Assembly (NCBI GenBank): GCA_023229825.1
Contig: JALNYN010000005.1
Location: 1,933 to 65,932 of the forward strand
DNA from: Minisyncoccota bacterium
GTDB taxonomy: Bacteria > Patescibacteriota > Minisyncoccia > Phycocordibacterales > CAIJYI01
Length of the DNA stretch: 64,000 nucleotides
Direction of reading: 5' to 3'
The translations under genes were made by a program, and so were the position numbers. Positions 1-64,000 of this stretch are shown in pieces (positions within the stretch are counted from its first letter, which is position 1; each line of letters begins with the position of its first letter). The notes beneath the pieces were generated by a model. The model worked only from the letters and a program-made list of their open reading frames with translations, ran no database searches and was not told the origin of the DNA.

Positions 1-47
1 AATGATATCGATTAAATATTAAAGTTTGAATACTCTATAAAAATATC

Positions 48-425
48 ATGGACAAGAAAAAAATGCTTATTGTCGAAGATGACGGATTGATCCTCGATAC
101 CTTGGCGCATCGGTTTCGGGAAGAAGGTTTTTACGTCACGGCGGTCTCTGACGGGGATATGGCCCAAAAGAATATTGCTGAAGACTGCCCTGATATTATT
201 CTATTGGATATTCTTATTCCCAAGGTTGACGGGATGAAAGTACTGACAGACCTGAGGGAGAATGAAAATGGCAAAAACGTTCCGGTCATCATTTTAACAA
301 ATCTCCCTGATTCTTCAAAAGTGGCGGAAGCCGTCTCTCATGGAGTATATGATTATCTCGTGAAAGCTGATTGGAAGTTGGACAACTTGGTAAAGAAGGT
401 AAAGGGCTATTTTCCGCAAGCGTAA
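48..425 (+). CDS. stand-alone response regulator receiver domain protein (CheY-like)
   Basis: N-terminal acidic pocket LIVEDDGL, phosphoacceptor Asp in ILLDILIP, conserved T (ILTN) and K (YLVKA); no output domain. Confidence 0.8.
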   Translation: MDKKKMLIVEDDGLILDTLAHRFREEGFYVTAVSDGDMAQKNIAEDCPDIILLDILIPKVDGMKVLTDLRENENGKNVPVIILTNLPDSSKVAEAVSHGVYDYLVKADWKLDNLVKKVKGYFPQA

Positions 426-585
426 GGTTTGATTAACTTTTTCTGAAGAGATATAAAAGCTTCCATGTCCGCTTCATCCTTTATTTACGGTGTATTAACT
501 GATACTCAATTTTACGCAAATATCTTTCATTTTACGGACTTGAACGAGTTTTCCAATTTTTGAGTTTTTATATAATGAAGGCACT

Positions 586-1878
586 ATGAACAATATTATC
601 AAGAATATAGATGAGATCGGCATAACTCCGCTCCGGCGTGATGCGCTGAAAATTCTGGAGGCCGGGTATGAGGCTATTTTGACGTCCAACGCACTTCATA
701 ATTTCATTTCAATACAGGAAAATAAGGCAATTTTCGGAAAAGAACCGGAATCGATCGATCTCGCAGCTTGTGACCGGATATTTGTGGCTGCGATCGGGAA
801 ATGCGCCGTTGACGCGGGGATCGCACTTGAGGAAATTCTTGGAGATAGAATTACCGATGGGGTTGTCGTTGATATTAAATCGGGCGATTTTAAAAAATTG
901 CGCTCTTTTGTCGGAACGCATCCCTATCCTTCAGAACAAAATGTTGCCGCCGCAAAAGAGATCGTCGCCATGATCTCGAATCTGACAGAAAAAGATCTGC
1001 TTATCATGATCATTTCCGGAGGCGGTTCTTCTTTGCTTTCTCTGCCTCATGATATTTCGACCGATGATCTTACCAAGATCACGCGAGAAATAATGGACAA
1101 GGGCGCTCCGATCCGAGAACTCAATATTGTCAGAAAACATCTTTCGGATATACAGGGCGGACAGCTGGCAAAGATCGCCTTTCCGGCAAAAGTCATCTCG
1201 CTCATTTTTTCCGATGTTCCGGGAAACGATCTTGCTGTCATTGCTTCCGGTCCGACGATCATGGATGACAGCATGAGAGATGAAGCAGAGGCGATCCTGA
1301 CAAAATATAACATTCGCAGCGCCGTGGGCATGCCGGCGCTTGAAACGATCGAAACGCCGAAAGAAGAAAAATATTTCACAAATGTCAAAAATATGCTGGT
1401 CGTAACGAATGAGGTGGCGCTTCAGGCGATGGAGAAAAAGGCGGCATCTCTCGGATATAACGCAAAGATCGAAAATGACCGTGTGGAAGGCATAGCACGC
1501 GAATTTGGCGAAGAATTGGCAAGGAAAACATTACCTCCGAAAACCTGTCTTCTGTACGGCGGAGAAACCACGGTCCGCGTCTCGGCACATCCGGGTATTG
1601 GCGGAAGAAATCAGGAGTTTGTTCTGGGGGGATTGCCGTATCTTAAGGAGGATATGGTATTGGTTGGAGCTTCAAGCGATGGAAAGGATTACAGCGATGC
1701 CGGAGGAGCCATTGGAGATAAAGAACTTTTTGAAAAGGGGAAAGCGATGGGTCTTGATACACAGGATTTTCTCGCCAACAATAATTCGTTCGAATATTTT
1801 AAACGAGTCGTAGGACACATTCATACCGGCGCCACCGGAGCGAATGTGGCGGATCTATACTTTATTGTAAAAGGGTAG
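586..1878 (+). CDS. glycerate kinase (GckA/TtuD type, MOFRL family)
   Basis: 430 aa; N-terminal LRRDALKILEAGYEA, Gly-rich ISGGGSSLLS and C-terminal MOFRL-like region typical of glycerate 2-kinase/hydroxypyruvate reductase-annotated family. Confidence 0.75.
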   Translation: MNNIIKNIDEIGITPLRRDALKILEAGYEAILTSNALHNFISIQENKAIFGKEPESIDLAACDRIFVAAIGKCAVDAGIALEEILGDRITDGVVVDIKSGDFKKLRSFVGTHPYPSEQNVAAAKEIVAMISNLTEKDLLIMIISGGGSSLLSLPHDISTDDLTKITREIMDKGAPIRELNIVRKHLSDIQGGQLAKIAFPAKVISLIFSDVPGNDLAVIASGPTIMDDSMRDEAEAILTKYNIRSAVGMPALETIETPKEEKYFTNVKNMLVVTNEVALQAMEKKAASLGYNAKIENDRVEGIAREFGEELARKTLPPKTCLLYGGETTVRVSAHPGIGGRNQEFVLGGLPYLKEDMVLVGASSDGKDYSDAGGAIGDKELFEKGKAMGLDTQDFLANNNSFEYFKRVVGHIHTGATGANVADLYFIVKG

Positions 1879-1984
1879 ACAACGGAGCAATTGAACAATA
1901 GAACGATAGAACACCTCAAATTCAACGACCGAGGTCTCCCTTGGCCGTTTTTTTGCACTTTTTTCTTTCATTGTTTACAATGGG

Positions 1985-2734
1985 ATGATGAAAAACAACT
2001 CTATACATTTGGTTTCGCTTAATATCGAACATGACAAGCATTACGATGCTGTTATCCCTTTTTTGAAAGAGCAAGATCCTGATGTGGTTTGTCTGCAGGA
2101 AGTTTTTGAAAAGGACGTTCCTCGATTTGAAAAGGAGCTTGGCATGCGCGGTTTTTTTTCGACTTTCTTTCTTTGGCCCGGTGAAGCTGGCGGCAATACC
2201 CTTATTCCGCTCGGCGTGGCGATCCTTACCAAATTACCCATTATCGGAACGCTATCACAGTACTACGCAAACGACCCCTCAAACTTGCATGAAAAGTCGA
2301 CGGGTATGGATGATAATGAGGCGAGAGCGCTTTTGTCGGTCGTTGTTGATGTCTCCGGCACGCGCTATACCATTGGTACTACGCATTTTACTTGGACGCC
2401 GAAAGGGAGCGTCGATGATCGACAGCGGCGCGATCTCAAAAACTTTTTTGAAAAAACAGATGCGTTCAAAGACGGCATCGTATTTTCCGGCGACTTCAAT
2501 GCGCCTCGCGGAAGAGAGATATTCGACGAGATCGCGAGACGGTTCAAAGACAACATTCCGCCCGATTACGCGACCTCTCTTGATCCGACGCTTCATCGCG
2601 CGCCTGAAGATGTGAAATATCTTATGGTCGACGGTCTTTTTTCCACCCCTGAATATTCGGTGAGCAACGTATCGCTCAGGTTCGGAGTAAGCGATCATGC
2701 CGCGATCGTTGCGGACATCAAAAAGAACAGATAA
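1985..2734 (+). CDS. endonuclease/exonuclease/phosphatase (EEP) family protein
   Basis: SLNIEH...CLQEV N-terminal EEP motifs, C-terminal SDHAAI catalytic His region. Confidence 0.7.
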   Translation: MMKNNSIHLVSLNIEHDKHYDAVIPFLKEQDPDVVCLQEVFEKDVPRFEKELGMRGFFSTFFLWPGEAGGNTLIPLGVAILTKLPIIGTLSQYYANDPSNLHEKSTGMDDNEARALLSVVVDVSGTRYTIGTTHFTWTPKGSVDDRQRRDLKNFFEKTDAFKDGIVFSGDFNAPRGREIFDEIARRFKDNIPPDYATSLDPTLHRAPEDVKYLMVDGLFSTPEYSVSNVSLRFGVSDHAAIVADIKKNR

Positions 2735-2787
2735 TTTCTACAAGCGGAAAATGGCGGTGAGAATAAAATTTTGATATAATTAACATC

Positions 2788-3705
2788 ATGATCTACGCCA
2801 CCCAAACTTTGGAAAGCGTGCTCGAGCAGTACGAAAAACAAAAAGAGATACTCGAACGTGCGGAAATTTTGGTGTCATTTGCGAATGGCGACCAAGGAAT
2901 CGTCGGGATCGATGGAAGAGCCTATCCCTTGCCGAGCCGCGAGGATATCCAAAACCGCGCAAATGGCAACAGGGAAGTGCTTGAAACAAAGGTCCTGCAA
3001 GGTTTTTCACGGCTCATCATGACGCCCTTCGGAATGTCACTCGATCAATTCCATGAAAAAGTATCCGGCGTTATTCTCAAACATTCGGAAGAGGCAAAAC
3101 TCTTTGCGACAAAAAAAGATCTGAACGATCCGAACGAAAAACTTATCCCGGTCGACCTCGATGCGAATCAGCCATTTTGGCGATGGGATAAATATAAAGA
3201 TGCCAATAAAAATGGGACATTGGTTTACGATCCGATCGAATTTTCTGAAAAGCACCAAGGTAAAACGAAACTGCAGATACTCGCCGATACGACGGGAGGC
3301 GGGAGTTCCGGCTGGCGAGTTTCTCTTGTGGAGGACATTCCCAACCTGCCATTTGAAAAAGCGGGTAAAACCATCGGAGGAAGAAGGCAGATCGAAGCAA
3401 ACAAGTCGCCGATCGATTACCTCGCTTCCTTTCAATCGGATCGCAATTATGTGAACGAGCACGGTATGACCCCGGAAGATTGGGCAATGTATTTTCTTTC
3501 ACATCTTGAAGAAACCGATCAGATCATTGACGACTATGAGGGTGCTGGAAATGTTTCTTGGAATCTCGGCGGCTATTTCCCCGAAAACTCCGGCGTTCCT
3601 ACCGCATGTTTTGTACGCAGCGTTCGTCAGGTGCGTGCCGGCTGGCTGGGAGCCAGATATTTCGGTCCGGTGTATTGCGCCAGGTCTCTTGTGAGGATCA
3701 TTTGA
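2788..3705 (+). CDS. hypothetical protein
   Basis: 305-aa ORF, no recognisable motifs; C-terminal 40 aa look non-native (possible frameshift or over-extension). Confidence 0.35.
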   Translation: MIYATQTLESVLEQYEKQKEILERAEILVSFANGDQGIVGIDGRAYPLPSREDIQNRANGNREVLETKVLQGFSRLIMTPFGMSLDQFHEKVSGVILKHSEEAKLFATKKDLNDPNEKLIPVDLDANQPFWRWDKYKDANKNGTLVYDPIEFSEKHQGKTKLQILADTTGGGSSGWRVSLVEDIPNLPFEKAGKTIGGRRQIEANKSPIDYLASFQSDRNYVNEHGMTPEDWAMYFLSHLEETDQIIDDYEGAGNVSWNLGGYFPENSGVPTACFVRSVRQVRAGWLGARYFGPVYCARSLVRII

Positions 3706-3764
3706 CCCGAGATAGTTTTTTCCACTTAAATTTTAGGGTTTGCGCAAATTTTGTTCTATAATAA

Positions 3765-6101
3765 GTGCATAGACTCTTTGTCTCATCTAAAAATGTAGAA
3801 ATTCGCATGTGGTTCTCAGTGAAAAAATCTCGAAAAATCATCTCGCTGACGTTTGCTCTTTTTTTGGCTTTTCTCGCCCTTGCTTTTTCCGCGGGCAATT
3901 TTTTTGGTCTGACCCCGATTATCGTAAATTTCACTCAAGCGAATACGGATACGGTTCCTCCGTTCATCAGCAATATGGCCGTCACTTCAGATAAGAATGG
4001 CGCCGCTTTGCTGTGGAACACGAATGAACCATCCGCGGCGGAATATTCTTGGGGGACCACTCAATCATATGAAGGGGGGACGGGTAGCGATCCCGTGTAT
4101 TCGACCAAACATCGCGTTGTTCTCAGTTCCATTGAACAAAACGTAACCTACCACTATAAAGTGGTCTCAACAGACACTGCAGAAAATTCTTCCGTGTTCA
4201 TCGGAACCTTCGTCATCGACAATGAAAGCGATACGGTCGCTCCTGCGAATCCTTCCGGATTCAAGGCGAGCGTATCAGGTGATTCCATAACGCTGACTTG
4301 GACGAACCCCCGCGACACGGATTTCGCTTCCGTGAAAGTCGTTCGCAGCATGACGAGCTACCCCAGCGTTCCTTCGACCGGTAACGTCATTTATGAAGGA
4401 AAAGCACAAAAGGTTATTGATACGACTCCCGCAATAGGGGTAAAATATTTCTACTCGATATTCGCGAAAGATCCTTGGGAGAACTATTCATCCGGATCTT
4501 TTACTTCCGCAAAGGTTGCAGCACCCGAGCCTCCGGTAGTAACTGCTCCGATCGCTCCTATCGACCCGCCGGTAAAGGCTGCTCCGCCGCCGACCGCTGT
4601 TCCGGTTAAAATTGCCACAACAACACCGACGACAACAACGAATGTTCCGACTGCCGCAAGCAGTACGGTCAGTGCGACGGCTTCGAGCACGCCCGTGTCG
4701 GCGACAACAGCGCCGGAAAAAGAAAAAACAACTCCTGCAGCTCCTTCCGTTTTTTCGCTTTCGCTTTCAGACTTTGAGTTCTACTCGAAGGGAGGTGCGG
4801 AGTCAAAATTAATACTTGAGGGCAATTCCATTTCCGCGGATTCCAATAAAAATATCAGAATATCAATTCCACTTAATAAGCTCCCGGTGGGTTTTCGTTC
4901 CGTCATATTAAAAGTCAACAACATCGAGAAAGGCAAGGACGAGTCTCAATATGTTTTTGCGGTAAACGGCGCACGTTCGGAGACGATAGTTGATCTCAAT
5001 GGAGAATCGGGATCGCACGCTTTTCAGATCGAAGTTTTAGGAAATGAAAAAAAAGTCCTTGCTGAAACACGCGGGGCATTCATTCTTGACGCAAAGCCGG
5101 CTCCGCTTCCTGTAGCAAATCTTCTCGCTCCGGCTCAAATCGTACAAGTCACGGAAACGATCGAAAAGGTCGCACCGAAGGCGCTCCCGATCGGTGTTGC
5201 CGTAAGCATGTCTCAGAGCGCCGTATTGGTGAGTAATATCGGTTCATTCTACGATGTTTATTTGATACTTCTGAAGTGCTTCGGCGCCATATTGGTATTC
5301 TTTGGAAAGAAAAAACCGAAATCGTGGGGCGTGGTGTATGATTCCGTCACGAAACGTCCGATCGATCCCGCATACGTGGTTATGGAGGATCTCAAGGGTG
5401 AAAAAAAGAAAAGCGCCATAACGGATATCAACGGGCGCTATGGTTTTCTCGCAGAGCCGGGCGCGTATTCCATTACCGCTAACAAGACTCACTACAAATT
5501 CCCGTCTCAGATATTGGCCAACAGAAAACGCGATGAGATGTACGACGACCTGTACTTCGGCGAGATATTCGATTCGACCGATAATGCCGTGATCCAATTC
5601 AATATTCCTCTTGATCCCGTAGAGTTCGACTGGAATGAGTTTATAAAAAATAAGGAACATCTTTTCACTCAGTATTCCAGGAAAGAAAAAATACGTTCAT
5701 TCGTATTCAATTTACTGTTTCTGATCGGTTTTTCGCTTTCGGTGGCATCAGTTATTTTTTCTCCGAGCATTTTTAATATTTCTATCTTCGCCTTCTATGT
5801 CATAAATATTACGTTCCAAATGCTTTGGAAACGCAAGCACAAAGTTACGGTTCTCTTAGGAAAGGACGGCAGACCGGTCTCATTCGCGATGATAAGCGCT
5901 GAATTGTCCGGATTATCCATTCCGATAGTTAAAAAAGTTACGACCGATATGCTCGGAAGATTTTATCTTCTTACGCAGCCCGGCGTTTACGATATAAAAG
6001 TTGAGGAAAAACAGGGAGACGAAACATATAAAGAAATTTATCGGATGCCCGAGGTCAAACTGGATAACGGCGTGTTAACGAACAATATCGTTGTTCGATA
6101 G
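3765..6101 (+). CDS. large membrane-anchored surface protein (FN3-like repeats, Pro/Thr-rich linker, CarboxypepD_reg-like domain)
   Basis: N-terminal hydrophobic anchor, two FN3/PAP-N-like segments (TWTNPRDTDFASVKVVRS), PT-rich low complexity 4500-4750, internal TM helices, ITDINGRYGF beta-sandwich motif. Confidence 0.5.
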   Translation: MHRLFVSSKNVEIRMWFSVKKSRKIISLTFALFLAFLALAFSAGNFFGLTPIIVNFTQANTDTVPPFISNMAVTSDKNGAALLWNTNEPSAAEYSWGTTQSYEGGTGSDPVYSTKHRVVLSSIEQNVTYHYKVVSTDTAENSSVFIGTFVIDNESDTVAPANPSGFKASVSGDSITLTWTNPRDTDFASVKVVRSMTSYPSVPSTGNVIYEGKAQKVIDTTPAIGVKYFYSIFAKDPWENYSSGSFTSAKVAAPEPPVVTAPIAPIDPPVKAAPPPTAVPVKIATTTPTTTTNVPTAASSTVSATASSTPVSATTAPEKEKTTPAAPSVFSLSLSDFEFYSKGGAESKLILEGNSISADSNKNIRISIPLNKLPVGFRSVILKVNNIEKGKDESQYVFAVNGARSETIVDLNGESGSHAFQIEVLGNEKKVLAETRGAFILDAKPAPLPVANLLAPAQIVQVTETIEKVAPKALPIGVAVSMSQSAVLVSNIGSFYDVYLILLKCFGAILVFFGKKKPKSWGVVYDSVTKRPIDPAYVVMEDLKGEKKKSAITDINGRYGFLAEPGAYSITANKTHYKFPSQILANRKRDEMYDDLYFGEIFDSTDNAVIQFNIPLDPVEFDWNEFIKNKEHLFTQYSRKEKIRSFVFNLLFLIGFSLSVASVIFSPSIFNISIFAFYVINITFQMLWKRKHKVTVLLGKDGRPVSFAMISAELSGLSIPIVKKVTTDMLGRFYLLTQPGVYDIKVEEKQGDETYKEIYRMPEVKLDNGVLTNNIVVR

Positions 6102-6169
6102 ATCAAAATAAAGCCGTCCAAAAGGGCGGTTTTTTGCTTACAAGCCAAAAATATGGTAAAAATAGAGAT

Positions 6170-7501
6170 ATGGAAAATCAAAAAGTTACGATGGATAAGA
6201 TCGAATCCCTCGCAAAACGGCGCGGTTTCATTTATCGCGGATCAGAGATCTACGGCGGACTTGCCGGGACATGGGACTACGGACCGCTCGGCGTCGCGCT
6301 CAAAAAGAATATCAAAGACCTGTGGTGGAAACGTTTCGTCGAAGATAGAAGCGATATGTACGGCGTGGACGCGGCAATACTGATGAGTTCAAAAGTATGG
6401 GAAGCGGCAGGACACGTGGCGACATTTACCGACCCGATGGTGGAATGTGAAAAATGCAAAAAAAGGTTTCGCGCGGATCATCTTTCTCCAGACGGGAAAA
6501 CGGATTTTTCTTGGGTATGTTCGGAATGCGGACATTCCAATGGGCTTTTTGAACCTCGCCAATTCAACATGATGTTCAAGACATCCATCGGGGCGGTGGA
6601 GGATTCTTCTTCGATCGCGTATCTTCGACCGGAAACGGCGCAGGGGATGTTTGTGAATTTCAAAAACGTCGTCGATTCTTTTCATCCTCGATTGCCGTTT
6701 GGCATGGGACAGATCGGCAAAGCGTTCCGCAACGAAATTACCCCGCGCGATTTCGTGTTCCGCACTCGCGAGTTCGAGCAGATGGAGATAGAGTATTTTG
6801 TTAAACCGTCCGAATGGGAAGAACATTTCGAACTCTGGCGGAAAGAAATGCATCAGTGGATGGAAGATATCGGATTGCGAAAAGAAAATATCCACGAACT
6901 TGAAGTTGCAGACGAAGATCTGGCTCACTATTCGAAGCGTACGATAGACTTTGAATTTGATTTTCCGTTCGGTAAAAAAGAATTGTACGGTCTGGCGTAT
7001 CGCACTGATTTTGATCTGACAAGCCACCAAAAAGAAAGCACCGTTTCGTTGGAATATATCGACGAAGCGGAAAAAACAAAATACATCCCGCACGTGGTCG
7101 AGCCGACCTTCGGACTGGATAGAACGATCCTTGCCGTACTCTGTACCTCATACCACGAAGAAGATGTGGAAGGAGAAACGCGCGCCGTTTTACGCCTCCC
7201 GAAACAACTCGCCCCGATCAAAGTTGCGATCTTGCCGCTTTCCAAAAAAGAAGAACTTTCCGCCGTGGCGCGTCCGATCTTCGATACGCTGAAAAAAGAT
7301 TTTGTTGTTTCGTACGACGAAACGCAATCCATCGGCAAGCGTTATCGCCGTCAGGATGAGATCGGTACGCCGTATTGCATCACCGTCGATTTTGAAACTC
7401 TGAACGACAAAGCCGTAACCGTCCGCGACCGCGATACGATGAAACAGGAGAGGATAGCGATCGAAAAACTGCCTGAGTATTTGAAAGAGAAATTCCAATA
7501 A
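6170..7501 (+). CDS. glyQS: glycine--tRNA ligase (dimeric class II GlyQS type)
   Basis: IYGGLAGTWDYGPLG, zinc-ribbon insertion CEKCKKRF...CSECGH, class II motifs, C-terminal anticodon-binding domain; likely start at MENQK. Confidence 0.9.
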   Translation: MENQKVTMDKIESLAKRRGFIYRGSEIYGGLAGTWDYGPLGVALKKNIKDLWWKRFVEDRSDMYGVDAAILMSSKVWEAAGHVATFTDPMVECEKCKKRFRADHLSPDGKTDFSWVCSECGHSNGLFEPRQFNMMFKTSIGAVEDSSSIAYLRPETAQGMFVNFKNVVDSFHPRLPFGMGQIGKAFRNEITPRDFVFRTREFEQMEIEYFVKPSEWEEHFELWRKEMHQWMEDIGLRKENIHELEVADEDLAHYSKRTIDFEFDFPFGKKELYGLAYRTDFDLTSHQKESTVSLEYIDEAEKTKYIPHVVEPTFGLDRTILAVLCTSYHEEDVEGETRAVLRLPKQLAPIKVAILPLSKKEELSAVARPIFDTLKKDFVVSYDETQSIGKRYRRQDEIGTPYCITVDFETLNDKAVTVRDRDTMKQERIAIEKLPEYLKEKFQ

Positions 7502-7507
7502 AAAGTA

Positions 7508-7546
7508 AACGACCACCGGACCTGAGTCCGGTGGTCGTTTACATTT
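7508..7546 (+). terminator. hairpin terminator downstream of glyQS
   Basis: aaacgaccaccgg/ccggtggtcgttt 13-bp stem followed by T-rich tract. Confidence 0.55.
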
Positions 7547-7615
7547 TACTTATAGCTCGCCTATCGCACCCGATCGATCTATACCTCTCACACTTTTGTT
7601 TCAAAAAACACACAA

Positions 7616-8102
7616 GGCAAATTCTAGCATATGCCGCCTAGCCGGATTAATTTGGTTGATAATCGCTCGGACCATAGACCATTTTTCATCCAGTTTTATC
7701 CAAAACAAAAACGAGTATCGCCGGACGGGGTTTGTAACCCCGTCCGAAACGTTTGGCGATCTTGATCGAGTCTGTGCTTCAAATTAACCATAAACGAAGC
7801 CTCCAAATGTTTCGGACAGGGGTATCCCGCTCGCAAGCGGGACCCCGCACGCTGCGGTGGCAACCCCAGTCCGGCGACGGGGCTGTGATCGGATCATATT
7901 TTCATTCGTATACAGATATTCATATATTATTTTTGCGATCAAAATTGCTGATTTCAACTTCGCAACATGACAATTCTCATGTATTTTTTTCATACACGCG
8001 AATTGTGTCAAAAAACGTCAAAAAAGGCTTGCGCTATCGAACTAAAACTACGATAGCACCAACCAAGTTAACGCGGCTATCACGCATATGCTAGAATTTG
8101 CC
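7616..8102. mobile_element. MITE-like non-coding element bounded by 19-bp perfect terminal inverted repeats (ggcaaattctagcatatgc)
   Basis: Left end ggcaaattctagcatatgc and right end gcatatgctagaatttgcc are exact reverse complements; interior has no credible ORF and carries a family-A structured repeat. Confidence 0.55.
7719..7882. repeat. family-A palindromic repeat, copy 1 (inside the TIR element)
   Basis: ccggacggggtttgtaaccccgtccgaaacgtttgg ... ccaaatgtttcggacagggg ... caaccccagtccggcgacgggg; nested hairpins; related copies at 19.2 kb and 31.8 kb. Confidence 0.55.
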
Positions 8103-8154
8103 TACAAAGTGAGAAATAGAAAATTATTTTACAATTAAAAATTTTTTATTTTTT

Positions 8155-8194
8155 TTACAAAAAATCGCCGCGGTCCGAAGACTGCGGCGATAAC
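8155..8194. terminator. bidirectional hairpin terminator (3' of PhoH2 gene)
   Basis: atcgccgcggtc-cgaag-actgcggcgat stem-loop flanked by T/A tracts on both sides. Confidence 0.55.
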
Positions 8195-8231
8195 TTTTTT
8201 CGATAGTGAATATCAATTTTTATGATATTGA

Positions 8232-9635
8232 TCACCAATTATTGGCGACGAATTCAGCAAGTTCGCTTCTTTCGCAGCCGACGAGCGTCACATGAGCGCA
8301 TCTCTGGCCGATCTTCGAGGATTCTACCGCATGGGTAAGTCCGCATGATTCGGCGGAAAGATACTGAGATGCAATTTGCCGGACATTTCCGAGAAAGACG
8401 AATTTCGTTCCCGGACCGGCGCGCGTGCCCAAGTCGAGCGCTTGTTTTGGCGTTAAATTTTCCGCTTCATCAACGACAACGAACTTTCTGTGGAATGTTC
8501 TGCCCTGCATCGGTCCAATGGAACGCATTTTGACGTAGCGCTTCATTAGATCCTGTGCCGTTTGTTTATGTGCAGCATCGATGCCTGATGTCAAAAAATC
8601 AAGGTTGTCGGTAAATGCCATAAGCCATGGAGCCATTTTCTGCTCTTCGTTGCCCGGAAAGGTCCCAGGGTCGATACCGATCGGCATGATCTCTTTGGTA
8701 ATAGTAATCTCGTTGTAGAGACGCCAGTCAATTACCTGCTCCAGTGCGGCAGCAAGAGTGAGGAGTGTTTTTCCCGACCCGGCTTTTCCGGCCCCGGAAA
8801 CGAAATGAATTTCAGGGTTCATGAGGGCATTCATAAAGAAGTTCTGCTCTTTATTGAGTGCATGAAGTCCCCAAACATTCTTATCTTTCGTATAATCATA
8901 AATAGTGCTGATGGTTGCGTAGCCTTCATAGTCGAGTTTGCGAACCATGAATTCTTGAATTCCTTCCTCTGTGATCAGGGTAAGAAATTGATTCGGAAAC
9001 CATGCGTTGGAAAGAGTGGTTTTTATATCCCAATACGTGAGTCCGTTCTCTTCTTTTTCGCTGAGCTTTTTGGTTTTTTTCCAAAAATTTTCCGGCAGAT
9101 CCGCCATTCCGCTGTAGAGAAAGTTGATATCGTCGATCGCTTTGGCTCTGGCGTACTCTTCCACTTTGACACCGCACATGAGCGCGGTGATCCGCGCGAT
9201 GCTATCTTGCGTTATGAAAATAACGTCAACGCTTTCCCCGAGTTTTTTTTGTAGTTCGCTCGCAAAATTTATGATGGGTGCATCGGGATTGAGCGGCATG
9301 AGCAGCAAGCTGGCATGACTTGATTCAAAAAATACGCGTCCGGTTTTTGAAGAAGGACCTTTTTTTCCGTAATAGGAAATAGCTTTGGATATCGGAAGTC
9401 CTTTTTCCAGATCGTCGGGACTGGCGCCGCGAAGAAGTTCGGAAAAATATTTGGTGGTGTGCCGAGCATTTTTTGCAAGTTCCGGTTTTCGGATATTGGT
9501 CTTATGATTATCCAGTTCGCGCATAACGGCGATAGGGACATAAATGTCATGCTCGTCGAAATTAAAAAGCGCGGCGGGATCATTCCCATAAATGCAGGTA
9601 TCCAGTACGAATACCGTTTCTTTTGTTCGCTTCAC
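8232..9635 (-). CDS. PhoH2-type protein (N-terminal PIN domain fused to PhoH-like ATPase)
   Basis: PIN-like VFVLDTCIY...D residues N-terminally; Walker A GAGKAGSGKT, Walker B VVVDEAEN; probable GTG start preceded by GGAGG (ORF track extends to 9689). Confidence 0.8.
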   Translation of the reverse strand: MKRTKETVFVLDTCIYGNDPAALFNFDEHDIYVPIAVMRELDNHKTNIRKPELAKNARHTTKYFSELLRGASPDDLEKGLPISKAISYYGKKGPSSKTGRVFFESSHASLLLMPLNPDAPIINFASELQKKLGESVDVIFITQDSIARITALMCGVKVEEYARAKAIDDINFLYSGMADLPENFWKKTKKLSEKEENGLTYWDIKTTLSNAWFPNQFLTLITEEGIQEFMVRKLDYEGYATISTIYDYTKDKNVWGLHALNKEQNFFMNALMNPEIHFVSGAGKAGSGKTLLTLAAALEQVIDWRLYNEITITKEIMPIGIDPGTFPGNEEQKMAPWLMAFTDNLDFLTSGIDAAHKQTAQDLMKRYVKMRSIGPMQGRTFHRKFVVVDEAENLTPKQALDLGTRAGPGTKFVFLGNVRQIASQYLSAESCGLTHAVESSKIGQRCAHVTLVGCERSELAEFVANNW

Positions 9636-9769
9636 GGGGCATCCTCCTTTTTGTGGTTTAGGGTGGTCAATAATTGATGAACTTTTCAAGGTTCAATATG
9701 ATGTCATCTACTATAAAACTACCGCATTAGCGAGTTAGCGTCAATGACGAATCTTGGCACATTTAACCG

Positions 9770-10711
9770 TTATTTTGCACGCATTTCTCTGACTCCGCGC
9801 AGCATTTCTTTGACCATTTTATCGAGATCGAATTGGTGTTTCCATTTCCAGTCTTTTCTGGCGCTTTTGTCGTCGATGCTTTTTGGCCAGGAATCCGCGA
9901 TACTTTGGCGGAAGTCGGGCAGGTATTTTATTTTGAGCGGTACGCCGGCTTTCCGTATCGCGTCCGCGAGCGTTGCCGGAGTGAAGCTCACCGCCGCGAG
10001 ATTATAGCTGGTTCTGATGGCGATCTTTTTCGGATCCGCGTCCATGATCTCGAGCGTTGCGCGGATGGCATCATCGATGTACATCATCGGAAGCGCAGTA
10101 TCTTTTTTCAAAAAACAAACGTACTCGCCGGTCTCGATCGCTTTCCAAAAAATGTCGACAGCGTAATCTGTCGTGCCGCCGCCCGGAAGGGTTTTCCAGC
10201 TGATAACGCCCGGATAGCGCACGCTCCTGACATCAACGCCGAATTTGTTGAAATAATATTGGCAGAGCAATTCTCCTGCGACTTTAGTTACTCCATACAT
10301 CGTACCGGGTTCAAGCACGGTTCGCTGAGGAGTGTTTTCTCTCGGTGTAGTTTTTCCGAACGCCGCGATCGAGCTTGGCCAGAAAACCTTGAGATCGTAT
10401 TCGCGCGCCAGATCAAGAATGTTTCTGAGTCCGTCCATATTCACTTTCCATGCGAGCTCAGGATTATTTTCACCGACGGCGGAGAGGAGGGAAACGAGAT
10501 GGTAGACCGTTCCGATGTTATGTTCGATGACGATATTTCGCAAGAGCTCTTTGTCGGTAATGTCTCCGATCACCGAAATGCCCTTGAAATTCGGGTCGAG
10601 CCTTTTGTCGAACGCTACGACGAGACTTTTTCCGGATCTTTTTTCAAGCGCTGCGATAAGTTCCGAGCCTATTTGTCCGAAAGCGCCTGTAACGAGAATA
10701 TTTTTTTTCAT
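9770..10711 (-). CDS. NAD-dependent epimerase/dehydratase family protein (L-threonine 3-dehydrogenase-like)
   Basis: Rossmann motif ILVTGAFGQIGSEL, catalytic YGVTK (YxxxK) motif. Confidence 0.75.
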   Translation of the reverse strand: MKKNILVTGAFGQIGSELIAALEKRSGKSLVVAFDKRLDPNFKGISVIGDITDKELLRNIVIEHNIGTVYHLVSLLSAVGENNPELAWKVNMDGLRNILDLAREYDLKVFWPSSIAAFGKTTPRENTPQRTVLEPGTMYGVTKVAGELLCQYYFNKFGVDVRSVRYPGVISWKTLPGGGTTDYAVDIFWKAIETGEYVCFLKKDTALPMMYIDDAIRATLEIMDADPKKIAIRTSYNLAAVSFTPATLADAIRKAGVPLKIKYLPDFRQSIADSWPKSIDDKSARKDWKWKHQFDLDKMVKEMLRGVREMRAK

Positions 10712-10731
10712 AATAAAAATATTGATTATTG

Positions 10732-11379
10732 CTATGCCGATTGCCGGTAGTTGAACTCTATTTTTGCGTCGCGAAGCCGTTCGAGGATCTTTTTTTGAGA
10801 GAACAGTTCTTCGGACCTAAAGAATATTATTTCTATTAAATGCCAGCCGAATACCCACCCGCCGATTATCAGACCTTCGGCCAGAAAAGAGAATTTCGCG
10901 TAGAGCTCATGAGTTTCCAAATATTGAGTGGCGAACGTGCCGGCAAAGAGAAACATAAGTCCGTATATTCCGCAGGTGATCGCATGATTCGCAGTTTTGC
11001 GAATTTTGTTGTTCTGCTTGCGTATTTCGTAATTAAAATAGTTCAAAAAACCTTGGATGCTTTTTTCTTCTTTTTCGGCATCTTTGAGATTTTCCGGAAT
11101 ATTGAACACGATGCATATATTGTATTTCGGAGAGATATCTTCGACGCTTGATTCTAGGAATTCGAAAAGTTCTTCGTCGAGATCTCGATTAGTGATCGGA
11201 GAGAAATCCCATTCATTATACAATTCGCGATAAAAATCGATCTCTACGTCGATATAACAGGTGTTCAGTTCCTTTGAATATCGATAGAGGTCTTTGCTGC
11301 GCTGTTTTTGAAATATGCGAAAAATAGTATTTATCATAAAGAGTATACGAAAGGATCGTATATGGTCATTATGCCACAT
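10732..11379 (-). CDS. hypothetical membrane protein
   Basis: 215 aa, two predicted C-terminal TM helices, no recognised motif. Confidence 0.4.
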   Translation of the reverse strand: MWHNDHIRSFRILFMINTIFRIFQKQRSKDLYRYSKELNTCYIDVEIDFYRELYNEWDFSPITNRDLDEELFEFLESSVEDISPKYNICIVFNIPENLKDAEKEEKSIQGFLNYFNYEIRKQNNKIRKTANHAITCGIYGLMFLFAGTFATQYLETHELYAKFSFLAEGLIIGGWVFGWHLIEIIFFRSEELFSQKKILERLRDAKIEFNYRQSA

Positions 11380-11410
11380 AAACGGTATTTGTTCAAAATT
11401 TTCATTTTTT

Positions 11411-11448
11411 GTCCCCTGATACTGATACTTTTCCCCGATACTTAAACT
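11411..11448. repeat. family-E repeat (cctgatactgatacttt motif)
   Basis: cccctgatactgatacttttccccgatactt; same motif at 49.18 kb and as an inverted pair at 53.96-54.04 kb. Confidence 0.45.
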
Positions 11449-12881
11449 TGGTGGCTTCTCGGGCGGCTTTCGTTCATTCCTTCGCCGGTGATGCGTACGA
11501 ACTCGGCTTTTTTCCAGAATTCTTTTATGTTGCGCGCTCCCGTATAGCTCATTCCCGATTGGAGACCGTCGAGCAGGCCCTGAAGGATTTTTCGCACTTC
11601 GCCTTTGAATGTGACGCGATAGCCGATGCCTTCGGGTGTTCGATCTTGGCGATCGGAATCTTTGTCGCCGCGCAAAACCATATCGATCGACGCGTCGCGC
11701 GATGCCAGTCCGCGATAGATCTTAAAGGCTTCGCCTCCTTCGATATAATATTCTCCCGGCGATTCTTTCGAACCGGAGAACAGATTGCCGATCATGACCG
11801 TTCCCGCGCCCGCTGCGATGGCTTTTGCCAGATCGCCGGAATTTTTTATGCCTCCATCCGCAATGATGGGGATCTTGAATTTATTCGCCGCTTTTGCGCA
11901 TTCAAGGACGGCGGTGAGCTGGGGAACTCCGGAACCGGCAACTATGCGGGTAGAGCAAGCTGCACCGGGACCGATGCCGATCTTTATCGCGTCAGCGCCC
12001 GCCCGTATGAGATCGATCGTTCCTTCCGCGGTGGCGACATTTCCGGCTACGATATCTATTGATGGAAATTTTTTCTTTAATTTTTTGACGAGATCAATGC
12101 AGGTATTATGATGTCCATGCGCAATATCAATGACGAGCGCATCCACGCCGGCGGCAACAAGAAGTTCTGCGCGTTCCATCCCGTCTTTTACTCCGATCGC
12201 TGCACCGACCAAGAGATGTCCGCGTTTATCTTTTGAAGCATGGGGACTTTCTTTTGTTTTCTTATAATCCGATGCTGTGATCAGCCCGGATAATTTCCCG
12301 TTCTTGTCGACGAGCGGCAGTTTTTCGATCTTATGCTTATCGAGGATCTCGAGCGCTTCAATGTTCCCGATATCGCGGTTCGCCGTGATCATTTTTTCTT
12401 TCGGGGTCATGAGCTTCATGACGGAAACGCTGAGATCGGTTTTAAAACGAATATCTCTCGCGGTAAGAATTCCGAGAATATCGCGTTCGGGGGAACACAC
12501 GATCACTCCGGTCACATGATTTTTCGCCATGAGGTCGAGTGCATCGCGCAAGGTCGCTTCTTTTCGGATGGTTATCGGATCATGAATGAAAAGGCTTTCC
12601 GCTCGTTTTACTCGGCGAACTTCATTAGCCTCCTCTTCCGCGCTTTGAAAACGGTGGATGATCCCCATGCCGCCTTCGCGAGCCATATGGATCGCCATTT
12701 CCGCGCCGGTCACGGTATCCATGTTTGCCGAAACGACCGGCACATTGAGTTTGATCCTTCGCGAGAACATGGTCGACAGATCTATCAGTTTGCGCGAAGG
12801 GATATCCGAATAATGCGGGACGAGAAGAACATCGTCGTACGAGAGAGCGAGGCGAAATGGTTCATTGGTTGTGTTTTTCAT
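11442..12881 (-). CDS. guaB: inosine-5'-monophosphate dehydrogenase with tandem CBS domains
   Basis: GGMGIIHR, catalytic Cys loop [14 protein letters not shown] pair; start taken at MKNTTNEPF (ORF track extends to 13007). Confidence 0.9.
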
Positions 12882-12988
12882 TCGTGAATTATAACGAATA
12901 TCCAGATTTGTGTCAAAAACTTCTTGGCTCGAGATGAATATGAAATAAAAAAATCCGACGAAATTTTCATTCGTCGGATACTCAGGTA

Positions 12989-13765
12989 TTACTTGCAGGC
13001 AGCGCACGGATATCTCTCGAGTTTATTATATCCGCCATCGTTGTTTTGCTTCCAAACATTGAATCGAAGAATTTTTCGATCCGGATGAGCCTTCATATTG
13101 AGGACGATGGAGGCGGAAACTCCCCAAACCAATTCATCGCCGTCCGGACCAAGCCATTTCATCGGGATCGGCTCCTTTGGCTCGTCTGCCTTGATAAGTT
13201 CGCTGACCAGGATCTGGATCGCCAGATCATGTCCGGTACTGATCCGATAAAGCGAATCGCGATTGTAACGCGGCGCTTCGAGGGCGGGAGGCGTATGCTG
13301 TTCCGGCAGCGGTTGTTCTTTCCCGTTAAGGGTTAAACGAAGGGGTTCCTTTTGTTTTAGCGGAACCTTTTTCAATTTTACCTCGCTACCTGCCGTCGGA
13401 CGTTCCGTATTGTATTGAACCGCATTTTCTCTTCGGATCTTAACGGTTGAGGCAAAACGATAGCGCGGTTTGTCGTCGCCCCATTCTTTGGAGTAGACAT
13501 AAAAATTCAATCCAAAGTCGGTTACCGGAAGATCCAAGGCTCCGGCTGACATTTCGTCCGTTAAAGATTCGATCATCTTCCAGCTTGTTTCGACAAGACC
13601 GTGAGAATCTTTCTCAAACTTTTTCGGAAGTCCAACGGCTTCCGTCGGATCTATTCTTGTGTGTCCAACGTTCATTTCGTAAATTTTTTCCGCCGATCTC
13701 GGATCGAGCGGCTGAAGATACCATTTTCGCCGTTTGAAACGGACGCGAGCGATTAATGCAGACAT
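12989..13765 (-). CDS. hypothetical protein
   Basis: 258-aa ORF, no recognised motifs. Confidence 0.4.
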   Translation of the reverse strand: MSALIARVRFKRRKWYLQPLDPRSAEKIYEMNVGHTRIDPTEAVGLPKKFEKDSHGLVETSWKMIESLTDEMSAGALDLPVTDFGLNFYVYSKEWGDDKPRYRFASTVKIRRENAVQYNTERPTAGSEVKLKKVPLKQKEPLRLTLNGKEQPLPEQHTPPALEAPRYNRDSLYRISTGHDLAIQILVSELIKADEPKEPIPMKWLGPDGDELVWGVSASIVLNMKAHPDRKILRFNVWKQNNDGGYNKLERYPCAACK

Positions 13766-13936
13766 CGATAATACCTCACGATTCGAGTGTTAAAAAGCAT
13801 TGTTTCTAATAAAAATTATATCATGTATGTTTAAAAATAGCAAGGCAGAGCCGGTTGACATAGGATGTTTTCGATGTAGTATCAATTTAGATTGCGTACT
13901 TTGAAAAATCGCCTCGTCGGGTGAAGGAGTTTGTTC

Positions 13937-14311
13937 ATGAACGAAATACAAAACGAACCGCAAAAGCAGGAAACAAAAACAGAACCGATTTGGGTCATTA
14001 AAGGATATTGCAAATCCTGCAAAAAATGCGTCTATGCCTGTCCGGCCGGAGTACTTTCGATGGCCGAGGTCAAAGAAGCGATACCTGGCTGTATGATCTC
14101 AGTCGATCGGCCCGATCTATGCATCGGATGCCGGCATTGCGAATACGCTTGTCCAGACCGCGCCATTTCGGTGGCGGAAAAAAATGAATTTCCTTTTGCG
14201 AAGAAAATAACGCCGGAAGCGAAAGAGCGCCAGACAAAAATACTGGCGAACGATTGCCAATCACTATCAACAGGAGAAAAAGATGAGAAAGCTGAAAGCG
14301 AACGGCAATGA
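13937..14311 (+). CDS. 2-oxoacid:ferredoxin oxidoreductase delta subunit (2x[4Fe-4S] ferredoxin)
   Basis: Two CxxCxxCxxxCP motifs (CKSCKKCVYACP, CIGCRHCEYACP); ATG preceded by GGAG; first gene of the D-A-B/G cluster. Confidence 0.75.
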   Translation: MNEIQNEPQKQETKTEPIWVIKGYCKSCKKCVYACPAGVLSMAEVKEAIPGCMISVDRPDLCIGCRHCEYACPDRAISVAEKNEFPFAKKITPEAKERQTKILANDCQSLSTGEKDEKAESERQ

Positions 14312-15419
14312 ACTTATCGCACTCGCGGCGGAAGATGCCGGATGTACGTTTTTTGCCGGTTACCCCATCACTCCTTCGTCGGAGGTGATGAGCATACTGT
14401 CGAAAAGATTTCCGCTCATTGAACGGAAATTCATTCAAATGGAAGACGAGATCGGCTCTATCTGTGCCGCGATCGGAGCATCGTTAACCGGAAAGAGATC
14501 CATGACGAACACGTCGGGACCCGGAATGTCGCTCAAAGCGGAACAGATCGGTCAGGCGCACATGGCGGAAATTCCGCTCGTTATCGTGAATGTCATGAGA
14601 GGAGGACCGGCAACGGGGCTTCCCACGCGAACTTCGCAAGGCGACGTGCTTCAATCGAGAGCGCCGACGCATGGAGATGTGAAGACGATCGTTCTCGCTC
14701 CGTCCACGACGTCCGAATGCTATACGGAAACCGTCCGAGCTTTCAATTTGGCTGAACGGTTCATGCAGCCGGTGATCTTATTATCGGATGAAACGCTCGC
14801 GCATACGTCGAGAGATGTTTTGATCCCCGATCTTTCGGAAATACAAAAAACGCTCGTGACGCGAAGAGTGAACTATCTCAGTGATTATCAGCCCTGCGAT
14901 GTCAAAGATGACGAACCGGCGATACTCAATCCGTTTTTCACGGGAAAGCCGTACCACATTACCGGACTTTTTCATGACAAAACCGATTTTCCGACGGAAA
15001 AGCCCGATCTGTGCCAGCAATTGATCGACCGCCAGTTCAGAAAGGTCGACAATCATCTGCGCGATATCGAAAAAGTTGAAAAATATCGGTATGACGATGC
15101 GGATTACCTTATTGTTTGTTACGGATCGGTATATTTGTCCGCGCGCGATGCGGCGGATACGCTTCGGAAAGAAGGTCTTCACGTCGGAATATTTTGTCCG
15201 AAAACATTATGGCCGAGTCCGGTGAAACGGCTCGAAGATGCATCAAAGAAGTTCGATGCTTCAAATATCCTGGTGGTGGAAATGAACAAAGGCCAATATC
15301 TGCGGGAAGTGGAACGCGCGATGGGAAAACGTCTGCCGTTCCTTTCCAAAGTGAACGGCCGATTATTCGAACCGCCGGAAATTATGAACAAGATTCGGGA
15401 GATGCATCATGGCGTATAA
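14283..15419 (+). CDS. 2-oxoacid:ferredoxin oxidoreductase alpha subunit
   Basis: POR/KOR alpha fold (AGYPITPSSEV..., GPATGLPTRTSQGD), 4-bp overlaps with flanking subunit genes. Confidence 0.85.
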   Translation: MRKLKANGNELIALAAEDAGCTFFAGYPITPSSEVMSILSKRFPLIERKFIQMEDEIGSICAAIGASLTGKRSMTNTSGPGMSLKAEQIGQAHMAEIPLVIVNVMRGGPATGLPTRTSQGDVLQSRAPTHGDVKTIVLAPSTTSECYTETVRAFNLAERFMQPVILLSDETLAHTSRDVLIPDLSEIQKTLVTRRVNYLSDYQPCDVKDDEPAILNPFFTGKPYHITGLFHDKTDFPTEKPDLCQQLIDRQFRKVDNHLRDIEKVEKYRYDDADYLIVCYGSVYLSARDAADTLRKEGLHVGIFCPKTLWPSPVKRLEDASKKFDASNILVVEMNKGQYLREVERAMGKRLPFLSKVNGRLFEPPEIMNKIREMHHGV

Positions 15420-16848
15420 TTACGATTCAAAATTAAGAAAGGAACGTCTGCCGACTCAATGGTGTCCGGGCTGCGGAAACGGAATAGTCTTGAATGCTAT
15501 TATCCGCGCTATGGACACCATGGGATGGAAAAAAGAAGATGTTTGCCTGGTCTCAGGTATCGGATGTTCCGGACGCATGAGTTCGTATATGGATTGTTTT
15601 ACTTTTCATTCGACGCACGGCCGTCCGGTCGCCTATGCCACCGGCATAAAATTCGCGGAACCGGAAAAACCCGTTATTGTGGTTTCCGGGGACGGCGATG
15701 GTCTCGCGATCGGCTTGAGCCATTTCCTGCACGGATGCCGAAGAAATATCGATCTGAAATATATTATCATCAATAACTTCATCTACGGTCTGACCAATTC
15801 TCAAGCGAGCCCAACGACTCCTCTCGGGATGTGGGCGGTCACTCAGCCGTTCGGAAACATCGAAAATACTTTTGATGCCTGCGATCTTGCCATTGCCGCG
15901 AAAGCAACCTTCGTCGCGCGAAGCACCACGCTCGATCTTCTCAGGTTGGAAAAAGTTCTTACTGCCGCCTTTCAACATAAAGGGTTCAGTTTTGTGGAGA
16001 TCCTTTCAGGGTGTCCGGTAAACTTCGGACGAAAGAACGACATGGGTGCTCCGAAAGAGATGGATGATTGGATAGGTTCGATCGGTGTGCCGAGCGCTCG
16101 GTGGCAAACGCTTTCCGAAGAAGAAAAAGAAGGGAAGTTCCCGGTCGGCATACTGAAACAAACCGCCGGCGCAAAAGAATATTGCGAAAAATATTCGGAA
16201 CATGTAAAAAAGATCCGAGAAGAAGATCATGGTACGGGAATTTTCTGTGAGACCATCGCGCCGGAAGATCAAGAGAACGAGGAGTGCGATTCCGTCAAAC
16301 GGCAATTTCGTTTTACCGGCGTCGGCGGACAAGGAATAATCTCCGCAGGAGAAATTCTTTGCGAAGCCATGATCAGATCGGGACTTCACTCTGCGACCAG
16401 TCTCGCGATGAATTCTCAAGTTCGAGGAGGTCCGACATCTCGCGATGTATTGTGCGATAAAAAGGAGATCAATTATCCGTACGCCATAAACGGCGAGATC
16501 GAATTCATGCTTTCCGTCGCCGACAGTTCCTATCAGATATACAAAAAAGGAGTCACGCCGGGCGGCATTATCGTGATAGATCCGAACCTTGTTCATGCAT
16601 CAAGCGATGATCGAAAAACGTGGAAAATTCTCGAAATACCGATCGTTGAGATCGCAAAAAAAGAGATCGGAAATATTGCGGCGCAATCGTCTATCGCTCT
16701 CGGCATTGCCGTTTCGATAACGAAATGCGTCAAGGAAGAAATTCTGTTGCAATCCATCACGGAAATGGTTCCGAAAAAATCGATACCAGCGAACATAAAA
16801 GCGTTCAAGCTCGGTATTGAATATGCGGAGAGAGTACTGAAAGAATAA
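15409..16848 (+). CDS. 2-oxoacid:ferredoxin oxidoreductase beta subunit fused to gamma subunit
   Basis: TPP-binding GDGDGLAIG...NN..YGLT in N-half; C-half FTGVGGQGIISAGEIL is the gamma-subunit signature. Confidence 0.8.
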   Translation: MAYNYDSKLRKERLPTQWCPGCGNGIVLNAIIRAMDTMGWKKEDVCLVSGIGCSGRMSSYMDCFTFHSTHGRPVAYATGIKFAEPEKPVIVVSGDGDGLAIGLSHFLHGCRRNIDLKYIIINNFIYGLTNSQASPTTPLGMWAVTQPFGNIENTFDACDLAIAAKATFVARSTTLDLLRLEKVLTAAFQHKGFSFVEILSGCPVNFGRKNDMGAPKEMDDWIGSIGVPSARWQTLSEEEKEGKFPVGILKQTAGAKEYCEKYSEHVKKIREEDHGTGIFCETIAPEDQENEECDSVKRQFRFTGVGGQGIISAGEILCEAMIRSGLHSATSLAMNSQVRGGPTSRDVLCDKKEINYPYAINGEIEFMLSVADSSYQIYKKGVTPGGIIVIDPNLVHASSDDRKTWKILEIPIVEIAKKEIGNIAAQSSIALGIAVSITKCVKEEILLQSITEMVPKKSIPANIKAFKLGIEYAERVLKE

Positions 16849-16862
16849 ATATTCTTTCACAA

Positions 16863-16895
16863 CAGCGGTGGCGGAAAGCCGCCGCTTTTTTTGAA
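16863..16895 (+). terminator. rho-independent terminator after the oxidoreductase operon
   Basis: agcggtggcggaaagccgccgct stem-loop + ttttttt. Confidence 0.75.
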
Positions 16896-16916
16896 CAAAA
16901 ATAATAATGCTTCCCA

Positions 16917-16954
16917 CGCCCTGCTGTAAATTCTAGCATATGCTAGAATTTACA
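16917..16954. repeat. 38-bp perfect palindrome ctgctgtaaattctagcatatgctagaatttacagcag
   Basis: Exact reverse-complement symmetry; the two halves equal the TIRs of the 7616-8102 element joined head-to-head. Confidence 0.6.
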
Positions 16955-16993
16955 GCAGGCATTTTTTTTATTTTATGTGCTATAATATCGGCT

Positions 16994-17365
16994 ATGGCGA
17001 AAATAAAACCACCTACACCACGCGAAAAACGCAAGGCCTACATTCAAGCTCGTTTGGCGTACTGGAATCAATTTTATGGTTTTTCTTGGAACCGCGTGAC
17101 GATCAAAAATATGCGATCACGTCTCGGAAGCTGTTCGTCGCTCCGCAATCTTAATTTCGCGTCGAAATTATTTTCCTATCCGCCGGAGGTGATCGATTAT
17201 GTGGTTGTTCATGAATTGTGCCATTTGAAAGAAATGAATCACTCCAAAAGATTTTATGATCTCATTGCGCAAACCATTCCCGACTGGAAAGAAAGAAAAG
17301 CGTCTCTGAAAAAACGAGACCTGAGAAAAAGTTTTTCCTTGTTTTTTAGCCGATTTAGACTATAA
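16994..17365 (+). CDS. YgjP-like metallopeptidase (DUF45/M48-like, HExxH)
   Basis: VVHELCHLKEMNHSKRFYDLI zinc-binding HExxH context; ORF-track start 16940 lies inside the palindrome, MAKIK start preferred. Confidence 0.6.
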   Translation: MAKIKPPTPREKRKAYIQARLAYWNQFYGFSWNRVTIKNMRSRLGSCSSLRNLNFASKLFSYPPEVIDYVVVHELCHLKEMNHSKRFYDLIAQTIPDWKERKASLKKRDLRKSFSLFFSRFRL

Positions 17366-17387
17366 TTCGGCAATACAAATAAATTCT

Positions 17388-18803
17388 ATGAATATACGAA
17401 AAACCAAGATCGTGGCGACGATCGGCCCGGCTTCATGCTCCGAGCGAGAGCTTACCGGAATGATCAACGCAGGAATGAATGTGGCGCGCCTGAATTTTTC
17501 TCACGGTTCGCACGAGGAGCACTCCGAGGTGATACGGACCATTCGCGACACATCGGAAAAATTGCATATTCCCGTTGCGATCCTTCAGGATCTGTCCGGA
17601 CCGAAGATACGGATCGGAAGTTTTGAAACTGAAACGGTTCATCTCAAAAAAGATGCGGAATTTACGCTGACCACCGAAGCGTTTGTCGGCAGCGAAGAAC
17701 GCGTTTACGTAAATTATAAAAATCTTCCCAAGGAAGTTTCCGAAGGTTCTCACATCATGCTCGATGACGGCAAGATAAAATTAAGGGTGCAATCAGTGAA
17801 GGGCGAAGATATTAAATGCATAGTGGTAAATGGCGGAACGATACGCGGCTCTCGCGGGGTGAATGTTCCGGGAACGAAACTTTCCATCGGCTGTCTGGGA
17901 AAAAAAGACAAAGACGATCTTTTGCTCGGTATCAGAGAGAAAGTCGATTTTGTCGCGCTGTCTTTCGTACAGTCGGCGGAAGATATCCGTCATCTTCGAA
18001 AAATACTGGATGAACATAATTCACGCATTGCCATTATCGCAAAGATCGAAACTGAGGAAGCGGTAAAAAATATTGATGAGATCATTGAAGTATCCGATGG
18101 CATCATGATCGCGAGAGGCGATCTCGCGGTTGAGATACCTGCGGAGGAGGTTCCTCTTGCACAGAAATTGATCATAAAGAAATCCATCATGGCGGGGAAG
18201 CCGGTTATCACCGCGACACAGATGCTCGATTCCATGATCCATTCGCCGGTACCGACGCGCGCGGAAGTGAGCGATGTTTCAAATGCGATCTTGGACGGAA
18301 CGGATGCGATCATGCTTTCAGGAGAAACGGCAACGGGAGATCATCCTGTCCTCACCATAGAAACTATGTCCCGTATTGCTCACCGGACGGAGGAAAGCGA
18401 GCTTTTTCAAGAAGAGGTTAAAAAATTCGTACGCATAACGAAGGGTGTAGCGGATTCTGTCAGTTTGTCTGTTGCCGTGACAGCCGCGAATATCGATGCG
18501 AAAGCGATCATTGCGCTTTCGGAAACCGGGTTCACTCCGCGAATGATCTCGCGCTATAAACCGAGACACCCGATCTTCGTTTTTACGCCGCACATCGAAA
18601 CGAGAAATCGGGCATTGCTCAGCTTTGGATGTTTTCCGGAACTCGGTCCGCATTTCACCGAGCTCTCCGAAGCGGCGGAACATGCGAAAAAATTTTTGAT
18701 ACATCGTAAAAATTTTAAAAAGGGAGATAAGTTCGTTCTCTGTGCCGGAATTCCTTTCGGAAAAAAAGGCAGTACGAATCTGATGCTGGCGCAAAGCATA
18801 TAA
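17388..18803 (+). CDS. pyk: pyruvate kinase
   Basis: KIVATIGPAS, NFSHG, MVARGDLAVEIP, C-terminal allosteric domain. Confidence 0.9.
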   Translation: MNIRKTKIVATIGPASCSERELTGMINAGMNVARLNFSHGSHEEHSEVIRTIRDTSEKLHIPVAILQDLSGPKIRIGSFETETVHLKKDAEFTLTTEAFVGSEERVYVNYKNLPKEVSEGSHIMLDDGKIKLRVQSVKGEDIKCIVVNGGTIRGSRGVNVPGTKLSIGCLGKKDKDDLLLGIREKVDFVALSFVQSAEDIRHLRKILDEHNSRIAIIAKIETEEAVKNIDEIIEVSDGIMIARGDLAVEIPAEEVPLAQKLIIKKSIMAGKPVITATQMLDSMIHSPVPTRAEVSDVSNAILDGTDAIMLSGETATGDHPVLTIETMSRIAHRTEESELFQEEVKKFVRITKGVADSVSLSVAVTAANIDAKAIIALSETGFTPRMISRYKPRHPIFVFTPHIETRNRALLSFGCFPELGPHFTELSEAAEHAKKFLIHRKNFKKGDKFVLCAGIPFGKKGSTNLMLAQSI

Positions 18804-18912
18804 AATTAAAAAAGGAAAAATGAAAAAGTAAAAACGACAATTAAAAATTAAAAAGTCCACCATCAACTGTCGTTACTTTTTAATTTTTCATTTTTACTTT
18901 TTAATTTGAAAC

Positions 18913-19143
18913 ATGTACATAAAGATCAAAGTCACACCTCATGCAAAAAAAGAAACCTTCGTGAAAATTTCCGAGGATCATTTTGAGGCATCGGTAAAGG
19001 AAAAAGCGGAGCGGAATATGGCAAATAACCGCGTTCGCGAATTGGTCGCGGAGCATTTTGGCATCCTCACCGGAAAAGCGAAACTTATTTCGGGACATCA
19101 TTCGCCGTCAAAAATTTTTTCTGTGGAAATTGATGAGGCGTAA
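18913..19143 (+). CDS. DUF167/YggU family protein
   Basis: 76 aa; KIKVTPHAKK...NRVRELVAEHFGI...LISGHHSPSK matches UPF0235 pattern. Confidence 0.6.
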   Translation: MYIKIKVTPHAKKETFVKISEDHFEASVKEKAERNMANNRVRELVAEHFGILTGKAKLISGHHSPSKIFSVEIDEA

Positions 19144-19217
19144 TTCAGCGATGTTTGTTATAATTATATAATTCACCTTACTCAGATTTTTAAAAATTGA
19201 CATAATTCGTTGTCGTC

Positions 19218-19325
19218 CGTTGCCCGACGGGGTTTGTAACCCCGTTGGAACGTTTGGAAATAACGATGAATGTGGTTTATTACAAACGTTTCGAACGGGG
19301 TCAGAGACCCGCGTCCGGCGGCTAT
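19218..19325. repeat. family-A palindromic repeat, copy 2 (intergenic)
   Basis: cccgacggggtttgtaaccccgttggaacgtttgg ... caaacgtttcgaacggggtcagagacccgcgtccggcgg. Confidence 0.55.
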
Positions 19326-19367
19326 AAAATTTCGTGAGTAAAGTGAATTATATAAAATATATTCATT

Positions 19368-20051
19368 ATGGTAAAAATAATTAAAACATTGCGCATCACG
19401 GCATGGATCTTGATCGCGCTCACGGCGCTGACCTTGCTTTCCGGATTTTTGTCGGTGAAACCATCGGCGCTTCCGTGGCTTCCAAAAGTGGATTCGTATT
19501 ATCTGCATGTCGTCGTATTGCCGCTTCTTTTTGTACCCATTATCTATCTTCATTCGCTCATGGGAATTTTGCTGTTCTTCTCTCGGAATCCGAAGTACGA
19601 TAAGGTACCGCTGAAATCCGCGGCGGCCGGTTTGTGGACGGCGCTTTTTATTCTTTTCGGTTTCTTATACTTTGTTCCAGCTGCCGTTCCGGAAGCGGTA
19701 AACTCGCCCGCTGCATCCGCACAAACCACTCTTGCCGCCGCAGAGATCGCCCGTCACAGTACCGCAAGCGATTGCTGGATAATTATCGGAGGTAAAGTCT
19801 ATGATGTCTCGGGGTACGCGACAGAGCATCCGGGTGGAGCGCAGAATATCGAATCGTTTTGCGGCAAAGATGGGACAGAGGCATTTGCTACGAAAGGGGA
19901 AAAAGGACAGCCTCACTCAGACAGTGCGCAGCAATTCCTGTCATCGATGTATCTCGGCGATATGGGATCGAACATCTCAAAAAGCGTTCTCGAAAAAGCT
20001 CGGTCTGTTCAGTTTCCGGTACAAAGTGAGGATGAGGGAGATGATGATTAA
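19368..20051 (+). CDS. membrane protein with C-terminal cytochrome b5-like heme-binding domain
   Basis: Three N-terminal TM helices; DCWIIIGGKVYDVSGYATEHPGG contains the classic HPGG heme-ligand motif. Confidence 0.65.
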   Translation: MVKIIKTLRITAWILIALTALTLLSGFLSVKPSALPWLPKVDSYYLHVVVLPLLFVPIIYLHSLMGILLFFSRNPKYDKVPLKSAAAGLWTALFILFGFLYFVPAAVPEAVNSPAASAQTTLAAAEIARHSTASDCWIIIGGKVYDVSGYATEHPGGAQNIESFCGKDGTEAFATKGEKGQPHSDSAQQFLSSMYLGDMGSNISKSVLEKARSVQFPVQSEDEGDDD

Positions 20052-20061
20052 ATAGAAAAAG

Positions 20062-20092
20062 AAAAGGCGCCGAAAGTTCGGCGCCTTTTTAG
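20062..20092. terminator. bidirectional terminator between convergent genes
   Basis: aaaaggcgccgaaagttcggcgcctttt. Confidence 0.75.
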
Positions 20093-20102
20093 TGAACGAT
20101 GA

Positions 20103-20594
20103 TCACTTATTATAACTTCTGTAATTCCAGATCGCCCATCCTATCGCGAGGAAGCTGAGAGCTGTGATCGCGGCAATGCTATGCAGGTCTGAAAGAGAGT
20201 CTATTCCAGCCACGAGCTGACCGATCGTTTTAAGATGGTTAACGATGACCACGAGACCGATCACGAGAGCGATGAGCGGAAGACCGATCGAGCGTAGAAC
20301 CTTGTTGCCGGTCCGGCGCGGCGCGCGCTCATGCCATTCGTCGTCAGTGTCAGCATATTTATATATGAAAAAGAAAATGACGAATATCGCAGCCGTTAAA
20401 CCCCAAACCCACGCTTGTGGATAGCTGCTTGCATAGGTTATCTGTGAAAGCGGGAAATAAGAGAGGAGGGCAACGAGCGTCGCGCAGATATACGGACCGG
20501 ACCTTGGATCGGCCCAAAATGCTTTTAATACACTAACGATGCCGATGGCTATTTCACTTGGTGTTTCAAATAACTTTTTTAAAACTTTGTTCAT
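20103..20594 (-). CDS. hypothetical integral membrane protein
   Basis: 163 aa, 4-5 predicted TM helices. Confidence 0.45.
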   Translation of the reverse strand: MNKVLKKLFETPSEIAIGIVSVLKAFWADPRSGPYICATLVALLSYFPLSQITYASSYPQAWVWGLTAAIFVIFFFIYKYADTDDEWHERAPRRTGNKVLRSIGLPLIALVIGLVVIVNHLKTIGQLVAGIDSLSDLHSIAAITALSFLAIGWAIWNYRSYNK

Positions 20595-20808
20595 TGGGAG
20601 AACCTCCTTAATGAGCGTTAAACAAGACCTATTTTCTTCATACCATAAAAATAGAATCGACGCAATGTGCCCTTGACTTTCTCTATGTTTTAACGCATAT
20701 TGTTACTAGTTTTCGGTATTGACGAAAGGATTCAATAATACTGCGAGAACCTTGACATACCCGTTTTTACAGCGGGAAAATTTATATGGAAAGAGAACAG
20801 GAGGAAAC

Positions 20809-21873
20809 ATGAAGAAAGAATCATGCTTTATCATTCGGCGCGAAGTTCTTTTTGATTGGGTGGAAACGCTCATGAAAGAAGAAAAAATTCTGGCACCTGT
20901 AGAAACAGACGACGGAAAATTCGCGTTTGAATTTCTGAACAAAGCGGAAGAAATTCGTCTCAATTATGATACGACCAATCTGCCGCCGACACAAAAGATC
21001 TTTATGCCGCAAGACGAAAAGGTCATCACTTGGAAAAAAGTGGACGGAAAAACGGTTTTTGGACCGGGCGACGGTCCGACACCGATGGTAGTCTTCGGCA
21101 TGCATCCGTACGATATCCACGCGATCAAAGTGTGGGATGACGTAATGGGTGAAAAACGAAACGCCTTGGCAGACCCTCAGTATCTTGCTCAAAGAGAAGT
21201 TACTGCGGTTATCGGTCTTGACGTTATCGTGCCTCCGCCAAATTCATTCTGCGAAAGTCTTGGTACGCACATTGCGACCGAGAACTACGACATTATGTTG
21301 ACGGACTTGTTCGACGGACGTTATTTCGTTGAAGTGGCGACACATCGCGGAATGTCATTATTCCTGTCGGTTTCAGATTTTGATGACGCCACCCCGAATG
21401 ATCACAAGCTTCGTCGATTGGTTCGCGAAGAGATCGCGACTCGTTATCCGGAAACTCTGCCGGTTCCCATAGGGGAACTGCACGAGTTTCTCGAAAAACG
21501 CATTCACCATCCTTATTTTGATGTCACCGGCGAACTTTGCGTGGCGTGCGCGAAATGCACATTTGTGTGCCCGACGTGTACCTGCTGCAACATAAAAGAA
21601 GAACCGGCATTGGACGGACAAAGCGGCTGTCGAGTGCGCGAATGCGATTCTTGCCAATTGCCGGGATTTACCAAAATGGCCGGCGGCGTGATCGCTCGGA
21701 AATCTCCGGGCGCGAGAGTGCGTCATCGCATTCTTGATAAATTCGATTATCATCACGGCTGTGCTGCATCGTGTGTCGGTTGCGGAAGATGCGTTCGCGC
21801 TTGTCCTGCAGATATTGCCGATCCGATAAAAGCGCTTAACCTATTGAGAGACGAGGAGGTTCCTCATGAGTAA
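20809..21873 (+). CDS. hydB: [NiFe]-hydrogenase (group 3b/sulfhydrogenase-type) beta subunit, iron-sulfur protein
   Basis: CVACAKCTFVCPTCTCC and CVGCGRCVRACP cluster motifs; AsrA/HydB-like; start at MKKES preceded by GGAGG (ORF track starts 20719). Confidence 0.75.
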   Translation: MKKESCFIIRREVLFDWVETLMKEEKILAPVETDDGKFAFEFLNKAEEIRLNYDTTNLPPTQKIFMPQDEKVITWKKVDGKTVFGPGDGPTPMVVFGMHPYDIHAIKVWDDVMGEKRNALADPQYLAQREVTAVIGLDVIVPPPNSFCESLGTHIATENYDIMLTDLFDGRYFVEVATHRGMSLFLSVSDFDDATPNDHKLRRLVREEIATRYPETLPVPIGELHEFLEKRIHHPYFDVTGELCVACAKCTFVCPTCTCCNIKEEPALDGQSGCRVRECDSCQLPGFTKMAGGVIARKSPGARVRHRILDKFDYHHGCAASCVGCGRCVRACPADIADPIKALNLLRDEEVPHE

Positions 21874-22741
21874 TTGTGAAAATCAATATCTCTATGTTCC
21901 GAGAACTGCACGGATCCTCGAAATTGAGGAACTGACAGATAAGGAAAAGAGATTCTTGCTGAAATTTGATAACGGTACAGAAATCGGTCCCGGAGAGTTC
22001 GTGGCCGTATATGCGCCGGGTATCGGTGAAGCGCCGATATCGCTCTGTTCATCTCCTTTTGACAAAGAAACATTTGAGATCGCTGTGCGAAGGATCGACC
22101 CTCCGGAAGGAAGGCACGATGAAGCATACGTCCAAACGCTGATGAACGTCACGACCTATATTCACACGAAAAAGGTCGGCGACACTCTGGATATCCGCGG
22201 TCCGTTCGGACGCGAATTTCCGGTTCATGAATTGAAAGGAAAAAACATTGCCGTCATCGTCGGCGGTATCGGTCTCTTTCCGGGGGTAAGACCTCTGCGA
22301 GAGATCGCTAAAACGAGGGAAGATTTCAAAAAGGTATTCGTGCTCTTCGGAACACGCTCACCTGCTGAAAGATACTTCCCACGGCTGCTTGATGAATGGA
22401 CCGAATCCAAGATCTTTGATGTTCGCGAAGCCTATGAAAGGCTGGCGAACGGAGAAAAAGGCGGTTTCGTTACGGGCGTTCTTGATGCGATCGAAGGTTG
22501 CAAACCGGAAGATACGGCGGTCTATATCGTCGGCCCTTCCGTCATGTTCAAGCCCGTTATGGCGACTCTGGAAAAATATAATCTTTTCGATGAAAATGTT
22601 TATTTTTCGCTGGAACGTCAGATGCGTTGCTGCGTCGGACGCTGCGGACATTGTCGTATCAATGACGTGCTCACTTGCGTCGACGGACCCGTATTTTCGC
22701 TGAAAGAGATCAAAGACAGACGTCTTTGGGAGGCATTATAA
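21866..22741 (+). CDS. hydG: hydrogenase gamma subunit (FNR-like FAD/NAD(P)-binding, C-terminal 2Fe-2S)
   Basis: Ferredoxin-reductase-type FAD/NAD fold (GGIGLFP), C-terminal CCVGRCGHCRINDVLTC cluster motif; overlaps hydB by 8 nt. Confidence 0.8.
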   Translation: MSNCENQYLYVPRTARILEIEELTDKEKRFLLKFDNGTEIGPGEFVAVYAPGIGEAPISLCSSPFDKETFEIAVRRIDPPEGRHDEAYVQTLMNVTTYIHTKKVGDTLDIRGPFGREFPVHELKGKNIAVIVGGIGLFPGVRPLREIAKTREDFKKVFVLFGTRSPAERYFPRLLDEWTESKIFDVREAYERLANGEKGGFVTGVLDAIEGCKPEDTAVYIVGPSVMFKPVMATLEKYNLFDENVYFSLERQMRCCVGRCGHCRINDVLTCVDGPVFSLKEIKDRRLWEAL

Positions 22742-23541
22742 TGAGTAAGTTGGAAGAATATACCCTTCGCGCGAAGCGCGGAGATAAGCCGACGCTCGTC
22801 TATGCCGAGCTCGGAAGCTGTGACGGATGTTCGATGGTCATCGTCAACTTGGACGGAACGTTGCTTGACTTGAATAATGTTTTCGATATCAAGCAAATGC
22901 GTATCGCCATCAGAGGCGTTTACGACGGTCCGATCGATGTACTGATGGTTGAAGGCGCGGTAACGTGTGAGGAAGAAGCGGAAGAACTCCGTGAATTTCG
23001 CGCTCGTGCCGATTATGTTATCGCTGTTGGGGCGTGTGCCGAGCTGGGAGGAATTCCGGGGATGGCGCCTCCATTTGCGGTGAAGCGGGCTCAAGAAGGA
23101 AAATTCGGAGCTCACGTACAGGGACAACGGCCCATAGCGCCGCGTCCGGTCGCTGAGATCATTAAAGTCGATGCCGTTATCCACGGCTGTCCGATCACCA
23201 CGGCAGATGCTGTGCGGGCGATCAGAATTATCCTCGCAGGCGGAAGACCGGATTATACCGATCGTCCTGTTTGTGCGGAATGCGTGTTGCAGGATAACGG
23301 TTGTCTGTTGTTCGAAGGTCGTGCATGTCTTGGTGCGGTAACGCGCGCCGGATGTAATGCCTATTGTCCGTCGAACGGAGGTTTCTGCTGGGCTTGCCGC
23401 GGATTGCTTCCCGACGCTCCTCTCAATGCTTTGTATAATGTGGCGAAGGTCCATGATATACCGCAAGCGGAGGTCGACAGAAAATTACGAATGGCTAATC
23501 AACGCCATTTCACTCTGATTGAAGAAAAGGAGAAGAAATAA
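22741..23541 (+). CDS. hydD: [NiFe]-hydrogenase small (delta) subunit
   Basis: NuoB-like GSCDGCSM proximal-cluster motif; TAATG overlap with hydG stop; start MSKLEE (ORF track starts 22675). Confidence 0.85.
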   Translation: MSKLEEYTLRAKRGDKPTLVYAELGSCDGCSMVIVNLDGTLLDLNNVFDIKQMRIAIRGVYDGPIDVLMVEGAVTCEEEAEELREFRARADYVIAVGACAELGGIPGMAPPFAVKRAQEGKFGAHVQGQRPIAPRPVAEIIKVDAVIHGCPITTADAVRAIRIILAGGRPDYTDRPVCAECVLQDNGCLLFEGRACLGAVTRAGCNAYCPSNGGFCWACRGLLPDAPLNALYNVAKVHDIPQAEVDRKLRMANQRHFTLIEEKEKK

Positions 23542-25448
23542 TGTTTAACAACATTCTAAAACATCCGCTTCTTCATGCCGGCAACCACGAAATTGGAGCC
23601 AGTGTTGGAGGAAGCGGCGGAACAAATTCCAGAGCCATTGCGAGAAAAAATATCCCGATGGTCGAAGGAAAGATGTCATTTGAAGTCATTCAAAGAGTGG
23701 ACGGAAAATTCGACGTCAATTTGATCGTTGAAGAACCGCTGCGCCACTTTGAAGCGATCTGCGAAGGCAAGTCATGGGAAGAAGTTCCTATTATTGTATC
23801 GCGGATCTGCGGAGTTTGTCCTTTCCCATATGCCCTTGCTGCTTCAAAAGGAGCTGAACGCGCATTCGGGATCAAGGTATCCGACCAGACGCATCGTCTG
23901 CGTGAGATCGCACTCTACGGAAATATGTTCAACAGTCACGTGCTTCACGCGCTTGACCTCGTATTGCCAAGATTGCTTCACGTAAACAGCATTATTGAAT
24001 TTGCTGTGGCGACACCGGAAAACACCGCACTCGCGGCAAAATTGCTCGGACTTCATACTCTTGGCAACGACTTGGCTCGATTGGTCGGCGGACGGGAAGT
24101 CCACTCGATCACGATCACTCCCGGGTACATGACCGCAATTCCAAAAACGGAAGAATTGAAAGCCGTTCGCGACAGATTGGCAAATGCTCACGAAACATAT
24201 GATGTTCTCGTAAAAGTGTTTGCCGATGTTTCTGCGGGCTCAAATCCAAAACTGCCGATTCGTGAACGCGAGTTCATCGCATTGCGCGGCGATACAAAAT
24301 ATCCGTTTTACGGCAGTCTCATCGGTTCATCTAAACGCGGAACGATGACGCCGGAAGAGTTCGAACAATACAAACACGAATACGTGGTTGATAATTCGAA
24401 CTCAAAGCAAGTGCATACCGATGAGAGCGATTCTTACATGGTGGGTGCGCTGGCACGACTCAATATCAACAGCGATCTGATCTGTGAAGAAGCTAAAAAA
24501 GACATGGAAACCCTCGGGCTTTCATTGCCGAATTACGATCCATACATGAACACCGCCGCTCAATTGGTGGAAGGCCGTCAAGTTCTCATCGACGCGGTAA
24601 AAGCGATCGATGAATTATTGGCGATCGGATTGAAAAAAGAAAAACGTCCTCGCATCGTTCCTCGTGAAGGATATGGGGCGGGTTATCTCGAAGCTCCGCG
24701 CGGCATGATCTGGCATGAATATCGTTATGATAAAAATGGCTTGGTTACTTGGGCGAACTGCATCATTCCGACAGGGATGAATACCGGCAGTATGCAGGAA
24801 GACTTGGAACATTTTTCCGAACATCTTCTCGGCGAAGCTCATGCAAGCGATGAAGAGATCGGATATGATCTCGACTTATTGCTTGCTCATTATGACCCAT
24901 GCAATTCTTGCGCGGTGCACGTCGTGCGTTTAGGTTCCAAAAATGAACCAAAAATAACACTTGCACGGGATGCAAAAGTTGCGGTCGTTTCTATCGGCAA
25001 TACGCTTGCCGGAGATGACGCGGTCGGTAATGTTGTGGTGGAGGAAATAAAACATCATGGTGTAGAGGGAAACGTCGATTACATTCATGGCGGAGTCAGC
25101 GGCCTCACGATCTTGGAAGATCTGGCGGCAGAAAAGTACGACGCGATATATTTTATTGATGCCGTTGACGGACTTTCTCGAGTCGGGGAAGTGATAAAAT
25201 TAACCGGAGAAGAACTGCTTGAAAAAGCGCAAGAGTCAGAACCGGCTTTATCTCTTCACCAAGGCGACTTCACTCATGCTTTCAGGTTGGCAAGAGCCGT
25301 TAAGCTCGAGGTGCCTGAAAAAGTTTTGTTCTTTGGCATACAGGTCGGACAAACCGAAGTCGGTATGGGTCTGACGGCAGAGATAGATACTCATGAAATT
25401 GCTCACGCAATAATCCATGAGATCGAGGATGATCTATATAGCAAATAA
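23541..25448 (+). CDS. hydA: [NiFe]-hydrogenase large (alpha) subunit fused to C-terminal HycI/HybD-type maturation endopeptidase domain
   Basis: L1 motif RICGVCPF, L2 motif DPCNSCAVH near residue 460, then a ~170-aa domain with GNTLAGDDAVG and HQGDF (protease signatures). Confidence 0.85.
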   Translation: MFNNILKHPLLHAGNHEIGASVGGSGGTNSRAIARKNIPMVEGKMSFEVIQRVDGKFDVNLIVEEPLRHFEAICEGKSWEEVPIIVSRICGVCPFPYALAASKGAERAFGIKVSDQTHRLREIALYGNMFNSHVLHALDLVLPRLLHVNSIIEFAVATPENTALAAKLLGLHTLGNDLARLVGGREVHSITITPGYMTAIPKTEELKAVRDRLANAHETYDVLVKVFADVSAGSNPKLPIREREFIALRGDTKYPFYGSLIGSSKRGTMTPEEFEQYKHEYVVDNSNSKQVHTDESDSYMVGALARLNINSDLICEEAKKDMETLGLSLPNYDPYMNTAAQLVEGRQVLIDAVKAIDELLAIGLKKEKRPRIVPREGYGAGYLEAPRGMIWHEYRYDKNGLVTWANCIIPTGMNTGSMQEDLEHFSEHLLGEAHASDEEIGYDLDLLLAHYDPCNSCAVHVVRLGSKNEPKITLARDAKVAVVSIGNTLAGDDAVGNVVVEEIKHHGVEGNVDYIHGGVSGLTILEDLAAEKYDAIYFIDAVDGLSRVGEVIKLTGEELLEKAQESEPALSLHQGDFTHAFRLARAVKLEVPEKVLFFGIQVGQTEVGMGLTAEIDTHEIAHAIIHEIEDDLYSK

Positions 25449-25481
25449 TCTTATAGGTCAATGGTACATTAAGTGATCAAC

Positions 25482-25510
25482 ACGGCGCCCTCGGGCGCCG
25501 TTTTTTTTAT
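25482..25510 (+). terminator. rho-independent terminator after hydA
   Basis: ggcgccctcgggcgcc + tttttttt. Confidence 0.8.
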
Positions 25511-25532
25511 AGTAAAGCAAGCGGAAATTACT

Positions 25533-25663
25533 CGTCGTCGTTCCTCCTCCCCCTCTTCAGAGGGGAGGACTGAGGTGGGGTGGTCTTTCAAACAGCTCTC
25601 GATATCACACCCCCTCTCGATCTCCCCCTCTGAAGAGGTGGAGAGGAACGAACGACAATGACG
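25533..25663. repeat. 130-bp imperfect palindromic element (single copy in window)
   Basis: cgtcgtcgttcctcctccccctcttcagaggggagg ... ctccccctctgaagaggtggagaggaacgaacgac arms. Confidence 0.5.
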
Positions 25664-25750
25664 CGATTGACATTATGTAAAGACTGTGATATTCTCTAAA
25701 CAGAAGTTAATTAGCGCTTCATTTAAAAATATTCAGCGCCGGGGGTGCGT

Positions 25751-25961
25751 TATGAAAACAGAAGAGAAAGCAGAAAGACGAACAAAAGAAGAACGACGAA
25801 AATATCACCGAAGAGCGGGAGATGGCAAGGCATTATTAGCGGGTTGTGCAGCTTCTTTCCTTTTAGTAGGGGTTGCTGTTGCAACGATCGGTCCTACTGC
25901 CGCCACGATCGTAGGGATTGGTGCCGGCCTGGTATGGCTCTGGACTATAGTTCGTAAATGA
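25751..25961 (+). CDS. small membrane protein (hypothetical)
   Basis: Basic N-terminus, C-terminal Gly-rich TM helix; own terminator-like hairpin at 25971-26010. Confidence 0.3.
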
Positions 25962-26055
25962 AGAAAAAGCGGTTCGCCATCACGGTGAACCGCTTGCTTT
26001 TTTGCCAAAAAAATTCCATCATTAGAAAAGATAGTTATTTTCCGCGAGGTGCAAT

Positions 26056-26307
26056 ATGCTACGAGTAATATTTCTCTTTGCTTTCGCGGCGGCATTTTTT
26101 CATTTTTTTTGCGCGATAGGAAGAAGATTCAGAAAATTTATTTTTTCGCATTTTCCGGATGCTGAACATACGCAGTTTACGGGATGGATATGGTTTGCGT
26201 ACTATATAAAACTATATTTAGTCATCGGTTTGTTGGGGGCCGTTACTCTCGTTCTTGCGTGGTGCGTTTTGTATGCCCAATATAATTTTAATTGGTTTGA
26301 ATGGTAA
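26056..26307 (+). CDS. small membrane protein (hypothetical)
   Basis: 83 aa with two TM helices; terminator-like hairpin 26310-26339. Confidence 0.3.
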   Translation: MLRVIFLFAFAAAFFHFFCAIGRRFRKFIFSHFPDAEHTQFTGWIWFAYYIKLYLVIGLLGAVTLVLAWCVLYAQYNFNWFEW

Positions 26308-26350
26308 TTGGCTCACCTTCGCAGGCGAGCCTTTTTTTGTTGACACCCAT

Positions 26351-26400
26351 CGTCATCCCCCCACCGTCATTCCGGACCGCGATCCGGAATCCACGTCCGT
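26351..26400. repeat. family-B REP unit (singlet), copy 1
   Basis: gtcattccggaccgcgatccggaatccacgtc. Confidence 0.55.
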
Positions 26401-26405
26401 CGGCG

Positions 26406-27116
26406 TTAACTAAGAAGTGTCAGAAACTCCGACAGCTCTTTTCCTTTTAATTGCCTCGACGCTCGCGGATTGAGCGCGCCGAGCGTTATGTTCATGATAC
26501 GAATTCGTTTGATATCTTTGACAGTATATCCGAGCGCTGCGCACATTCGGCGGAGCTGATGTTTTTTTCCTTCCGTAATGACAATATTTATTTTGCAATT
26601 TCCCGCTTCTTTTGCGCGTGCGGGTTTGGTTCGGTATCCTTCAATATCCACACCGCGTTCCATGTCTTTTATAAATCGCGCGGTTACCGGTTTGTCTACG
26701 GTTACCATATATTCCTTTTCGTGTTTTCTCTCCGGAGATAAAAGTTTTTCGGTGATCCTGCCATCATTGGTGAGAATAATGAGTCCGTGCGAATCTTTAT
26801 CCAGCCGGCCGATAGGGAACACTTCGCCGCGAATTTTTCCTCGGATCGCATCCTCGATGCTTTCCTCGTCATTCTGCGGACTATGCGTGATCATTCCGCG
26901 CGGTTTATAATATGCATAATACAAATACTCTTTTTTGTCGGCGCCCCTTACTGTCACGGTATCTCCTTCGTTCACCAGATCGCCCAATTTTGCCAAGCGG
27001 CCGTTTATCGTCACCTTTTTATCTTCAATGAGTATATCGGCACCGCGCCGTGTAGTCTCACCGCGAGCGGCGAGATATTTATTTATGCGGACCGGATATT
27101 CGTTTTCTTGAGTCAT
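26406..27116 (-). CDS. rRNA pseudouridine synthase (RsuA/RluB family, S4 domain)
   Basis: N-terminal S4 (RINKYLAARG), catalytic GRLDKDSHGLIILTNDG. Confidence 0.85.
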   Translation of the reverse strand: MTQENEYPVRINKYLAARGETTRRGADILIEDKKVTINGRLAKLGDLVNEGDTVTVRGADKKEYLYYAYYKPRGMITHSPQNDEESIEDAIRGKIRGEVFPIGRLDKDSHGLIILTNDGRITEKLLSPERKHEKEYMVTVDKPVTARFIKDMERGVDIEGYRTKPARAKEAGNCKINIVITEGKKHQLRRMCAALGYTVKDIKRIRIMNITLGALNPRASRQLKGKELSEFLTLLS

Positions 27117-27185
27117 AGTGTTGACAACAATAGCTTGTTTATGGTATTATGTCAAGTGGATTTTAAGTAACTGCTCAAACCCTCT

Positions 27186-27270
27186 CGTCATCCCGGGCAA
27201 CGACCCGGGATCCACGGCGTAAACGGAACGACCAACGTGGATCCTGAATCCCTGTTCAGGATGACGACGA
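27186..27270. repeat. family-B REPIN-like element, copy 2
   Basis: gtcatcccgggcaacgacccgggatccacg ... cgtggatcctgaatccctgttcaggatgac. Confidence 0.55.
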
Positions 27271-27354
27271 ATGAATTTTAAAGCTTTTTTGTTTAAAAAA
27301 TAAGGGGTGTGAGCAATTACGATTTTAATTGTCAGAATTCCGAAGGAGGAATAC

Positions 27355-27987
27355 ATGAAAAAGTTTATTGGTAAGCTCGGCGTGTTTCTCGCCGATCGGT
27401 TTACCGGACGAAACGCTTGTACTTTTGAAGTGCGAGATAAAATAATGACGCGGGCGAATATGGTGACTCTGCTCGGTATTGTTTTGACGACGATCTATCT
27501 TGGTCAGTATACGCTGGGAATACTATTATTTCTTATTCCGGTTATATATCCATTGACCCCCGTGACTGACGGCGTTGATGGATTTCTTGCGGATTATTAC
27601 AATGAACACAGCAAGTGGGGAAAAATAGTGGATCCGTTTCGCGACAGATATTTCACATTCGTCGCGCTCGGAAATATCTTTATGATCGGAGGCAAGATCA
27701 TATTACTGCCTCTGCTTATGACCCTCGGTTTTGAATTGCTTATTTGGGTCGGCGGTTTGATCTTGTACGCCGTCGGTGATGTGCCGAATGTCCACTGCAT
27801 CGGAAAAGTTCGCGCAGCGGTACATTGGGCGGTCGGATACATAGTCATCATTCAATATTATTGGATCGGTACTTTTTACATTCCCATCCTGTGGCTTATG
27901 TGGATTATGGCAATCGCGAGTATTGCGGCATATGTATTTTATGTCTATCGCTATGCGATGAAAAATATAGAACATATTTCTGCGTAG
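27355..27987 (+). CDS. CDP-alcohol phosphatidyltransferase family membrane protein
   Basis: DGVDGFLAD...GKIVDPFRD approximates the D-G-x2-A-R...G-x3-D-x3-D signature; multiple TM helices. Confidence 0.55.
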   Translation: MKKFIGKLGVFLADRFTGRNACTFEVRDKIMTRANMVTLLGIVLTTIYLGQYTLGILLFLIPVIYPLTPVTDGVDGFLADYYNEHSKWGKIVDPFRDRYFTFVALGNIFMIGGKIILLPLLMTLGFELLIWVGGLILYAVGDVPNVHCIGKVRAAVHWAVGYIVIIQYYWIGTFYIPILWLMWIMAIASIAAYVFYVYRYAMKNIEHISA

Positions 27988-28049
27988 AAGAAGAGGGGGC
28001 ATTAATGCTCCCTCGTTTTTTTACCCGAAATGTGGTATAATCGAAAAAC

Positions 28050-28766
28050 ATGAAGATAAAAACGAATCTCCATTTTCATACGGCGGATGATCCTTCTGAT
28101 CCCGTTTCTTATTCCACCAAAGAGGGGATCGACAAAGCGGTGTCTCTCGGATTCGGCGCTCTGGCGATAACCTGCCATCAGAAATATGCTTGGACGGAAG
28201 AATATTCCGAATATGCGGAAAGCAAAGGATTGCTTTTTATTCCCGGGATCGAAATATACATCGGAGAAACAAGGTCGCATTCAAAGTCTCATGTCCTCAT
28301 CCTGAACGCCACCAAAGGCGCAGAAAATATCCGTACGTTTCGCGAACTCGACGCATACAAAAAAGAACATCCCGAATCATTCATCATGGCTCCGCATCCG
28401 TATTTTTACGGAAATATTTCTCTCAAAGAATGGCTCGAAAAATACATTCATCTTTTTGATGCGGTGGAGCAATCGTGGTTTTATTCGCGCTGGTTTAACC
28501 GAAACAAAAAAGGGAAGTCGGTCGCAGAAAAACATAAACTGCCGTTCGTTTCCACTTCCGACACGCATTTTTTCGATTTTTTGGATACCAATTATTGTAC
28601 GGTAGAGGCGGAAAGCGCGTCTGTCGAAGCGATCTTTTCCGCCCTTCGCGAAGGAAAATTCGAGAACACGACATCGCGGCGAAATTTTTGGCGCGACATG
28701 GTATGGAAACAAGCAATGTTTTCCTTAAAGACGTATCTGCGCAGAAACAAGAAACGCGGTCAATAA
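28050..28766 (+). CDS. PHP-domain metal-dependent phosphoesterase
   Basis: NLHFHTADD His motif at N-terminus, further His/Asp positions typical of PHP fold. Confidence 0.7.
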   Translation: MKIKTNLHFHTADDPSDPVSYSTKEGIDKAVSLGFGALAITCHQKYAWTEEYSEYAESKGLLFIPGIEIYIGETRSHSKSHVLILNATKGAENIRTFRELDAYKKEHPESFIMAPHPYFYGNISLKEWLEKYIHLFDAVEQSWFYSRWFNRNKKGKSVAEKHKLPFVSTSDTHFFDFLDTNYCTVEAESASVEAIFSALREGKFENTTSRRNFWRDMVWKQAMFSLKTYLRRNKKRGQ

Positions 28767-28855
28767 AAGCTCCTTCTTTGGGTACTTGCATAAATTCATT
28801 AAGTGTGGTATAATGAAAGTTACATTAAGTTTCAAAATCTTTAGTATATAGGTAC

Positions 28856-30103
28856 ATGTCGGAATTTTTGATCATCGTTACGAATATTTTGCTTTTTATC
28901 ACCTTATACGCTCAGGTGCTTTTGCTGTTTACCTTCTTTGAAAAGAAGAACGTGTTTGCGAATACCGGCGGAGGCGATGACGCGCCGCTCCAAAGATATC
29001 CCATCGTGACCATTGTCGTGCCGGTGTGGAATGAAGAAAAAACGCTCGGCGGAACCATCGAGTCGCTGCTCGCGCTCGACTATCCGAAAGACAAACTCGA
29101 CATCATCATCGTTGATGACGGAAGTACGGATCACACGCGCGAGGTGGCAAACACTTTTAAATCACATCCTGAGGTCAGAGTATATTCTAAAACGAACGGG
29201 GGAAAGCATACGGCGGTCAACCTCGGCATATCAAAAGCAAAAGGAGAATTTCTCGGCTGTCTCGATGCCGATTCCTTCGTCGACAAAGACGCGCTTACTC
29301 GCATTGTTCGCTGTTTTGAAGATCCGAAGGTCATGGCGGTCACGCCGGCGATCAAAGTTCATACTCCTGAAAATATGCTTCAAAAAATGCAGAGCGTGGA
29401 GTACGATATGGGAATTTTTCTCCGCAAGGTGTACGGTTCAATGAACGCGATCCATGTCGCCCCCGGACCTTTTTCCATTTTTCGCAAGGAAGTTTTTGAC
29501 AAACTGGGAGGTTATATAAAAGCTCATAATACCGAGGACATGGAATTTGCCATGCGAATGCACAAAAATCATTTCCCGATCGCAAATGTCTATGATTCGT
29601 ACGTGTATACCGTCACCCCGAAAACCGTCAAAGGTTTATATAAACAACGTCTGCGCTGGGTCTATGGTTTCCTCGAGAACGCATCAGATTATCGAAGCAT
29701 GATATTCAATCGAAAATACGGAAATCTGGGAATGTTCACTCTGCCCGCCGCCGTAATATCTATTTTTGCCGCGCTCTTCTTTACCGGTCTTGCCATCTCT
29801 CGTCTGCTTACCAGCGTGTGGAGGAAGATGGTGGAAATACAGGCGGTCGGAATACCCCTTCACTTCGAGTGGCCGCACTTTGATTGGTTCTTCGTAAACA
29901 CCAGCGAGACCGCCGTCGTCGTATATGCGCTTTCTCTCTCGACCATATTTGTCATTCTCGTCGGAAAGAAATTGTCGGAAGGAAACATGCGACCGAACAT
30001 GAACATGGTTTATTTTTTCTTCTTTTATGGTATTATTGCCCCAGCCTGGCTGTTTAAAGCCGTATATAATGTAGCGTTGAACAAAAAAACAACTTGGAGA
30101 TAA
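28856..30103 (+). CDS. processive family-2 glycosyltransferase (membrane-embedded polysaccharide synthase type)
   Basis: VVPVWNEE, IIVDDGSTD, LDADS, QRLRW (QxxRW) motifs plus N- and C-terminal TM helices. Confidence 0.8.
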   Translation: MSEFLIIVTNILLFITLYAQVLLLFTFFEKKNVFANTGGGDDAPLQRYPIVTIVVPVWNEEKTLGGTIESLLALDYPKDKLDIIIVDDGSTDHTREVANTFKSHPEVRVYSKTNGGKHTAVNLGISKAKGEFLGCLDADSFVDKDALTRIVRCFEDPKVMAVTPAIKVHTPENMLQKMQSVEYDMGIFLRKVYGSMNAIHVAPGPFSIFRKEVFDKLGGYIKAHNTEDMEFAMRMHKNHFPIANVYDSYVYTVTPKTVKGLYKQRLRWVYGFLENASDYRSMIFNRKYGNLGMFTLPAAVISIFAALFFTGLAISRLLTSVWRKMVEIQAVGIPLHFEWPHFDWFFVNTSETAVVVYALSLSTIFVILVGKKLSEGNMRPNMNMVYFFFFYGIIAPAWLFKAVYNVALNKKTTWR

Positions 30104-30107
30104 CGAG

Positions 30108-30185
30108 CTTTCAGCTGTTAGGTTTTAGGTGTTAGCTTATCGGCCGGCGGAAAGCTAAAACCTAAAACCTAAAAGCTAAAAACTA
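30108..30185. repeat. palindromic hairpin (26-bp arms) downstream of GT2 gene
   Basis: agctgttaggttttaggtgttagctt ... aagctaaaacctaaaacctaaaagct. Confidence 0.5.
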
Positions 30186-30190
30186 AATTT

Positions 30191-30886
30191 ATGCACACCG
30201 CAGATTGGAAAAAATATTTATATGTATTGCTGATCACCGTCGCGATCTTTCTGACGGCTTTTTTTGTGAGCAATACGCTCAGTAATAAAAAGATCGAAGA
30301 TATCCAAACGGCGCAGAACCGCGTCTCCATCGACATCCTTTCTTCTGAAACGCAGTTCGATCTTTTATCCGAATCTTCATGCGAGACCGTCGGAGATACT
30401 TCTTTGTCAAAAGACCTTGATTCTTTGGGGGCGAAACTTTCCTATGCGGAAGTGAATTTAAATGACACCAATACGGAGGACGTCTTGTGGCTCAAAAAAA
30501 ATTACACGCTGCTTGAGATCAAAGATTATATTCTCATGAGAAGGCTTTCCTCAAGCTGCGAGGAGAAACCCGTGTTTATTCTCTATTTCTATTCCAACGC
30601 TAAAGGAGCTTGTCCGGATTGCCAGAAAGAAGGAGCCGTCCTGACCGAACTCCGAAAAAAATATCCCGGACTTCGCGTGTACTCCTTTGATTATGATCTC
30701 GATCTTGCCGCTTTGAAGACGCTGGTATCGCTTTACGACATTCAGCCCAATTTGCCGGCGCTCGTAATTCATAAACAGGTGGGTTATGGATTCAAGACTA
30801 TCGAGGAAGTGGAAACTATGATGCCGGAACTGGCGACCCTGACCGGAACTACGACCGTGGCAACATCAACTCCGGAGAAGAAATAA
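30191..30886 (+). CDS. membrane-anchored thioredoxin-like protein (CPDC motif)
   Basis: N-terminal TM anchor; GACPDCQKEG CxxC motif. Confidence 0.45.
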   Translation: MHTADWKKYLYVLLITVAIFLTAFFVSNTLSNKKIEDIQTAQNRVSIDILSSETQFDLLSESSCETVGDTSLSKDLDSLGAKLSYAEVNLNDTNTEDVLWLKKNYTLLEIKDYILMRRLSSSCEEKPVFILYFYSNAKGACPDCQKEGAVLTELRKKYPGLRVYSFDYDLDLAALKTLVSLYDIQPNLPALVIHKQVGYGFKTIEEVETMMPELATLTGTTTVATSTPEKK

Positions 30887-31495
30887 AGATACCAATATAC
30901 GAATGAATACGAATATAACGCCGCCAAAAAACATCACCAAAAAATAGACATTTACACAGTAAATTGTTACAGTTAATTTCGGATAAAGGTACCTAGGGAG
31001 GAAATGATGGCTGGAAATAAAAAAGACCATATCGTGAATGCGGTATTGTTTGCGTGCACTATCGGACTCTGTATTATTTTGTATTTTGCTCCGCAAGAAG
31101 ATGAATTTTTGCAATTTATCGCCAAGTCCGGCTTCGGGATCGCGGTCTCACTTTTGCTGATAAACGTTATTACCGATCGCCTTTGATCAGGAAATCAATC
31201 TCCGCCGGTTCGTTCGACGGAGATTTTTTGTGACGGACGATGTCGAAATTGACATTATGGCAACAATTTGTTATTGTCAACTTCGGACAAAGTTGTTGTT
31301 CCAAAAATCGAGGAGAAGAAATGTTAATCCTAAAACGTCTTGCCGGTCTGCTGATTATTATTTCCGTTATTGTTGCAATGGTCGCCACGGTAGATATCGA
31401 TGATAGTTTATATAAAATTTCTCTGGTGGTTAATTTTGGGTTAACTAGTTATATCGGCTGGGCTTTATTATTGGGATGGATAAAATAATATGCAT

Positions 31496-31530
31496 TAACG
31501 CTGTCGGCATAGTCCGACAGCGTTTTTTTT
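31496..31530 (+). terminator. rho-independent terminator
   Basis: aacgctgtcggcatagtccgacagcgtt + tttttttt. Confidence 0.8.
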
Positions 31531-31562
31531 GTATCATTGTACGAAAATGATATACTATACTG

Positions 31563-33212
31563 GTGGAAAATCTTGAGCAAAAACGACGAGTTTTGAAACG
31601 ACTGCGCGAATGGAGAGATGCGGAGGCTAAACGCATGGGCCTTGATTTTTTTCGCGTGCTTTCCAACGATGCGGTAAATGGCATCGCGGAAACTTTGCCG
31701 ACGACGAAAGAAGCGCTTTTGGAAGTGAAAGGGATCGCCGAGAAAAAATGGCAGACGTACGGGAGGGATATTCTTGCCATTGTGGCGGAAGAAACGACGC
31801 AAGGACTTTTTGCGACGGATGCCGTCGCCGGACGGGGGTTGTACCCCCGTTCGAAACGTTTGGATGAAAGCACGGAAGAAACAATAACCAAAACATCCGA
31901 ACAGGGGTACAACCCCAGTCCGGCGGACGGAAATTATGACGAAACTGAAAACGATGGCTCCCGCGATGGCTATCGACAATCCGGCGAAAAGGTCTTTACT
32001 GTTGCCGACTACTTGGAAATTCTTAATACCGGACTCCGGCAGTTTGAAGCGAAAGTCATTGGCGAGATCACCAGTTTGGATATTCGCGACAAATATATTT
32101 TTTTCAGCATCAAAGATAAAAAGGACAACGCGATGATGTCGTGTTTCATGTGGGGCTCGTCGTATAAAATGAGCGGAATTTTACTGGAAGAAGGAATGGA
32201 AGTGGCGGTGCATGGTTTTCCCGAAATGTACAAGCCGAGCGGACGCATGACGTTCCGCGCCGACAGCGTGGAATTGGTAGGCGAAGGCGCGCTTAAAAAA
32301 GCATACGATGAACTGAAAAAGAAACTTGAAAAGGAAGGGCTGTTTTTGGAGAGCAGAAAAAAACCGATCCCCGAATATCCTCAAAATATCGGGCTGATAA
32401 CATCAGAAACCGGCGCGGTCATTCACGACTTTTTGAATAACATCGGAAAATTCGGTTTCAAAATATCATTCCGCGATTCGCGCGTGGAAGGCGCGCTGGC
32501 GGTGAAAGAATTGGTGAGTGCTGTGAAATATTTTAAAAAACAAAAATCTATTGATGTATTAGTTTTGATCCGCGGAGGCGGTTCGCTCGAATCCTTGCAG
32601 GCGTTCAACAATGAAGCGCTGGTGCGCGAAATTGCCGATTGCCCGTTTCCCGTGCTGGTCGGCATCGGACACGACAAAGATGTGCCGCTCGTTTCGCTTG
32701 TTGCAGACAGAGCCGGCTCAACACCGACGGCCGTCGCCAAACTGCTTAATTCGACGTGGGAGCAAGCGCTGGCGAAGGTACGGCTTCACGAACAAAAAAT
32801 TTTGAATCGTTTTTCAGAAGCATTATATGAGAAAAAAGATAATTTGCGCGATCGTTCGGAACACATCGAAAAAAAATTCCGCATGATCTTTGAGAGATTT
32901 CGAAACGCGGAAGAAAAAATAAAAAGAAATTTCGTCGCTATCGGAAGCGCCATGGCGCGTGCAAAAGAACGGCTCGATCACTCGCAGAAAACATTAAAAG
33001 AAAAATTAACTGATGACATTCGGCGCTCTAAAGAAAAGATCATATACATCGAAAAAATGCTTGTCGCGAATAACCCCATGCGCCAGCTGAAACTCGGATA
33101 TTCGCTCGCTCTTTCAAAAGGCAAGGTGGTAAGAAAGATAGAAGATGTTGCGAGCGGCGATGAAGTTGATATCAGGGTAGAAAATGGGACGATTAAAACA
33201 AAAGTGGAATAA
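31563..33212 (+). CDS. xseA: exodeoxyribonuclease VII large subunit with N-terminal HRDC-like domain and repeat-derived linker
   Basis: FTVADYLEILNTGL... OB-fold N-terminus and catalytic core (IRGGGS, GIGHDKD); residues 1-70 HRDC-like; residues ~75-140 encoded by family-A repeat; GTG start. Confidence 0.8.
   Translation: MENLEQKRRVLKRLREWRDAEAKRMGLDFFRVLSNDAVNGIAETLPTTKEALLEVKGIAEKKWQTYGRDILAIVAEETTQGLFATDAVAGRGLYPRSKRLDESTEETITKTSEQGYNPSPADGNYDETENDGSRDGYRQSGEKVFTVADYLEILNTGLRQFEAKVIGEITSLDIRDKYIFFSIKDKKDNAMMSCFMWGSSYKMSGILLEEGMEVAVHGFPEMYKPSGRMTFRADSVELVGEGALKKAYDELKKKLEKEGLFLESRKKPIPEYPQNIGLITSETGAVIHDFLNNIGKFGFKISFRDSRVEGALAVKELVSAVKYFKKQKSIDVLVLIRGGGSLESLQAFNNEALVREIADCPFPVLVGIGHDKDVPLVSLVADRAGSTPTAVAKLLNSTWEQALAKVRLHEQKILNRFSEALYEKKDNLRDRSEHIEKKFRMIFERFRNAEEKIKRNFVAIGSAMARAKERLDHSQKTLKEKLTDDIRRSKEKIIYIEKMLVANNPMRQLKLGYSLALSKGKVVRKIEDVASGDEVDIRVENGTIKTKVE
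31824..31932. repeat. family-A palindromic repeat, copy 3 (inside xseA reading frame)
   Basis: cgccggacgggggttgtacccccgttcgaaacgtttgg ... ccgaacaggggtacaaccccagtccggcggacgg. Confidence 0.55.
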
Positions 33213-33224
33213 AACAATCCTTCG

Positions 33225-33330
33225 TCGTCATTCCGGCCCACGAGCCGGAATCCACGTCCGTCGAAAACGTGGATCCCGGGTCCATCCTTCGCAAAGGCTT
33301 CGGCATGGCGCAGCGTTGCCCGGGATGACG
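33225..33330. repeat. family-B REPIN-like element, copy 3 (long subtype with 35-bp insertion)
   Basis: cgtcattccggcccacgagccggaatccacgtc ... ggatcccgggtccatccttcgcaaaggcttcggcatggcgcagcgttgcccgggatgac. Confidence 0.55.
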
Positions 33331-33358
33331 GACAGGGTGTTAGCTAAATAGTAAATAT

Positions 33359-33574
33359 ATGGAAAAGAAAACAAATGGAGTAAATTTGAACGAAACTTTG
33401 AAAAAATTGGAAGCCATTTCTTCTTGGTTTGATTCTCAGCGCGAGGTCGATGTGGAGGAAGGACTGAAGAAAGTAAAAGAGGGTGCCGAACTGATCAAAG
33501 CGAGCAAGGCGCGTCTTGCAGAGATCGAGAATGAGTTTGAAGAAGTGAAGAAGGGGATGGCGGACGATGATTAA
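33359..33574 (+). CDS. xseB: exodeoxyribonuclease VII small subunit
   Basis: 71-aa helical protein LEAISSWFDSQ...EEGLKK...GAELIKASKARLAEIE pattern; adjacent to xseA. Confidence 0.75.
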   Translation: MEKKTNGVNLNETLKKLEAISSWFDSQREVDVEEGLKKVKEGAELIKASKARLAEIENEFEEVKKGMADDD

Positions 33575-33726
33575 AGATTACTGATTAAAGATTTCAGAAA
33601 TATCTCCTGACGTTCTGCCATAAGTAGAAAAACCCGAGGGTGGGAGTTTATCCACGCCTTTGTTTCGTGTGGCGTAGAATTTTTTGATATACTTCAAGCA
33701 TATTCATTAATTTTTAATCGTTTTTT

Positions 33727-36700
33727 ATGTATCAAAAATTCCAAGCTAAGCCTATTCACCACAAGGTCTTTTTTCTCGTGATTGCGGCTACCGTTCTTTT
33801 AAGCTCTGTTTTTGCCGGAATTTTGTATGCACAAAAAACGCTCGCCTCCTTAAATCCCGCTCCGTCGAATTTTATTCCAAACGATCCCTTCCAAATAAAA
33901 GGAGAAACCTCCGGCATCGACAAACATTTTGCCATCACCGATAGTGAATACCTGAACATCACCCTTGATAGTACCGAAAACATCGACCTCAAACTCGTTT
34001 CGCGTCCGAAAGTGATTACCATGATGTTCGAGGCGACCACAACAGCCCAAACAACTCAAATCACTATCTCCAATTTGGCAAAAGACACCACGTACTACAA
34101 ATACGAAGACGATTATCACAATCTCACACAATTCACTACCGACTCGAACGGAAGCTACACCTTCTCCCAAGATATTTCCACCCGCCACTTTGTATTCATC
34201 CAAACCAGAAAAAGCACCAAATTCATCGCTGACAACGCCACAGGAGGAGATTGTACCACGATCGGAACATGGGAAAGCACAACCAAAACCTGTACCCTAA
34301 CGCAAGACCTGACGGAAACCATACAGATCGACAGCGACGGCATCACACTCGACGGGAACGGACATAGCATATTGATCACTCCTGAGTATTCATCTGGCGG
34401 GGTGTATCTCTATGACAAAACGGGGGTTACCGTAAAGAACGTTACCATAAACGGATCACATAGCGGGGTTAGTATTAGCGGGGGAAGCAACAACCGCGTC
34501 GAAAATAGTACTTTTGTGGGTAACACCGGCGGTATTGGTATCAGATACGGCAACAACAATATCATTTCGAACAATACCCTCATTGGCACCGGTATTACTG
34601 TTACTTTTAGCAAAGACAATATTATTGAGTACAATACCGCTAATGATAATGATTATAACGGAATTTCTACTACGCTTTCTTCCGGAACCATTATCAGAAA
34701 CAATACTCTAAATAACAATAGGGTCAGCGGAATATATATTTATGATTCGCAGTTCAATGATCAGATCATTGATAATACTGCCCAAGAAAATGGATACCAA
34801 GATATCGTGCCATTCGGAGCAGAATCACACATACTTAAGTGCTATGATACGATAAGAGGAAATATCGGTTCGGGAGGCTATCCGATCGGATATTTCAGCA
34901 CTTCAACCACTTTAACTTCCGGCACATTCTCAGAACTCATCCTCTGCAACGCTGATCACTCCACTATACGCAACGTAAGAGTGCAAGGCTCTGCAGATAA
35001 GAAAAACGGTATTTTTTTGATAGCTCTCACGAATGATTCAAAATTCGAAAACATCAGCGTTACCAACTCGAACGGATTGCATATTTTGTTTTCCGACCGG
35101 AACGAGGTCGCCGGAGGAATGATGGATTCGAATCGGTACGGTATTACTCTGACGAATGCACATGATAACAGGATCCATGAAAACACGATCTCAAACAGCG
35201 AGACGAGCGCTCTTCGCTTTTTTGTGAAACAATCTTCCGACAATACCATTTACAACAATAATTTTATTAACAACATTTCTCTTTCTTTGGGGGATGGAAC
35301 TTCCAATATTTTTGATCTCCCAAAACCAATTGGGGGAAATTACTGGGACAGTTATCATACTACTGCACAAGGTTGCAACGATACAGATAACGATGGTTTC
35401 TGTGATGCGCCGTATGTTTTTGGAAATGGCGTGCAGGATAACATTCCGTGGACAACACAGGACGGATGGAAAAATGTTTCCGAAAAAACTTTGCAATACG
35501 GTTCCGTTTGGGAGGACGATCTCATTCAAGACCGAAGGGGAGGAGCGAACAAAACCAATTTCTTATTCAAAGTCGTGTATACCGACACGACCGCTTCAAC
35601 GCCGCACATCAGGCTTGTATTCTCCGGTCCGCAGGGAGAGATCAAACTCGGCATGGCTCCGGATACTTCCACCACAACCCCTCTCGAATATCACGACGGC
35701 AATCTCGCCAACGGCGAAGCATTTTCCCGAACCTTAACCTTCCCGAAAGGAACGTATCATTACCATTTCGAAACGGAAGACGGAACGGTAAAGCTGGAAA
35801 ACTCGGAGTATATATTTATGACCGGGTACAGCAATGTGGCGTTTATTCCCGGGTTGGAAGCTTCACGGCTCTTCAGACCCATTGTGGGAGGAGGCGCGCA
35901 GTTATGGCTTCCTGGCGCCAGTGCGCACGCAACAAAACTTTACCTCTCAAGCACAACAGGTGAAAGTTTGGATCCGTCTATTTATGTTTCAGGTGTGGTA
36001 AAAACGGCATATGGGGTAAGTATATATCAGAGTTTTCTTGATAAAATAGAGGAAATGAAAACCTCCGGCGACATAGAGCGCTTTGAAACTTTCCCTTATG
36101 ATTGGCGCAAGTATCAGCCGAACGCCGCCACTCAATTAGTGTCAACGGGACCGAACGGAGAATTTTACTCAATGATCGATCGGATCAAAGAAATGGCCGA
36201 TTCTTCACCAACGGGGAAGGTTGCTATAATCACTCATTCAAACGGCGGGCTTGTGGCAAAAGAATTGGCGGATGCGTTAAAACAACAAGGCAAAGCCAAT
36301 GATATTGAAAAGATTATCATGGTTGCCGCTCCGGAACTTGGAACTCCAAAAGCCATACTCGAAATGCTCCATGGAGCTGAACCATTCCTATTAGGCATAC
36401 CAAACAAAGAGACGACCCGCGAACTCGCCGAAAACATGAAAAGCGCATACTCGCTCTTACCGTCCCGTGAATATTTCAACCGACTTGGTACGCCTCTCCG
36501 CCCGCTTGTTGAATTCAGTACGACAACACAGGCAACTTTATCTTTCAGAAACATTTATGGAAATGATATATCGGATTACGATAATTTGCGCAAATTCTTG
36601 CGCGGTGAAAATGGAATAAGAAAAGAACCAGATCCGAGCGTAGTGAATGAGCCGAACGTACTTAAAGAGAATTTTCTTTCAGATGCGGAAGAACTTCACT

Positions 36701-37920
36701 TGAGACAGGATAATTGGACACCGCCGATCGGGGTGGAGGTCGTTCAAATAATCGGCTGGGGATTGGATACTCCGCATGGCGTGCTGTACACAAAAGCGCG
36801 CAAGCAAAAGACGGTATGCAATGCCGATCTTTCAGTTTGTACTAAAACAGACGTCATTGATCCGCAGCCGCTTAAGACTACTATAGAGGGTGATGGTACG
36901 GTGCAGTATGTTTCTGCTGAGGCGATGGGAGGGGAGAAATACTGGGTGGATATGACCCAACATAATGCATGGTGGCAGTATAATATAAACCGCGACCACA
37001 AAAATATTCTTGAAATCGGTTCACTTCAAACACTACTCGCTACTCTAATAAAGAACCAATCAACAAGTACTTTTCCTGAATATATAACAAATGTAAAACC
37101 GATTCCGCCAACAGTCGACAAACGCCTCCGCATCAGTGCACACTCTCCCGTTTCGCTCCATCTCTACGATTCATTCGGAAAACATACGGGAATTATCCCG
37201 AACCCTGATCTGCAATCTGATTTTGATTTTGTCGAGGAACAAATTCTCAACAGCTACTATTGGCGAATTGGAGAAGGACAGTATACCGGAGTAGGAGCTG
37301 AAGCGACCACGACTATCGTATTGAAAGGAAAAGAAACTGGAACATTCACTCTTGAAATTCAAGAAGTTGTCGGCGGAGAAAACGCTGAAAAAACATTTTT
37401 CCAAAATATCCCCACCACGGCAAGTACCACCGCGACCGTGCAGGTTGGAGAAAATGTGATATCACTGCTCGCTGTTGACCTCGATGGCAACGGAACGATA
37501 GATGCTGAATTTTCGGCAAATGACAATGGAATGATAAGCGATCCCCTCGCATATCTTTCACTTATGAAGAAAACCGTTTCTTCTTTCTCCCTCAAAAAAC
37601 AAACCGAAAAACAGATTTTAACAGACCTTTCTCTGATCGAAAAAACTCTGGAGAACTTTATCAAACTGGACGACAAAACGAAGAAAATTTATGAAAAGCT
37701 CGATTCTAAAATTCGAAACGAAAAATTGAGAGAAAAGTGGAAAGAGTGGAGGGACAAGCATCTTATTCAAAGGAATACGCTTGAAGATAAAATATTGTTC
37801 AATCTGGTAGAGAATGCGGAGAAAAATGTTATTCGACTGAGAAAACAGAAAGAAATATCCATAGACCAAGCGGATATATTATTTACTATGCTTGAGGAGT
37901 TAAAAAGTTTAATTAAATGA
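33727..37920 (+). CDS. giant secreted/anchored protein: right-handed beta-helix (NosD/pectate-lyase-like) + alpha/beta-hydrolase (lipase/PGAP1-like) + Ca-binding-like DxDGNGxID module + coiled-coil tail
   Basis: Signal/anchor VFFLVIAATVLLSS; long series of NxTxxGN beta-helix repeats, GGNYWDSYHT...CNDTDNDGFCD; IITHSNGGLVA nucleophile-elbow-like motif; VDLDGNGTIDAEF; Lys/Glu-rich C-terminus. Confidence 0.7.
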   Translation: MYQKFQAKPIHHKVFFLVIAATVLLSSVFAGILYAQKTLASLNPAPSNFIPNDPFQIKGETSGIDKHFAITDSEYLNITLDSTENIDLKLVSRPKVITMMFEATTTAQTTQITISNLAKDTTYYKYEDDYHNLTQFTTDSNGSYTFSQDISTRHFVFIQTRKSTKFIADNATGGDCTTIGTWESTTKTCTLTQDLTETIQIDSDGITLDGNGHSILITPEYSSGGVYLYDKTGVTVKNVTINGSHSGVSISGGSNNRVENSTFVGNTGGIGIRYGNNNIISNNTLIGTGITVTFSKDNIIEYNTANDNDYNGISTTLSSGTIIRNNTLNNNRVSGIYIYDSQFNDQIIDNTAQENGYQDIVPFGAESHILKCYDTIRGNIGSGGYPIGYFSTSTTLTSGTFSELILCNADHSTIRNVRVQGSADKKNGIFLIALTNDSKFENISVTNSNGLHILFSDRNEVAGGMMDSNRYGITLTNAHDNRIHENTISNSETSALRFFVKQSSDNTIYNNNFINNISLSLGDGTSNIFDLPKPIGGNYWDSYHTTAQGCNDTDNDGFCDAPYVFGNGVQDNIPWTTQDGWKNVSEKTLQYGSVWEDDLIQDRRGGANKTNFLFKVVYTDTTASTPHIRLVFSGPQGEIKLGMAPDTSTTTPLEYHDGNLANGEAFSRTLTFPKGTYHYHFETEDGTVKLENSEYIFMTGYSNVAFIPGLEASRLFRPIVGGGAQLWLPGASAHATKLYLSSTTGESLDPSIYVSGVVKTAYGVSIYQSFLDKIEEMKTSGDIERFETFPYDWRKYQPNAATQLVSTGPNGEFYSMIDRIKEMADSSPTGKVAIITHSNGGLVAKELADALKQQGKANDIEKIIMVAAPELGTPKAILEMLHGAEPFLLGIPNKETTRELAENMKSAYSLLPSREYFNRLGTPLRPLVEFSTTTQATLSFRNIYGNDISDYDNLRKFLRGENGIRKEPDPSVVNEPNVLKENFLSDAEELHLRQDNWTPPIGVEVVQIIGWGLDTPHGVLYTKARKQKTVCNADLSVCTKTDVIDPQPLKTTIEGDGTVQYVSAEAMGGEKYWVDMTQHNAWWQYNINRDHKNILEIGSLQTLLATLIKNQSTSTFPEYITNVKPIPPTVDKRLRISAHSPVSLHLYDSFGKHTGIIPNPDLQSDFDFVEEQILNSYYWRIGEGQYTGVGAEATTTIVLKGKETGTFTLEIQEVVGGENAEKTFFQNIPTTASTTATVQVGENVISLLAVDLDGNGTIDAEFSANDNGMISDPLAYLSLMKKTVSSFSLKKQTEKQILTDLSLIEKTLENFIKLDDKTKKIYEKLDSKIRNEKLREKWKEWRDKHLIQRNTLEDKILFNLVENAEKNVIRLRKQKEISIDQADILFTMLEELKSLIK

Positions 37921-38384
37921 ACATGAAACAAAATAATAAACTATATAAATACATTACTTTCGTCATATCTTTATTTTTCGTAGTCATTTTATGTGGGTTG
38001 CTGTTTTATTCTTATACCAAGTCCTCCTGTTCTTATTATTTGAAGGGGACATATCAAATAGATTCAAATTGTTATGATATTCGTGAGTATTATAATCACT
38101 TTAACCAAATTGTAGTTGCATTATTAATGAGTTTTTCTTCCCTATTTCTGATTTCAATTTTCCTCCTCTTCGTCCGCCGCGAAGCATTCATCGCATGGTC
38201 AAAATTCGCAGCCGTGGCGTTTCCCATCATGCTGGGCACCCTGTTGTATACTTTCACTCACGAAAGCGACGGTGCGGCATGGATGAGCGGTCCGTCCAAT
38301 GCTCAAATAGCGATGACGATTTTACCGTTTCTGTTTACTGTCATTTCGTTAGCGATTATAGCCGTCAAACAAACGGAAAAATAA
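37917..38384 (+). CDS. small 4-TM membrane protein, paralog 1 of a triplicated family
   Basis: Shares WxKFAxxxxPI...AIIAVK C-terminal pattern with 39741..40166 and 40377..40820. Confidence 0.5.
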   Translation: MNMKQNNKLYKYITFVISLFFVVILCGLLFYSYTKSSCSYYLKGTYQIDSNCYDIREYYNHFNQIVVALLMSFSSLFLISIFLLFVRREAFIAWSKFAAVAFPIMLGTLLYTFTHESDGAAWMSGPSNAQIAMTILPFLFTVISLAIIAVKQTEK

Positions 38385-38392
38385 AGAAATTA

Positions 38393-38546
38393 CTTAACCA
38401 ATGCAACCGACGTCAACATTACAAAAAATATCCCACCGAAAATTTCAGACAAACGGCACCCGGTTTTTTCCGCGCGACACTTTCATATGCAAAAAGAAAC
38501 GTTACAACACGCGTTTATCAAAACAATGGTGCCTGTCCCCATTTTC
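38393..38546. repeat. ~160-bp direct repeat unit H, copy 1 (ends in family-C REP-like hairpin)
   Basis: ttaaccaatgcaaccgac...ttccgcgcgacactttcatatgcaaaaagaaacgttacaacacgcgtttatcaaaacaatggtgcctgtccccatttt; near-identical at 40160-40333, degenerate at 40814-40979. Confidence 0.6.
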
Positions 38547-39674
38547 CACAACTGGATCCCGCCGAAAAGCGTGCGCGTGGTGCAGATCGCCGGATGGGGA
38601 ATACCTGATACCATTCGCGGACTCGAATACAAAGGGAATTTTCACGAACGATGTACCAGCGCGGGGATGAACAGTTTTTGTCACGACGAAGGAACGTTTG
38701 ATTATGCTCCTCTCTTTACGTTCGACGGCGATGGAACAGTGGTTTTTCCGAGTCAGATCGGAATGGCAACGGCGACGGAGATGTATTTTGTGGATTTAAA
38801 TGGGTATAATAATTCGCTCGGTAACTCAACAATAAATTTTCGAAAGGATAGAACGCATGCTTCGGTACTAGAAGTGGGTGATCTGAGAGATTTATTGAAA
38901 AGCATAATTTCAGAAGAAATAAATCCAGCGAATGGTTTGAATTACATTAAAACCAGCATTACTCAGTTAAACACGGGAAGCCTTAAAAAACTCATCCGCC
39001 TTTCCCTTCGTTCCCCCGTAAAAATCGACGTCTTTGACCAGCAAGGAAGCCATATCGGAATTTCCTCAAGCTCAACGCCAAGTTATACACTCTACGATAC
39101 TCAAATGCCGAACTCATATTATTTAGAAATGGGAGAGGGAAAGTATCTCGGTTTTTCGCTTGATTCGACGAAGACGATAAAACTTCAAGGTATAGGAACG
39201 GGAACTTTCACTTTATCATTCGATCAATATCAAGGAGATACCAAGGAAGCGTCTCAAACTTTTACTGATATTCCGGTAAGTACAACGACCAAAGCGACGC
39301 TTTTGATGAGTACTATAAATGATGCTAAGGAACTTTCTCTTGATAATGATGGAAATGGAACAATTGACACGATTGTCTTCACTGACGAAAACAAAGAGAC
39401 GATAACCTTTCAAACTCTGAAAAATGAAATTCTAAAACTTGATTCAAAAGTACGACCTTCTTTGGTCAATCAAGTTTCAACTGCGGAGAAACAATTTGCC
39501 AAAAAGAATTATACCACAACAAAAGCGCTGTTTATTGTTCTTAAAAAAGAAATCAACCTCCTTTCGCAAAAAAAGATAGGGAATAAATGGCAGATTGAGA
39601 AAATTCAGGCATTAAAAATCTTGGCAGTAATTGACGTACTTATCGCTCAAATGGATGAGTTTGTTCATCGCTGA
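38487..39674 (+). CDS. paralog of the C-terminal ~400 aa of the giant protein (lacks signal peptide, beta-helix and hydrolase parts)
   Basis: HNWIPPKSVRVVQIAGWG / LSLRSPVKIDVFDQQGSH / GTGTFTLSFDQ / LDNDGNGTIDTIVF align with residues ~1000-1397 of 33727..37920. Confidence 0.5.
   Translation: MQKETLQHAFIKTMVPVPIFHNWIPPKSVRVVQIAGWGIPDTIRGLEYKGNFHERCTSAGMNSFCHDEGTFDYAPLFTFDGDGTVVFPSQIGMATATEMYFVDLNGYNNSLGNSTINFRKDRTHASVLEVGDLRDLLKSIISEEINPANGLNYIKTSITQLNTGSLKKLIRLSLRSPVKIDVFDQQGSHIGISSSSTPSYTLYDTQMPNSYYLEMGEGKYLGFSLDSTKTIKLQGIGTGTFTLSFDQYQGDTKEASQTFTDIPVSTTTKATLLMSTINDAKELSLDNDGNGTIDTIVFTDENKETITFQTLKNEILKLDSKVRPSLVNQVSTAEKQFAKKNYTTTKALFIVLKKEINLLSQKKIGNKWQIEKIQALKILAVIDVLIAQMDEFVHR
38525..38545 (+). 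repeat. family-C REP-like hairpin (aatggtgcctgtccccatt)
   Basis: AATGG...CCATT stem with tgcctg loop; coincides with codons MVPVPIF of downstream ORF and with the start of homology to the giant protein. Confidence 0.5.
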
Positions 39675-39740
39675 GAAAATGAGCCAAAGAGATGGAAAAA
39701 ATAAAGGAGAAGATGAAAAAATCAATAACTAACTATTTTT

Positions 39741-40166
39741 ATGCAATACAAAAAACAAGTTTTAGGATTATTTATAACAACTACGACAATTTTTGCGCTC
39801 ATAGTTGCTTTAGGTGAATTATTTGACTCCCAATGCAACTCGGCAGTCGGTTTTTTTGATGATCTATGTCATAATTCGAGCAATATCCAATTATTCACAC
39901 AACCTATTGCGTTGCTCTCTCTCTCTCTTATTATTATCCTTCCCCCCCTCTACTTCTTCCGCGGAGAAATCTATCTCGCATGGCGCAAATTCACTCTCTG
40001 GTATCTTCCAATTGTTGCCATTCTCCTCATTATTGCTCGCCCCTCTGGCGGCGGTATGAGCTTTGGTTTTGACCGCGAATCTCTCTCTTTTCATTTTTCC
40101 GCATATTTCGTTATCGTTTCGCTGGTTATCATTGCAGTAAAATCATGGAAATTAAGAGGGAAGTAA
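39741..40166 (+). CDS. small 4-TM membrane protein, paralog 2
   Basis: WRKFTLWYLPIVAILLIIARP...VIIAVKSWKLRGK. Confidence 0.5.
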   Translation: MQYKKQVLGLFITTTTIFALIVALGELFDSQCNSAVGFFDDLCHNSSNIQLFTQPIALLSLSLIIILPPLYFFRGEIYLAWRKFTLWYLPIVAILLIIARPSGGGMSFGFDRESLSFHFSAYFVIVSLVIIAVKSWKLRGK

Positions 40167-40333
40167 AACGTGAGAAAATTTTAACCAATGCAACCGACAG
40201 TAACATTACAAAAAACATCCAACAGAAAATTTCAGACAAACGGCGTCCGATTTTTTCCGCGCGACACTTTTATATGCAAAAAGAAACGTTACAACACGCG
40301 TTTATCAAAACAATGGTGCCTGTCCCCATTTTC
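40160..40333. repeat. direct repeat unit H, copy 2
   Basis: Starts within the last codons of paralog 2 and runs through a second copy of the MQKETLQHAFIKTMVPVPIF start and REP-C hairpin. Confidence 0.6.
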
Positions 40334-40372
40334 GCTTTGTTTGAAAGATTAAAAGAGATAATTATGAAATAA
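40274..40372 (+). pseudogene. truncated remnant of a 38487-type gene (first 20 codons identical, then stop)
   Basis: MQKETLQHAFIKTMVPVPIF identical to N-terminus of 38487..39674, followed by 12 unrelated codons and a stop. Confidence 0.45.
40312..40330 (+). repeat. family-C REP-like hairpin
   Basis: aatggtgcctgtccccatt. Confidence 0.5.
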
Positions 40373-40376
40373 ACTT

Positions 40377-40820
40377 ATGAATTATAGAAAAAAAATATTA
40401 TTATTTTATTTTACTTTATGTTTTTTCCTGTTAATAAGTATTATTCCATTTGCACCTCATTGGTTTGGATTTTGTGATAGTTTTGTAGACTACGAATGCA
40501 AAGATAAATTCAACAAATATAAGTTGTTTAGTGCGATTATTTCATTTGCATCTTCAATTATTATATTCGGTGCACTTTTAGTTCGTCTTCGAATTAAATC
40601 AAAAGAAGCGTTTCTGGTGTGGCAAAAATTTGCAATTATTTGGATTCCGATTTCTATACTCCTCATTGCAAGAGCTCCCGCTCAACGCGACTGTTTTTTC
40701 GGTGGACCTTTTTGCTCCGGGTTTGACCGAGAAGGAATGATTTGGTTTACGGCAGGCATCTTTTTTATTGTGTCCATTGCCATTATCGCAGTAAAAACAT
40801 GGAAATTGAAAGGGAAGTAA
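40377..40820 (+). CDS. small 4-TM membrane protein, paralog 3
   Basis: WQKFAIIWIPISILLIARAP...IIAVKTWKLKGK. Confidence 0.5.
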   Translation: MNYRKKILLFYFTLCFFLLISIIPFAPHWFGFCDSFVDYECKDKFNKYKLFSAIISFASSIIIFGALLVRLRIKSKEAFLVWQKFAIIWIPISILLIARAPAQRDCFFGGPFCSGFDREGMIWFTAGIFFIVSIAIIAVKTWKLKGK

Positions 40821-40979
40821 ACCGTGAGAAAATTTTAACCAATGGAACCACCAACCGGATTACAAAAAATATCCCACCGAAAATTTCAGATAAACAGCTG
40901 CCAAGTTTTTCCGCGCAGCCCCTTCACCATAAGCAAAAAAACACCTCAACACATATTTTGAAAAGAATGGGTGCCTGGA
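40814..40979. repeat. direct repeat unit H, copy 3 (degenerate; ends in degenerate family-C motif agaatgggtgcctgga)
   Basis: gggaagtaaaccgtgagaaaattttaaccaatggaacc... aligns with copies 1 and 2. Confidence 0.5.
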
Positions 40980-41060
40980 TTTATTCAACCTTGAACTGCA
41001 ACAGTCGTCGTTGATGGTCGATAGCGCGCCGAACTTAACGAACACAGAAGAAAAGTTCGA

Positions 41061-41096
41061 AAAAACTCGCCGGCTTGCGGCGAGTTTTGTTTTCTT
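41061..41096. terminator. bidirectional terminator
   Basis: aaaactcgccggcttgcggcgagtttt. Confidence 0.75.
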
Positions 41097-41283
41097 ACAT
41101 AGGATAGGAGATCCATCTCGCATATTCGTAGAGTTCGTAGGCTATGATAACGCCCAGTAAAGCATACAGCCAGCCGACCCATTTCCAATTTTTTGAGCTA
41201 AAGTCTATCACTGCGCGAACCGCAAGCAGCAGAGCTTTAAAAATTTCTCCCGATTCTGATAAAAAATTTAATATTTTTTTCAA
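41095..41283 (-). CDS. small membrane protein (hypothetical)
   Basis: 62 aa, TTG start 7 nt after GAGGAGG, C-terminal TM helix. Confidence 0.35.
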   Translation of the reverse strand: MKKILNFLSESGEIFKALLLAVRAVIDFSSKNWKWVGWLYALLGVIIAYELYEYARWISYPM

Positions 41284-41455
41284 GATTAGTCCTCCTCATG
41301 TATTTTTTTCGATAAAATATCGGTAAAATCTACTTAAAACATTATACCCTATGTGTTTTTTTGTCAATACAAAGAGCATAAAACTCTAACGGGGTCAAAT
41401 TGCCCCAAAAGATGATTTATGGTATATTGCGTCTACAACTAATAAATATACGCAT

Positions 41456-42538
41456 ATGTCAAAAGACTACTACAACATCTTAGGCGTCCCCAAAGGCGCA
41501 TCAAAAGACGATATAAAAAAAGCGTTCCGTAAACTGGCGCATCAATATCATCCTGATAAACAAGGCGGAAATGAGGCTAAATTTAAGGAGATCAACGAAG
41601 CGTATCAGGTTCTCTCCGATGATACCAAACGGGCGACGTACGACACCTACGGCAGTAATTTCAACGGTGACATGGGAGGCGCGGGTGGTTTTGGTGGATT
41701 TGATTTTTCGGGTTTTCAGCAAGCGGCGGGCGGAGCGCAAGGTTTCGGCGGGGTGGAATTCGATCTCGGCGATATCTTCGGAGATTTCTTCGGCGGCGGA
41801 CAGCGGGGCAGAATAAAACGAGGACGCGATATTTCAATGGATCTCGAGATCTCATTTTCCGAGTCGGTATTTGGTACGGAAAGAAAGGTGCTGATCACTA
41901 AAACGATCGTGTGTGATGAGTGCCGCGGGACAGGAGGAAAACCCGGAACAAAAATGAAGAAATGCGAAACATGCAACGGTCAGGGAAAAGTGCATGACGC
42001 AAAGAAAACAATGTTCGGTACGTTCAGCACGGTTCGCGAGTGCAGCGTATGTGCCGGCAAAGGAGAAGTTCCAACCGAGAAATGCGCGAAGTGTCGCGGA
42101 GCAGGAGCTCTCAAAGGACAAGAAGAGATCAAGATCGTTATCCCTCCGGGAATTTCAAACGGTGAAGTTATCCGCATGAGCACGAAAGGCGAAGCTATGC
42201 CTGGCGGCGTTGCGGGTGATCTGTATGTTAAAATTCATTGCCACCCTCACGCGTTCTTGAGAAGGGAAGGCGTCAATCTCGTAATGGATCTGGATATTAA
42301 ACTCACCGATGCGCTTCTCGGTGCCGAGTATCCGATCGAAACGCTGGACGGAAAGATCTCGGTAAAGATCCCGGAGGGAGTTGCTCACGGTGAGATACTG
42401 CGCGTGCGCGGAAAAGGCGTGCCTGTGGATAAAACGCGCCGAGGTGATTTTCTGATCAAACTCAATATCAAGCTGCCGAAAAAGCTGTCCAAAAAAGCCG
42501 AAAAGCTTTTTACGGAATTGAAAAACGAGGGAATTTAA
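41456..42538 (+). CDS. dnaJ: molecular chaperone DnaJ
   Basis: J-domain with HPD (YHPDKQ), G/F-rich region, four CxxCxGxG zinc-finger repeats, C-terminal domain. Confidence 0.9.
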
Positions 42539-42645
42539 ATTTAAGGTACGCCTTCCGGTATAACGGAGGGCGTATTTTATTGAAGAAAAAAGAATTTATA
42601 TGATATAATGAAAGACTAATAGGCGTCTGTGTAATTTAAAAAAAT

Positions 42646-43356
42646 ATGCAACCGACTTTAAACAAGGAGCGTTTTATATTGCCGTATTGGACATGTGAGA
42701 TCGGACAGCGCATTTCGATGCTCATAACCGGGCCAGTGTGTCGCGTATTTTTTCGGACGCGAGTCATGGGATATGAAAACATAAAAGATCTCAAGCCAGG
42801 GGTGGTATTTGCGCTAAATCATACGAGCGAATGGGATCCGATCGTTTTTGCGAATGGTTTCAACATATTTTCAAAAATGATACCGCTCTACACAACATCA
42901 AGAGAGAAAAACTTTTACAAAACAAGCGCCTTGAGATCAATATTTTACGGGGGAAATCTTTTCCGGTTCATGGGAGCTTTTCCAGTTGTTGTCGGCGTGA
43001 AAAATTATGAACGATCTCTCGCGTTCCATATTAAAATGCTAAAAAATGGGAAAAACGTTCTTATTTTTCCTGAAGGTCATTGCACAAAAGACGGAAAATT
43101 GCAGCCGGCGAAGGGTGGTGTCGTGGCGCTCGCGAGGGCGGCGAACGTACCCGTCATTCCGGTCGGGGTCACTGGTCTTTTTAACATTACGCCGAAAGAA
43201 TTTTTTTTGAGGAAGCGCCGAGTTGGTCTTTATTTCGGAAAACCGATATATCCGAATGAACTTTTTCTTGAGAACGGACGAGTGGGATATTCTGCGTATC
43301 CTCAAATCGCGAATGAAATAATAATGTCAAAGATCGCGGAACTTATCGATCTATAA
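42646..43356 (+). CDS. plsC: 1-acyl-sn-glycerol-3-phosphate acyltransferase
   Basis: NHTSEWD (HxxxxD) and FPEGHCTKDG motifs. Confidence 0.75.
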   Translation: MQPTLNKERFILPYWTCEIGQRISMLITGPVCRVFFRTRVMGYENIKDLKPGVVFALNHTSEWDPIVFANGFNIFSKMIPLYTTSREKNFYKTSALRSIFYGGNLFRFMGAFPVVVGVKNYERSLAFHIKMLKNGKNVLIFPEGHCTKDGKLQPAKGGVVALARAANVPVIPVGVTGLFNITPKEFFLRKRRVGLYFGKPIYPNELFLENGRVGYSAYPQIANEIIMSKIAELIDL

Positions 43357-43372
43357 TAAATTTTCGTGTTAT

Positions 43373-44446
43373 ATGTCTTCGCACGTTAAAATAATGCCGG
43401 AGGATGGAATGGACAGCGAACATCGTTTTGCTTTTTTGGTGCACCCGCGCGGATTTAACGACATCTATCTCACGTTTCCTTTCACCCGTTTTTTGCCCAA
43501 GTGGCTGGTCAGAAAAGTTTTTTTGCTTATCGGACCCATGGTGGTCGGGAAGGTATACGGACTTAAAACTTCCGACGGAAAAACTGCCAAAGGCGAGATC
43601 ATCACCGTTCCAATGACAGCGCGAGACATGCTCGAGAACCGAGAATTGGCCGCGCGCGAAGTGGAGGGCTGTATTCGCCTTGCTGAAAAGCGCGGCGCAA
43701 GAATGGTTGGTTTGGGCTCGCTTACTTCTGTGGTGGTCGGCGGAGGCGTCGACGTTGTCGGAAAATTTAAAACAAAGATCACGAATGGAAATGCGTTAAC
43801 GGTTTTTATGGCGTATCAGGGCATTCGAGCTGTCTGTGAAAAAAAAGGCATTGATATGAAAACGGCGCAATTTGCGATCGTCGGCGCATCTGGATCAACG
43901 GGAAGCGGAATATCTAAGATGCTCATTCGTGATGGCGGAGCGCGAAGCGAATTGATCATGATCGGACGAACACCATCGCATCTTGAAAGCCTTTCTAATG
44001 AAATGCAAGAATTTTTCCCCGATGCAAAAGTAAAAATAACGAATGATATGACGGAAACGATCCATGCCGATGTTGTGATCGTTGCAACGAGCGCCGAAGG
44101 GGCGATCCTTAAAGCTGAAAATCTCAAAAAAAATGCGGTCGTATATGATGTGACGCAGCCGCAAAATGTCACGCGGTCCATTATGGACGGCCGTCCCGAT
44201 CTCTTAGTTGTGGATGGCGCGATAACGAAACTTCCGGAAGGTGTCGGATATACGGTAAACATGGGTCTTGTAAAAGGAGAGTCATTCTCTTGTATGGCGG
44301 AAACCATGCTTCTGGGGCTTGAAAAATACCCTGAAGATTTTTGTATCGGGCGCGTTACGATGGAGAAGATCGACACGATCTCAATCTTGGCTGAAAGTTA
44401 CGGCTTTAAACCCGCGCCTCTTAGAAGCTGGGGAAAAATTATTTAG
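43373..44446 (+). CDS. homolog of long-chain acyl-ACP reductase (AAR family; Rossmann NAD(P)-binding)
   Basis: GLGSLTSVV, NGNALTVFMAYQGI, AIVGASGSTGSGI, CMAETMLLGLE...TMEKIDTISILAESYGFKP parallel the cyanobacterial AAR sequence blocks recalled from memory. Confidence 0.55.
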   Translation: MSSHVKIMPEDGMDSEHRFAFLVHPRGFNDIYLTFPFTRFLPKWLVRKVFLLIGPMVVGKVYGLKTSDGKTAKGEIITVPMTARDMLENRELAAREVEGCIRLAEKRGARMVGLGSLTSVVVGGGVDVVGKFKTKITNGNALTVFMAYQGIRAVCEKKGIDMKTAQFAIVGASGSTGSGISKMLIRDGGARSELIMIGRTPSHLESLSNEMQEFFPDAKVKITNDMTETIHADVVIVATSAEGAILKAENLKKNAVVYDVTQPQNVTRSIMDGRPDLLVVDGAITKLPEGVGYTVNMGLVKGESFSCMAETMLLGLEKYPEDFCIGRVTMEKIDTISILAESYGFKPAPLRSWGKII

Positions 44447-44463
44447 CGATGAAAAATCAACTA

Positions 44464-46097
44464 TGAATTCTTTCTCTTTTTTTTACGGCATGGGGACTGA
44501 AAATATTCTTCTTCTTTCTGCTGGAACTATCAATCTTGCTTTTGCGGTCCTTTTGTTTTTTACGGATCAGCGCAATAAAAAAAATATTCTTTTTTCGCTC
44601 ATCGCAGTCTCAATTTCAATGTGGGCGTTTTCAATGGCGGGTTTCTATCTTTCTTCCAATGCCACTTTGGTAAATATTCTTTCTGTGTGTCTTTATGTTT
44701 CAGCAGCGTGTTTTCCGTTTTTTTTCTATTTTTTTGTCAGCTCGTTAGGAGGAAGTGAACAACCTCTGCCGCTTCGTAATAAAATGACCGCCGTTGCGGC
44801 GTTTATATTATCGGTGATCATTGTAAATATTCCTGATTTTGTTATCACCGTTCCGGATAACTCATCAGTAAAAACATTTCTTTTTGGACCCGGATATATA
44901 TTATACGAGTTGTATCAAGTAACATATTTATCTGTCTGTTTTCATCTTCTTTTTGAAAAATACAAAAAAGCCACGGAACCGCTTTTGAAAAAGCAGCTGC
45001 TATTTCTTTTTCTGGGATTATTTTCAGGTTCTTTTATTTGCGTACTGACGAATTTGGTGTTCCCTGCAATCGGGTGGTGGGATTGGTTTTGGTTCGGTCC
45101 CGTTGCGACTATCATCATGGTCGTCTTTGTCGGCTATTCCACGGTCAAGCATAATCTGTTCAATACAAAATCGGTCGTCGTGGTTGCGGTCACGTTTGTT
45201 CTTTGGGTTGCGATGGCAATGAGGCTTTTCCTCTCTGTGAGAATGGAAGATTATGTCATCAATGGATCCCTCTTCGTTCTCGTTGTCGGCAGCGGACTTA
45301 TTCTCATTCGCGCCATATATCAGGAGATCGACCAGCTTGAAAAGATCGAAAGCATCGCAAAAGATCTCGAGATCGCCAACGAACATCTTCGCGTGCTTGA
45401 TAAACAAAAATCAGAATTTGTCTCTATCGCTTCGCATCAGCTTCGCACTCCTCTGACCGCTATCACGGGCTATACTTCCATGGTCATTGAAGGGTCCAAT
45501 GGTCCGGTTTCCGAGAAAGTGACGGACGTTCTCAGCAAGGTGCTCGAGTCCAGTCGCCGTCTCGCCGTCATTATCGATGATTTCCTCACGATCAGCCATA
45601 TCGAACAGGGAAAAATGACCTACAAATTTGAAACGGTCGAAATGAAGCAAATGACGCAAAATATCGTTGAAGAATTCGCCGAGCGGGCAAAGCTGAAAAA
45701 TTTATCGCTCACATTCACCTCGGACGGATACGACACCTATAATGTCACCGCCGATTCGGGGAAGATCCGACAAATACTTTCCAATCTCATCGATAATTCC
45801 ATAAAATATACGCCCGCAGGCTCGGTCGAAGTGCATCTTTCCAAAGACTTCGGACTTCGAAAAACGCGCATCATGATCAAAGACACCGGCATAGGACTGT
45901 CGAGAGAATCGATCGCGGCGCTGTTTCAGAAATTCAGCCGCGCCAAAGAAGTGCAGAAAGTGTATACCGACGGCAGTGGTATCGGGCTCTATATCGGACA
46001 AGAGCTTATAAAGGCGCATCACGGCCGCATCTGGGTTGAATCGGAAGGGGAAGGAAAAGGTTCTTCATTCTTTATTGAACTATTAAGCGAAGACTAA
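44464..46097 (+). CDS. sensor histidine kinase with multi-TM N-terminal sensor region
   Basis: 7-8 TM helices, then HisKA (SIASHQLRTPLTAI) and HATPase_c (N box NLIDNSIKYT, G boxes DTGIGL, GSGIGL); start at MNSFSFF (ORF track starts 44319 in overlap with upstream gene). Confidence 0.8.
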
Positions 46098-46212
46098 ATA
46101 CTAATATACGAATAGTACCAATATACGAATGGATACGAATGCGGACGGTTCCGGCGTTCGTCGTCGTATTCGTTGCCATTCGTATATTGGTACCCATTCG
46201 TATATTAGTATT
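46097..46212. repeat. family-D palindromic element (tacgaat-rich arms)
   Basis: aaatactaatatacgaatagtaccaatatacgaatggatacgaatgcggacg ... cgtcgtattcgttgccattcgtatattggtacccattcgtatattagtattt. Confidence 0.55.
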
Positions 46213-46241
46213 TTTGTGAACGTTATGTTAAATTTATAGTT

Positions 46242-47639
46242 ATGACATCTCAAGAAATAGAAAAAAAGATCGACGATCTTCTTACCCGAGGGGTGGGGCA
46301 ATTTGTGGATCCGAACGGGGCTTTTCGCAAAAAACTTCAGGCAAAAGCCGAAGGAAAGTATCCCAAAGATATTGTCATCAAATTCGGAGTGGACCCGACG
46401 CGGCCCGACATTCATTTGGGGCATGCGGTCATTTTGCGAAAGCTGCGCGGTTTTCAGGAGCTTGGCTGCAAAGTGATATTCCTGATCGGCGATTACACGG
46501 CTTCGATCGGCGATCCGACCGGAAAAAGCAAAGTGCGCCCTGAGGTAGAACAGAAAGAGATCGAAGAAAACATGAAAACCTATCTCGAACAGGTGGGGAA
46601 GATCCTCCGCACCGATGCCGCGGTTTTTTCGTGGATCAGGAACTCCGACTGGTTCTATGGGGTCGCGGATATTTTTTCCCCGAAGGAGATCACTATCACT
46701 CAGGATGGCACTTCGCTCACTTTCCCGAAAAATTCATTTCTTGCCAAAGCGGCCATCTTCGACCAGAGCCGCATGCAGAGAACGCACTTAAAAAAAGAGT
46801 CCATCGAAAGTCTTACTTTTCGAGGACTGCTTTGGACCTTGCGCCACATCACGCACGGCCGCCTCATTCAGCGCGATATGTTCCAGGAGAGGATCAAGAA
46901 CGGGGAAGAACTGTACATGCATGAAATGCTGTATCCGGTCATTCAGGGAATTGATTCTTTCATTCTTTCGCAGATCTATGGAAGCTGCGATCTGGAAGTC
47001 GGCGGAACGGATCAAACGTTCAACATGCTTATGGGACGCGATGTCATGAAAGTAAACCATGCTGAAGAGCAGTCCGTGTTATCTTTCGAACTTCTCGTCG
47101 GTACTGACGGAAAAGAAAAAATGAGCAAAAGTTTGGATAATTTTATCGCGATCACCGATGTTCCGTTTGATATGTACGGAAAGGTCATGTCTGTTCCGGA
47201 CAGCGCGCTTATCACTTATTTCGCTCTCTGTACGTACACGCCGCTCGATATGATCGAGGATATTTTTGATAAGATCAAAAAAGGGGGAAATCCTCGAGAT
47301 GCCAAAATGCGTCTCGCGAAGGAGATCGTTTCGATCTACCACGGGGAAGCGAAGGCAGTCCATGCGGAAGAAGAATACATAAAAACATTCCAGAAAGGAG
47401 GCGTTCCCGAAGGCATTCCGGAGATCGATATTTCGCACGGAGAATCGGAAGCCTTTGAAATTTTGAAGAAGTGTTTCGGCGAAGAAAAAAGCAATACGGA
47501 GATTCGCCGTCTTTTCGACGAGGGCGCAATAACCATCGGCAATGAAAAGATCACCGATCCGAAAGCAAAGATCACCCCAAAAAACGGCCAAGTCATAAAA
47601 GCCGGAAAAAAAACATGGTTTAAGGTAAAAATGGGGTAA
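46242..47639 (+). CDS. tyrS: tyrosine--tRNA ligase
   Basis: HIGH-type DIHLGH, TyrRS-specific IGDYTASIGDPTGKS, KMSKS, C-terminal S4-like domain; long insertion between HIGH and KMSKS. Confidence 0.8.
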   Translation: MTSQEIEKKIDDLLTRGVGQFVDPNGAFRKKLQAKAEGKYPKDIVIKFGVDPTRPDIHLGHAVILRKLRGFQELGCKVIFLIGDYTASIGDPTGKSKVRPEVEQKEIEENMKTYLEQVGKILRTDAAVFSWIRNSDWFYGVADIFSPKEITITQDGTSLTFPKNSFLAKAAIFDQSRMQRTHLKKESIESLTFRGLLWTLRHITHGRLIQRDMFQERIKNGEELYMHEMLYPVIQGIDSFILSQIYGSCDLEVGGTDQTFNMLMGRDVMKVNHAEEQSVLSFELLVGTDGKEKMSKSLDNFIAITDVPFDMYGKVMSVPDSALITYFALCTYTPLDMIEDIFDKIKKGGNPRDAKMRLAKEIVSIYHGEAKAVHAEEEYIKTFQKGGVPEGIPEIDISHGESEAFEILKKCFGEEKSNTEIRRLFDEGAITIGNEKITDPKAKITPKNGQVIKAGKKTWFKVKMG

Positions 47640-47680
47640 GATGTTGCAATTTCTCGAAATTCGTGTATGATAAAGGAACT

Positions 47681-47992
47681 ATGAAATTCGCAATTATCGA
47701 AACAGGAGGAAAACAATACCGAATTGAGCAGGGGCAGACGTTCCATGTGGAGAAGCTCGCTGTCGAAAACGAAGGAGAAAAAGTCTTGTTTGACAAGGTA
47801 CTTTTACTCTCGGACGAGGGAAAAGTCACCATTGGAACTCCGTATATCGAAGGAACGGTCATCGAATGCGCCTACGAGGGCAACGGACGAAACGCCAAGG
47901 TTACCACGATCAAATACAAGCAAAAAAGCAACTATTTTAAGAAAAGGGGACATCGCCAGACATTCTCTAAGGTTACCGTTTCAAAGATCTAA
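47681..47992 (+). CDS. rplU: 50S ribosomal protein L21
   Basis: MKFAIIETGGKQYRIEQGQ... canonical L21 N-terminus (ORF track starts 47663). Confidence 0.85.
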   Translation: MKFAIIETGGKQYRIEQGQTFHVEKLAVENEGEKVLFDKVLLLSDEGKVTIGTPYIEGTVIECAYEGNGRNAKVTTIKYKQKSNYFKKRGHRQTFSKVTVSKI

Positions 47993-48000
47993 ACAACCTA

Positions 48001-48028
48001 ACAAGCTCTGAAAGGGGCTTGTTTTGCA
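48001..48028 (+). terminator. weak hairpin terminator after rplU
   Basis: acaagctctgaaaggggcttgtttt. Confidence 0.45.
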
Positions 48029-48078
48029 ATATAAAACACAGCTTGTCAAGACATCTCAAAAATGATATAATTAACAAC

Positions 48079-48439
48079 AGGTTCCCGTATCGGATAGTTG
48101 CCCCGAGTTTGTCGAGGGGAGGAAAGTCCGAACACACACTGCCGTCACAAGCGACAGTAGCATGGTAGCGGGTAACGCCCGTCCGGAGCGATCCGCGAGA
48201 TGCGAGCAGAGACGGTTTGTTTTGAAAGAAACAAACTATCCTTCGCAAGAAGGATAAGTTCTCTTGGTAACAAGAGAGGTGAAACGGCTAAACTCTTACC
48301 GGTGTGCAAGGCCGTGTCCCGATTTATCGGGAAGTGCCGCTTGAGGGTTGTGGTAACATAACTCCCAGATAAATAACTATCGTCCTGCGTAGCCTCGGCA
48401 AAGCAGGATACAGAATTCGGCTTACAGATACGAGAACCT
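48079..48439 (+). ncRNA. rnpB: RNase P RNA (bacterial type A)
   Basis: P4 core GAGGAAAGTCCG, GGTGAAACGGctaaactcTTACC, ACAGAAttCGGCTTA; P1 pairing aggttcccgtatc / gatacgagaacct. Confidence 0.7.
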
Positions 48440-48445
48440 AATAAA

Positions 48446-48478
48446 AACACTTGGCGGTCTAACCGCCAAGTGTTTTTA
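48446..48478 (+). terminator. rho-independent terminator after rnpB
   Basis: acacttggcggtctaaccgccaagtgt + tttt. Confidence 0.75.
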
Positions 48479-48556
48479 GAAACGCCACGTTTTGACAAAA
48501 ATAATTAATTATGTTAAGTTACGAAGCGGTTTGGTCCAGAATAGGAGATATATATC

Positions 48557-48817
48557 ATGAAGTTTCAACCGAAAGATTTTAATCAGGTTACTGAAGCGCC
48601 GATAGGGCTCGGTATGCGCAAAATTGAAAATGAAGAATTTGCTGCGTATGTATTGAACCGGCACATCAAAGCGGATCAGGAATTTGATATCCCTTTCTCA
48701 TACAAGAATGATCATAGTAATATGGCCCCGGAATTTCTTAATGATCACGGCGAGCGGAAATATACCCTCACAAGAAAATCGCTTGCGTTACTATGGGCGA
48801 AGTATGGCAAAGAGTAA
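48557..48817 (+). CDS. hypothetical small protein
   Basis: 86 aa, AGGAGA RBS upstream, no motifs. Confidence 0.3.
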   Translation: MKFQPKDFNQVTEAPIGLGMRKIENEEFAAYVLNRHIKADQEFDIPFSYKNDHSNMAPEFLNDHGERKYTLTRKSLALLWAKYGKE

Positions 48818-49027
48818 AATATACCCGTCGCGGATGCAAAGCAAAAATGCCTGTCATGAGAACCGGCGGAACGACTTTTTTTGGCGGTTGGTCAGGTGAA
48901 TGGAGAAAGGACAAGTCCGTCAAATAATATCAAATCACTTGGGTTTACTCCAAGTGATTTTTTTTGCATGTCGTCCGTATACCTATACTCATCTCCAATT
49001 AACCTGTTCTTTTTTCTAACGCACCTA

Positions 49028-49102
49028 TCGTCATTCCGGACTTGATCCGGAATCCACGTCCGGCGGTATGGCGTGGATCCCGGGTCCCGGCCCGGGATGA
49101 CG
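49028..49102. repeat. family-B REPIN-like element, copy 4
   Basis: gtcattccggacttgatccggaatccacgtc ... cgtggatcccgggtcccggcccgggatgac. Confidence 0.6.
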
Positions 49103-49182
49103 AATGAAATTGTTTAGTTAGAAATGGAAATTACGCGTCCTATTGTTCCATTCTCGCGCGTAATTGCCCGTCGCCGTTCGTT

Positions 49183-49222
49183 CCCTGATACTGATACTTT
49201 CTCCTGATACTTTAACGCTGTG
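49183..49222. repeat. family-E repeat
   Basis: tccctgatactgatactttctcctgatactttaa. Confidence 0.45.
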
Positions 49223-49251
49223 GATTACTCTCACTTTGCTGTAGACGCTCC

Positions 49252-49590
49252 ATGAGGTATACTGTGTACATGGATAGTATATTAAAATCCGACGTATTTT
49301 TTTTCGTAACGACGATTTGCGTTTTCATCGTTACTTCACTGCTGGTGATGATACTCATCGAAGCATGGCGAGTGTTTAAGAATGTTCGAAAAATTTCCGA
49401 CCGCATTACCGATGGCGCAATGGATCTTTCAAAAGATCTCGCCGCTTTCAGAACAATGCTTCACGAGCATCAGTTCGGCTTTAAACCGATCATCGACGTT
49501 ATGAAAAAGACAGCCGCGTCTTTCTCAAAAAGCAAACCGAAAAGGGCGAGAAAAAAGAAAGCTCCTAAAGAAGAAAGCGAATTCATCTGA
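49252..49590 (+). CDS. hypothetical membrane protein
   Basis: One TM helix, Lys-rich tail. Confidence 0.35.
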   Translation: MRYTVYMDSILKSDVFFFVTTICVFIVTSLLVMILIEAWRVFKNVRKISDRITDGAMDLSKDLAAFRTMLHEHQFGFKPIIDVMKKTAASFSKSKPKRARKKKAPKEESEFI

Positions 49591-49650
49591 CCGAGACTTT
49601 TCGAAAATTATTCCCAAATTAATTATTAACAGTTAATCATAGATAATCAT

Positions 49651-50052
49651 ATGGCAACGAAGAAGAAAGAAGAGCCGAAAGGCATTGCGCTTCCGTTGGT
49701 GGCGGGCGTGTTAGCGGGAATTGCAGGATCATACTTTTTGTATGGACAGGGTAAACCTTCTCCGGCAAACAAGAAAAAACTTAAGGGCTGGATCGTAAAA
49801 GCAAAGGGCGAAGTGTTGGAAAAAATTGAAAAATTAAAAGCGGTTGACGAGGAAACCTATCAGAAGGTCATCGATACGGTCGCCGAGAAGTATGCGAAGG
49901 TCAAAGACATCGACCCGAACGAAGTACAAGAGCTCGTAAAGGATATGAAAAAACATTGGAAGAGCTTGGTGAAAGAAATGCAACCGAAAGCAAAAGCGAA
50001 GAAAAAAGCCGCTCCAAAAAAGGTCGCAACACCGACTATCACCGCAGCTTAA
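49651..50052 (+). CDS. hypothetical membrane-anchored protein (Lys-rich)
   Basis: N-terminal TM, helical Lys/Glu-rich body; terminator 50048-50092. Confidence 0.4.
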   Translation: MATKKKEEPKGIALPLVAGVLAGIAGSYFLYGQGKPSPANKKKLKGWIVKAKGEVLEKIEKLKAVDEETYQKVIDTVAEKYAKVKDIDPNEVQELVKDMKKHWKSLVKEMQPKAKAKKKAAPKKVATPTITAA

Positions 50053-50092
50053 TCAAAAAAACCGCTTCATTGTTAAATTGAAGCGGTTTTTT
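50048..50092 (+). terminator. rho-independent terminator
   Basis: aaaccgcttcattgttaaattgaagcggttt + tttt. Confidence 0.8.
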
Positions 50093-50150
50093 CTATTCTC
50101 AATTCTCAATTCTCTATTTTCTATTTTCTATTTTCGTGTTTCGTCTTTTC
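50093..50150. repeat. heptamer microsatellite (TTCTATT / TTCTCAA units)
   Basis: ctattctcaattctcaattctctattttctattttctattttcg; related tracts at 53624-53665 (reverse orientation) and 53841-53875. Confidence 0.6.
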
Positions 50151-50165
50151 TGTTATACTTTCTGT

Positions 50166-51203
50166 ATGTCTGAAACAGCTTTATATCGAAAATATCGTCC
50201 GCACGATTTCAAGGGAGTGCTTGGCCAGGATCACGTTGTCCGCGTACTGGAGGGCGCTATTAAAAGCGGAAATATCGCTCATGCCTATCTTTTCTGCGGA
50301 ACTCGCGGAACAGGTAAAACCTCCGTGGCGAGAATATTTGCGAATGCGATCGGTACGAGTTCGAGCGACCTCTATGAGATAGACGCTGCCAGCAATCGCG
50401 GGATCGATGATATCCGCGAACTCCGCGAAGCGGTTAAAACCTTTCCATTCGAGGGAAAATACAAAGTGTATATCATCGACGAAGTGCACATGCTGACCAA
50501 AGAAGCCGGCAATGCGCTTTTGAAAACTCTGGAAGAGCCGCCTGCTCACGTCATTTTCATTCTCGCCACGACGGATGCGCATAAGGTGCTTGATACGGTT
50601 CTCTCGCGCTGTCAGGTTTTCACGTTCAAAAAACCGCCTATAGAAACATTAAAAAATCTCGTCTTGGAGATTTCAAAAAAAGAAGAGAGGGTTGTGGATC
50701 ACGCTTCGGCAGAGCTCATCGCGCTTCTTGGCGACGGTTCGTTCCGCGACACACTCGTAACTTTGCAAAAAGTTTTGTATTCATCGGATGCCAAGAAAAT
50801 TTCAGCGGAAGAGGTTGAAAGGATCACCGGCGTTCCCAAGAGCGCGATCGTCAACGAATTTATTTCCGCCATTAACGATCAAAATGCTTCCGGCGCTTTT
50901 TCTGCGATCCGCCGGATCACTGACGAAAATATCGATATCGCGGTTTTTCTGAAATTGGTCCTTACCAAACTCCGCGCGGTCATGCTGCTTCGGCTCGCTC
51001 CCGATATGCGCACTGCTCTCTCAGACGATTTTACGGTCGAAGATTTCAAATTTTTGTCGGAACTGCCGATAAACAAAGAATTGAAACTGTCTCTCGCTCT
51101 TACTGTTTTTCTCGAAGCATCGGACGATATTGCGAAAGCTTTCATTCCGCAGCTGCCGGTCGAACTTGCTGTCGCAAAACTTTTTCAAGCAAAAGAACAT
51201 TAG
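50166..51203 (+). CDS. dnaX: DNA polymerase III subunit gamma/tau (short form)
   Basis: YRPHDF, GTRGTGKTS Walker A, IIDEVHML Walker B, SRC motif region. Confidence 0.85.
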   Translation: MSETALYRKYRPHDFKGVLGQDHVVRVLEGAIKSGNIAHAYLFCGTRGTGKTSVARIFANAIGTSSSDLYEIDAASNRGIDDIRELREAVKTFPFEGKYKVYIIDEVHMLTKEAGNALLKTLEEPPAHVIFILATTDAHKVLDTVLSRCQVFTFKKPPIETLKNLVLEISKKEERVVDHASAELIALLGDGSFRDTLVTLQKVLYSSDAKKISAEEVERITGVPKSAIVNEFISAINDQNASGAFSAIRRITDENIDIAVFLKLVLTKLRAVMLLRLAPDMRTALSDDFTVEDFKFLSELPINKELKLSLALTVFLEASDDIAKAFIPQLPVELAVAKLFQAKEH

Positions 51204-51221
51204 ATATTTTTTTTCGCCCGT

Positions 51222-51298
51222 CGTCATCCCGGGCAGCGACCCGGGATCCACGGAGAGCGATGACACGACGTGGATTCCGGGTCGCGGCCCGGAATGAC
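51222..51298. repeat. family-B REPIN-like element, copy 5
   Basis: gtcatcccgggcagcgacccgggatccacg ... cgtggattccgggtcgcggcccggaatgac. Confidence 0.6.
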
Positions 51299-51350
51299 GC
51301 GGAATGGAGGCGATACCCTTGAAAGAACTCTATTAAATAAAAAAAATATT

Positions 51351-52007
51351 ATGAATCCACAATATACCGTTCTCAAGCGTTTTTATTTCGTTCGACACGG
51401 GCAGACCGTACATAATGTGAATAATGAATATCAAGACGGAAAAGACCCTTTGACGGAAAAAGGGATGGAGCAGGCGTCGCTTGTCGCCGAAAGATTCGTG
51501 TCGATACCCGCGGATCGCATTATCGCCAGCGATTACCAGCGTACTCAGCAAACCGCGCATGCGATCTCAGAAAAGACCGGCCTCGAGATCACTTCGTCGG
51601 AACTCTTTCGGGAATTACGAAGGCCAACAGATCTGGTCGGAAAAAAAAGATTTATTCCGGAATCAAAGCTGATAATGGACGAAATGATCGAACACGAACC
51701 GATCCCCGATTGGCATCATCTCGACGAAGAGAATTTATTTGAAGCGGTGGCTCGTGCGAGAAAAGCGCTTGATTATTTATGTTCGGTCAAAGAAGAAACG
51801 GTTATCGTGGTAACGCACGAATTGTTTATCAAGATCATGCTGTCCGCCATGGCGGTTGAAGATGATGCGAAAGCCGTCGAATTCTATCGGACCATGCGTT
51901 ATTTTATGGTGGGAGATAACACGGGCATCACGATCGCGGAATATGGAAATTTCATAAACGATATCCGTTTTCGATTGCGCATTTGGAACGATCACGCGCA
52001 TCTATAA
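51351..52007 (+). CDS. histidine phosphatase family protein (phosphoglycerate mutase-like)
   Basis: FVRHGQT catalytic RHG motif; ORF-track N-terminal extension (from 51270) is read through the REPIN copy and is not credited. Confidence 0.75.
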   Translation: MNPQYTVLKRFYFVRHGQTVHNVNNEYQDGKDPLTEKGMEQASLVAERFVSIPADRIIASDYQRTQQTAHAISEKTGLEITSSELFRELRRPTDLVGKKRFIPESKLIMDEMIEHEPIPDWHHLDEENLFEAVARARKALDYLCSVKEETVIVVTHELFIKIMLSAMAVEDDAKAVEFYRTMRYFMVGDNTGITIAEYGNFINDIRFRLRIWNDHAHL

Positions 52008-52044
52008 AAGTTCATAAACTTTATAAACTTGATAAACTTAATCT

Positions 52045-52443
52045 ATGGATGAACCAACAAACATTGTAATTCCTCAAAAAGTACCGGAAAAGCCGGTCAA
52101 AAAATTACCGGAGGGCAGCGGTTCTTTACCTACGAAAGCCAACCAGGACACTCTTGATAAGGTGTTCGACATGATGAAAAATCCGAAGCATTACAACATC
52201 AAAGTAAAGTCCGAAGATGATAACAAGAAATTGAGCTTTGTTACCGGCCTGAAGCTTATTGAAGGCACATTTCTTACTGAAACGGCGGTAATGACCATGA
52301 GAGTATCGGGAGTGAATATTTCTTTAAACGTCGGAGGTGCTCTTGCCGACACGTGGAGTATCGAAGGCGTAAAAACATACGTTGAGAAAGGGTATGATAC
52401 GGCTTACGATTTTGCCGATTGGCTGTGGAAGAACAAGAAATAA
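52045..52443 (+). CDS. hypothetical protein
   Basis: 132 aa, no motifs. Confidence 0.4.
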   Translation: MDEPTNIVIPQKVPEKPVKKLPEGSGSLPTKANQDTLDKVFDMMKNPKHYNIKVKSEDDNKKLSFVTGLKLIEGTFLTETAVMTMRVSGVNISLNVGGALADTWSIEGVKTYVEKGYDTAYDFADWLWKNKK

Positions 52444-52487
52444 AACGGTTGGACGCGTCCAAATAATGCCGTAATCGTTGTTTTACT

Positions 52488-52547
52488 GTCATCCCGGGCC
52501 GAGACCCGGGATCCACGTCGGTAGTTCGTCCGATGCGGATGATGACG
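52488..52547. repeat. family-B REP unit with partial partner, copy 6
   Basis: gtcatcccgggccgagacccgggatccacgtc ... ggatgatgac. Confidence 0.5.
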
Positions 52548-52556
52548 GTTACCAAT

Positions 52557-52607
52557 CGTTCGTATTCGTTGCCATTAGTATATTGGTACCCATTCGTATA
52601 TTAGTAT
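52557..52607. repeat. family-D half element
   Basis: cgttcgtattcgttgccattagtatattggtacccattcgtatattagtat. Confidence 0.5.
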
Positions 52608-53621
52608 CTAGAGCGAGGAATGTTTTTTATCGACTTTTCCTGACTCGAGTATCTTTTCGGTCATGCCGATCGATTGCGATGCGAACGTTCCAAGCGAAGC
52701 ATATTTTCTCATATCTTCTTCGGAGTGAGCGTCAGGTCCGCCGCTCGCTATGCCATCGTAAATTTTAAGAAGTTTTCGCAGTTCGATCTTGTCAGCTTCG
52801 ATCTCGGACTCGTTCTTTTGACCGATCTGCCAAAGTCCGTAAACGGTTTCCATTCCGTCGATCCTCTTTTCTTTCAGCAGCTTTTCGATAAAGAAATAAT
52901 CCATTTTTTTCTTCACGGTGAAATAGTGCGCGATAACGGCGACCCCGCCGGCATCTCGAATAAGTTTTGCCGATTCGTCGAGATCCGGCGCGTATGTGAC
53001 TTCTTCATAGCCTTTCAGGTAGGCATCCGGCGAAAGAAAAAGGGAATAGGGAATTTGGTGTTCTCCTGCGCCCATCATTTTTTCATATTTTTCTCGAACT
53101 TCACTATCGGTTTCCGCTTCCTTTTTCATTTTTTCGATCAAGAGCTTGGTAACATTTTCGTTCTCGGGATGTAATTTCAGCGCTTCGACGATATGAGGCC
53201 TGCCGATAGCTTCGCCTCCGGACGCGATAAGACATTCGCTCTCCGAAATACTGAACCCGAGGAGCTTGAGATTAAAAACTATTTTTTCCATTCTCTCCAC
53301 CCGCGCAGCCTGCGCTTTTGTACAGTGCTCCATGAGTGCCGGGTTTTTCGGGTCGACAAATAGTCCGATGACATGCAGACCGCCTTTACCGAGACCCGAG
53401 ATCTCTTTCGGGGGCGCTGCGCTGATCTCGATCCCGGAGATCCATTTTGTGCGAGAAGATTTTACCGTGGTGAGATAGGAGATCGCATCGTCATTAAGGA
53501 TCGCATCATGGTCGGTAAAAGCGACAACAGAAACGTTGAGCGATTCCGCCAGCAAAAACATCTGCTTGTGAGATAGCTTGCCATCGGAAAGGGTCGTGTG
53601 AGTATGAAGTGATTCGAACAT
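52608..53621 (-). CDS. PHP-domain phosphoesterase
   Basis: N-terminal LHTHTTLSDG and AFTDHD His/Asp motifs. Confidence 0.7.
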   Translation of the reverse strand: MFESLHTHTTLSDGKLSHKQMFLLAESLNVSVVAFTDHDAILNDDAISYLTTVKSSRTKWISGIEISAAPPKEISGLGKGGLHVIGLFVDPKNPALMEHCTKAQAARVERMEKIVFNLKLLGFSISESECLIASGGEAIGRPHIVEALKLHPENENVTKLLIEKMKKEAETDSEVREKYEKMMGAGEHQIPYSLFLSPDAYLKGYEEVTYAPDLDESAKLIRDAGGVAVIAHYFTVKKKMDYFFIEKLLKEKRIDGMETVYGLWQIGQKNESEIEADKIELRKLLKIYDGIASGGPDAHSEEDMRKYASLGTFASQSIGMTEKILESGKVDKKHSSL

Positions 53622-53623
53622 AA

Positions 53624-53665
53624 TAATAGAAAATAGAAAATAGAAAATTGAAAATAGATTAAAGA
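53624..53665. repeat. heptamer microsatellite (aaatagaaaat units)
   Basis: aataatagaaaatagaaaatagaaaattgaaaatagatt. Confidence 0.55.
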
Positions 53666-53687
53666 TTATTTATTTTTAACTTTTATT

Positions 53688-53762
53688 CGTCATTCCCTTG
53701 AAAAAGGGAATCCAGAATTCATATCAATAAACTCTGGATTCCCGCCTTCGCGGGAATGACGG
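53688..53762. repeat. family-B-related palindromic element, copy 7 (divergent arms)
   Basis: cgtcattcccttgaaaaagggaatccag ... ctggattcccgccttcgcgggaatgacg. Confidence 0.5.
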
Positions 53763-53840
53763 GCAAAGAAGTTGTTTTTGTTTTTAATGTCTTAGAAGGA
53801 TATTTTTTATTTAGCGGATTTTTTTTATTTAATCAATTTT

Positions 53841-53875
53841 CTATTCTCAATTATCTATTCTCTTCGTCTTCGCTA
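53841..53875. repeat. heptamer microsatellite
   Basis: ctattctcaattatctattctcttcgtcttcgc. Confidence 0.45.
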
Positions 53876-53876
53876 G

Positions 53877-53948
53877 TCCCCCCGGCAAGAATCGAACTTG
53901 CATTTTAAGTTCCGGAAACTTATGTCCTATCCATTGAACGACGGAGGG
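53877..53948 (-). tRNA. tRNA-Arg (anticodon CCG)
   Basis: Minus-strand cloverleaf: acceptor CCCTCCG/CGGGGGG, D-arm GTTC..GGAC, anticodon stem TAAGT/ACTTA with loop TTCCGGA, T-arm GCAAG-TTCGATT-CTTGC, discriminator A; no encoded CCA. Confidence 0.75.
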
Positions 53949-53954
53949 ATTTTA

Positions 53955-54040
53955 GAGTATCAGGGGGCAGTATCAGTATCAGGAAATGACGCCATCCGTC
54001 GCCCCTGATACCGATACCCATCCCTGATACTTATACATGG
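53955..54040. repeat. family-E inverted repeat pair
   Basis: agagtatcagggggcagtatcagtatcagg ... cccctgataccgatacccatccctgatactta. Confidence 0.5.
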
Positions 54041-54238
54041 TATCCTTTACAATACCGAAAGTAAATAGCGTAAAATGCGGTTATCACACATTTGTTTGAC
54101 TTTAATCCGCGGTTTCGTCTATAATGTTTTGTATAGTGTTTTCGGCGATAAAGAGGGTAGTTTCTACGGCGTTGTGCTCGTGAATAAGCCATCTTGCCCT
54201 ACACGTTAAAAGGTCGAGAATTAAATAAAATATTTAAA

Positions 54239-54586
54239 ATGGCGTACGATAACAACGGAGGCGGCTTCACACCACGACCCATGTTCCAGGGTAACTGGTC
54301 ATGCTCGGGTTGCGGAGGCGCAATACATGAACTTCCTTTCCAGCCGGATCAGGAGAGACTCGGACAGCTTCTCTGCCGCGATTGCCACAGAGCAAAGCGA
54401 GGAGATAGGGACACCCGAGGAGGAGGAAATCGCGACAATAGAGGTCCTCGCACCATGCACCAGGGCAATTGGTCCTGCTCAGGATGCGGAACCGCTATCA
54501 ACGAACTTCCTTTCGAACCGGATGAGTCCAGACTCGGGCAGCTTCTCTGCCGAGATTGCCACAGGGCAAAAAGAGGGAATATGTAA
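54239..54586 (+). CDS. tandem zinc-ribbon protein with Arg/Gly-rich linker (hypothetical nucleic-acid-binding protein)
   Basis: Two copies of QGNWSCSGCGxAIxELPFxPDxxRLGQLLCRDCHRAKRG (CxxC...CxxC) separated by GDRDTRGGGNRDNRG; encoded by a ~100-bp internal direct repeat (~80% identical). Confidence 0.5.
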   Translation: MAYDNNGGGFTPRPMFQGNWSCSGCGGAIHELPFQPDQERLGQLLCRDCHRAKRGDRDTRGGGNRDNRGPRTMHQGNWSCSGCGTAINELPFEPDESRLGQLLCRDCHRAKRGNM

Positions 54587-54732
54587 AACAAAGAAAAACG
54601 ATCCCGCAAGGGGTCGTTTTTTTGTATTGACATTTGACAGATTAAATGCTTATAATGCACTTGGAATGCAAACTAAGGAACGATCTATTTCCGAAATATG
54701 CATCGTTTTTACCTTGAAGGAGGTATTGAAAA

Positions 54733-55374
54733 ATGACCGAAGAAACAAAAGTTGAAGCCGTCAAATCTTCAGAACAACCAGCCACACCGGAAAAAGAAGC
54801 GGTAAGCTCAGCACCGCCAAAAACCGCGCCCAAAACCAATCAGGCGAAGAAAAAAAGAGCATGGCCGGTCCTCTCAATATTGGGATTAATTTTTGCGTTT
54901 CTGATCTTCGGGGCTTTGATGCTCGTTATACATCCCGAGATCGAAGATGCCATCATGAGCAAAAAATTGACCGAGGAGAATTTTAGCGCCGCGCTCGTTA
55001 AGCAAGCGCCCGGATTGGCAGATGAATATCCTGTTTCCGTAGTGGTTAAATATAAAACCGCTCTGGGAGTATTGGAATCACGGGAACCCATCGTGTTCGA
55101 ATATGGTGTGGCCGCAGATGGAACCAAATGCGTTCAATATTATTATTCCACAGATGTAAAGAATGCTCCGACGAAACAGGCTTGCGTCGCTCCAAAAAAA
55201 GTGCACGAGCCCGGTTGGACAGAAAAAACATGGAATACCGTTGCTTCATGGGAAGGTTGGCAACAGGCCAACGACGCTTGGAATAAAGCAGAACATCAGG
55301 CTTCCGACCTCTGGTCAAAAACGGCGAATTATGCCGCCGACCTTTGGTCTAAAGTACTTGATCTCGTTCACTAA
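54733..55374 (+). CDS. hypothetical membrane-anchored protein
   Basis: Pro/Lys-rich N-terminus, single TM, Trp-rich C-terminal repeats (WNKAEHQASDLWSKTANYAADLWSK). Confidence 0.45.
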   Translation: MTEETKVEAVKSSEQPATPEKEAVSSAPPKTAPKTNQAKKKRAWPVLSILGLIFAFLIFGALMLVIHPEIEDAIMSKKLTEENFSAALVKQAPGLADEYPVSVVVKYKTALGVLESREPIVFEYGVAADGTKCVQYYYSTDVKNAPTKQACVAPKKVHEPGWTEKTWNTVASWEGWQQANDAWNKAEHQASDLWSKTANYAADLWSKVLDLVH

Positions 55375-55395
55375 TAAGTCAGATCGATATCCTCA

Positions 55396-55428
55396 TGCCC
55401 CGCCCAAAAGCGGGGTATTTTTTTTCTG
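55396..55428 (+). terminator. rho-independent terminator
   Basis: ccccgcccaaaagcgggg + tattttttttt. Confidence 0.75.
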
Positions 55429-55454
55429 TAAAACACGCATTCACAAAAAAACTC

Positions 55455-55567
55455 GTCGTCATTCCGGACAGCGATCCGGAATCCACGTCAGTGGAACTAT
55501 TAACGTGGATCCCGGATCCATCCTTCGCCAAAGGCTACGGCATGGCGCAGCGCGGTCCGGGATGACG
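55455..55567. repeat. family-B REPIN-like element, copy 8 (long subtype)
   Basis: cgtcattccggacagcgatccggaatccacgtc ... cgtggatcccggatccatccttcgccaaaggctacggcatggcgcagcgcggtccgggatgacg. Confidence 0.6.
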
Positions 55568-55674
55568 AAATAAAGCCTTAGTACGGCGGTCGTTTTTTCG
55601 AGTTGACAAAATATAAAAAATAGTGCAAAACTATACATAGTACCTTGACACTATTGAAATAACAGGAGATAGAA

Positions 55675-58146
55675 ATGACAGAAACAGGATTGAGAAAAAA
55701 ACGGCTCAAAATTAAGATACAGGGCACCGTACAAGGCGTCGGATTCCGACCTTTTGTGTTGCGGCTTGCTGAGAAACTGGGTGTTTTAGGCTGGGTTATT
55801 AACGGCGTTCGAGGCGTTGAGATCGCTGCAGAGGCGGATGTGATAGACCTTCTTGAATTTGCCCGGTGCGTTGTAGATCATGCTCCCGAAGTGGCGGCGA
55901 TCGATTTCGTGGAATATTCGTATCTCGACGATACGGAAAAATATGAAAAATTCGAAATTCGCGAAAGCGACAATTTTGGAGAAAAAACAGCCTTGGTGCT
56001 TCCCGACTTGGCAACATGTCCGGAGTGCCAAAGCGAAATATTCGACAGAAAAAATCGGCGCTTTCGGTATCCGTTCACGAACTGCACCAACTGCGGTCCG
56101 CGACATTCAATTATCGAACGGGTCCCGTATGATCGCCCGAATACATCGATGAAAGTTTTTCCGATGTGTCCGGAATGCGAGAAAGAATACAACGATCCTG
56201 CGAATCGCAGGTTCTATGCACAGCCGAACGCATGCCCAGTTTGCGGTCCGCATTTGGTACTGCTGGATCAAAATGGAAAAGATCTCGCAACTCGAGATAG
56301 TGCGCTTCGTATGGCAGAAGAATATATTGATTACGGAAAAGTCGTCGCCTTAAAAGGGCTTGGCGGTTTTCAATTGATAGTCGATGCCATTAATCCGATC
56401 GCGATCAAAAAGTTGCGCGAGAGAAAGGGACGGCCAGGACAAAAACCGTTTGCGGTTATGTATCCGAACATTGAACTGGTAAAAGCGCATTGCGAAGTTT
56501 CGATGGAAGAAGAAAAACTTCTTTTGTCCCGACAATCGCCGATCGTGCTTTTAAAGAGGAAGGACCGTCCTTCCGAAGTTGAGAAAGTTCCACATAAAGA
56601 TATCGCTCCCGATAGCAACGTTCTCGGCGTGATGCTTCCATACACTCCGCTTCATCATCTATTGATGGCGGATCTCGGTTTTCCGATCGTTGCCACGAGC
56701 GGCAACTTGTCGGACGAGCCTATCATTACGGATGAGGATGAGGCGGTCGTATTGCTTGGACATATTGCGGACGCTTTTCTCGTTCATAATCGCGGTATCG
56801 TTCGTCACGTTGACGATTCGATCGCGAGAGTGATAAACGGGAAGACTGTCATCTTGAGAAGGGCGCGGGGATACGCTCCGATGCCTATAAAAGTCGAAAG
56901 TCGAAAGTCCCTGCTTCGCCAAGGCTATGCAGGGCAAGCACCAGTCGAAAGTACGCCGACGATCGTGGCTTTTGGTCCAGATCTGAAAAATGTGGGGGCG
57001 GTTCTCACCGATGGCAAAGTCTATTTGACACAGCACATCGGCGATATGGGAACCACAGCTTCCGGGGACGCACTTTTGAGATCGATCAACGACACGCTCG
57101 CTTTTCGGGAGAAAAAACCGGAGGCGGTTGTCTGCGATCTGCATCCCGATTACGCATCGACAAGAATGGCGGAAGCGTTTGCCGAGGAACATCACATTCC
57201 TCTCTATCGCGTCCAGCATCACAAAGCGCATATTTTATCCGCAATGACTGAAAATGACATTGTAGGAAAAACAGCGCTCGGTGTGGCTTGGGACGGTACG
57301 GGATACGGCGAAGACGGCACGATCTGGGGCGGAGAATTTTTCCGCGTCAGCGAAACCGGCCTCACGCGCTACGCGCATTTGCGCACTTTCGGTTTGATCG
57401 GCGGCGACAAAGCCGCACGTGAGCCGAGATACTCCGCAGCCGCGATCCTTTATGAGATCTACGGAAAAGAAATTTTCGATTCCGACAGATTCGCATCGGT
57501 GAAAGCGCTGATTGGCGTTGAAAGGAAACTCTTTCCTCAAATGCTGAAAAACAAAATGAACGTCGTTATGACATCCAGTGCCGGAAGATTGTTCGATGCC
57601 GTCGCTTCGATCCTAGATATTTGCCACTCGTCCGATTATGAAGGGCATGCGGCGATACTTTTGGAACAGGCGATCGGCGATGAAACGACCAATGAAAATT
57701 ATGAGATATCCGTCGTAAAAGATGGGGATGAATATATATTTAATTGGGAACCGATGATCCGCGACATCGTATATGAATACGAGTTGGGAATTCGTCCGGG
57801 CGTTATTGCGAAAAAAATTCACAATACGCTCGCGAGGGTGATCGCTCGAATTTTTCTCGTTTCAGGAGAAGGACGGCTTGTTCTTTCCGGCGGATGTTTT
57901 CAAAATAAATATCTGTTGGAAACAACGATAAAAAAACTTGAGGGATATTCGGACGACGGCAGAATATTCACTCAAGGCAAGGTGCCGATGAATGACGGAG
58001 GCATTGCTCTCGGTCAGATCACGGCGGTGTTAGATTCCGTCCGTCATTCCGGACTTGATCCGGAATCCACGTCGGAAACGTTAAATATAGATTCCGGGTC
58101 CATCCTCCGCCAAGGCTACGGCATGGCGCGGCGTTGCCCGGAATGA
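55675..58146 (+). CDS. hypF: [NiFe]-hydrogenase maturation carbamoyltransferase HypF
   Basis: Acylphosphatase domain (IQGTVQGVGFRPFV), two CxxC-x18-CxxC zinc fingers, YrdC and Kae1-like domains; last ~35 codons lie in a family-B repeat. Confidence 0.9.
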   Translation: MTETGLRKKRLKIKIQGTVQGVGFRPFVLRLAEKLGVLGWVINGVRGVEIAAEADVIDLLEFARCVVDHAPEVAAIDFVEYSYLDDTEKYEKFEIRESDNFGEKTALVLPDLATCPECQSEIFDRKNRRFRYPFTNCTNCGPRHSIIERVPYDRPNTSMKVFPMCPECEKEYNDPANRRFYAQPNACPVCGPHLVLLDQNGKDLATRDSALRMAEEYIDYGKVVALKGLGGFQLIVDAINPIAIKKLRERKGRPGQKPFAVMYPNIELVKAHCEVSMEEEKLLLSRQSPIVLLKRKDRPSEVEKVPHKDIAPDSNVLGVMLPYTPLHHLLMADLGFPIVATSGNLSDEPIITDEDEAVVLLGHIADAFLVHNRGIVRHVDDSIARVINGKTVILRRARGYAPMPIKVESRKSLLRQGYAGQAPVESTPTIVAFGPDLKNVGAVLTDGKVYLTQHIGDMGTTASGDALLRSINDTLAFREKKPEAVVCDLHPDYASTRMAEAFAEEHHIPLYRVQHHKAHILSAMTENDIVGKTALGVAWDGTGYGEDGTIWGGEFFRVSETGLTRYAHLRTFGLIGGDKAAREPRYSAAAILYEIYGKEIFDSDRFASVKALIGVERKLFPQMLKNKMNVVMTSSAGRLFDAVASILDICHSSDYEGHAAILLEQAIGDETTNENYEISVVKDGDEYIFNWEPMIRDIVYEYELGIRPGVIAKKIHNTLARVIARIFLVSGEGRLVLSGGCFQNKYLLETTIKKLEGYSDDGRIFTQGKVPMNDGGIALGQITAVLDSVRHSGLDPESTSETLNIDSGSILRQGYGMARRCPE

Positions 58147-58147
58147 C
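58043..58147. repeat. family-B REPIN-like element, copy 9 (long subtype) overlapping hypF 3' end
   Basis: cgtcattccggacttgatccggaatccacgtc ... attccgggtccatcctccgccaaggctacggcatggcgcggcgttgcccggaatgac. Confidence 0.6.
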
Positions 58148-58167
58148 AAAGTAAAGGAGGTGATGAT

Positions 58168-58395
58168 ATGTGTTTATCTATACCGGGAAAAATCGTTGCT
58201 ATTGAAGGCAATGAACCTTTCCGCACAGCCAAAGTGAATTTTGGAGGGGCGATAAAAGGCGACATTTCGCTTTTGTTTTGCCCCGGTGCGAAAGTCGACG
58301 ATTATTGCCTGACTCATGCGGGCAATGCGCTTGAAATAATCGATGAAGCGCTTGCGCTTGAAACGATCACATTGCTGCAAAGCGTCAGGAGATAA
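58168..58395 (+). CDS. hypC: hydrogenase maturation factor HypC
   Basis: N-terminal MCLSIPGK (essential Cys2). Confidence 0.85.
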   Translation: MCLSIPGKIVAIEGNEPFRTAKVNFGGAIKGDISLLFCPGAKVDDYCLTHAGNALEIIDEALALETITLLQSVRR

Positions 58396-58397
58396 CG

Positions 58398-59552
58398 ATG
58401 AAATATATTGACGAATTTCGCGACAAGGAAGTTGCGAAGGGGGTGATCGCCGAGATCAAAAGAACGGTCGAGGAGATCAAACAAAACCCTGAAATAAAAT
58501 TGCCGATTCGCATAATGGAAATTTGCGGAGGGCAAACCCATTCGATCTTACAGTACGGTATCCATTCGGCGCTTCCCGAGGAGGTGGAATTTGTCCACGG
58601 TCCGGGATGTCCCGTTTGCGTTACTCCCATTGAAACCATCAACCTTGCTCTGGAACTCGCGAAACAGCCGAACGTGATCTTCACGTCCTTCGGCGACATG
58701 CTGCGCGTTCCCGGCTCGGATGAAAATATGTTTGAAGCAAAAGCGAAAGGAGCCGACATTCGGTGGGTGCGGTATTCTCCAACTGAAGCGGTCGAGATCG
58801 CGAAACAAAATCCCGACAAAGAAGTCATATTTTTTGCCATCGGATTTGAAACCACAACGGCCCCGATCACCGCAGCGCTCCATAGAGCAGAAACGGACGG
58901 AGTGAAAAACTTCTCGATCCTTCCCGCCATGGTTCGCGTTCCTCCCGCGCTCGAAGTAATTTTGAGCGATCCGGAATGCGTTGTTGACGGCATTCTCGCC
59001 GCCGGCCACGTGTGTACGGTTATGGGCACGGAAGAATACGAACCGCTCGTCCAAAAATACGGCGTTCCGATCGTGGTTACCGGTTTTCAGCCGGTAGACA
59101 TTTTGAACGGCACGCTTATGGTCTTGAAACAGTTGAGAGACGGTCGAAGTGAAATTGAAAATGCTTACGGATGGGTGGCTCGCGCTTCGGGCAATACCGT
59201 GGCAAAAACACTCATTGATAAGTATTTCAAGATAATCGATCGAAAATGGCGCGGTATCGGAACAATACCAAATAGCGGTTTCGGACTTCGCGATGAATAT
59301 CTTCATTACGATGCCGAACTGAAATGGAAAAATATAGATGCCCGAAAAGAACCCGAACCCAATGCATATTGCGGTCTCGTTCTGATGGGGAAAATTAAAC
59401 CAACAGAGTGTCCTTTTTTCAGAAAGGAATGTTCGCAAGAGCATCCTATCGGGGCGCTTATGGTTTCCTCGGAGGGCGCATGCGCGGCATACTTTTTGTA
59501 TCAGCAGGACATTAGCCCTTCGACAAGCTCAGGGCAAGGAGAAACTAAATGA
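58398..59552 (+). CDS. hypD: hydrogenase maturation factor HypD
   Basis: GPGCPVC, CGG...C, C-terminal CxxC-rich Fe-S motifs. Confidence 0.9.
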   Translation: MKYIDEFRDKEVAKGVIAEIKRTVEEIKQNPEIKLPIRIMEICGGQTHSILQYGIHSALPEEVEFVHGPGCPVCVTPIETINLALELAKQPNVIFTSFGDMLRVPGSDENMFEAKAKGADIRWVRYSPTEAVEIAKQNPDKEVIFFAIGFETTTAPITAALHRAETDGVKNFSILPAMVRVPPALEVILSDPECVVDGILAAGHVCTVMGTEEYEPLVQKYGVPIVVTGFQPVDILNGTLMVLKQLRDGRSEIENAYGWVARASGNTVAKTLIDKYFKIIDRKWRGIGTIPNSGFGLRDEYLHYDAELKWKNIDARKEPEPNAYCGLVLMGKIKPTECPFFRKECSQEHPIGALMVSSEGACAAYFLYQQDISPSTSSGQGETK

Positions 59553-60592
59553 CTTATAGTTTAGAATGCCCTGTGACGGGGTACAAAGAGACGGATGTCG
59601 TCACCATGGCCCACGGATCGGGCGGAGAGAGCATGCAAAAGCTCATCAGTGAAATGTTCGCAAAGGCGTTTCCCGATCTGCAAGCGGAAGATGATGCGGC
59701 AACTTTTGACGTATCGGGACCGGGGCAGTTCGCGACTAGTATCGATTCCTTCGTGGTTGACCCTATTTTCTTCAAGGGCGGAAATATAGCTTCGCTTTCC
59801 GTTCATGGAACGGTCAATGACTTGGCAATGAAGGGGGCAATGCCGCTTTATCTTAACGTCGCGTTCATTCTTGAGGAAGGACTCCCGTTAAGGCGGTTAA
59901 AATTGCTTGTTTTATTACTCGCAAGGGCAGCAAAAAAAGCTGGCATAAAGATCGTTACGGGCGATACGAAGGTCGTACCGAAAGGAAAAGGCGACGGCAT
60001 ATATATAATTACCTCCGGCATCGGCGTAGTCTTCTGCGAGAAAAGTTTGACTCCCGGACCGAAAAAAGTTTCGGTCGGAGACAAAATTATCGTTTCAGGA
60101 GACATCGGCCGACATGGCATGTCGATCATGTCTGCAAGAGAAGGATTTGATCCGCTTCGTTCGGATTCCGCTCCATTGAATGAAATGGTCAAGAGTTTGT
60201 ACGATCGGGATATCAATCCGAAATGTATGCGCGATGCAACACGAGGCGGAGTTGCCGCCGTGCTAAACGAGATAGCGAGAGTGAAAAAAGTTCACATCCG
60301 CATCGATGAGGAGAAAGTTCCCGTCGATGAGGAAATAAAAGGACTTGCAGAAATTCTCGGTTACGATCTGCTGCACGTGGCCAACGAAGGAAGATTTGTT
60401 CTTTTTGTAAAACCGGAAGATGCCGAAAAAACGGTAAAAATTCTCCAAACTTTTAAAGGTGGAGAACAAGCCGCCATCATCGGCGAAGTAGTGAAGGAAC
60501 ACAAAACCGGTTCGGTAACCGCAGAAACCCTTCTCGGCACCGAAAAACCCATACTAATGCCCGCTGGAGAGATCCTCCCGCGCATTTGTTAG
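59549..60592 (+). CDS. hypE: hydrogenase maturation factor HypE
   Basis: AIR-synthase-like fold, C-terminal PRIC motif; 4-bp overlap with hypD. Confidence 0.9.
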   Translation: MTYSLECPVTGYKETDVVTMAHGSGGESMQKLISEMFAKAFPDLQAEDDAATFDVSGPGQFATSIDSFVVDPIFFKGGNIASLSVHGTVNDLAMKGAMPLYLNVAFILEEGLPLRRLKLLVLLLARAAKKAGIKIVTGDTKVVPKGKGDGIYIITSGIGVVFCEKSLTPGPKKVSVGDKIIVSGDIGRHGMSIMSAREGFDPLRSDSAPLNEMVKSLYDRDINPKCMRDATRGGVAAVLNEIARVKKVHIRIDEEKVPVDEEIKGLAEILGYDLLHVANEGRFVLFVKPEDAEKTVKILQTFKGGEQAAIIGEVVKEHKTGSVTAETLLGTEKPILMPAGEILPRIC

Positions 60593-60623
60593 TAAAGAGT
60601 TGATCTTTTAGTGCAAAGAACCC

Positions 60624-60656
60624 AAAGGCGGTCAAATTGACCGCCTTTTTTTGTTT
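60624..60656 (+). terminator. rho-independent terminator after hypE
   Basis: aaaggcggtcaaattgaccgccttt + tttttt. Confidence 0.8.
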
Positions 60657-60700
60657 TTTCAAGGATTTGTGCTATGATAGCCAGTGTAAATCGAGATATT

Positions 60701-60770
60701 GGGGTGTAGTGTAATGGTAACACGCCTGCCTTTGAAGCAGGAGACTCTTGGTTCGAGCCCAAGCGCCCCA
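60701..60770 (+). tRNA. tRNA-Gln (anticodon TTG)
   Basis: Acceptor GGGGTGT/GCGCCCC (two G-U pairs), anticodon stem CCTGC/GCAGG with loop CTTTGAA, T-arm CTTGG-TTCGAGC-CCAAG; CCA not encoded. Confidence 0.7.
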
Positions 60771-60847
60771 GCACGCAAAAAATTACCTCGCAAAGGAGTA
60801 TCTTTTGCAGGTGATTTTTGTGTAAATTATTAGCATACGGATTTTAA

Positions 60848-60869
60848 AAAGAATGAGTGCCTGACTACC
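60848..60869 (+). repeat. family-C REP-like hairpin (degenerate)
   Basis: aaagaatgagtgcctgactacc between tRNA-Gln and ATPase gene. Confidence 0.45.
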
Positions 60870-60903
60870 GTTCGTAAGAGAATTATAACTGTCTCGAATT
60901 TAT

Positions 60904-62625
60904 ATGATTAAGAAGATTACCTTAGAAAATTTTCGATGTTTTCAGAAACATACATTATGCTTCCGGGACTTAACGGTTATTGTTGGTAAAAACAATGCAG
61001 GAAAATCCACTATTGTTGAAGCGTTGCGTTTAATTTCTTTAGTAACAAATAGGTACAGAAAACTTCCATATAAAATGCCTCCCGATTGGACTGATTTACC
61101 TAAAAAGTGTTTAGGAGTGAGTCCTTCTATAAAAGGACTGGATATTGGTTTAAATGGGTTATTTTTTCAAAACAACGATGGACCAGCAAAAATAACTGTT
61201 TTTTTTGATAATAACGCAAAAATCGATTTAATGATTGGAGAAAAAGCTGAGTTGTTCGCGTTAATATTTGACAGTCAGGGTAAGATTATTTTAAATAAAT
61301 CACAGGCGTTAATAAATGAGATGTCAGAAATAAACATTCTTCCTCAAATTGGTCCATTAAAAGACAAGGAGGATTTGCTTACTGAAGAATATGTGAAATA
61401 TAATATTTTTTCAAATCTCGCGTCCTTACATTTTCGAAACCAACTGATTCATCTCGGACAGTACTTTAATAAATTTAAAGAACTTTCAGAAAGTAGTTGG
61501 GAAGGTTTAAAAATAATTAGGTTTGAAAAAGGAAGTCAGTTAAATGATGAACCACCTTTTTTGCTCGTAGAAGATAGCAACTTTATTGGAGAGATTGCAA
61601 CAATGGGGCACGGCTTACAAATGTGGCTACAAACGATGTGGTTTCTCGCGAGATGTGATAAAAATTCAATCGTAATATTAGATGAGCCAGATGTTTATCT
61701 TCATGCAGATATGCAAAGAAATCTTATTAACTTCTTTAGGTGTAAATTTAAACAGGCGATAATAGCAACACATTCGATTGAAATCATTTCGGATGTTGAA
61801 CCGCTTAATATTTTGGTGGTAAAAAGAGAAAATAACGAGTCTGTGTTTCTAGATGGTGTTCCCGGGGTACAACAAATTATTGAGAGTTTGGGGAGCGTGC
61901 ATAATTTAGAATTAATCCGCTATTGGTCGGCAAAAAAATTCATATTTTTAGAAGGAAAAAAAGATGATCTTAAAATACTAGAAATCCTTCAAAAATTGTT
62001 CACCCTCAGTCCCCTGAATCTTTCTTCGATACCAGTAGGGTACACAGATGGGTGGTCTGGGTGGGAAAGAGTAATTGGACTGAACATAGGTCTTAAGAAT
62101 ACTGGAGTAGAAACATATTGTGTATTTGACTCTGACTATCATTTACCCGACGAAATCGAAAACAGATTGTTGAGTGCAGGGAAAAATAACATAAAAATTC
62201 ATATTTGGGATAAAAAAGAAATAGAGAATTATCTCATAATTCCCGCCGCCGTACTAAGGTATATTAAAAAACAGGCACATATAGGAAACCCAACACTACA
62301 ACTTATCAACAGTAAGGTATTAGGAATAGCCGAAGAGATAAAAAATGATATTGTGGATAATATTTCTGATGAAATAAAGAAAAGCGATCGCGGATTAAGC
62401 GTATCTACATGTAATAAAAAAGCAAGAGAAATGGTAAATACAAAATGGCAGCATCCTGATGATATTTTAACTATTATTCCAGGAAAACAAGTATTATCTT
62501 CTCTTAGCGATTGGTCTAAGCAGGAATTCAATGTATCTTTCAGTAAATTTCAAATTGCTAGTGAGCTTATTGAGTCTGAAATTAATAACGAGATAATTCG
62601 TGTTTTGAAATTTCTTCAAACTTGA
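60904..62625 (+). CDS. OLD-family-like protein: N-terminal ABC-type ATPase fused to C-terminal Toprim-like nuclease domain
   Basis: ITLENFRCF + Walker A GKNNAGKST, Q-loop, signature-like GHGLQ, Walker B ILDEPDVYLH, H-loop ATHS; C-terminal FIFLEGKKDD (Glu) and CVFDSDYH (DxD) spaced as in Toprim. Confidence 0.65.
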   Translation: MIKKITLENFRCFQKHTLCFRDLTVIVGKNNAGKSTIVEALRLISLVTNRYRKLPYKMPPDWTDLPKKCLGVSPSIKGLDIGLNGLFFQNNDGPAKITVFFDNNAKIDLMIGEKAELFALIFDSQGKIILNKSQALINEMSEINILPQIGPLKDKEDLLTEEYVKYNIFSNLASLHFRNQLIHLGQYFNKFKELSESSWEGLKIIRFEKGSQLNDEPPFLLVEDSNFIGEIATMGHGLQMWLQTMWFLARCDKNSIVILDEPDVYLHADMQRNLINFFRCKFKQAIIATHSIEIISDVEPLNILVVKRENNESVFLDGVPGVQQIIESLGSVHNLELIRYWSAKKFIFLEGKKDDLKILEILQKLFTLSPLNLSSIPVGYTDGWSGWERVIGLNIGLKNTGVETYCVFDSDYHLPDEIENRLLSAGKNNIKIHIWDKKEIENYLIIPAAVLRYIKKQAHIGNPTLQLINSKVLGIAEEIKNDIVDNISDEIKKSDRGLSVSTCNKKAREMVNTKWQHPDDILTIIPGKQVLSSLSDWSKQEFNVSFSKFQIASELIESEINNEIIRVLKFLQT

Positions 62626-62637
62626 GGAAATTTTAGT

Positions 62638-62661
62638 CAGAATGGGTGCCTGACCCCGATT
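62638..62661 (+). repeat. family-C REP-like hairpin
   Basis: cagaatgggtgcctgaccccgatt. Confidence 0.5.
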
Positions 62662-62710
62662 CTACTTATTCAAAATTCATGTACTAATGATTTAATCGGA
62701 TTGAAAAAAA

Positions 62711-63217
62711 ATGGATTGGGAAACCTTTATTATTGCTATACTTGGATCTGGTGCTGTTACCGCGCTTGTTAATGTATGGATGAATCACCGAACTCAAATT
62801 CGCGCAATAAAAGAGTCGGGGCTATATTCAAAACGAGCCGAAGTATTAGATGAAATAATGAAAAGAATGGAGGAACTCCATCGAATTATGGGGGAACTCG
62901 TTTCTTTTTTTCAAGATGACGGGTCGGCTGATGCTGAAAAAGCCCGACGTAAAAAAACAGCCGAGGCGTTTAATTGTTTTTTGGAGTATCTCAAGAGAAA
63001 TAGGCACTATTTACCACGGAAATTATCCGAGGAAATACAACACCTCTGCGATGAATATAAAGAGTTATTTATGAGTTTTTCTTTTGAAGCAAGGCCAGAA
63101 GAGGGGAGGTCAGACCTTAAAAAATGGAAATCGCTTATTGATAGGTACGATATGGATTTTACAGATCAACAGGAATGTATAGCCGACGAGTTTAGAAAAA
63201 TAATCGGTGTTAAATAA
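62711..63217 (+). CDS. hypothetical protein with N-terminal TM helix and helical cytoplasmic domain (partner of the ATPase-nuclease gene)
   Basis: FIIAILGSGAVTALVNVW hydrophobic helix, then charged helical region; no recognisable motif. Confidence 0.4.
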   Translation: MDWETFIIAILGSGAVTALVNVWMNHRTQIRAIKESGLYSKRAEVLDEIMKRMEELHRIMGELVSFFQDDGSADAEKARRKKTAEAFNCFLEYLKRNRHYLPRKLSEEIQHLCDEYKELFMSFSFEARPEEGRSDLKKWKSLIDRYDMDFTDQQECIADEFRKIIGVK

Positions 63218-63228
63218 TAGGTAATGGT

Positions 63229-63247
63229 AATGGGGTCAGGCACTATT
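63229..63247 (-). repeat. family-C REP-like hairpin, inverted orientation, immediately upstream of RAYT
   Basis: aatggggtcaggcactatt = reverse complement of aatagtgcctgaccccatt. Confidence 0.55.
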
Positions 63248-63261
63248 GTTTTTAAAAAAGT

Positions 63262-63957
63262 ATGATACAATATTCTCCTATGCCAAGAAATGAAAGAGTT
63301 GATGTCGGGGGTGAAGTCTATCACGTCATAAACAGAGGAAATGGCAGGCAGACTATTTTCCAAAATGAAGAAGACTATCTTCTTTTTGAATCACTGCTTG
63401 AACACGCAAAGGAATTTATTGTGGATATGAGAATCATCGCTTATACGATTATGCCGAATCATTGGCATCTTGTTTTGTATCCAAAAAAGGACGGTGATCT
63501 TTCTCTCTTTATGCACTGGCTTACGACAAGCCACACCCGAAAACATCATGTCATGAAAGAAAATATCGGTGGCGGGCATCTCTATCAAGGAAGATACAAA
63601 TCATTTCTTGTGGATACGGACAGTTATTTTCTCTCTGTTTTTAAATACGTAGAAAGAAATCCGATGAGGGCAAAGTTGACGGAAAATTGTGAAGATTGGC
63701 GATGGGGAAGTTCGTGGAGAAGATCGAACGGTTCGGAAAAAGAGAAAAAATTGCTTTCCTCGCCGCTCGTTGATTTTCCGGAAAAATACAGCGTATGGAT
63801 AAACAAACCGGAAAAAGAAGATGATGTTGTAAAGATCAGAAATTCGATAAATAAAGGAGTACCGTATGGTCGCGATATTTGGAGTATGGATATGGTTGAA
63901 AAATATGAATTGTCTTCATCGCTGAATAAGCCGGGGAGACCGAAGAAAAAACATTAG
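63262..63957 (+). CDS. REP-associated tyrosine transposase (RAYT; IS200/IS605-like Y1 HuH transposase family)
   Basis: HuH motif IMPNHWHLVL and catalytic Tyr context YQGRYKSFLVDTDSYFLSVFKYVERNPMRA; flanked by inverted REP-C hairpins. Confidence 0.8.
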   Translation: MIQYSPMPRNERVDVGGEVYHVINRGNGRQTIFQNEEDYLLFESLLEHAKEFIVDMRIIAYTIMPNHWHLVLYPKKDGDLSLFMHWLTTSHTRKHHVMKENIGGGHLYQGRYKSFLVDTDSYFLSVFKYVERNPMRAKLTENCEDWRWGSSWRRSNGSEKEKKLLSSPLVDFPEKYSVWINKPEKEDDVVKIRNSINKGVPYGRDIWSMDMVEKYELSSSLNKPGRPKKKH

Positions 63958-63972
63958 AACATGAAAATTACA

Positions 63973-63995
63973 AAAGAATGGTGCCTGACCCCATT
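63973..63995 (+). repeat. family-C REP-like hairpin, direct orientation, immediately downstream of RAYT
   Basis: aaagaatggtgcctgaccccatt. Confidence 0.55.
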
Positions 63996-64000
63996 AACCA

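Follow-up and report, generated by a model that had tools for sequence, protein, structure and literature searches.

The 487-bp interval at 7616 to 8102 of the window (the whole 64-kb stretch of DNA analyzed here) raises the question of which of its repeats belong to a mobile element and which to the DNA that received it. A sequence-only reading had taken it for a MITE-like element with 19-bp terminal inverted repeats (TIRs) of its own and a structured palindromic core, possibly a small RNA gene. The exact repeats are indeed present, as GGCAAATTCTAGCATATGC at 7616 to 7634 on the plus strand is the reverse complement of 8084 to 8102, a match with a chance expectation of 0.01. Complementarity reaches 20 nt when A7615 and T8103 are included and continues imperfectly out to 44 nt (84%). 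The nested hairpins (7726 to 7740 and 7819 to 7845) and the position between the terminators of glyS and phoH2 were confirmed as well. The glyS gene (6170 to 7501), whose product shows 100% identity to an annotated GlyRS of a Candidatus Paceibacterota MAG, converges with a PIN-PhoH gene (phoH2, 8232 to 9689 on the minus strand, with the Pfam domains PIN_4 and PhoH). The element lies in the interval between the two genes, each with a bidirectional terminator-like hairpin downstream (7505 to 7542 after glyS and 8164 to 8191 after phoH2). Mechanical ORFs within the element (113 aa on the plus strand and 75 aa on the minus strand) had no match in a Pfam search, a tblastn search of the 64 kb turned up no transposase gene, and the element is present there in a single copy.

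The only other occurrence of the 19-mer motif in the window is at 16920 to 16959, where the same core forms an intact, unoccupied and perfect 40-bp palindrome (cctgctgtaaattctagcat|atgctagaatttacagcagg) followed by a T-run. The octamer GCATATGC occurs just three times in the 64 kb, at 7627, 8084, and 16936, the third being that of the intact palindrome. Since the halves that are joined at 16920 to 16959 stand apart at 7.6 to 8.1 kb, with the central 8-mer at both ends, the locus can be described as a palindrome split by about 450 bp, with its central 8 bp duplicated. The arms of the split palindrome are complementary over 16 nt each and, unlike in most intact copies, the outer flanks mismatch; a short target or a later rearrangement between copies could account for this. 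The two flanks of one full-length relative described below (L061) are also noncomplementary, which could be explained by chimeric assembly across the repeat or by recombination between copies.

Copies retrieved from other loci, independently of the palindrome, define the true ends. At L122, whose transposase is 81% identical, the element ends exactly with GTAATAGCC... and ...GGCTAGGTC and lies at a nonpalindromic site between direct repeats of 8 bp, ACACATAC, while at L132 the 8-bp direct repeat is GCACGTGC; neither of these two copies has the 11-nt palindrome arm. L119 is likewise bounded by 8-bp direct repeats, and at L130 the nonpalindromic GCATATAC stands on either side of the element in one and the same orientation, so that the 8-mer must be a target-site duplication (TSD) rather than a piece of an inverted repeat. 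Two distantly related copies (L120 and L121, approximately 41 to 42% identity) also sit inside palindromes, with duplications of about 8 bp. Because copies elsewhere show the same inner ends together with different 8-bp direct repeats, the element proper is 7635 to 8083 (449 bp), and its true inverted repeats, imperfect and about 26 bp long, are the inner ones at 7635 to 7660 and 8058 to 8083. On both sides, at 7627 to 7634 and 8084 to 8091, it carries GCATATGC, a TSD of the parental type. Each 19-mer thus combines 11 nt from one arm of the palindromic target with the 8-bp TSD. Since the target is a palindrome, as is the 8-mer that was duplicated, the flanks appear as a perfect inverted repeat of 19 nt. 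The MITE-like call survives in that the element is a nonautonomous derivative of an insertion sequence (IS) with multicopy relatives at different loci, but the TIR boundaries and the core had been misread. An orthologous empty site (glyS-palindrome-phoH2) was not found among the retrieved loci by searches with the flanks and for filled/empty pairs, and the glyS loci of the closest relatives (L001 to L003, 83 to 90% amino acid identity) are nonsyntenic downstream and contain neither the motif nor the structured repeat of the core (family A, see below).

Taking these data together, we consider it very probable that 7635 to 8083 is a 449-bp MITE, an internally deleted and transposase-less derivative of an IS of about 1.1 kb of the IS256 family, inserted in a preexisting palindrome. 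Read from left to right, the locus begins with the left arm of the target palindrome (A-GGCAAATTCTA, 7615 to 7626), host DNA that is found as the same arm in unsplit palindromes, followed by the left TSD copy at the palindrome center, the counterpart of the 8-bp direct repeats around other copies. The left inverted repeat (IRL; CGCCTAGCCGGATTAATTTGGTTGAT, 7635 to 7660, plus strand) corresponds by homology to the IRL (CACTTAGCCGGATTAATTTGGTTGAT) of the full-length IS, has no mismatches to the inner inverted repeat pattern, and has homologues in L061, L119, L122, and the MITEs of the MAG CAYPFT01. Together with what is left of the 3′ end of the gene for the transposase, it makes up the left-end segment of the IS (7635 to 7696, minus strand), which aligns by blastn to positions 1430 to 1341 of L061 with 79% identity. 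Next comes the family-A module (7718 to 7878), a long imperfect hairpin supported by folding on both strands and by its independent copies, and then an AT-rich spacer (7881 to 7960) that is specific to this MITE variant, as it is found in the MITEs of L060 and L081 but not in L061. The right-end segment (7961 to 8083, minus strand; blastn to L061 430 to 291, 86%) includes the right inverted repeat (IRR), the 5′ untranslated region of the transposase gene, its start, and about 12 to 15 codons (MKKIHENCHVAK...). The remnant of the start codon is the ATG at 7993 to 7991 on the minus strand, and the N terminus MKKIHAKS.CC is conserved across the transposase family. The IRR itself (GTGATAGCCGCGTTAACTTGGTTGGT in the minus-strand reading, 8058 to 8083) is homologous to that of the full-length IS (GTAATAGCCGGATTAATTTGGTTGAT), with four mismatches to the inner pattern, and is followed by the right TSD copy, identified in the same way as the left one, and by the right arm of the target (TAGAATTTGCC-T, 8092 to 8103), recognized by palindrome comparison. 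The window element aligns to the full-length IS at 7635 to 7696 and 7961 to 8083 only, and the body of the transposase gene is replaced by the family-A palindromic repeat and the spacer.

The parent IS occurs in Paceibacterota and other CPR bacteria. We recovered it from L061, L064, and L119 as a complete element of about 1.10 kb that shares both ends and has one ORF, of 326 aa. Its inverted repeats of about 26 bp are imperfect, CACTTAGCCGGATTAATTTGGTTGAT and GTAATAGCCGGATTAATTTGGTTGAT differing in the first 5 nt only. The 326-aa protein matched PF00872 (Transposase_mut) with 23.0 bits (gathering threshold of 21, E value of 4.4e-5), as did 17 of 22 homologues, and its best NCBIfam matches were IS256_Zn_var and transpos_IS256 ("IS256 family transposase, variant Zn-binding type" and "IS256 family transposase"), although the scores of 28.6 and 30.1 fell far short of the 150-bit cutoffs of NF033543 and NF048019. 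In an alignment of 22 members, the N-terminal cysteines, which belong to a CC..CxxC zinc finger, were invariant, as were D107, D171, E285, C190, and H193; from their position, D107, D171, and E285 would be the catalytic DDE triad, accompanied by a CxxH motif. A sequence-profile search of the PDB with the transposase returned nothing, and the protein could be connected to the ISCth4 transposase only through structure prediction followed by a fold search. The AlphaFold model (mean pLDDT of 87.9) had chains of the ISCth4 transposase as its top five Foldseek matches in the PDB (E value of 1.4e-8, probability of 1.0, TM score of 0.51), with Hermes (hAT) trailing far behind. All this points to a divergent clade of IS256 transposases. 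The family is small, with 45 proteins at an E value of ≤1e-5 among 5.8 billion sequences, nearly all of them on contigs of 1.1 to 1.8 kb and none named. A literature search found no description of this IS, of its MITE, or of the palindrome. IS200/IS605 elements, IS110 elements with bridge RNA, and group II introns were also considered as sources of the element and were ruled out by the IS256-type DDE transposase and the 8-bp TSDs.

The search of related sequences for the repeat, which had been proposed with the MITE call, showed that it is far from restricted to this locus and the one at 16.9 kb. When metagenome contigs were scanned with the 18-mer GYAAATTCTAGCATATGC, the motif was found in more than 113 related contigs, most of them from a single sample (JGI 3300014208). 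Among the matches listed, there were 72 unsplit palindromes, the arms of which are perfectly complementary over 12 to 62 nt (most often 19 to 23 nt), with the inner ~14 nt conserved and the outer part specific to each copy. All 65 distinct palindrome copies among the matches listed were intergenic, in all gene orientations and none in long ORFs, and 25 of these 65 were followed by a T-run. Across related Paceibacterota, this palindrome is a repeat that is abundant between genes. Split ends, in which the 18-mer is followed by a homologue of the left or right interior of the window element, were found at 23 sites among the matches listed, many of them approximately 100 to 125 nt from the end of the contig, as expected since a multicopy repeat typically breaks assemblies. 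A few near-palindromes carry 3 to 6 additional central nucleotides that are identical to the tip of the IRL (L111, GCATATGC-CAC-TAGAATTT; L049; and L093, GCATATGCCACTTAAATTT), and may have arisen by imprecise loss of the element.

The same MITE architecture and junctions were found at L060, L081, and L102, the last of which is 97.5% identical to the left end of the window element over 121 nt. Since each has different flanks, this MITE variant has itself spread. A scan of a genome collection with the inner repeat TAGCCGSRTTAAYTTGGTTG revealed in the MAG CAYPFT01 an identical 223-bp MITE with these ends, in eight complete copies and one partial copy. The 8-bp direct repeats around the complete copies were GCATATGC in six cases and GCACGTGC and GCATATAC in one case each, and most of the targets were palindromes with differing arms that have only the central 8-mer in common. 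The comparisons demonstrate a preference for palindrome centers, with the consensus RCAYRTRC.

Two other accounts of the same arrangement have to be weighed. According to one of them, which we regard as extremely improbable, the 487 bp would be a MITE bounded by its own perfect 19-mer TIRs, and the unsplit palindromes would be miniature TIR-TIR versions or products of internal deletion. It is true that the 19-mers are perfect, that many related copies end in this same sequence, and that the element would collapse into precisely the palindrome found at 16.9 kb if its two copies of GCATATGC recombined. But near-identical elements have other direct repeats and no 11-nt arm (ACACATAC in L122 and GCACGTGC in L132), GCATATAC in L130 is direct and not inverted, and no direct repeat of 8 to 9 bp is seen around the 19-mers in the window. 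Furthermore, otherwise identical IS ends adjoin different variants of the palindrome (GC versus GT, and different outer arms), and the variation between copies starts exactly outside the 8-mer. It is only slightly easier to imagine, and still very unlikely, that the palindromes were made by the element, as excision footprints or decayed back-to-back ends, so that their association would reflect history and not the choice of a target. The near-palindromes mentioned above, which look like imprecise element losses, fit this idea. Against it, intact palindromes far outnumber the ends (141 half-sites versus 23 ends among the matches listed), and their outer arms are copy specific and perfectly complementary, which excision would not create. 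In addition, elements that transpose by copy-out/paste-in do not excise (PMC7780238), and the CAYPFT01 MITEs lie in palindromes of different sequence that share the central 8-mer alone. A resemblance between the palindrome arms and the inverted repeats of the element (shared TAG and AATTTG), which might have suggested targeting by mimicry of the inverted repeats, was discarded, being short and missing in L120 and L121.

The structured core leads to the remaining alternative, in which the interior would be a small structured RNA gene or a cis-regulatory RNA, with the flanking repeats being incidental. The family-A module consists of arms of about 38 nt (TCGCCGGACGGGGTTTGTAACCCCGTCCGAAACGTTTGG), each with a small GGGG..CCCC hairpin, and of an inter-arm loop that varies from copy to copy. 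The region from 7710 to 7890 folds strongly (−86.9 kcal/mol, z score of −5.8), and across copies one compensatory variant is seen in the small hairpin (GGGGTTTGTAACCCC versus GGGGGTTGTACCCCC), both points in favor of an RNA. The reverse strand folds equally well, though (z score of −5.7), as expected of a DNA palindrome, and the loops are variable, some copies are solo arms, and one is located in frame within a coding region. Nor did the comparison of the interior with known noncoding RNAs help this idea, as a scan of 7400 to 8300 gave no Rfam family match at the gathering threshold inside 7616 to 8102, and nothing relevant even at an E value of ≤10, where the sole overlapping matches had 16 to 18 bits (E values of 3 to 7.5), far below the gathering scores. 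Family A has independent copies in the window, at 19220 to 19325 and 31825 to 31925, and 13 distinct copies in 880 kb (the window plus the retrieved loci), and it is absent from both the full-length IS and the 223-bp MITEs. These independent copies and absences identify it as a second palindromic repeat family nested in this MITE and not as an RNA gene specific to the MITE, and we find an RNA gene highly unlikely here. The copy in the window has in its right arm an insertion of 36 nt (TCCCGCTCGCAAGCGGGACCCCGCACGCTGCGGTGG, 7825 to 7860) that forms two small hairpins and was recognized by comparison of copies, since the other copies lack it, among them the one at 31825 to 31925 and both of L060, which read GGGGTACAACCCC.

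The comparisons demonstrate the descent of the element from the IS, to which both of its ends are homologous, and also the transposase type, the duplication of 8 bp by a staggered cut, the preference for palindromic targets, and the multicopy status. The MITE very probably inserted at the center of the preexisting intergenic palindrome GGCAAATTCTAGCATATGCTAGAATTTGCC, duplicating its central 8 bp, GCATATGC, and the course of its transposition can be proposed by analogy with the family. As in other IS256 members, the transposase would bind the inverted repeats at their conserved inner portion, and the element would be copied out as a circle with abutted ends before integrating with an 8-bp stagger, by analogy with IS256 and ISCth4. 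The MITE would probably move only when a full-length copy elsewhere supplies transposase in trans, a mobilization that is conceivable because it keeps the transposase-binding ends. In the circle, IRL and IRR abutted across a spacer of 6 bp would generate TTAATC-17-TAATAG, plausibly a junction promoter. A broader hypothesis, which we put forward only tentatively and think more likely wrong than right, is that the core of about 28 bp, GYAAATTCTAGCATATGCTAGAATTTRC, is an undescribed functional REP-like repeat of Paceibacterota placed at the apex of copy-specific stems. This IS256 clade would recognize its central RCAYRTRC 8-mer, using the repeat as a genomic safe harbor, and the insertions would create two outward hybrid promoters (TTAAYN-18-TGcTAGAAT) firing into the neighboring terminators.

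IS256-family elements measure 1.2 to 1.5 kb and encode transposases of about 400 aa, whereas the parent IS is smaller (~1.10 kb and 326 aa). They have imperfect TIRs of ~24 to 40 bp and TSDs of 8 to 9 bp, ranges into which the parent IS falls. The traits described for the family include an 8-bp TSD, differences between left and right TIRs that lie mostly near the tips, and a C/DxxH motif (PMC7780238). The parent IS, with a single ORF for a Mutator/IS256-type DDE transposase, resembles IS256 of Staphylococcus and ISCth4 of Clostridium thermocellum (the latter with a length of 1,503 bp) in these features, namely, the C/DxxH motif in an alpha-helical insertion domain, the 8-bp TSDs, and the imperfect TIRs differing at their tips; IS256 and ISCth4 transpose by copy-out/paste-in via a double-stranded circle (PMC7780238). 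It departs from both in its N-terminal CC..CxxC zinc finger and very divergent sequence, and the subterminal TGTAAA motif noted in each TIR of IS256 members (PMC7780238) is missing at both ends of its inverted repeats. The target differs too, as IS256 and ISCth4 have a loose preference for AT-rich sites (PMC7780238), whereas this IS strongly prefers a GC-A-Y-R-T-GC 8-mer at the centers of palindromes.

Like other bacterial MITEs (MITEAba12, Correia, and those of Coxiella and Cardinium), the element is short, noncoding, and multicopy, retains both inverted repeats and the TSD of the parent, and belongs to a group that is mostly intergenic. Unlike those, the window copy has gained an unrelated palindromic repeat in its interior, and its apparent perfect TIR is an artifact of the palindromic target; its parent IS could be retrieved here and belongs to the IS256 type. 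IS1397 and ISKpn1 are known to insert into the loops of REP/BIME sequences, and elements of the IS110/IS1111 family insert into REP-like sequences. In all these cases, as here, insertion takes place at the center of an abundant intergenic palindrome, sparing genes, but the transposase here is an IS256-type DDE enzyme, not of the IS3 or DEDD type, and the TSD is 8 bp. REP/BIME-like palindromes are abundant, strictly intergenic, and classically tied to a RAYT transposase; the target repeat in this case is made of the conserved core of about 28 bp plus copy-specific outer arms.

Mobile elements have been little described in the highly reduced genomes of CPR/Paceibacterota. The data document in them an active-looking, unnamed IS256-type element together with its MITEs, with a marked preference for the center of one conserved intergenic palindrome that is unusual for the IS256 family. 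The relic of a mobile element is real and of a well-known kind, with nothing categorically new beyond the noteworthy target preference and CPR host, and the understanding of transposition is unchanged; the value is descriptive, for annotation. In this respect, the striking "perfect TIR" of the window, an artifact of insertion in a palindrome, calls for caution when MITEs are annotated.

The junctions deserve a final comment. In a consensus promoter scan, the right junction alone scored as promoter-like and outward facing, with TTAACG within the IRR (8068 to 8073), an 18-bp spacing, and TAGAAT after a TG (extended −10), a match to the consensus only. The promoter-like site is possibly a side effect of the insertion, which may thereby have some regulatory effect or drive outward transcription. 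Interpreting TGCTAGAAT in the repeat as a mere promoter pair or operator was also considered and became secondary, given the split arrangement and the homology to the IS. As a separate observation, at each junction the TTAAYN of the inverted repeat is located 18 bp upstream of the TGcTAGAAT of the target.

Beyond the 449-bp MITE of the window (7635-8083), the same IS family has given rise to a 223-bp MITE present in nine copies (eight of them complete) in one MAG, CAYPFT01 (loci L125 to L133). Because these copies are identical, lie in a single MAG and carry 8-bp target-site duplications, they suggest that amplification has been very recent. The MAG is labeled as an uncultured Ca. Saccharibacteria, and a search by DNA pattern did not recover a full-length IS from it. 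In locus L117 (3001-5220), on a 144-kb Paceibacterota contig, an IS copy with a transposase 69% identical occupies the variant palindrome half-site GCAAATTTCAGCATATGC. A different transposase gene (DDE_Tnp_1/DUF4372) is found next to it, at the 3' end of the IS, and this region is a small mobile-element cluster.

The target family of intergenic palindromes, of which we counted at least 72 in the window and related contigs, has an intact, perfect 40-bp member at 16920-16959, followed by a T-run. It is situated directly past another terminator-like hairpin (16864-16886), and the next gene starts ca. 40 nt downstream. At three of the related loci, L111 (around position 273), L049 and L093 (around position 2717), we found near-palindromes, among them GCATATGC-CAC-TAGAATTT and GCATATGCCACTTAAATTT, with three to six additional central bases identical to the tip of the left inverted repeat. 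These may be footprints left where the element was lost imprecisely. As for the window MITE itself, its left outer flank, aaaaaacacacaag (7615-7626), is similar to the "cacacaat" subfamily of palindrome arms (L028, L072, L086 and L109), and the right outer flank, ctacaaagtgag (8092-8115), does not match the left one. Synteny downstream of glyS is not kept in the closest relatives. A rearrangement between element copies may have occurred at this locus.

Family A, the nested palindromic hairpin module carried inside the MITE, has two further copies in the window. One of them (31825-31925) lies in frame within a 549-amino-acid ORF (31563-33212), where it falls in the linker that joins an HRDC domain to the OB-fold/Exonuclease VII large-subunit domains and leaves the reading frame uninterrupted. 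The repeat could be tolerated in coding sequence, or even have fused it, a situation reminiscent of the Rickettsia palindromic elements. The other (19220-19325) is intergenic, and its arms are degenerate compared to those of the other two copies; a TTGACA box is found just upstream, and a gene starts at 19368, ca. 45 nt downstream. Only in the copy inside the MITE does the right arm contain a 36-nt insert (7825-7860), made up of two small hairpins, TCCCGCTCGCAAGCGGGA and CCCCGCACGCTGCGGTGG.

Other repeats were also detected in the window. A dispersed family of GTCATTCCGGA..TCCGGAATCCACGTC hairpins has at least seven copies (26361-26404, 33222-33265, 49029-49060, 55453-55496 and 58042-58073, among others), often paired with a second repeat of 65 nt (33265, 55502 and 58083). 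A 153-nt direct repeat overlapping ORFs appears three times inside 2.6 kb (38394-38546, 40181-40333 and 40835-40987), with identities to the reference copy of 93% and 62%, and may represent either paralogous gene starts or a repeat.

Follow-up and report, generated by a model that had tools for sequence, protein, structure and literature searches.

The closest described counterparts of the enzyme analyzed here are the hydrogenases Pyrococcus furiosus SHI and Thermococcus kodakarensis Hyh, whose operons comprise beta, gamma, delta and alpha genes. Their alpha subunit carries a four-residue C-terminal extension, and the protease is encoded separately. Both forms of the P. furiosus SHI alpha subunit are represented among deposited sequences, one of 428 aa ending in HVVRL and one of 424 aa ending at the H. 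The maturation endopeptidases E. coli HybD and HycI and their archaeal homologues (PDB 1cfz, 2kml, 5ttx, 5zby) are free proteins of 150-170 aa that act in trans on a separately encoded precursor, and a role in metal binding has been assigned to Glu16, Asp62 and His93 of HybD (PMC2670836). By contrast, the window (the whole 64,000-nt stretch of DNA that we analyzed) has the same operon content as the SHI and Hyh loci, but its large subunit continues into a 19-aa linker and an entire protease, so that the endopeptidase forms the C-terminal portion of the very protein that it presumably cleaves.

The fused reading frame and its operon

Positions 23541-25448 of the forward strand, on which all features described below also lie, form one uninterrupted ORF with an ATG start and a TAA stop. 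The encoded protein of 635 aa (69.8 kDa) consists of an N-terminal extension (residues 1-35), a [NiFe] large subunit (36-460), a linker (461-479) and a maturation endopeptidase (480-635). The ATG is preceded at a distance of 8 nt by the Shine-Dalgarno sequence AAGGAG and shares one nucleotide with the stop codon of the small-subunit gene. A large subunit and a complete maturation endopeptidase in a single polypeptide had been proposed in a sequence-only reading of this DNA, and the proposal held: within the one ORF, both Pfam PF00374 and PF01750 score above their gathering thresholds, and every motif quoted in that reading is found in the protein (DPCNSCAVH at residues 452-460, GNTLAGDDAVG at 486-496, DAVDGL at 540-545 and HQGDF at 573-577).

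The large subunit shares its operon with a delta (small) subunit and AsrA/AsrB-like beta and gamma diaphorase subunits. The HydB/ShyB-like beta subunit, with a Fer4_22 4Fe-4S domain, is encoded at 20809-21873 (ShyB, 1.5e-49; HydB, 4e-48; gene call at 7269-8333 of L001, whose coordinates are offset by 13540 from those of the window). The FAD/NAD(P)-binding gamma subunit, at 21866-22741, is HydG/ShyC/AsrB-like (PRK08345, 2.2e-50; NAD_binding_1 and DHODB_Fe-S_bind domains), and the called gene for the delta subunit (Oxidored_q6) occupies 22741-23541 (HydD, 1.1e-40; ShyD, 8.8e-40). The beta and delta ORFs can be extended upstream to TTG codons at 20719 and 22675, respectively. The same subunit order recurs in L003-L010. 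Genes for cofactor assembly lie 30 kb downstream, inside the window: hypF (55675-58146), a carbamoyltransferase for the CN ligands with acylphosphatase, zf-HYPF, Sua5 and HypF_C domains; hypC (58168-58395; PF01455, 1.3e-17); hypD (58398-59552; PF01924, 7e-140); and hypE (59549-60592; AIRS and AIRS_C), whose place after hypD matches that in L004 and L005. Within the window, Pfam scans of ~55 ORFs and a CxxC/P-loop screen detected neither hypA nor hypB, and neither gene turned up in the vicinity of hypFCDE there or at the related loci. One related locus encodes a HypC-HypD fusion.

Several lines of evidence identify residues 36-460 (23646-24920) as a [NiFe] large-subunit core. NCBIfam sulfhydrogenase alpha models match from residue 36 or 38 to residue 464 (E = 4e-61 and 1e-53), and Foldseek recovered the large-subunit fold (9nez_D, 9nf0_H; E down to 8e-34) with target-normalised TM-scores of 0.90-0.93 at ~29% identity to the SHI and Hyh alpha subunits, the value for P. 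furiosus SHI alpha (9nez_D) being 0.93. The AF2 model has pLDDT values mostly above 90 over residues 70-450. Of the Ni/Fe cysteines, C90 and C93 lie in RICGVCPFPY (23802-23831) and are invariant in the clade, while C454 and C457 lie in DPCNSCAVH460 (24894-24920), where D452, C454, C457 and H460 are invariant across 62 aligned sequences. The L1 motif deviates, however: in all clade members Tyr97 replaces the His of the RICGICS(L/I)GH motif found in the ordinary 3b proteins P0012 and P0017, a substitution that also sets the clade apart from SHI and Hyh. Unlike group 3b sulfhydrogenase alpha subunits, the protein scores far under the NCBIfam equivalog cut-offs for ShyA and HydA (207 against 700 bits and 183 against 880 bits). 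Given the low equivalog scores and the deviating L1 motif, we regard it as a divergent enzyme with predicted hydrogenase activity. These sequence features place it in a divergent, CPR-type, group-3b-like clade rather than among the Pyrococcus equivalogs. Separate 3b clades specific to the CPR have been described (PMC7304191).

Residues 1-35 (23541-23645) form an N-terminal extension that contains LLHAGNHE at residues 10-17. Its reality had been doubted at first, when its length was put at 30-40 residues. The alignment dispels that doubt: the extension, with its L-x-H-x-G-x-H-type motif, is kept in fused and unfused members of the clade, and it is missing from ordinary group 3b subunits, SHI and Hyh among them. 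It is predicted to be disordered (pLDDT below 50 for residues 1-27).

Residues 480-635 (24978-25445) form a HybD/HycI-type endopeptidase domain, which is thus not the usual free-standing protein of ~150-200 aa. TIGR00072 matches residues 482-617 over profile positions 2-132 of 145 (84.3 bits; curated cut-off, 47.45), and PF01750 scores 41.5 against 23. A profile that we built from 144 stand-alone proteases matched with E = 2e-41 at residues 482-637 of the stop-to-stop ORF, which begins six codons upstream, so that the match corresponds to about residues 476-631 of the protein. Homology to HybD, HycI and their archaeal relatives extends over the entire domain and includes the GN...(D/E) and (D/H)GG motifs. 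The predicted metal ligands D493 (25017-25019), D540 (25158-25160) and H573 (25257-25259) align to E. coli HybD E16, D62 and H93, the first position being E or D in the family. A domain lacking these ligands would have spoken against an active protease, but all three are kept. In the AF2 model, the domain has the secondary-structure order b-a-b-a-b-b-a-a-b-a with pLDDT values of 70-90, an order compatible with the alpha/beta fold around a five-stranded central sheet of these endopeptidases. The dN/dS ratio is 0.10-0.12 for the protease domain and 0.05-0.09 for the large subunit, and the protease domain is under purifying selection.

Relatives and origin of the fusion

The sequence-only reading had proposed comparing fused and separate genes across related genomes, and both arrangements occur. 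Eight further full-length fused homologues with 81-33% identity (P0002-P0007, P0009 and P0134) share this architecture and keep the ligands; across the nine fused proteins there is no variation at the Ni/Fe cysteines, at H460 or at the three metal ligands of the protease. Every fused locus that was read (P0002/L009, P0006, P0007 and P0009) has the beta-gamma-delta-alpha operon. Among the 150 closest 50%-identity representatives of the protease, found by exhaustive search, 144 have fewer than 215 aa, and three of the others (P0002, P0009 and P0134) are full-length fusions; a word-indexed search with the protease domain alone gave only two fragments. A scan of GTDB species representatives returned 11 loci with a match into the protease half of the query (L009, L010, L024, L035, L036, L041, L051, L052, L061, L081 and L085), of which ORF inspection showed only L009 to be truly fused. 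Nine were rejected as fusions, as their large-subunit ORF stops 6-26 residues past the conserved His and the protease-half match is a separate downstream ORF. At the uninformative locus L061, the scan had picked an unrelated ORF.

The closest unfused relatives, at 44-51% identity, are L003 (Logan SRR14126291; P0010 and P0125) and L010 (a 'Candidatus Saccharibacteria' MAG). They belong to the same divergent 3b-like clade and share with the window the N-terminal His extension, RICGVCPFPY and the four-gene operon. They differ in that the large subunit ends in ...AVH(V/M)(V/T)RLKH-TAA and is followed by a separate 160-aa protease gene, which lies in the large-subunit frame one TAA and three codons downstream. 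This arrangement shows that the fusion arose by stop-codon loss from an ancestral in-frame gene pair that is retained in the sister lineages. Neighbor-joining trees of the large subunit and of the protease, which lack bootstrap support, conflict as to a single clade of fused proteins, and the fusions may go back to one event or to two.

The proximity of the sister genes also means that a single base error could mimic a fusion: they are adjacent, in frame and one stop codon apart. An artefactual joining of two genes through an error in sequencing or assembly, a frameshift or an overlooked stop is nonetheless very improbable here, and so is separate synthesis of the protease by initiation inside the ORF. 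The identical protein is encoded by the same ORF in several independent assemblies (ENA, Logan, JGI and NCBI), two GenBank accessions from separate submissions among them, and the eight diverged fused homologues come from different samples and have linkers that vary in sequence and length with no stop codon. The linker in the window, which runs for 15 residues past VVRL, is longer than the sister junction (KH-stop-GGV-MNAQ) and unrelated to it, and the Shine-Dalgarno sequence and ATG of the sister protease gene are lost from it. Expression from an internal start was rejected, as no in-frame Shine-Dalgarno sequence with a start codon was found before residue 480. An alternative genetic code or stop read-through does not apply, as the fused ORFs contain no stop and the stop of the unfused sisters is TAA. 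A protease profile search found no second protease-like ORF in the window or the fused loci. The erroneous read-through of two genes, which by the sequence-only reading would have refuted the proposal, is thereby effectively ruled out, and the fusion is confirmed as real and conserved.

Cleavage site and maturation of the precursor

The linker that joins the two domains (residues 461-479, VVRLGSKNEPKITLARDAK; 24921-24977) had been described simply as short. A linker is indeed present, and its extent can now be given: 19 residues separate the conserved His from the first protease strand, and the first four, VVRL, are identical to the entire extension that the P. furiosus SHI alpha precursor naturally carries at its C-terminus. 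The DPCxSCxVH/VVRL terminus is thus common to both proteins, and the HVVRL context places the predicted scissile bond between H460, which is invariant in the clade alignments, and V461 (24918-24923). The likeliest mechanism, as we infer it, is that the tethered domain would cut this bond once nickel has been inserted. The linker is the least conserved region of the protein: identity to P0004 is 52% in the linker, 80% in the large subunit and 70% in the protease, and the linker dN/dS of 0.29-0.75 is relaxed. Its length ranges from 19 to 38 aa among the homologues, with ~19-20 aa in seven of the nine fused proteins. AF2 predicts disorder precisely over residues 461-470 (pLDDT below 50), between two folded domains.

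We estimate a probability of about 60% that translation of the fused ORF gives a self-contained catalytic-subunit precursor, belonging to a [NiFe] hydrogenase that is cytoplasmic, NAD(P)-linked and group-3b-like, and that in this precursor the "extension" is the cognate endopeptidase and the first cut is intramolecular. HypCDEF would deliver Fe(CN)2CO, nickel would then be inserted into the large subunit, and the tethered protease would dock on the nickel-loaded active-site region via its D493/D540/H573 site and cut after H460 (...CAVH/VVRL). The first cut would most probably be intramolecular, favored by a local concentration that is very high and by a tether that is flexible and at least 19 residues long. 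It would yield a free 18.9-kDa protease, which may or may not later act in trans, and a 51-kDa mature large subunit (residues 1-460), which would close round the cofactor and assemble with the other three subunits (delta, beta and gamma). The endopeptidase recognizes nickel and the large-subunit body, not the C-terminal peptide, whose sequence is exchangeable (PMC6769069); even a bulky addition at the C-terminus should therefore be tolerated. Autoproteolytic maturation in cis appears plausible because the tether is disordered and variable, at 19-38 residues, and the site of the cut is conserved. In a reduced genome, the fusion ensures that protease and substrate are made in a 1:1 ratio and in the same place.

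Processing could instead be intermolecular, with other precursors being cut by a protease domain that is still attached to its own precursor or has already been freed, and the fusion serving co-expression, stoichiometry and gene economy. We consider this possible, with perhaps one chance in four. The domain released by any first cut would be an intact 18.9-kDa HybD-like protein, the stand-alone proteases of the sister lineages work in trans, and the AF2 model of the fused protein, with a pTM of 0.71, leaves the relative domain placement uncertain and does not yield a confident pose for docking within the molecule. With 19-38 residues of flexible tether, however, the effective local concentration is such that an intramolecular reaction would normally dominate, and the prevailing linker length has been kept in most of the fused proteins. 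Less likely still, the C-terminal domain may never be removed and may serve as a permanent structural or chaperone-like pseudo-protease domain of the hydrogenase. Stable complexes of large subunit and protease are reported from Salmonella (PMC5299533), and some 3b-like large subunits have the conserved His as their last residue, which makes processing unnecessary (L019, L021 and L026-L033). We consider permanent retention improbable, as the three metal ligands and the H/(V or F) cleavage context are invariant down to 33% identity, a dN/dS of ~0.1 fits a retained enzymatic function, and removal of the extension is linked to the compact, closed form in known enzymes (PMC6769069).

An initial cut in cis thus remains the preferred reading. 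It does not imply single-turnover maturation, as had been claimed, since that cut would free an intact protease that could work in trans; of the sequence-only interpretation as a whole, the fusion, the completeness of the protease and the absence of a read-through artefact stand, autoproteolysis in cis is plausible, and the single-turnover conclusion does not follow. We put forward more tentatively, as a rather unlikely extension, that the protease is a strictly cis-acting, nickel-gated, one-shot enzyme and that the N-terminal His tail (LLHAGxHE...) substitutes for HypA and HypB in nickel acquisition. If this were true, a CPR lineage would mature its [NiFe] hydrogenase with HypCDEF and the structural polypeptide alone.

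Two other solutions invite comparison. Large subunits ending at the conserved His, as at Archaeoglobi and Armatimonadota loci (tail = 0), likewise do without a separate protease gene; there the extension has been lost, whereas here processing appears to be kept and the enzyme is joined to its substrate. Cis-acting, self-releasing polyprotein proteases such as the alphavirus capsid protease are also joined to their own cleavage site and freed by the cut. They have no homology to the present domain, which lies C-terminal to the scissile bond and whose cut is expected to depend on insertion of the metal into the substrate domain.

Implications for hydrogenase maturation

The fusion occurs in a few tiny uncultured bacteria of the Paceibacterota (CPR). 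A full-text literature search of incomplete coverage found no description of a natural fusion of large subunit and protease, which is thus apparently undescribed so far. In GenBank, the only product name of the 635-aa protein is "hydrogenase maturation protease", an annotation that should be corrected, as surveys of hydrogenases based on product names could miss or mislabel this catalytic subunit. How the endopeptidase recognizes the nickel-loaded large subunit and catalyzes the cleavage is a poorly understood step of maturation, and PDB searches with each half of the protein returned large subunits and free proteases, with no protease-precursor complex. As a natural, covalent 1:1 construct derived from a mesophile, the fusion offers a direct experimental handle on this step. 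With one of the ligands mutated, as in H573A, it should stall in the enzyme-substrate state and so become accessible to cryo-EM or crystallography, and it makes cis and trans kinetics measurable. The fused design could also simplify heterologous production of [NiFe] hydrogenases, with no need to match a protease to its substrate. For the organisms themselves, it is an example of how maturation functions are consolidated in reduced-genome CPR bacteria.

A hydrogenase large subunit and its protease in one reading frame

The ORF at window positions 23541..25448 (+) encodes a single polypeptide of 635 aa. Its start ATG, preceded 8 nt upstream by AAGGAG, shares 1 base with the stop of the upstream small-subunit gene. 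The sequence-only reading that a large subunit and a maturation endopeptidase share one chain was borne out: both NiFeSe_Hases and HycI exceed their Pfam gathering scores, and among NCBIfam models ShyA and HydA (sulfhydrogenase alpha) align to residues 36/38-464 (E = 4e-61 and 1e-53), while TIGR00072 (maturation-protease superfamily) scores 84.3 bits on residues 482-617 against a curated cut-off of 47.45. A profile made from 144 proteases of the stand-alone kind hits the last ~155 residues (E = 2e-41) and detected no other protease-like ORF in the 64-kb window. The chain carries the motifs DPCNSCAVH (residues 452-460), GNTLAGDDAVG (486-496), DAVDGL (540-545) and HQGDF (573-577). In an AF2 model (mean pLDDT 86, pTM 0.71), the C-terminal domain is beta-alpha-beta (pLDDT 70-90), and superposition of the large-subunit part on P. 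furiosus SHI alpha gives a target-normalised TM-score of 0.90-0.93. The upstream beta (Fer4_22, HydB/ShyB-like), gamma (FAD/NAD, HydG/ShyC-like) and delta (small; Oxidored_q6) subunit genes belong to a group-3b-type soluble hydrogenase.

The C-terminal domain also retains the protease metal ligands. Alignment by phmmer (E. coli HybD 1cfz, 2kml) pairs HybD N10...E16 with N487...D493, D62 with D540 and H93 with H573; in HybD, metal binding has been proposed for Glu16, Asp62 and His93 (PMC2670836).

Recurrence and origin of the fusion

The same 635-aa protein is present in NCBI, JGI, ENA and Logan, including a 78-kb ENA contig and an independent Logan assembly. PF00374 and PF01750 lie in one chain in seven more 90%-identity clusters, P0002-P0007 (80-49% identity) and P0009 (38%), and a protease-domain search, exhaustive over 1.84 billion representatives, added a further fused protein of 724 aa, P0134. 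All fetched fused loci (L004, L005/L006, L007/L008, L009) share a beta-gamma-delta-(alpha+protease) operon, and neither there nor in the window was a second protease gene found. The Ni/Fe cysteines C90, C93, C454 and C457, H460 at the predicted cleavage site, and D493, D540 and H573 are invariant in all nine full-length fused proteins. Against two relatives, dN/dS was lowest in the large subunit (0.05-0.09), slightly higher in the protease domain (0.10-0.12) and highest in the linker (0.29-0.75); these values are approximate, with dS near saturation. The protease domain is thus under purifying selection. Identical proteins in independent assemblies, eight diverged fused homologues, the common operon, the invariant residues and dN/dS together rule out read-through created by sequencing error, and we give an artefact or internal start a negligible chance.

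A survey of related genomes found both fused and separate arrangements. P0010 on L003 (51% identical) and a protein of a Saccharibacteria MAG on L010 (44% identical) are the nearest relatives without the fusion; at both loci a distinct HycI-family gene of 160 aa comes after the same operon. At both junctions, which read ...AVH(V/M)(V/T)RLKH-TAA-GGAG...-ATG, the protease ORF keeps the frame of the large subunit and begins three codons beyond a single stop codon. On this evidence, the fusion is a stop-loss merger of adjacent, translationally coupled genes, with linker sequence having replaced the former SD and ATG. A scan of 185,579 GTDB species representatives with two clade-specific peptide patterns yielded a single true fusion, L009 (81% identical). 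Ten other GTDB loci had matches reaching the protease half: at nine of them the large-subunit ORF terminates 6-26 residues past the conserved His, so that the match falls in a distinct ORF downstream, and at the tenth, L061, scanning for ORFs was uninformative. NJ trees conflict over whether the fused proteins are a single clade, and so over the number of fusion events: in the large-subunit tree, unfused P0008, P0010, L010 and P0011 are interleaved with fused sequences, whereas fused domains group together in the protease tree.

Junction, linker and a proposed route of maturation

P. furiosus SHI alpha is deposited in two forms, one of 428 residues ending ...DPCISCSVHVVRL and one of 424 residues ending at His. 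The window protein (...DPCNSCAVH460-VVRL-GSKNEPKITLARDAK-VAVVSIGN...) has the identical HVVRL context but, unlike SHI alpha, continues after VVRL with 15 extra linker residues and then the first protease strand. The linker, the least conserved segment of the fused proteins, is 19-20 residues long in seven of nine, 38 in P0007 and ~30 in P0134, and pLDDT falls below 50 precisely at residues 461-470. We estimate that a disordered tether of at least 19 residues (up to ~60 Å extended) is ample for the scissile bond to reach the active site, reasoning from, rather than measuring, a ~35 Å protease domain whose first strand starts at residue 480. In published work, the maturation protease does not read the C-terminal peptide sequence, which can be swapped, and peptide removal goes with a change to a compact, closed conformation (PMC6769069); these observations agree with a precursor in which an entire domain forms the 'extension' and has to be removed. 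The recognition element for the protease is nickel in the substrate (PMC2670836).

Given this architecture, with its conserved catalytic and ligand residues, cleavage context and flexible, variable linker, Fe(CN)2CO and nickel would be inserted first and the tethered domain would then cut after H460, yielding a 51.0-kDa large subunit and an 18.9-kDa protease (calculated masses). The first cut is most probably made in cis. 'Single-turnover' maturation, as previously proposed, does not follow, because the cut would leave a HybD-like protein intact and potentially able to work in trans. Processing exclusively in trans is a less probable alternative. That the C-terminal domain stays attached as a permanent, non-cleaved domain is improbable. 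Peculiarities of the clade outside the finding itself (the His-containing N-terminal extension, the L1 Tyr, no hypA/hypB next to hypFCDE at the loci examined, and a HypC-HypD fusion and duplicated hyp sets in L004) leave room for a more radical but doubtful reading, a minimal, largely self-contained maturation system.

The extension (window 23541-23645, residues 1-35) is conserved, predicted disordered, found in fused and unfused clade members and absent from ordinary group 3b subunits. Its motif is LLHAGNHE in the window protein, LLHAGHHEVGDGHGG in P0004-P0006 and His-rich HAGHEHGAGGGHTHDHDH in unfused P0011, and it might bind nickel. The L1 nickel-binding motif RICGVCPFPY (window 23802-23831, residues 88-97) has Tyr97 and Pro94/Pro96 in place of the His and small residues of ordinary RICGICS(L/I)GH, a change kept throughout the clade. 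Clusters of hypF, hypC, hypD and hypE accompany the fused hydrogenase at window 55675-60592, L004 5796-15174 and L005 15185-19988; hypA/hypB (nickel insertion) were not found in the 64-kb window or any related locus examined. At the P0009 locus, HypC and HypD form a 452-aa protein (PF01455 + PF01924; L004 8159-9517), another maturation-gene fusion in the same lineage, adjoined by a separate second hypF/E/D/C set (L004 10720-15174). P0009 and P0134 (L004 3666-5651) form a second fused subclade, in which a variant L2, HPD(L/F)CCSCAVH, contains an additional Cys and the C-terminal tails are His-rich (NEHDHHGHS..., HGHTAHQ...) with a final Cys; the P0007 terminus is HAHHHED. Many 3b-like or 3-type large subunits from Archaeoglobi, Armatimonadota and other archaeal MAGs lack an extension, their last residue being the DPCxxCxxH His (L019, L021, L026-L033, L039, L040, L044, L045, L058), and are presumably independent of a protease.

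Genomic setting and significance

Immediately upstream of the hydrogenase operon, window 13931-20051 encodes a 2x[4Fe-4S] ferredoxin, both subunits of a 2-oxoacid:ferredoxin oxidoreductase (POR_N/PFOR_II + TPP_enzyme_C/POR), pyruvate kinase and a cytochrome b5-like protein with a membrane anchor, an arrangement resembling a compact fermentative module from pyruvate to H2. The 1397-aa product of window 33727-37920, which combines repeated NosD/beta-helix domains and an LCAT-like lipase domain, is probably a large surface protein. After hypE, a low-GC segment (window 60904-63957; GC 0.37-0.38 vs ~0.46 elsewhere) encodes an AAA_15/AAA_21 (OLD/AbiEii-like) ATPase, a 168-aa protein without a Pfam match and an IS200-like Y1 transposase; short contigs of two further samples (L089, L090) carry this trio as well, pointing to a mobile or defence element.

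Each domain of the fused protein comes from a familiar family, and how the two relate in function is textbook knowledge; the novelty lies in their being covalently joined. Precomputed Pfam annotations already show the domain pair. Both GenBank accessions, MCK9351550.1 and MFA6493517.1, are named only 'hydrogenase maturation protease [Candidatus Paceibacterota bacterium]' (phylum Minisyncoccota in current NCBI taxonomy), a product name that hides the catalytic subunit from product-name hydrogenase surveys. In the literature covered, which is incomplete but includes a 2025 review of [NiFe] cofactor assembly and two CPR hydrogenase papers, we found no description of such a fusion; CPR-specific 3b clades are described with mention of neither protease nor maturation (PMC7304191). 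As far as can be told, the fusion is thus in databases but undescribed and mis-named. It is unlikely to overturn anything; it offers a directly exploitable natural construct for the problem of how protease and precursor recognize each other.

Follow-up and report, generated by a model that had tools for sequence, protein, structure and literature searches.

CGTC-headed palindromic repeats in a Candidatus Paceibacterota contig probably belong to the SRM class of putative Ssn nuclease substrates

Nine loci carrying a short palindromic repeat are found in the 64-kb stretch of DNA analysed here (the window), which belongs to a MAG named Candidatus Paceibacterota by NCBI. This name accompanies the identical HypF protein, and it is the basis for describing the genome as streamlined. 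All nine had been listed by the initial annotation and were recovered where it had placed them, spanning 26351-58148, and together they hold 16 copies of one unit (Table 1). Eight of the nine loci are intergenic, the exception being the copy at 58043, which makes up the 3' terminus of hypF. The repeats form a cluster that lies largely outside genes, and most sit just 3' of a gene in a gap between co-directional or convergent neighbours. The genes beside the loci are functionally unrelated to one another. The 26351 locus is located between convergent genes, 3' of an apparent hairpin with a T-run (a by-eye reading; the terminator scan did not list the site), and the doublets at 49029-49102 and 55457-55567 lie 3' of separate terminator-like sites at 48932-48960 and 55395-55418, respectively. 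The 27186 doublet resides between divergent genes for a pseudouridine synthase and a CDP-alcohol phosphatidyltransferase, inside a larger conserved palindrome in the divergent promoter region.

Table 1. Repeat units, doublets and nested segments in the window (HH, heads outward).
Feature	Position	Composition	Fold z
14-nt head fragment	26351-26364 (+)	CGTCATCCCCCCAC, directly before unit 26365-26395	
Single CGTC unit	26365-26395 (+)	CGTC-ATTCCGGA-CCGCGA-TCCGGAAT-CCACG	
HH doublet	27186-27266	units 27186-27216 (+, stem CCCGGG) and 27236-27266 (-, stem CCTGAA)	
Long HH doublet, xseA/xseB gap	33226-33330	short unit 33226-33256 (+) and long-loop unit 33268-33330 (-)	
HH doublet	49029-49102	units 49029-49058 (+, stem TCCGGA, loop CTTGA) and 49072-49102 (-, stem CCCGGG); three hairpins upon an outer stem	-4.0
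HH doublet, dnaX/histidine-phosphatase gene gap	51222-51299	units 51222-51252 (+) and 51269-51299 (-)	-7.0
One intact unit plus partner arm	52487-52547	unit 52487-52517, head TGTC; partner arm retains GGAT...ATGACG without a hairpin	
HH doublet, CGTC-1/NTS subtype, 4-nt loops	53688-53761	units 53688-53715 (+, stem TTCCCTT) and 53734-53761 (-, CGTCATTCCCGCGAAGGCGGGAATCCAG)	-6.1
Long HH doublet	55457-55567	short unit 55457-55487 (+) and long-loop unit 55504-55567 (-)	-7.0
Long HH doublet, 3' end of hypF	58042-58148	short unit 58042-58071 (+), identical to unit 49029-49058, and long-loop unit 58087-58148 (-)	
Nested segment	33282-33313; 55518-55550; 58100-58131	in long-loop (-) units	

Each unit runs from a CGTC head through an 8-bp AT-first stem and its short loop to a CCA(CG) tail. 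The head is unpaired and reads CGTC in 14 of the 16 units and TGTC in the other two (52487 and 58148). In all 16 units the stem consists of AT plus a 6-nt half, with the exact reverse complement after the loop giving 8 perfect pairs, the stems being built on self-complementary hexamers such as TCCGGA and CCCGGG. Loops of 6 nt predominate (nine units), with lengths of 4 and 5 nt found in two units each and of 38-39 nt in three. The tail is CCA(CG/GA) in 15/16 units and CTA in the unit at 58148, and the GTC before the palindrome and the C directly after it are invariant (16/16). Predicted hairpins are strong, with z ranging from -2.1 to -7.0. Heads-outward inverted doublets occur at seven of the nine loci, bearing out the initial annotation of a REP-like hairpin family arranged mainly as inverted doublets. 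However, these doublets are not mostly perfect, as had been proposed, because their two arms mostly carry different stems, making them heterodimers.

A search with the core 15-mer GATCCGGAATCCACG, allowing up to 3 mismatches, gave 17 matches versus 2.87 expected, a count reached in no shuffle, and 14 of the 17 fall within eight of the nine loci. The locus without a match is that at 53688, where the stem differs (subtype TTCCC/GGGAA). Two further single units are located on the same contig outside the window, resulting in 11 loci per 74 kb, or approximately one locus per 7 kb.

Comparison with relatives showed that such elements can be absent from corresponding positions. The hypF gene lacks the element in three relatives, the xseA-xseB element is missing from three relatives, and the 27186 site is empty in relative L150. 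In hypF, the 58042-58148 element supplies the last 33 codons, with the TGA stop sitting within its terminal ATGAC. The HypF proteins of the relatives (69-72% identity) stop 20-40 residues earlier, with hypC following 5-33 nt downstream, and excising the 107 nt from our hypF leaves an ORF ending ...DSVK-TAA immediately before the hypC ribosome-binding site. The orthologous 27186 site is occupied in relative L149, where the flanks are conserved and both stems have been replaced wholesale. Units are about 9-fold enriched here, at 11 loci in 74 kb of contig against 2 in 119 kb from relatives. More broadly, over 118 loci spread across many phyla, Parcubacteria, Andersenbacteria and Saccharibacteria among them, contain the unit, and the partner arms in those loci carry other self-complementary stems with the head and tail unchanged. 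The initial annotation would have been overturned by copies that proved to be fragments of a single conserved gene or ncRNA family. No Rfam family was matched and empty sites exist in relatives, supporting the conclusion that the copies are independent elements and not pieces of a gene or a known ncRNA.

This architecture corresponds to the CGTC-tagged REP super-family (families CGTC-1 and CGTC-2) described by Di Nocera, De Gregorio & Rocco in 2013 (PMC3733652). Its members carry an unpaired CGTC (or TGTC/CCTC) at one palindrome end, a stem of 8-9 bp with AT first, a loop of 4-5 nt (other lengths in some species) and a tail that is mostly CCA, while HH dimers, often heterodimers, are the predominant arrangement and no transposase is known for them (PMC3733652). 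Our repeats share the CGTC/TGTC head, the AT-first 8-bp stem, the CCA tail and the prevalence of HH (hetero)dimers, and they are likewise intergenic near gene ends with occasional intragenic copies and no linked transposase. By contrast, their loops are mostly 6 nt in length, with the three of 38-39 nt containing a nested hairpin, and their Candidatus Paceibacterota host belongs to a group outside the 2013 survey, which extended to 5 phyla with alpha-Proteobacteria predominating (PMC3733652). The Rickettsia elements RPE-4 and RPE-6 (CGTC-4 and CGTC-1, respectively, in the 2013 paper) belong to the same super-family and can sit in frame within genes, as the 58042-58148 copy does in hypF. Unlike those internal in-frame insertions, the copy here replaces only the C-terminal tail and stop codon of hypF.

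The same units also resemble the SRM/NTS hairpins, which are substrates of the Ssn GIY-YIG ssDNA nuclease and are represented in Neisseria by NTS/dRS3 (Chenal et al. 2025, PMC11893778). Recognition by SsnA needs sequence as well as structure, cleavage relying critically on the three bases before the palindrome (GTC) and binding on the C directly after it; binding and cleavage take place only as ssDNA, on one strand and a few nucleotides upstream of the head, and RNA is not bound (PMC11893778). Our repeats present the same motif with both of these determinants invariant, and their clustered, largely extragenic distribution is also like that of the Neisseria repeats, although CCGG-based stems dominate here instead of the TTCCCGC stem of NTS. 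With the published SRM search sequence HGTCWYN(0-2)YYVSBRHN(0-5)WNVSBRGN(0-2)RNCYNB, 5 units were matched versus 0.19 expected (maximum of 2 in 200 shuffles). The other 11 of the 16 units fall off this pattern, including the common TCCGGA-stem units, which on a by-eye reading deviate from it at a single position. Besides the SRM pattern, the unit at 53734-53761 conforms exactly to the Neisseria NTS consensus CGTCATTCCCGCGMAVGCGGGAATCYRG.

The partner gene in the Ssn system encodes a single-domain GIY-YIG protein of about 95 aa (cd10448) and is often flanked by the motif (PMC11893778). Our contig differs from the published system in that searches of the 64-kb window, of contig positions 1797-75753 and of the 1.5 kb upstream revealed no Ssn-like GIY-YIG gene, and in carrying nested-loop variants that are not described there. 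Since no small GIY-YIG gene lies on the 74 kb of contig examined, the partnership with Ssn is one that we infer. A 95-aa GIY-YIG gene directly flanked by heads-outward units with the same TCCGGG stem is present at another locus (L058), and its gene family is very large and includes Pacebacteria. Relative L151 also possesses a GIY-YIG gene, which by eye appears to be of a different subtype and around which no flanking units were detected.

Taken together, we assign a probability of about 0.72 to the reading that the nine loci are CGTC-tagged REPs of the same class as SRM, that they would act as ssDNA hairpins cut by an Ssn-family nuclease, and that they are not moved by the Y1 transposase encoded in the window. 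The CGTC/SRM class is already described, and this host is new for it. In the proposed mechanism, a unit would fold into its hairpin once the DNA becomes single-stranded during replication, repair or DNA uptake, and an Ssn-family nuclease, small and with a single GIY-YIG domain, would then bind the hairpin and cut a few nucleotides 5' of the head. Such cutting could modulate recombination of motif-bearing ssDNA, and the repeats may also have spread from a unit-flanked gene of the ssn type.

Given that most copies closely follow a gene where the neighbours are co-directional or convergent, that one is located between xseA and xseB, two genes that are probably co-transcribed, and that the predicted hairpins are strong, the elements could instead act mainly as RNA, in the form of 3' stabilisers, attenuators, terminators or small RNAs co-transcribed with their neighbours. 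RNA roles are favoured for many REPs in the 2013 paper (PMC3733652). However, HH doublets are symmetric and therefore carry no strand information. Nor are the elements needed as terminators, because two loci (49028 and 55455) lie past a separate terminator-like hairpin and T-run and a third (26351) follows an apparent one identified by eye. One copy is placed between divergent genes, another encodes the tail of a protein, no Rfam family was matched, and SsnA does not bind RNA. A primary function at the RNA level is thus improbable in our judgement, and an RNA role is compatible with the ssDNA hairpin reading as a side effect but is no replacement for it.

The initial annotation called the doublets REPIN-like and pointed to a possible association with a RAYT. 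On this reading, a REP-associated tyrosine (Y1, HUH) transposase would copy them as REPINs, in line with the arrangement of the units as inverted hairpin doublets, and a Y1_Tnp gene is indeed found in the window (63262-63957). Its match to the NCBIfam family REP_Tyr_transpos is weak, at 58 bits against a family cut-off of 80. This gene, the sole Y1 transposase-like gene of the window, is flanked by inverted repeats of its own at 63228-63247 and 63977-63996 (TAATGGGGTCAGGCAC.../...GTGCCTGACCCCATTA), which are unrelated to the CGTC units and are of the GGGGTCAGGCAC type carrying the GGGGWSAS motif of 'TIRYT' genes, and some 5 kb separate the gene from the closest CGTC unit. In the 2013 survey, CGTC repeats were not seen to flank a Y1 gene in any species (PMC3733652). 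The repeats do share with the GTAG REPIN/RAYT systems of Pseudomonas and E. coli their inverted paired hairpins, lineage-specific abundance and proposed reliance on a single-copy ssDNA-hairpin nuclease or transposase. They differ from these systems in their CGTC head, in the absence of a RAYT flanked by units and in the heterogeneity of the doublets, whose overall identity is 52-85% and whose spacers are unrelated, unlike REPIN populations with near-identical doublets and a conserved spacer. The suggested association with a RAYT and the REPIN assignment itself were thus not upheld, and this reading is largely refuted, retaining very little probability.

We give similarly little credence to the possibility that a DDE or IS110-type transposase moves the elements as MITEs, or that they are favoured target sites of such an enzyme in the manner of Neisseria dRS3, a reported phage recombinase target. 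The inverted ends CGTCAT...ATGACG and the different presence of the elements between lineages would be expected in this case. By contrast, no target-site duplication is visible in the inspected flanks of any of the seven doublets, and no DDE or IS110-type transposase gene was seen among selected ORFs and the Pfam hits of called genes (window 53.3-64 kb plus the 3' extension). Single units exist as well (26365 and two more on the contig), and the CGTC unit pattern is scarce in viral contigs, with 5 stretches in the collection searched. Finally, if the units were selectively maintained sites for a DNA-binding protein of the host (a regulator, nucleoid protein or gyrase, by analogy with proposals for E. 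coli BIMEs) and had not multiplied as repeats, this would account for conserved heads and tails with variable stems and for the larger palindrome around the 27186 doublet, but the unrelated neighbouring genes, the copy inside a coding region, the empty sites by the same genes in relatives and the occurrence of the motif across many phyla make this scarcely credible.

The long subtype noted in the initial annotation was recovered, with an extra segment common to all three long copies at the same position. At up to 3 mismatches, the 36-mer quoted for it matches only at 55517-55552, since 1-nt indels set the remaining two long copies apart. What had been called a 35-bp insertion is a second small, unrelated hairpin nested in the loop of an ordinary unit, composed of a stem, the conserved loop YCGCYAARGCTAYG, the matching stem and then CRAG. 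Without its nested 32 nt, the unit at 33268-33330 is identical to that at 27186-27216, and free copies of the nested hairpin occur within hypF and other genes. SsnA tolerates loop extensions in vitro, so that the long-loop units would probably still be recognised by an Ssn nuclease. Combining these observations with the wholesale stem replacement at the 27186 site leads to a tentative reading that we regard as possible but rather unlikely. Here, the nested segment would be an independent, undescribed palindromic element that inserts at one fixed loop position of CGTC/SRM units with differing backbones as well as in frame into linkers and tails of proteins such as HypF, HypD and LeuRS. This would point to an ssDNA nuclease driving a templated, homing-like turnover of hairpin repeats in Patescibacteria with small genomes.

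Placing the repeats in the CGTC/SRM class, with a site-specific ssDNA nuclease as the putative partner, removes the lead of RAYT-driven REPINs and extends the class to a Candidatus Paceibacterota MAG. It may be speculated that, where a small genome is thought to rely on DNA uptake, its stability could be influenced by a system trimming the ssDNA that enters. The nested-hairpin units, the repeat-encoded HypF tail and the stem replacement at an orthologous site provide entry points to the question of how CGTC/SRM repeats multiply and change.

As proposed earlier, the first 26 kb of the window are without units, since a structure-aware scan lists units from 26365 onward only. This gap is marginally non-random, with P about 0.01-0.02 (post hoc). 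A separate and different CGTC-headed doublet is present at 25534-25656.

All nine hairpin loci listed in the initial annotation (26351, 27186, 33225, 49028, 51222, 52488, 53688, 55455 and 58043, named by their starts) were found in the window. A 15-mer core allowing up to three mismatches gave 17 matches in the window against 2.87 expected, and 14 of the 17 fell in eight of the nine loci, with 53688 missed and its stem differing. A structure-aware scan (GTCAT, then 6-nt stem halves pairing perfectly across a short loop) placed the first unit at 26365 and all others further downstream. In total, the nine loci hold 16 units, arranged as seven doublets, one singleton and one unit with a partner arm that lost its hairpin, and eight loci are intergenic, with the ninth supplying the end of the hypF ORF. 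In 5' to 3' order, a unit consists of CGTC (TGTC in two), AT plus a hexamer, a loop, the hexamer's exact reverse complement followed by AT, and CCA(CG). The hexamer varies among units (TCCGGA, TCCGGC, TCCGGG, CCCGGG, CCCGGA, CCTGAA, TCCCTT, TCCCGC), and is perfectly paired with its own partner in every one of them. Units of a doublet lie tail to tail with CGTC heads outside, and folding of the doublets as single-stranded DNA gave either one long hairpin or an outer CGTCAT/ATGACG stem bearing three hairpins; z-scores lay between −3.5 and −7.0 in six of seven and were −2.15 at 33225. No target-site duplication was visible in the flanking sequence read at the loci.

CGTC-tagged REPs have been described as an unpaired CGTC or TGTC head, an 8-9-bp stem that "almost invariably" starts with A,T, a 4-5-nt loop and a CCA tail, with heads-outward dimers predominant and often heterodimeric (PMC3733652). 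They are chiefly intergenic near 3' ends, occasionally intragenic, and lack an associated transposase, and their super-family includes Neisseria dRS3 and Rickettsia RPE-4 and RPE-6 (PMC3733652). Judged from sequence, the nine loci have this anatomy of Di Nocera et al. 2013, except that most loops here measure 6 nt (nine units), with two of 4 nt, two of 5 nt and three of 38-39 nt. Chenal et al. 2025 renamed the oriented dRS3 as NTS (CGTCATTCCCGCGMAVGCGGGAATCYRG), its relatives being Ssn-related motifs, or SRM (PMC11893778). The NTS consensus is fitted exactly by unit 53734-53761, and five units in the window fit the published SRM search pattern against 0.19 expected. The repeat family is already known under two names; new here are the group of the host, long units of composite build, a HypF tail encoded by the repeat, and the replacement of stems at an orthologous site.

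Positions of repeat features and neighbouring genes (window coordinates unless another locus is named)
Feature	Position	Remark
Singleton unit	26365-26395	14-nt head fragment just before
Unit and partner arm that lost its hairpin	52487-52547	
Palindrome around the 27186 doublet	27160-27325; 6105-6260 in L149 (relative's locus)	Compared regions
Free nested-hairpin copies	56909-56939; 11248 and 13783 in L126, 2870 in L124, 18845 (minus strand) in L120 (other retrieved loci)	
Y1 transposase-like gene	63262-63957	PF01797
Repeats flanking the Y1 gene	63228-63247; 63977-63996	TAATGGGGTCAGGCACTATT; AATGGTGCCTGACCCCATTA; inverted
Copies related to the Y1-flanking repeats	38524-38543; 40311-40330; 62641-62660	
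ATPase gene	60904-62625	573 aa
Outward-headed doublet	25534-25656	123 nt, inverted
AT-rich short-period repeats	50087-50154; 53617-53666; 53818-53863	TTTTCTATTCTCAATT and similar
Another hairpin repeat family	7718-7756; 19220-19258; 31825-31925	CGGACGGGGTTTGTAACCCCGTCCG; inverted pair at 31826-31925

SsnA is a 94-aa single-domain GIY-YIG protein that binds its hairpin only as single-stranded DNA and cleaves a few nucleotides 5' of the head; cutting requires the three bases that precede the palindrome and binding the C that follows it, and loop changes and extensions are tolerated (PMC11893778). It reduces transformation by NTS-bearing DNA, and its gene is typically flanked by its own motif (PMC11893778). 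In all 16 units here, GTC precedes the palindrome and C follows it. The window is positions 1797-65796 of a 78,344-nt metagenome contig (ENA ERZ27249449, k141_1286909); a small GIY-YIG gene was not found in the window, in the rest of that contig as far as 75.7 kb, or in 1.5 kb upstream. When the window and all fetched loci were searched with a GIY-YIG motif and by tblastn with the L058 protein, the match was in L058 alone, a locus from a MAG labelled "bacterium". Its 95-aa GIY-YIG gene has a TCCGGG-stem unit 17 nt before the ATG and an inverted unit directly 3' of the stop, heads outward, with many further units around. The family of this protein is very large, often sits on very short contigs and has a Pacebacteria entry; PDB and NCBIfam searches with it returned nothing informative. 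An 80-aa GIY-YIG protein in L151, a relative's locus, was rejected as Ssn, being by eye of a different GIY-YIG subtype and having no adjacent CGTC unit in the unit scan. The link between CCGG-stem units and an Ssn-like gene is thus seen in another genome, that of L058, and we infer that the units here would have an Ssn-like partner too. The best-supported reading is that the repeats are SRM/CGTC hairpins that would work as single-stranded DNA, together with an Ssn-type nuclease.

A rival reading has the repeats act as RNA, for instance as terminators. Elements 49028 and 55455 lie just 3' of a separate terminator-like hairpin and T-run, and raw sequence reading places 26351 after an apparent hairpin and T-run, a site that the terminator scan does not include. 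One element sits in the gap of a divergent gene pair, and another is read as protein. The separate upstream terminators, the divergent-gene copy and the translated copy make a primary terminator role unlikely; co-transcribed copies may affect mRNA. No Rfam ncRNA family fits the repeats, gathering and E-value thresholds returning only tRNA, RNase P and sub-threshold miRNA-like hairpins.

The term REPIN-like suits the loci as REP-like hairpins in mostly inverted doublets, but whole doublets are only 52-85% identical pairwise, their 11-19-nt spacers are unrelated in sequence, and the doublets did not arise recently from a single master. The suggested association with a RAYT did not hold. Among the window's gene products is a Y1 (HUH) transposase-like protein, which scored 58 bits against NCBIfam REP_Tyr_transpos, under the 80-bit cut-off, but its gene is flanked by inverted repeats of its own, none resembling CGTC units. 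These carry the GGGGWSAS motif attributed to "TIRYT" genes (PMC3733652) and, as read from their bases, make up a small repeat family of their own, with no relation to CGTC units. No Y1 gene with flanking CGTC repeats was reported for any species in the 2013 survey (PMC3733652). Next to the Y1 gene and a tRNA-Gln lies the gene for an AAA_15/AAA_21 ATPase whose N-terminus weakly matches PtuA and retron-effector ATPases; this neighbourhood is a candidate small defence or mobile island.

The long sub-family noted in the initial annotation is real; three long units share a nested segment. In unit orientation they read CGTC-ATCCCGGG-CAACG[32 nt]A-CCCGGGAT-CCACG and close variants. With the bracketed segment removed, 33268-33330 is identical to the ordinary unit 27186-27216, and the other two become ordinary units with CCGCGA or CAACGA loops, indicating that the segment interrupts an otherwise normal 6-nt loop immediately ahead of the final base. 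It forms a small hairpin of its own, with YCGCYAARGCTAYG as conserved loop and stems that vary but stay complementary. The segment recurs, at a corresponding loop position as read by eye, in a unit with the NTS-type stem TTCCCGC in L133, a groundwater metagenome locus; a CCTGAA-stem unit of L058 has it as well. Free copies lie in frame in protein linkers and tails: in the hypF linker of the window, where about ten residues are added (...LLRQGYAGQA...), in that linker of a relative's hypF, where the frame is another one (FAKATRGK), and at the ends of relatives' HypF and HypD. A further copy falls in the region of the leucyl-tRNA synthetase gene on the contig. The difference in frame speaks for conservation of the DNA and not of the peptide. 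Across the super-family, long-loop units with other nested sequences are common, above all in Parcubacteria loci. The long subtype is better regarded as two hairpin elements combined. It may have had a single origin and spread, or may arise repeatedly by insertion into the loops of units; each long unit has a backbone closer to a short unit than to the other long units, which hints at repeated loop insertion, or at recombination between units.

Comparison with relatives bears on the insertion sites. The conserved HypF protein ends in ...GQITAVL, after which hypF of three relatives (69-72% identity) runs for 4-18 more residues with hypC following within 5-33 nt, and in the window the repeat provides 33 codons and a TGA stop. 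Removing 107 nt from this hypF yields ...DSVK-TAA, eight nucleotides ahead of the hypC ribosome-binding site. The long doublet between xseA and xseB is absent in three relatives (77-80% identity); the closest XseA homologues carry the names Parcubacteria, Paceibacterota or Patescibacteria. The host most likely belongs to the candidate phyla radiation, in line with the streamlined genome of the initial annotation. Site 27186, in a divergent promoter region where a larger conserved palindrome (GTAACTGCTCAMAC ... GTGTGAGCARTTAC) encloses the doublet, is empty in the relative's locus L150. In L149, another such locus, the orthologous site holds a doublet with conserved flanks, heads and tails and with stems TGCGGG and ACCGGA, against CCCGGG and CCTGAA in the window. 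That both stems changed while the flanks were kept indicates much faster turnover of stems than of the intergenic DNA around them. We infer that the change would reflect recombination or conversion between copies and not paired point mutations.

Scanning one genome per species with the pattern GTCATYCCGG-N7-8-CCGGRATCCACG returned more than 118 loci. The matches listed come from Betaproteobacteria, Sphingomonadales, Desulfobacterales, Ignavibacteriales, Omnitrophota, Armatimonadota, Chloroflexia, Saccharibacteria, Andersenbacteria, Moranbacteria, Parcubacteria and others. First arms were picked by the scan pattern, which leaves the partner arms as the independent evidence; among the matches listed they carry other self-complementary stems (TTGCGGG, TGCCGGA, TTCCCGC and more) with the same GTCAT head, and an ATCCA tail in 236 of 275 units. 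The pattern was rare in viral contigs (five stretches), so carriage by phages is not supported. A metagenome scan with a 22-mer of the long subtype gave 14 stretches, 13 of which appear to be chance matches in coding-like sequence, the only true long unit being that of L133; other contigs of this organism were not recovered by it. Exact-protein look-up for strain variants placed hypC and hypE on the source contig only and gave no record for two start-region proteins.

Two more single units lie on the same contig outside the window. The 3' end of L121, a Logan contig from another sample (SRR18595301), falls inside one of them, corresponding to about 12740-12775 of L120 at the same locus, which indicates that the organism is present in other samples and that the repeat breaks assemblies. 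By the same scan, unit density was 11 loci in 74 kb of the contig vs 2 in 119 kb across seven loci from relatives, a ratio of about 9 (binomial P about 9e-4, with relatives sampled non-randomly). As for the proposed confinement to the distal 32 kb, the first 26 kb indeed holds no units, but this absence departs only weakly from chance (P about 0.01-0.02, a post hoc figure from intergenic length or from gap count), and the clustering is not a strong signal. Just 3' of a terminator-like site and 0.7 kb ahead of the first listed copy, we observed an inverted doublet with CGTCGTCGTTCC heads outward and a different hairpin body, CCTCCCCCTC-TTCA-GAGGGGAGG (z = −5.5), which may be a divergent relative of the CGTC units. 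AT-rich short-period repeats occur near several genes in direct and inverted orientation, and similar ones fill intergenic gaps in L150. The other hairpin family in the table is probably the first REPIN-like family of the initial annotation.

Follow-up and report, generated by a model that had tools for sequence, protein, structure and literature searches.

How did a palindromic DNA repeat come to lie within the reading frame of xseA, the gene for the large subunit of exonuclease VII (ExoVII), and what does it mean for the encoded protein? A preliminary description of the window (by which we mean the whole 64,000-nucleotide stretch of DNA analysed here) had noticed that positions ~31824-31932 are a copy of a repeat also present at 7719-7882 and 19218-19325. 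It proposed that this copy is translated as a ~65-residue linker joining an HRDC domain to ExoVII, and offered two explanations: either a mobile palindromic element had inserted in-frame and was tolerated in a disordered linker, or a split gene was being read through. The three copies do belong to one repeat family (D9), and the borders of the copy within xseA can be refined to 31822-31934. We put the probability at roughly 85% that this element, which we call family A, is a passenger REPIN translated within the disordered tether of a functional HRDC-XseA protein.

Domain architecture of HRDC-XseA

The 549-codon ORF that had been reported to run through the repeat was confirmed at 31563-33212: it is continuous in the ORF list of the 64-kb window and starts with GTG (Table 1). 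Its product scores 313.8 bits against TIGR00237 (xseA; 1.8e-93), above the cutoff of 180, and its N-terminal domain scores 65.2 bits against PF00570 (cutoff 23.8) across profile positions 3-68 of 68. This HRDC domain resembles those of BLM and RecQ among PDB matches and is modelled by AlphaFold as a helical bundle (pLDDT ~90), the XseA core likewise giving a confident AlphaFold2 model. The ExoVII part matches PDB 8txr (E 7e-43) and, in concordance with this match, residues D289, R337, H370 and D373 align to D155, R205, H238 and D241 of what we take to be the E. coli XseA sequence; all four are invariant in a 32-sequence homologue alignment. The E. coli positions are the catalytic residues of that enzyme (PMC3439923).

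The upstream gene ends in an intrinsic terminator at 31497-31524, and a terminator scan found no terminator-like site within HRDC-xseA or after the element. The spacer between xseA and xseB holds a unit of the CGTC-ATTCCGG..CCGGAAT-CCA type together with the D4 family (repeat finder). The gene is predicted to encode an intact enzyme, which on sequence grounds would be both translated and active. When compared to canonical XseA (E. coli; PDB 8txr; PMC3439923, PMC10835039), the protein shares the OB fold, the D/R/H/D catalytic domain, the coiled coil, the C-terminal segment and an adjacent xseB, but is extended by an HRDC domain at its N-terminus and by a disordered tether.

Table 1 Features of the HRDC-xseA locus and related repeats in the window
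Feature	Coordinates	Strand	Basis
Intergenic family-A doublet, additional small hairpin nested in right half	7718..7882	+	repeat finder, fold, nhmmer
Intergenic family-A doublet	19216..19327	+	fold of -57.3 kcal/mol (z = -6)
HRDC-xseA fusion, coding for an ExoVII large subunit (549 aa) with HRDC at its N-terminus	31563..33212	+	ORF, Pfam, NCBIfam
HRDC domain, residues 9-74	31587..31784	+	PF00570, E 5e-18
Disordered interdomain linker, residues 81-141	31803..31985	+	AlphaFold, hypervariable alignment block
Family-A palindromic doublet (REPIN-like), 113 nt, in-frame, residues about 87-124 (AVAGRGLYPRSKRLDESTEETITKTSEQGYNPSPADGN)	31822..31934	+	repeat finder, fold, pattern
Left REP unit	31825..31863	+	92% identical to intergenic 7718-7756; nhmmer E 1.5e-11
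Right REP unit, inverted	31888..31925	-	pattern match with 3 mismatches
XseA OB-fold DNA-binding domain, residues 157-236	32031..32270	+	PF13742 (51 bits), PF01336
ExoVII catalytic, coiled-coil and C-terminal domains, residues 260-546	32340..33200	+	PF02601 Exonuc_VII_L, E 1e-64, 219 bits
Cluster of other repeat families, xseA-xseB spacer	33222..33329	+	D2, D4 families
xseB, exonuclease VII small subunit, 71 aa	33359..33574	+	PF02609, E 1e-5
RAYT-like Y1 transposase	63262..63957	+	Pfam Y1_Tnp 5e-14, 52.9 bits, above cutoff

The presence of an N-terminal HRDC domain, as first described, is upheld by the PF00570 match; the view that such a domain is unusual for XseA is right for the canonical enzyme but wrong for this clade. 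HRDC and XseA domains occur together in all 120 of the best homologues returned by a protein search (460-567 aa, identity down to 43%), and the named homologues among these 120 are Parcubacteria, Paceibacterota or Patescibacteria. An HRDC domain is abnormal in canonical XseA and normal in this Parcubacteria/Paceibacterota clade. The fusion is also found in orthologues without any repeat. Across the 32-sequence alignment, the HRDC end '...EETTxGLF' and the XseA start 'DGxxDGYRQSGEKVFTV' form conserved borders, enclosing a stretch that is hypervariable in both length and sequence. The fusion and its native linker are ancestral, rather than a product of the repeat. In the literature on ExoVII we found no mention of HRDC joined to XseA; the clade-wide architecture documented here has gone unremarked in the papers searched.

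The same homologues bear on the split-gene explanation, by which a small HRDC gene and xseA would be two genes with a fortuitously open repeat between them, the long ORF being a read-through artefact. All other internal repeat copies in the window are intergenic, and the strong hairpin is of the kind seen in inter-cistronic REPs, both of which would suit two genes. However, the best 120 homologues are all single HRDC+XseA proteins, some of them repeat-free, in orthologues the frame runs on through the native 'DGxxDGYRQSGEK' segment, and there is no terminator-like site in or past the element. In addition, reading the sequence between the element and the FTVADYLEIL motif revealed no in-frame ATG, GTG or TTG, in agreement with the earlier remark that the motif lacks a nearby alternative start. 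Since the fusion is conserved in 120 of 120 homologues and no start codon precedes the OB fold, we regard the split-gene reading as refuted.

The family-A element and its translation

The left unit of the element is a small hairpin, ACGGGGG-TTGTA-CCCCCGT, followed by a GAAACGTTTGG tail. Its inverted partner completes two arms (31826-31863 and 31888-31925) that are 84% complementary (repeat finder), and the entire stretch from 31822 to 31934 folds as one long hairpin at -63.3 kcal/mol (z = -8.3), which is the arrangement that defines a REPIN. Family D9 comprises copies at 7718-7756, 19220-19258 and 31825-31863 (92% and 77% identical to the reference copy), and a degenerate 34-nt arm pattern matches the window three times when 0.00 matches are expected (100 shuffles). 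Both intergenic copies share the same build of unit, spacer and inverted unit, and the doublet at 7718-7882 sits between ORFs 6134-7501 and 8232-9689. The 64 kb thus contain five family-A units, spread over three sites of which two are intergenic, and this is the repetition by which REPs are recognised. With regard to MITEs, which are defined by terminal inverted repeats bounded by a target-site duplication, the three copies in the window show no consistent duplication of the target site, and the element is palindromic throughout. Rfam at gathering thresholds holds no family for the element; what it matched in the window was RNase P and a pair of tRNAs. The GC content of the genome is 45%, and a list of G+C-rich islands was dominated by coding regions and did not pick out the repeats.

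Within the protein, the linker spans ~61 residues, of which ~38 (about 87-124) are repeat-derived and the remainder native: its ends, GLFATD and YDETENDGSRDGYRQSGEK, are common to orthologues in the alignment. The proposal that the repeat itself makes up a ~65-residue linker joining HRDC to ExoVII must therefore be abandoned, as it supplies only ~38 of the ~61 linker residues, and the fusion is ancestral. The disorder suspected from the outset was borne out: AlphaFold2, run on the homologue alignment, gives residues 81-141 a pLDDT of 29-37 (about 30) and no secondary structure. The left junction of the element overlaps native GCCGGA codons by 7-10 nt, and linker variability blurs the empty-site junction.

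The copy within xseA is stop-free in four of six frames. Intergenic copies contain stops in three and five of six; in the xseA frame, the loop of copy 7718 (TTTGTAA) includes a TAA, and the corresponding loop within xseA reads TTGTAC. Because the frame is kept and there is no in-frame stop, the element would be translated as ~38 residues, with predicted tryptic peptides such as LDESTEETITK and TSEQGYNPSPADGNYDETENDGSR spanning it. The native 'DGxxDGYRQSGEK' segment that follows keeps its frame in orthologues. As to other genes, hypF provides a second case of an in-frame repeat in the 64 kb, at its C-terminus; the xseA insertion is internal.

Two further readings would remove the element from the protein or from the gene. 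Ribosomal bypassing, for which T4 gene 60 and mitochondrial 'byp' elements are the models, could skip it by a jump between paired GGA codons at residues 90 and 123, which flank the very stable hairpin (sequence reading). No stop codon lies past this putative take-off site, however, and the intragenic copies are all stop-free and frame-preserving, as opposed to the intergenic copies with stops in three and five of six frames; stop-free intragenic copies are what is expected under selection for ordinary translation, and we give bypassing hardly any weight. Alternatively, an assembler may be misled by short repeats, and the repeat could have been collapsed or mis-joined into the gene. Such an artefact is extremely improbable: the identical 549-aa protein is on record from two contigs (protein search), in-frame elements occur in orthologues from independent assemblies (JGI, ENA, Logan and a GTDB metagenome-assembled genome), and the 113-nt element is shorter than a read pair. 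An exact-protein look-up of the window's product in a contig index returned no match.

Linkers of orthologous loci

We compared the linker DNA of ten orthologous loci, all of which share the order glycosyltransferase, 230-aa protein, HRDC-xseA, xseB; a metagenome scan with the HRDC-XseA protein returned four loci. Three orthologues (L003, L005 and L006), whose proteins are 78-83% identical to that of the window, have short K/E-rich linkers without the element, and the linker of L003 folds at -7.9 kcal/mol (z 0.17). The window, L001, L002, L008 and L010 contain full family-A doublets, whose folding energies range from -60 to -78 kcal/mol (z -6 to -13). The left junction varies: nothing separates the element from the native 'GL' in L007 and L008; 3-6 codons lie between 'GLF' and the element in the window, L001, L002 and L010. 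The right arm is translated in two ways among orthologues, EQGYNPSPAD or RTGVQPQSGD, and loop subtypes vary between orthologues while matching between both arms within each copy.

Other linkers carry partial or different repeats. That of L004 holds a single family-A unit flanked by a 9-nt direct repeat, TGACGACGA, in a region rich in GACGA codons. Units of L001 and L004 match the window's intergenic 19284-19321 at 92-95% (blastn), the arms of L001 being closer to this intergenic sequence (92%) than to the window's xseA copy. The linker unit of L007 and L009 is 95-97.5% identical to another intergenic repeat of the window, at 25539-25582. L004 also contains a stretch resembling the window's D4 family by eye, in peptide and DNA, which falls below the blastn threshold. 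A further Paceibacterota match (L052), retrieved by the genome-wide unit scan described below, proved to be an orthologous xseA carrying an in-frame element.

This pattern extends to the protein level. We translated the intergenic repeats of the window in all six frames and looked for the resulting peptide 6-mers, which occur in 7 of 90 homologue linkers and nowhere in 43,509 aa of non-linker sequence. On a neighbour-joining tree built from non-linker columns, presence and absence are patchy, and members of the sister pairs P0003/P0004, P0009/P0010 and P0013/P0014 differ. Alignment of homologues, which the preliminary description had named as a check, thus revealed HRDC and a linker in all, with several linkers repeat-derived and others without a repeat. 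Its first explanation, a mobile palindromic element inserted in-frame and tolerated in a disordered linker, is borne out by the 92% identity to an intergenic copy, by the lack of the element in L003, L005 and L006, and by the lack of predicted structure. The orthologue pattern suggests that REP elements have been gained and lost repeatedly at a single permissive site.

One insertion in an ancestor of this group of Paceibacterota, diversified by later deletions, indels and arm-to-arm homogenisation, may account for part of the pattern, though we think it clearly the less probable history. Palindromes are prone to deletion, the left junctions of the window, L001, L002 and L010 all lie 3-6 codons past GLF, and the L007/L008 junction can be derived by deletion between the native GTCGCCGGAC and the GTCGCCGGAC of the element. 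Against this, the three sister pairs differ, loop subtypes differ among orthologues yet agree between arms, the arms of L001 are nearer to an intergenic copy than to the xseA copy of the window, and in other orthologues this linker holds units of unrelated families (D, C).

We also considered that the element may have been co-opted: the ~-63 kcal/mol hairpin, in mRNA or DNA, would regulate xseA by causing pausing, by altering how the mRNA is processed or how stable it is, or by letting a hairpin-processing repair enzyme sense hairpin-forming DNA, or else the peptide would be functional. Each of the five doublets within genes has retained a hairpin of high stability (z -6 to -13), and intragenic REPs are frequent in replication and repair genes, where chance has been doubted (PMC3733652). 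Recent palindromic insertions would also give stable hairpins, however, close orthologues do without the element, the peptide varies by frame among orthologues and the region has no predicted structure; co-option therefore seems improbable.

Relation to known elements and spread of the unit

REPs tagged GTAG or CGTC are short G+C-rich hairpins, mainly intergenic, that often form long hairpins as inverted dimers (Di Nocera et al. 2013, PMC3733652). A minority lie wholly within ORFs, in-frame, with dimers adding 20-30 aa and clusters 43-82 aa; many of these are in replication and repair genes, a bias the authors doubt is due to chance, and they suggest that intragenic REPs are tolerated in flexible linkers or loops (PMC3733652). 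The family-A element is alike in its hairpin units, its inverted dimer and its in-frame position in the linker of a repair gene, but its host belongs to the Parcubacteria/Paceibacterota, its gene is xseA, and the xseA linker holds several families in different orthologues. Some intragenic REPs correspond to the Rickettsia palindromes RPE-4 and RPE-6 (PMC3733652). As recounted in PMC10969869, RPEs (Ogata et al. 2000) are palindromes of ~100-150 bp found in-frame in unrelated genes of a reduced genome, where they add a peptide segment and the protein is not destroyed. The likeness to our element, an in-frame palindrome adding a peptide in a reduced genome, concerns the mode of insertion; by the same account RPEs amount to many insertions in many genes of one genome, compared with one internal and one C-terminal (hypF) case in the 64 kb here. 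The initial impression that an in-frame insertion is unusual does not hold, since REP and RPE insertions are known, including in repair genes (PMC3733652, PMC10969869): the xseA element is a further case, differing in host lineage, gene and REP family.

REPINs are inverted REP doublets forming a ~100-nt hairpin, extragenic and largely lineage-specific (Bertels and Rainey 2011, PMC3116915). Family A shares the inverted doublet hairpin, but its unit is common to several phyla and here is also intragenic. We scanned species-representative genomes (596 Gb) for the exact 34-nt unit pattern, which has >23 specified bases and for which we estimate a chance expectation far below 1. Among the matches listed, it occurs in >116 stretches of other genomes, including many Methylobacter genomes, Thiomargarita nelsonii, Thiotrichaceae, Rhodocyclaceae and the complete chromosome of Desulfonema magnum, which has dozens of unit sites; listed hosts in the CPR (Candidate Phyla Radiation) are Paceibacterota, Parcubacteria and Peribacteria. 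Units in these genomes again form inverted doublets of ~90-110 nt, more family-A copies are present in the related CPR contigs L004, L007, L011 and L028, and copies in different phyla can be as close as one nt difference in 38. One Paceibacterota and one Methylobacter genome with the unit apparently come from the same site (common record label OW334). A scan of viral contigs gave three matches.

ORF clustering of the fetched unit-bearing loci revealed genes for REP-associated tyrosine transposases (RAYTs; NF047646, up to 195 bits), and in three Methylobacter loci (L022, L049 and L087) units directly flank such a gene. As units occur as inverted doublets and directly flank RAYT genes in Methylobacter, family A is a REP/REPIN family. 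The notion that the intergenic copies derive from xseA was rejected, given that the unit is widely distributed and tied to RAYT genes. The window has its own RAYT-like gene, which scores 58 bits (9e-16) against NCBIfam REP_Tyr_transpos (NF047646), below the cutoff of 80, and is flanked by inverted copies of another repeat (AATGGGGTCAGGCAC..., D5 family). In the CPR sequence examined we found no RAYT gene with family-A units on its flanks, nor did the top 120 homologues of the unit-flanked Methylobacter RAYT include any from CPR, all being of Methylococcales/Thioploca type.

We favour the passenger REPIN, and posit the following course of events. In this clade, the HRDC domain would be tethered to the OB fold through a disordered linker free of sequence constraint. 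A REPIN-type element of 113 nt, made of two inverted ~38-nt units, would have become part of this linker and, being in frame and stop-free, would add ~38 residues while leaving the enzyme intact. Its spread was probably by RAYT, a Y1/HUH single-strand transposase, as appears to be the case for the Methylobacter relatives, and insertions may persist because the linker is among the few harmless places in a compact genome. REP-type selfish hairpins would then enter coding sequence in ultra-small CPR genomes, like RPEs in Rickettsia, with a disordered interdomain tether as a safe harbour for inserted hairpins. For annotation, GLYPRS..GYNPSP, HPTSILPSEE and GPAFAQGYGAAK in CPR proteins would be best treated as translated repeats, and not as domains.

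The cross-phylum occurrence of the unit is a lead on horizontal REPIN spread. A linked pair of ideas, which we regard as doubtful, is that REPINs pass from one phylum to another, perhaps by exchange of CPR episymbionts with the cells that host them, and that the HRDC-XseA tether is a REP hot spot. If true, inter-phylum movement would contradict vertical inheritance of REPIN-RAYT systems and could mark host linkage, and several REP families would repeatedly reshape the length and sequence of the tether. Searches of the literature for the unit's sequence strings gave only chance matches in unrelated papers, and no publication dealing with REPs or MITEs of CPR bacteria came up.

Lastly, we asked how the unit relates to the CGTC-tagged families. 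Families CGTC-1 to CGTC-4 have an 8-9 bp stem opening with complementary A/T pairs, a 4-5 nt loop and a CCA tail (PMC3733652). The family-A unit differs in its 9-bp GC stem (CGGACGGGG), 5-7 nt loop and GAAACGTTTGG tail, which place it outside this definition. CGTC or TGTC does stand 5' of GCCGGAC in most CPR copies (window xseA, L002, L008, L010 and L028), but is absent before copy 7718 (TATC) and before the Methylobacter and Desulfonema copies. Another repeat of the window, CGTC-ATTCCGGAC..GATCCGGAAT-CCA (D2, D11), fits the CGTC family definition.

HRDC–XseA fusion and the start of xseA

Across the 120 best homologues of the window's HRDC-XseA protein (P0001-P0120, protein search), an HRDC domain was found N-terminal to XseA in every case (120/120); the fusion is the rule in this Parcubacteria/Paceibacterota group. 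HRDC was unmentioned in the ExoVII structure and function papers that we searched for HRDC together with XseA. Upstream of the gene, TATACT lies only a few bases before the GTG start, with TTGTAC ahead of it at roughly the distance expected of a promoter. The xseA mRNA may be leaderless or carry a very short leader. This site was not returned by a consensus promoter scan.

Coordinates of repeats, genes and the putative promoter in the window
Feature	Position	Remark
TTGTAC/TATACT ahead of xseA	31530-31565	putative promoter
CGTC-ATTCCGG(N)..CCGGAAT-CCA-CGTC copies	26361-26404, 27182-27225, 33222-33265, 49029-49060, 51218-51304, 52483-52526, 55453-55496, 58042-58073	
HypF-like ORF, 823 aa	55675-58146	Pfam domains
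Two repeats, families D11 and D4	58042-58147	3' end of HypF-like ORF
RAYT-like Y1 transposase gene	63262-63957	
Inverted motif copies bracketing the RAYT-like gene	63223-63250, 63958-64000	
Copies related to the RAYT-like gene's flanking motif	38491-38548, 40278-40335	

Further predicted and candidate translated repeats

In the HypF-like ORF, the last Pfam domain ends at residue 781, and the final ~38 residues (..VRHSGLDPESTSETLNIDSGSILRQGYGMARRCPE*) are encoded by intergenic-type repeats of families D11 and D4. This tail is the window's second predicted translated repeat, here as a C-terminal extension. Further candidates were revealed among the XseA homologues. Two of these, P0006 and P0013, have additional peptides (NGSTRLTTGK; SFGTAQDKK) after 'YFKK' in a second XseA loop (columns 416-433 of A1, an alignment of 32 homologues). 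These peptides, too, may be pieces of translated repeats, at a further site that tolerates insertions. Four others (P0017, P0019, P0026 and P0027) have EGSETVGFRS(V)VSR in common in their HRDC-XseA linkers, a peptide that looks like another, putative translated repeat family ('E?').

Other candidate REP families of the window

The CGTC-ATTCCGG repeat outnumbers every other repeat in the window, and all of its sites there are intergenic bar the HypF-tail copy. With an 8-bp stem starting AT, a short loop and a CCA tail, it agrees with CGTC-tagged REPs as defined in the literature, a superfamily that takes in Rickettsia RPE-4/6 and Neisseria dRS3 (PMC3733652). A different motif, AATGGGGTCAGGCAC(C/T)ATT, is present as inverted copies on both sides of the RAYT-like gene and is also contained in the D5 and D1 repeats; gene and flanking copies together may represent the REPtron of a second REP family of this genome.

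Family-A unit in other phyla and in viral contigs

Among the matches listed in the genome scan (L011-L126), the family-A unit is common to Methylobacter, Desulfonema magnum, Thiomargarita, Rhodocyclaceae and CPR (for example loci L013, L022, L049 and L124). The doublet of Desulfonema sits within another inverted-repeat element (CATATGCATCAGGCTAAGA...), and at L124 the unit is arranged as a 43-nt tandem array. One Paceibacterota and one Methylobacter assembly, both with the unit, carry the same record label, OW334, which suggests that they come from one sampling site. Exact matches to the unit pattern were also found in three viral contigs from IMG/VR (L127, L128 and L129).
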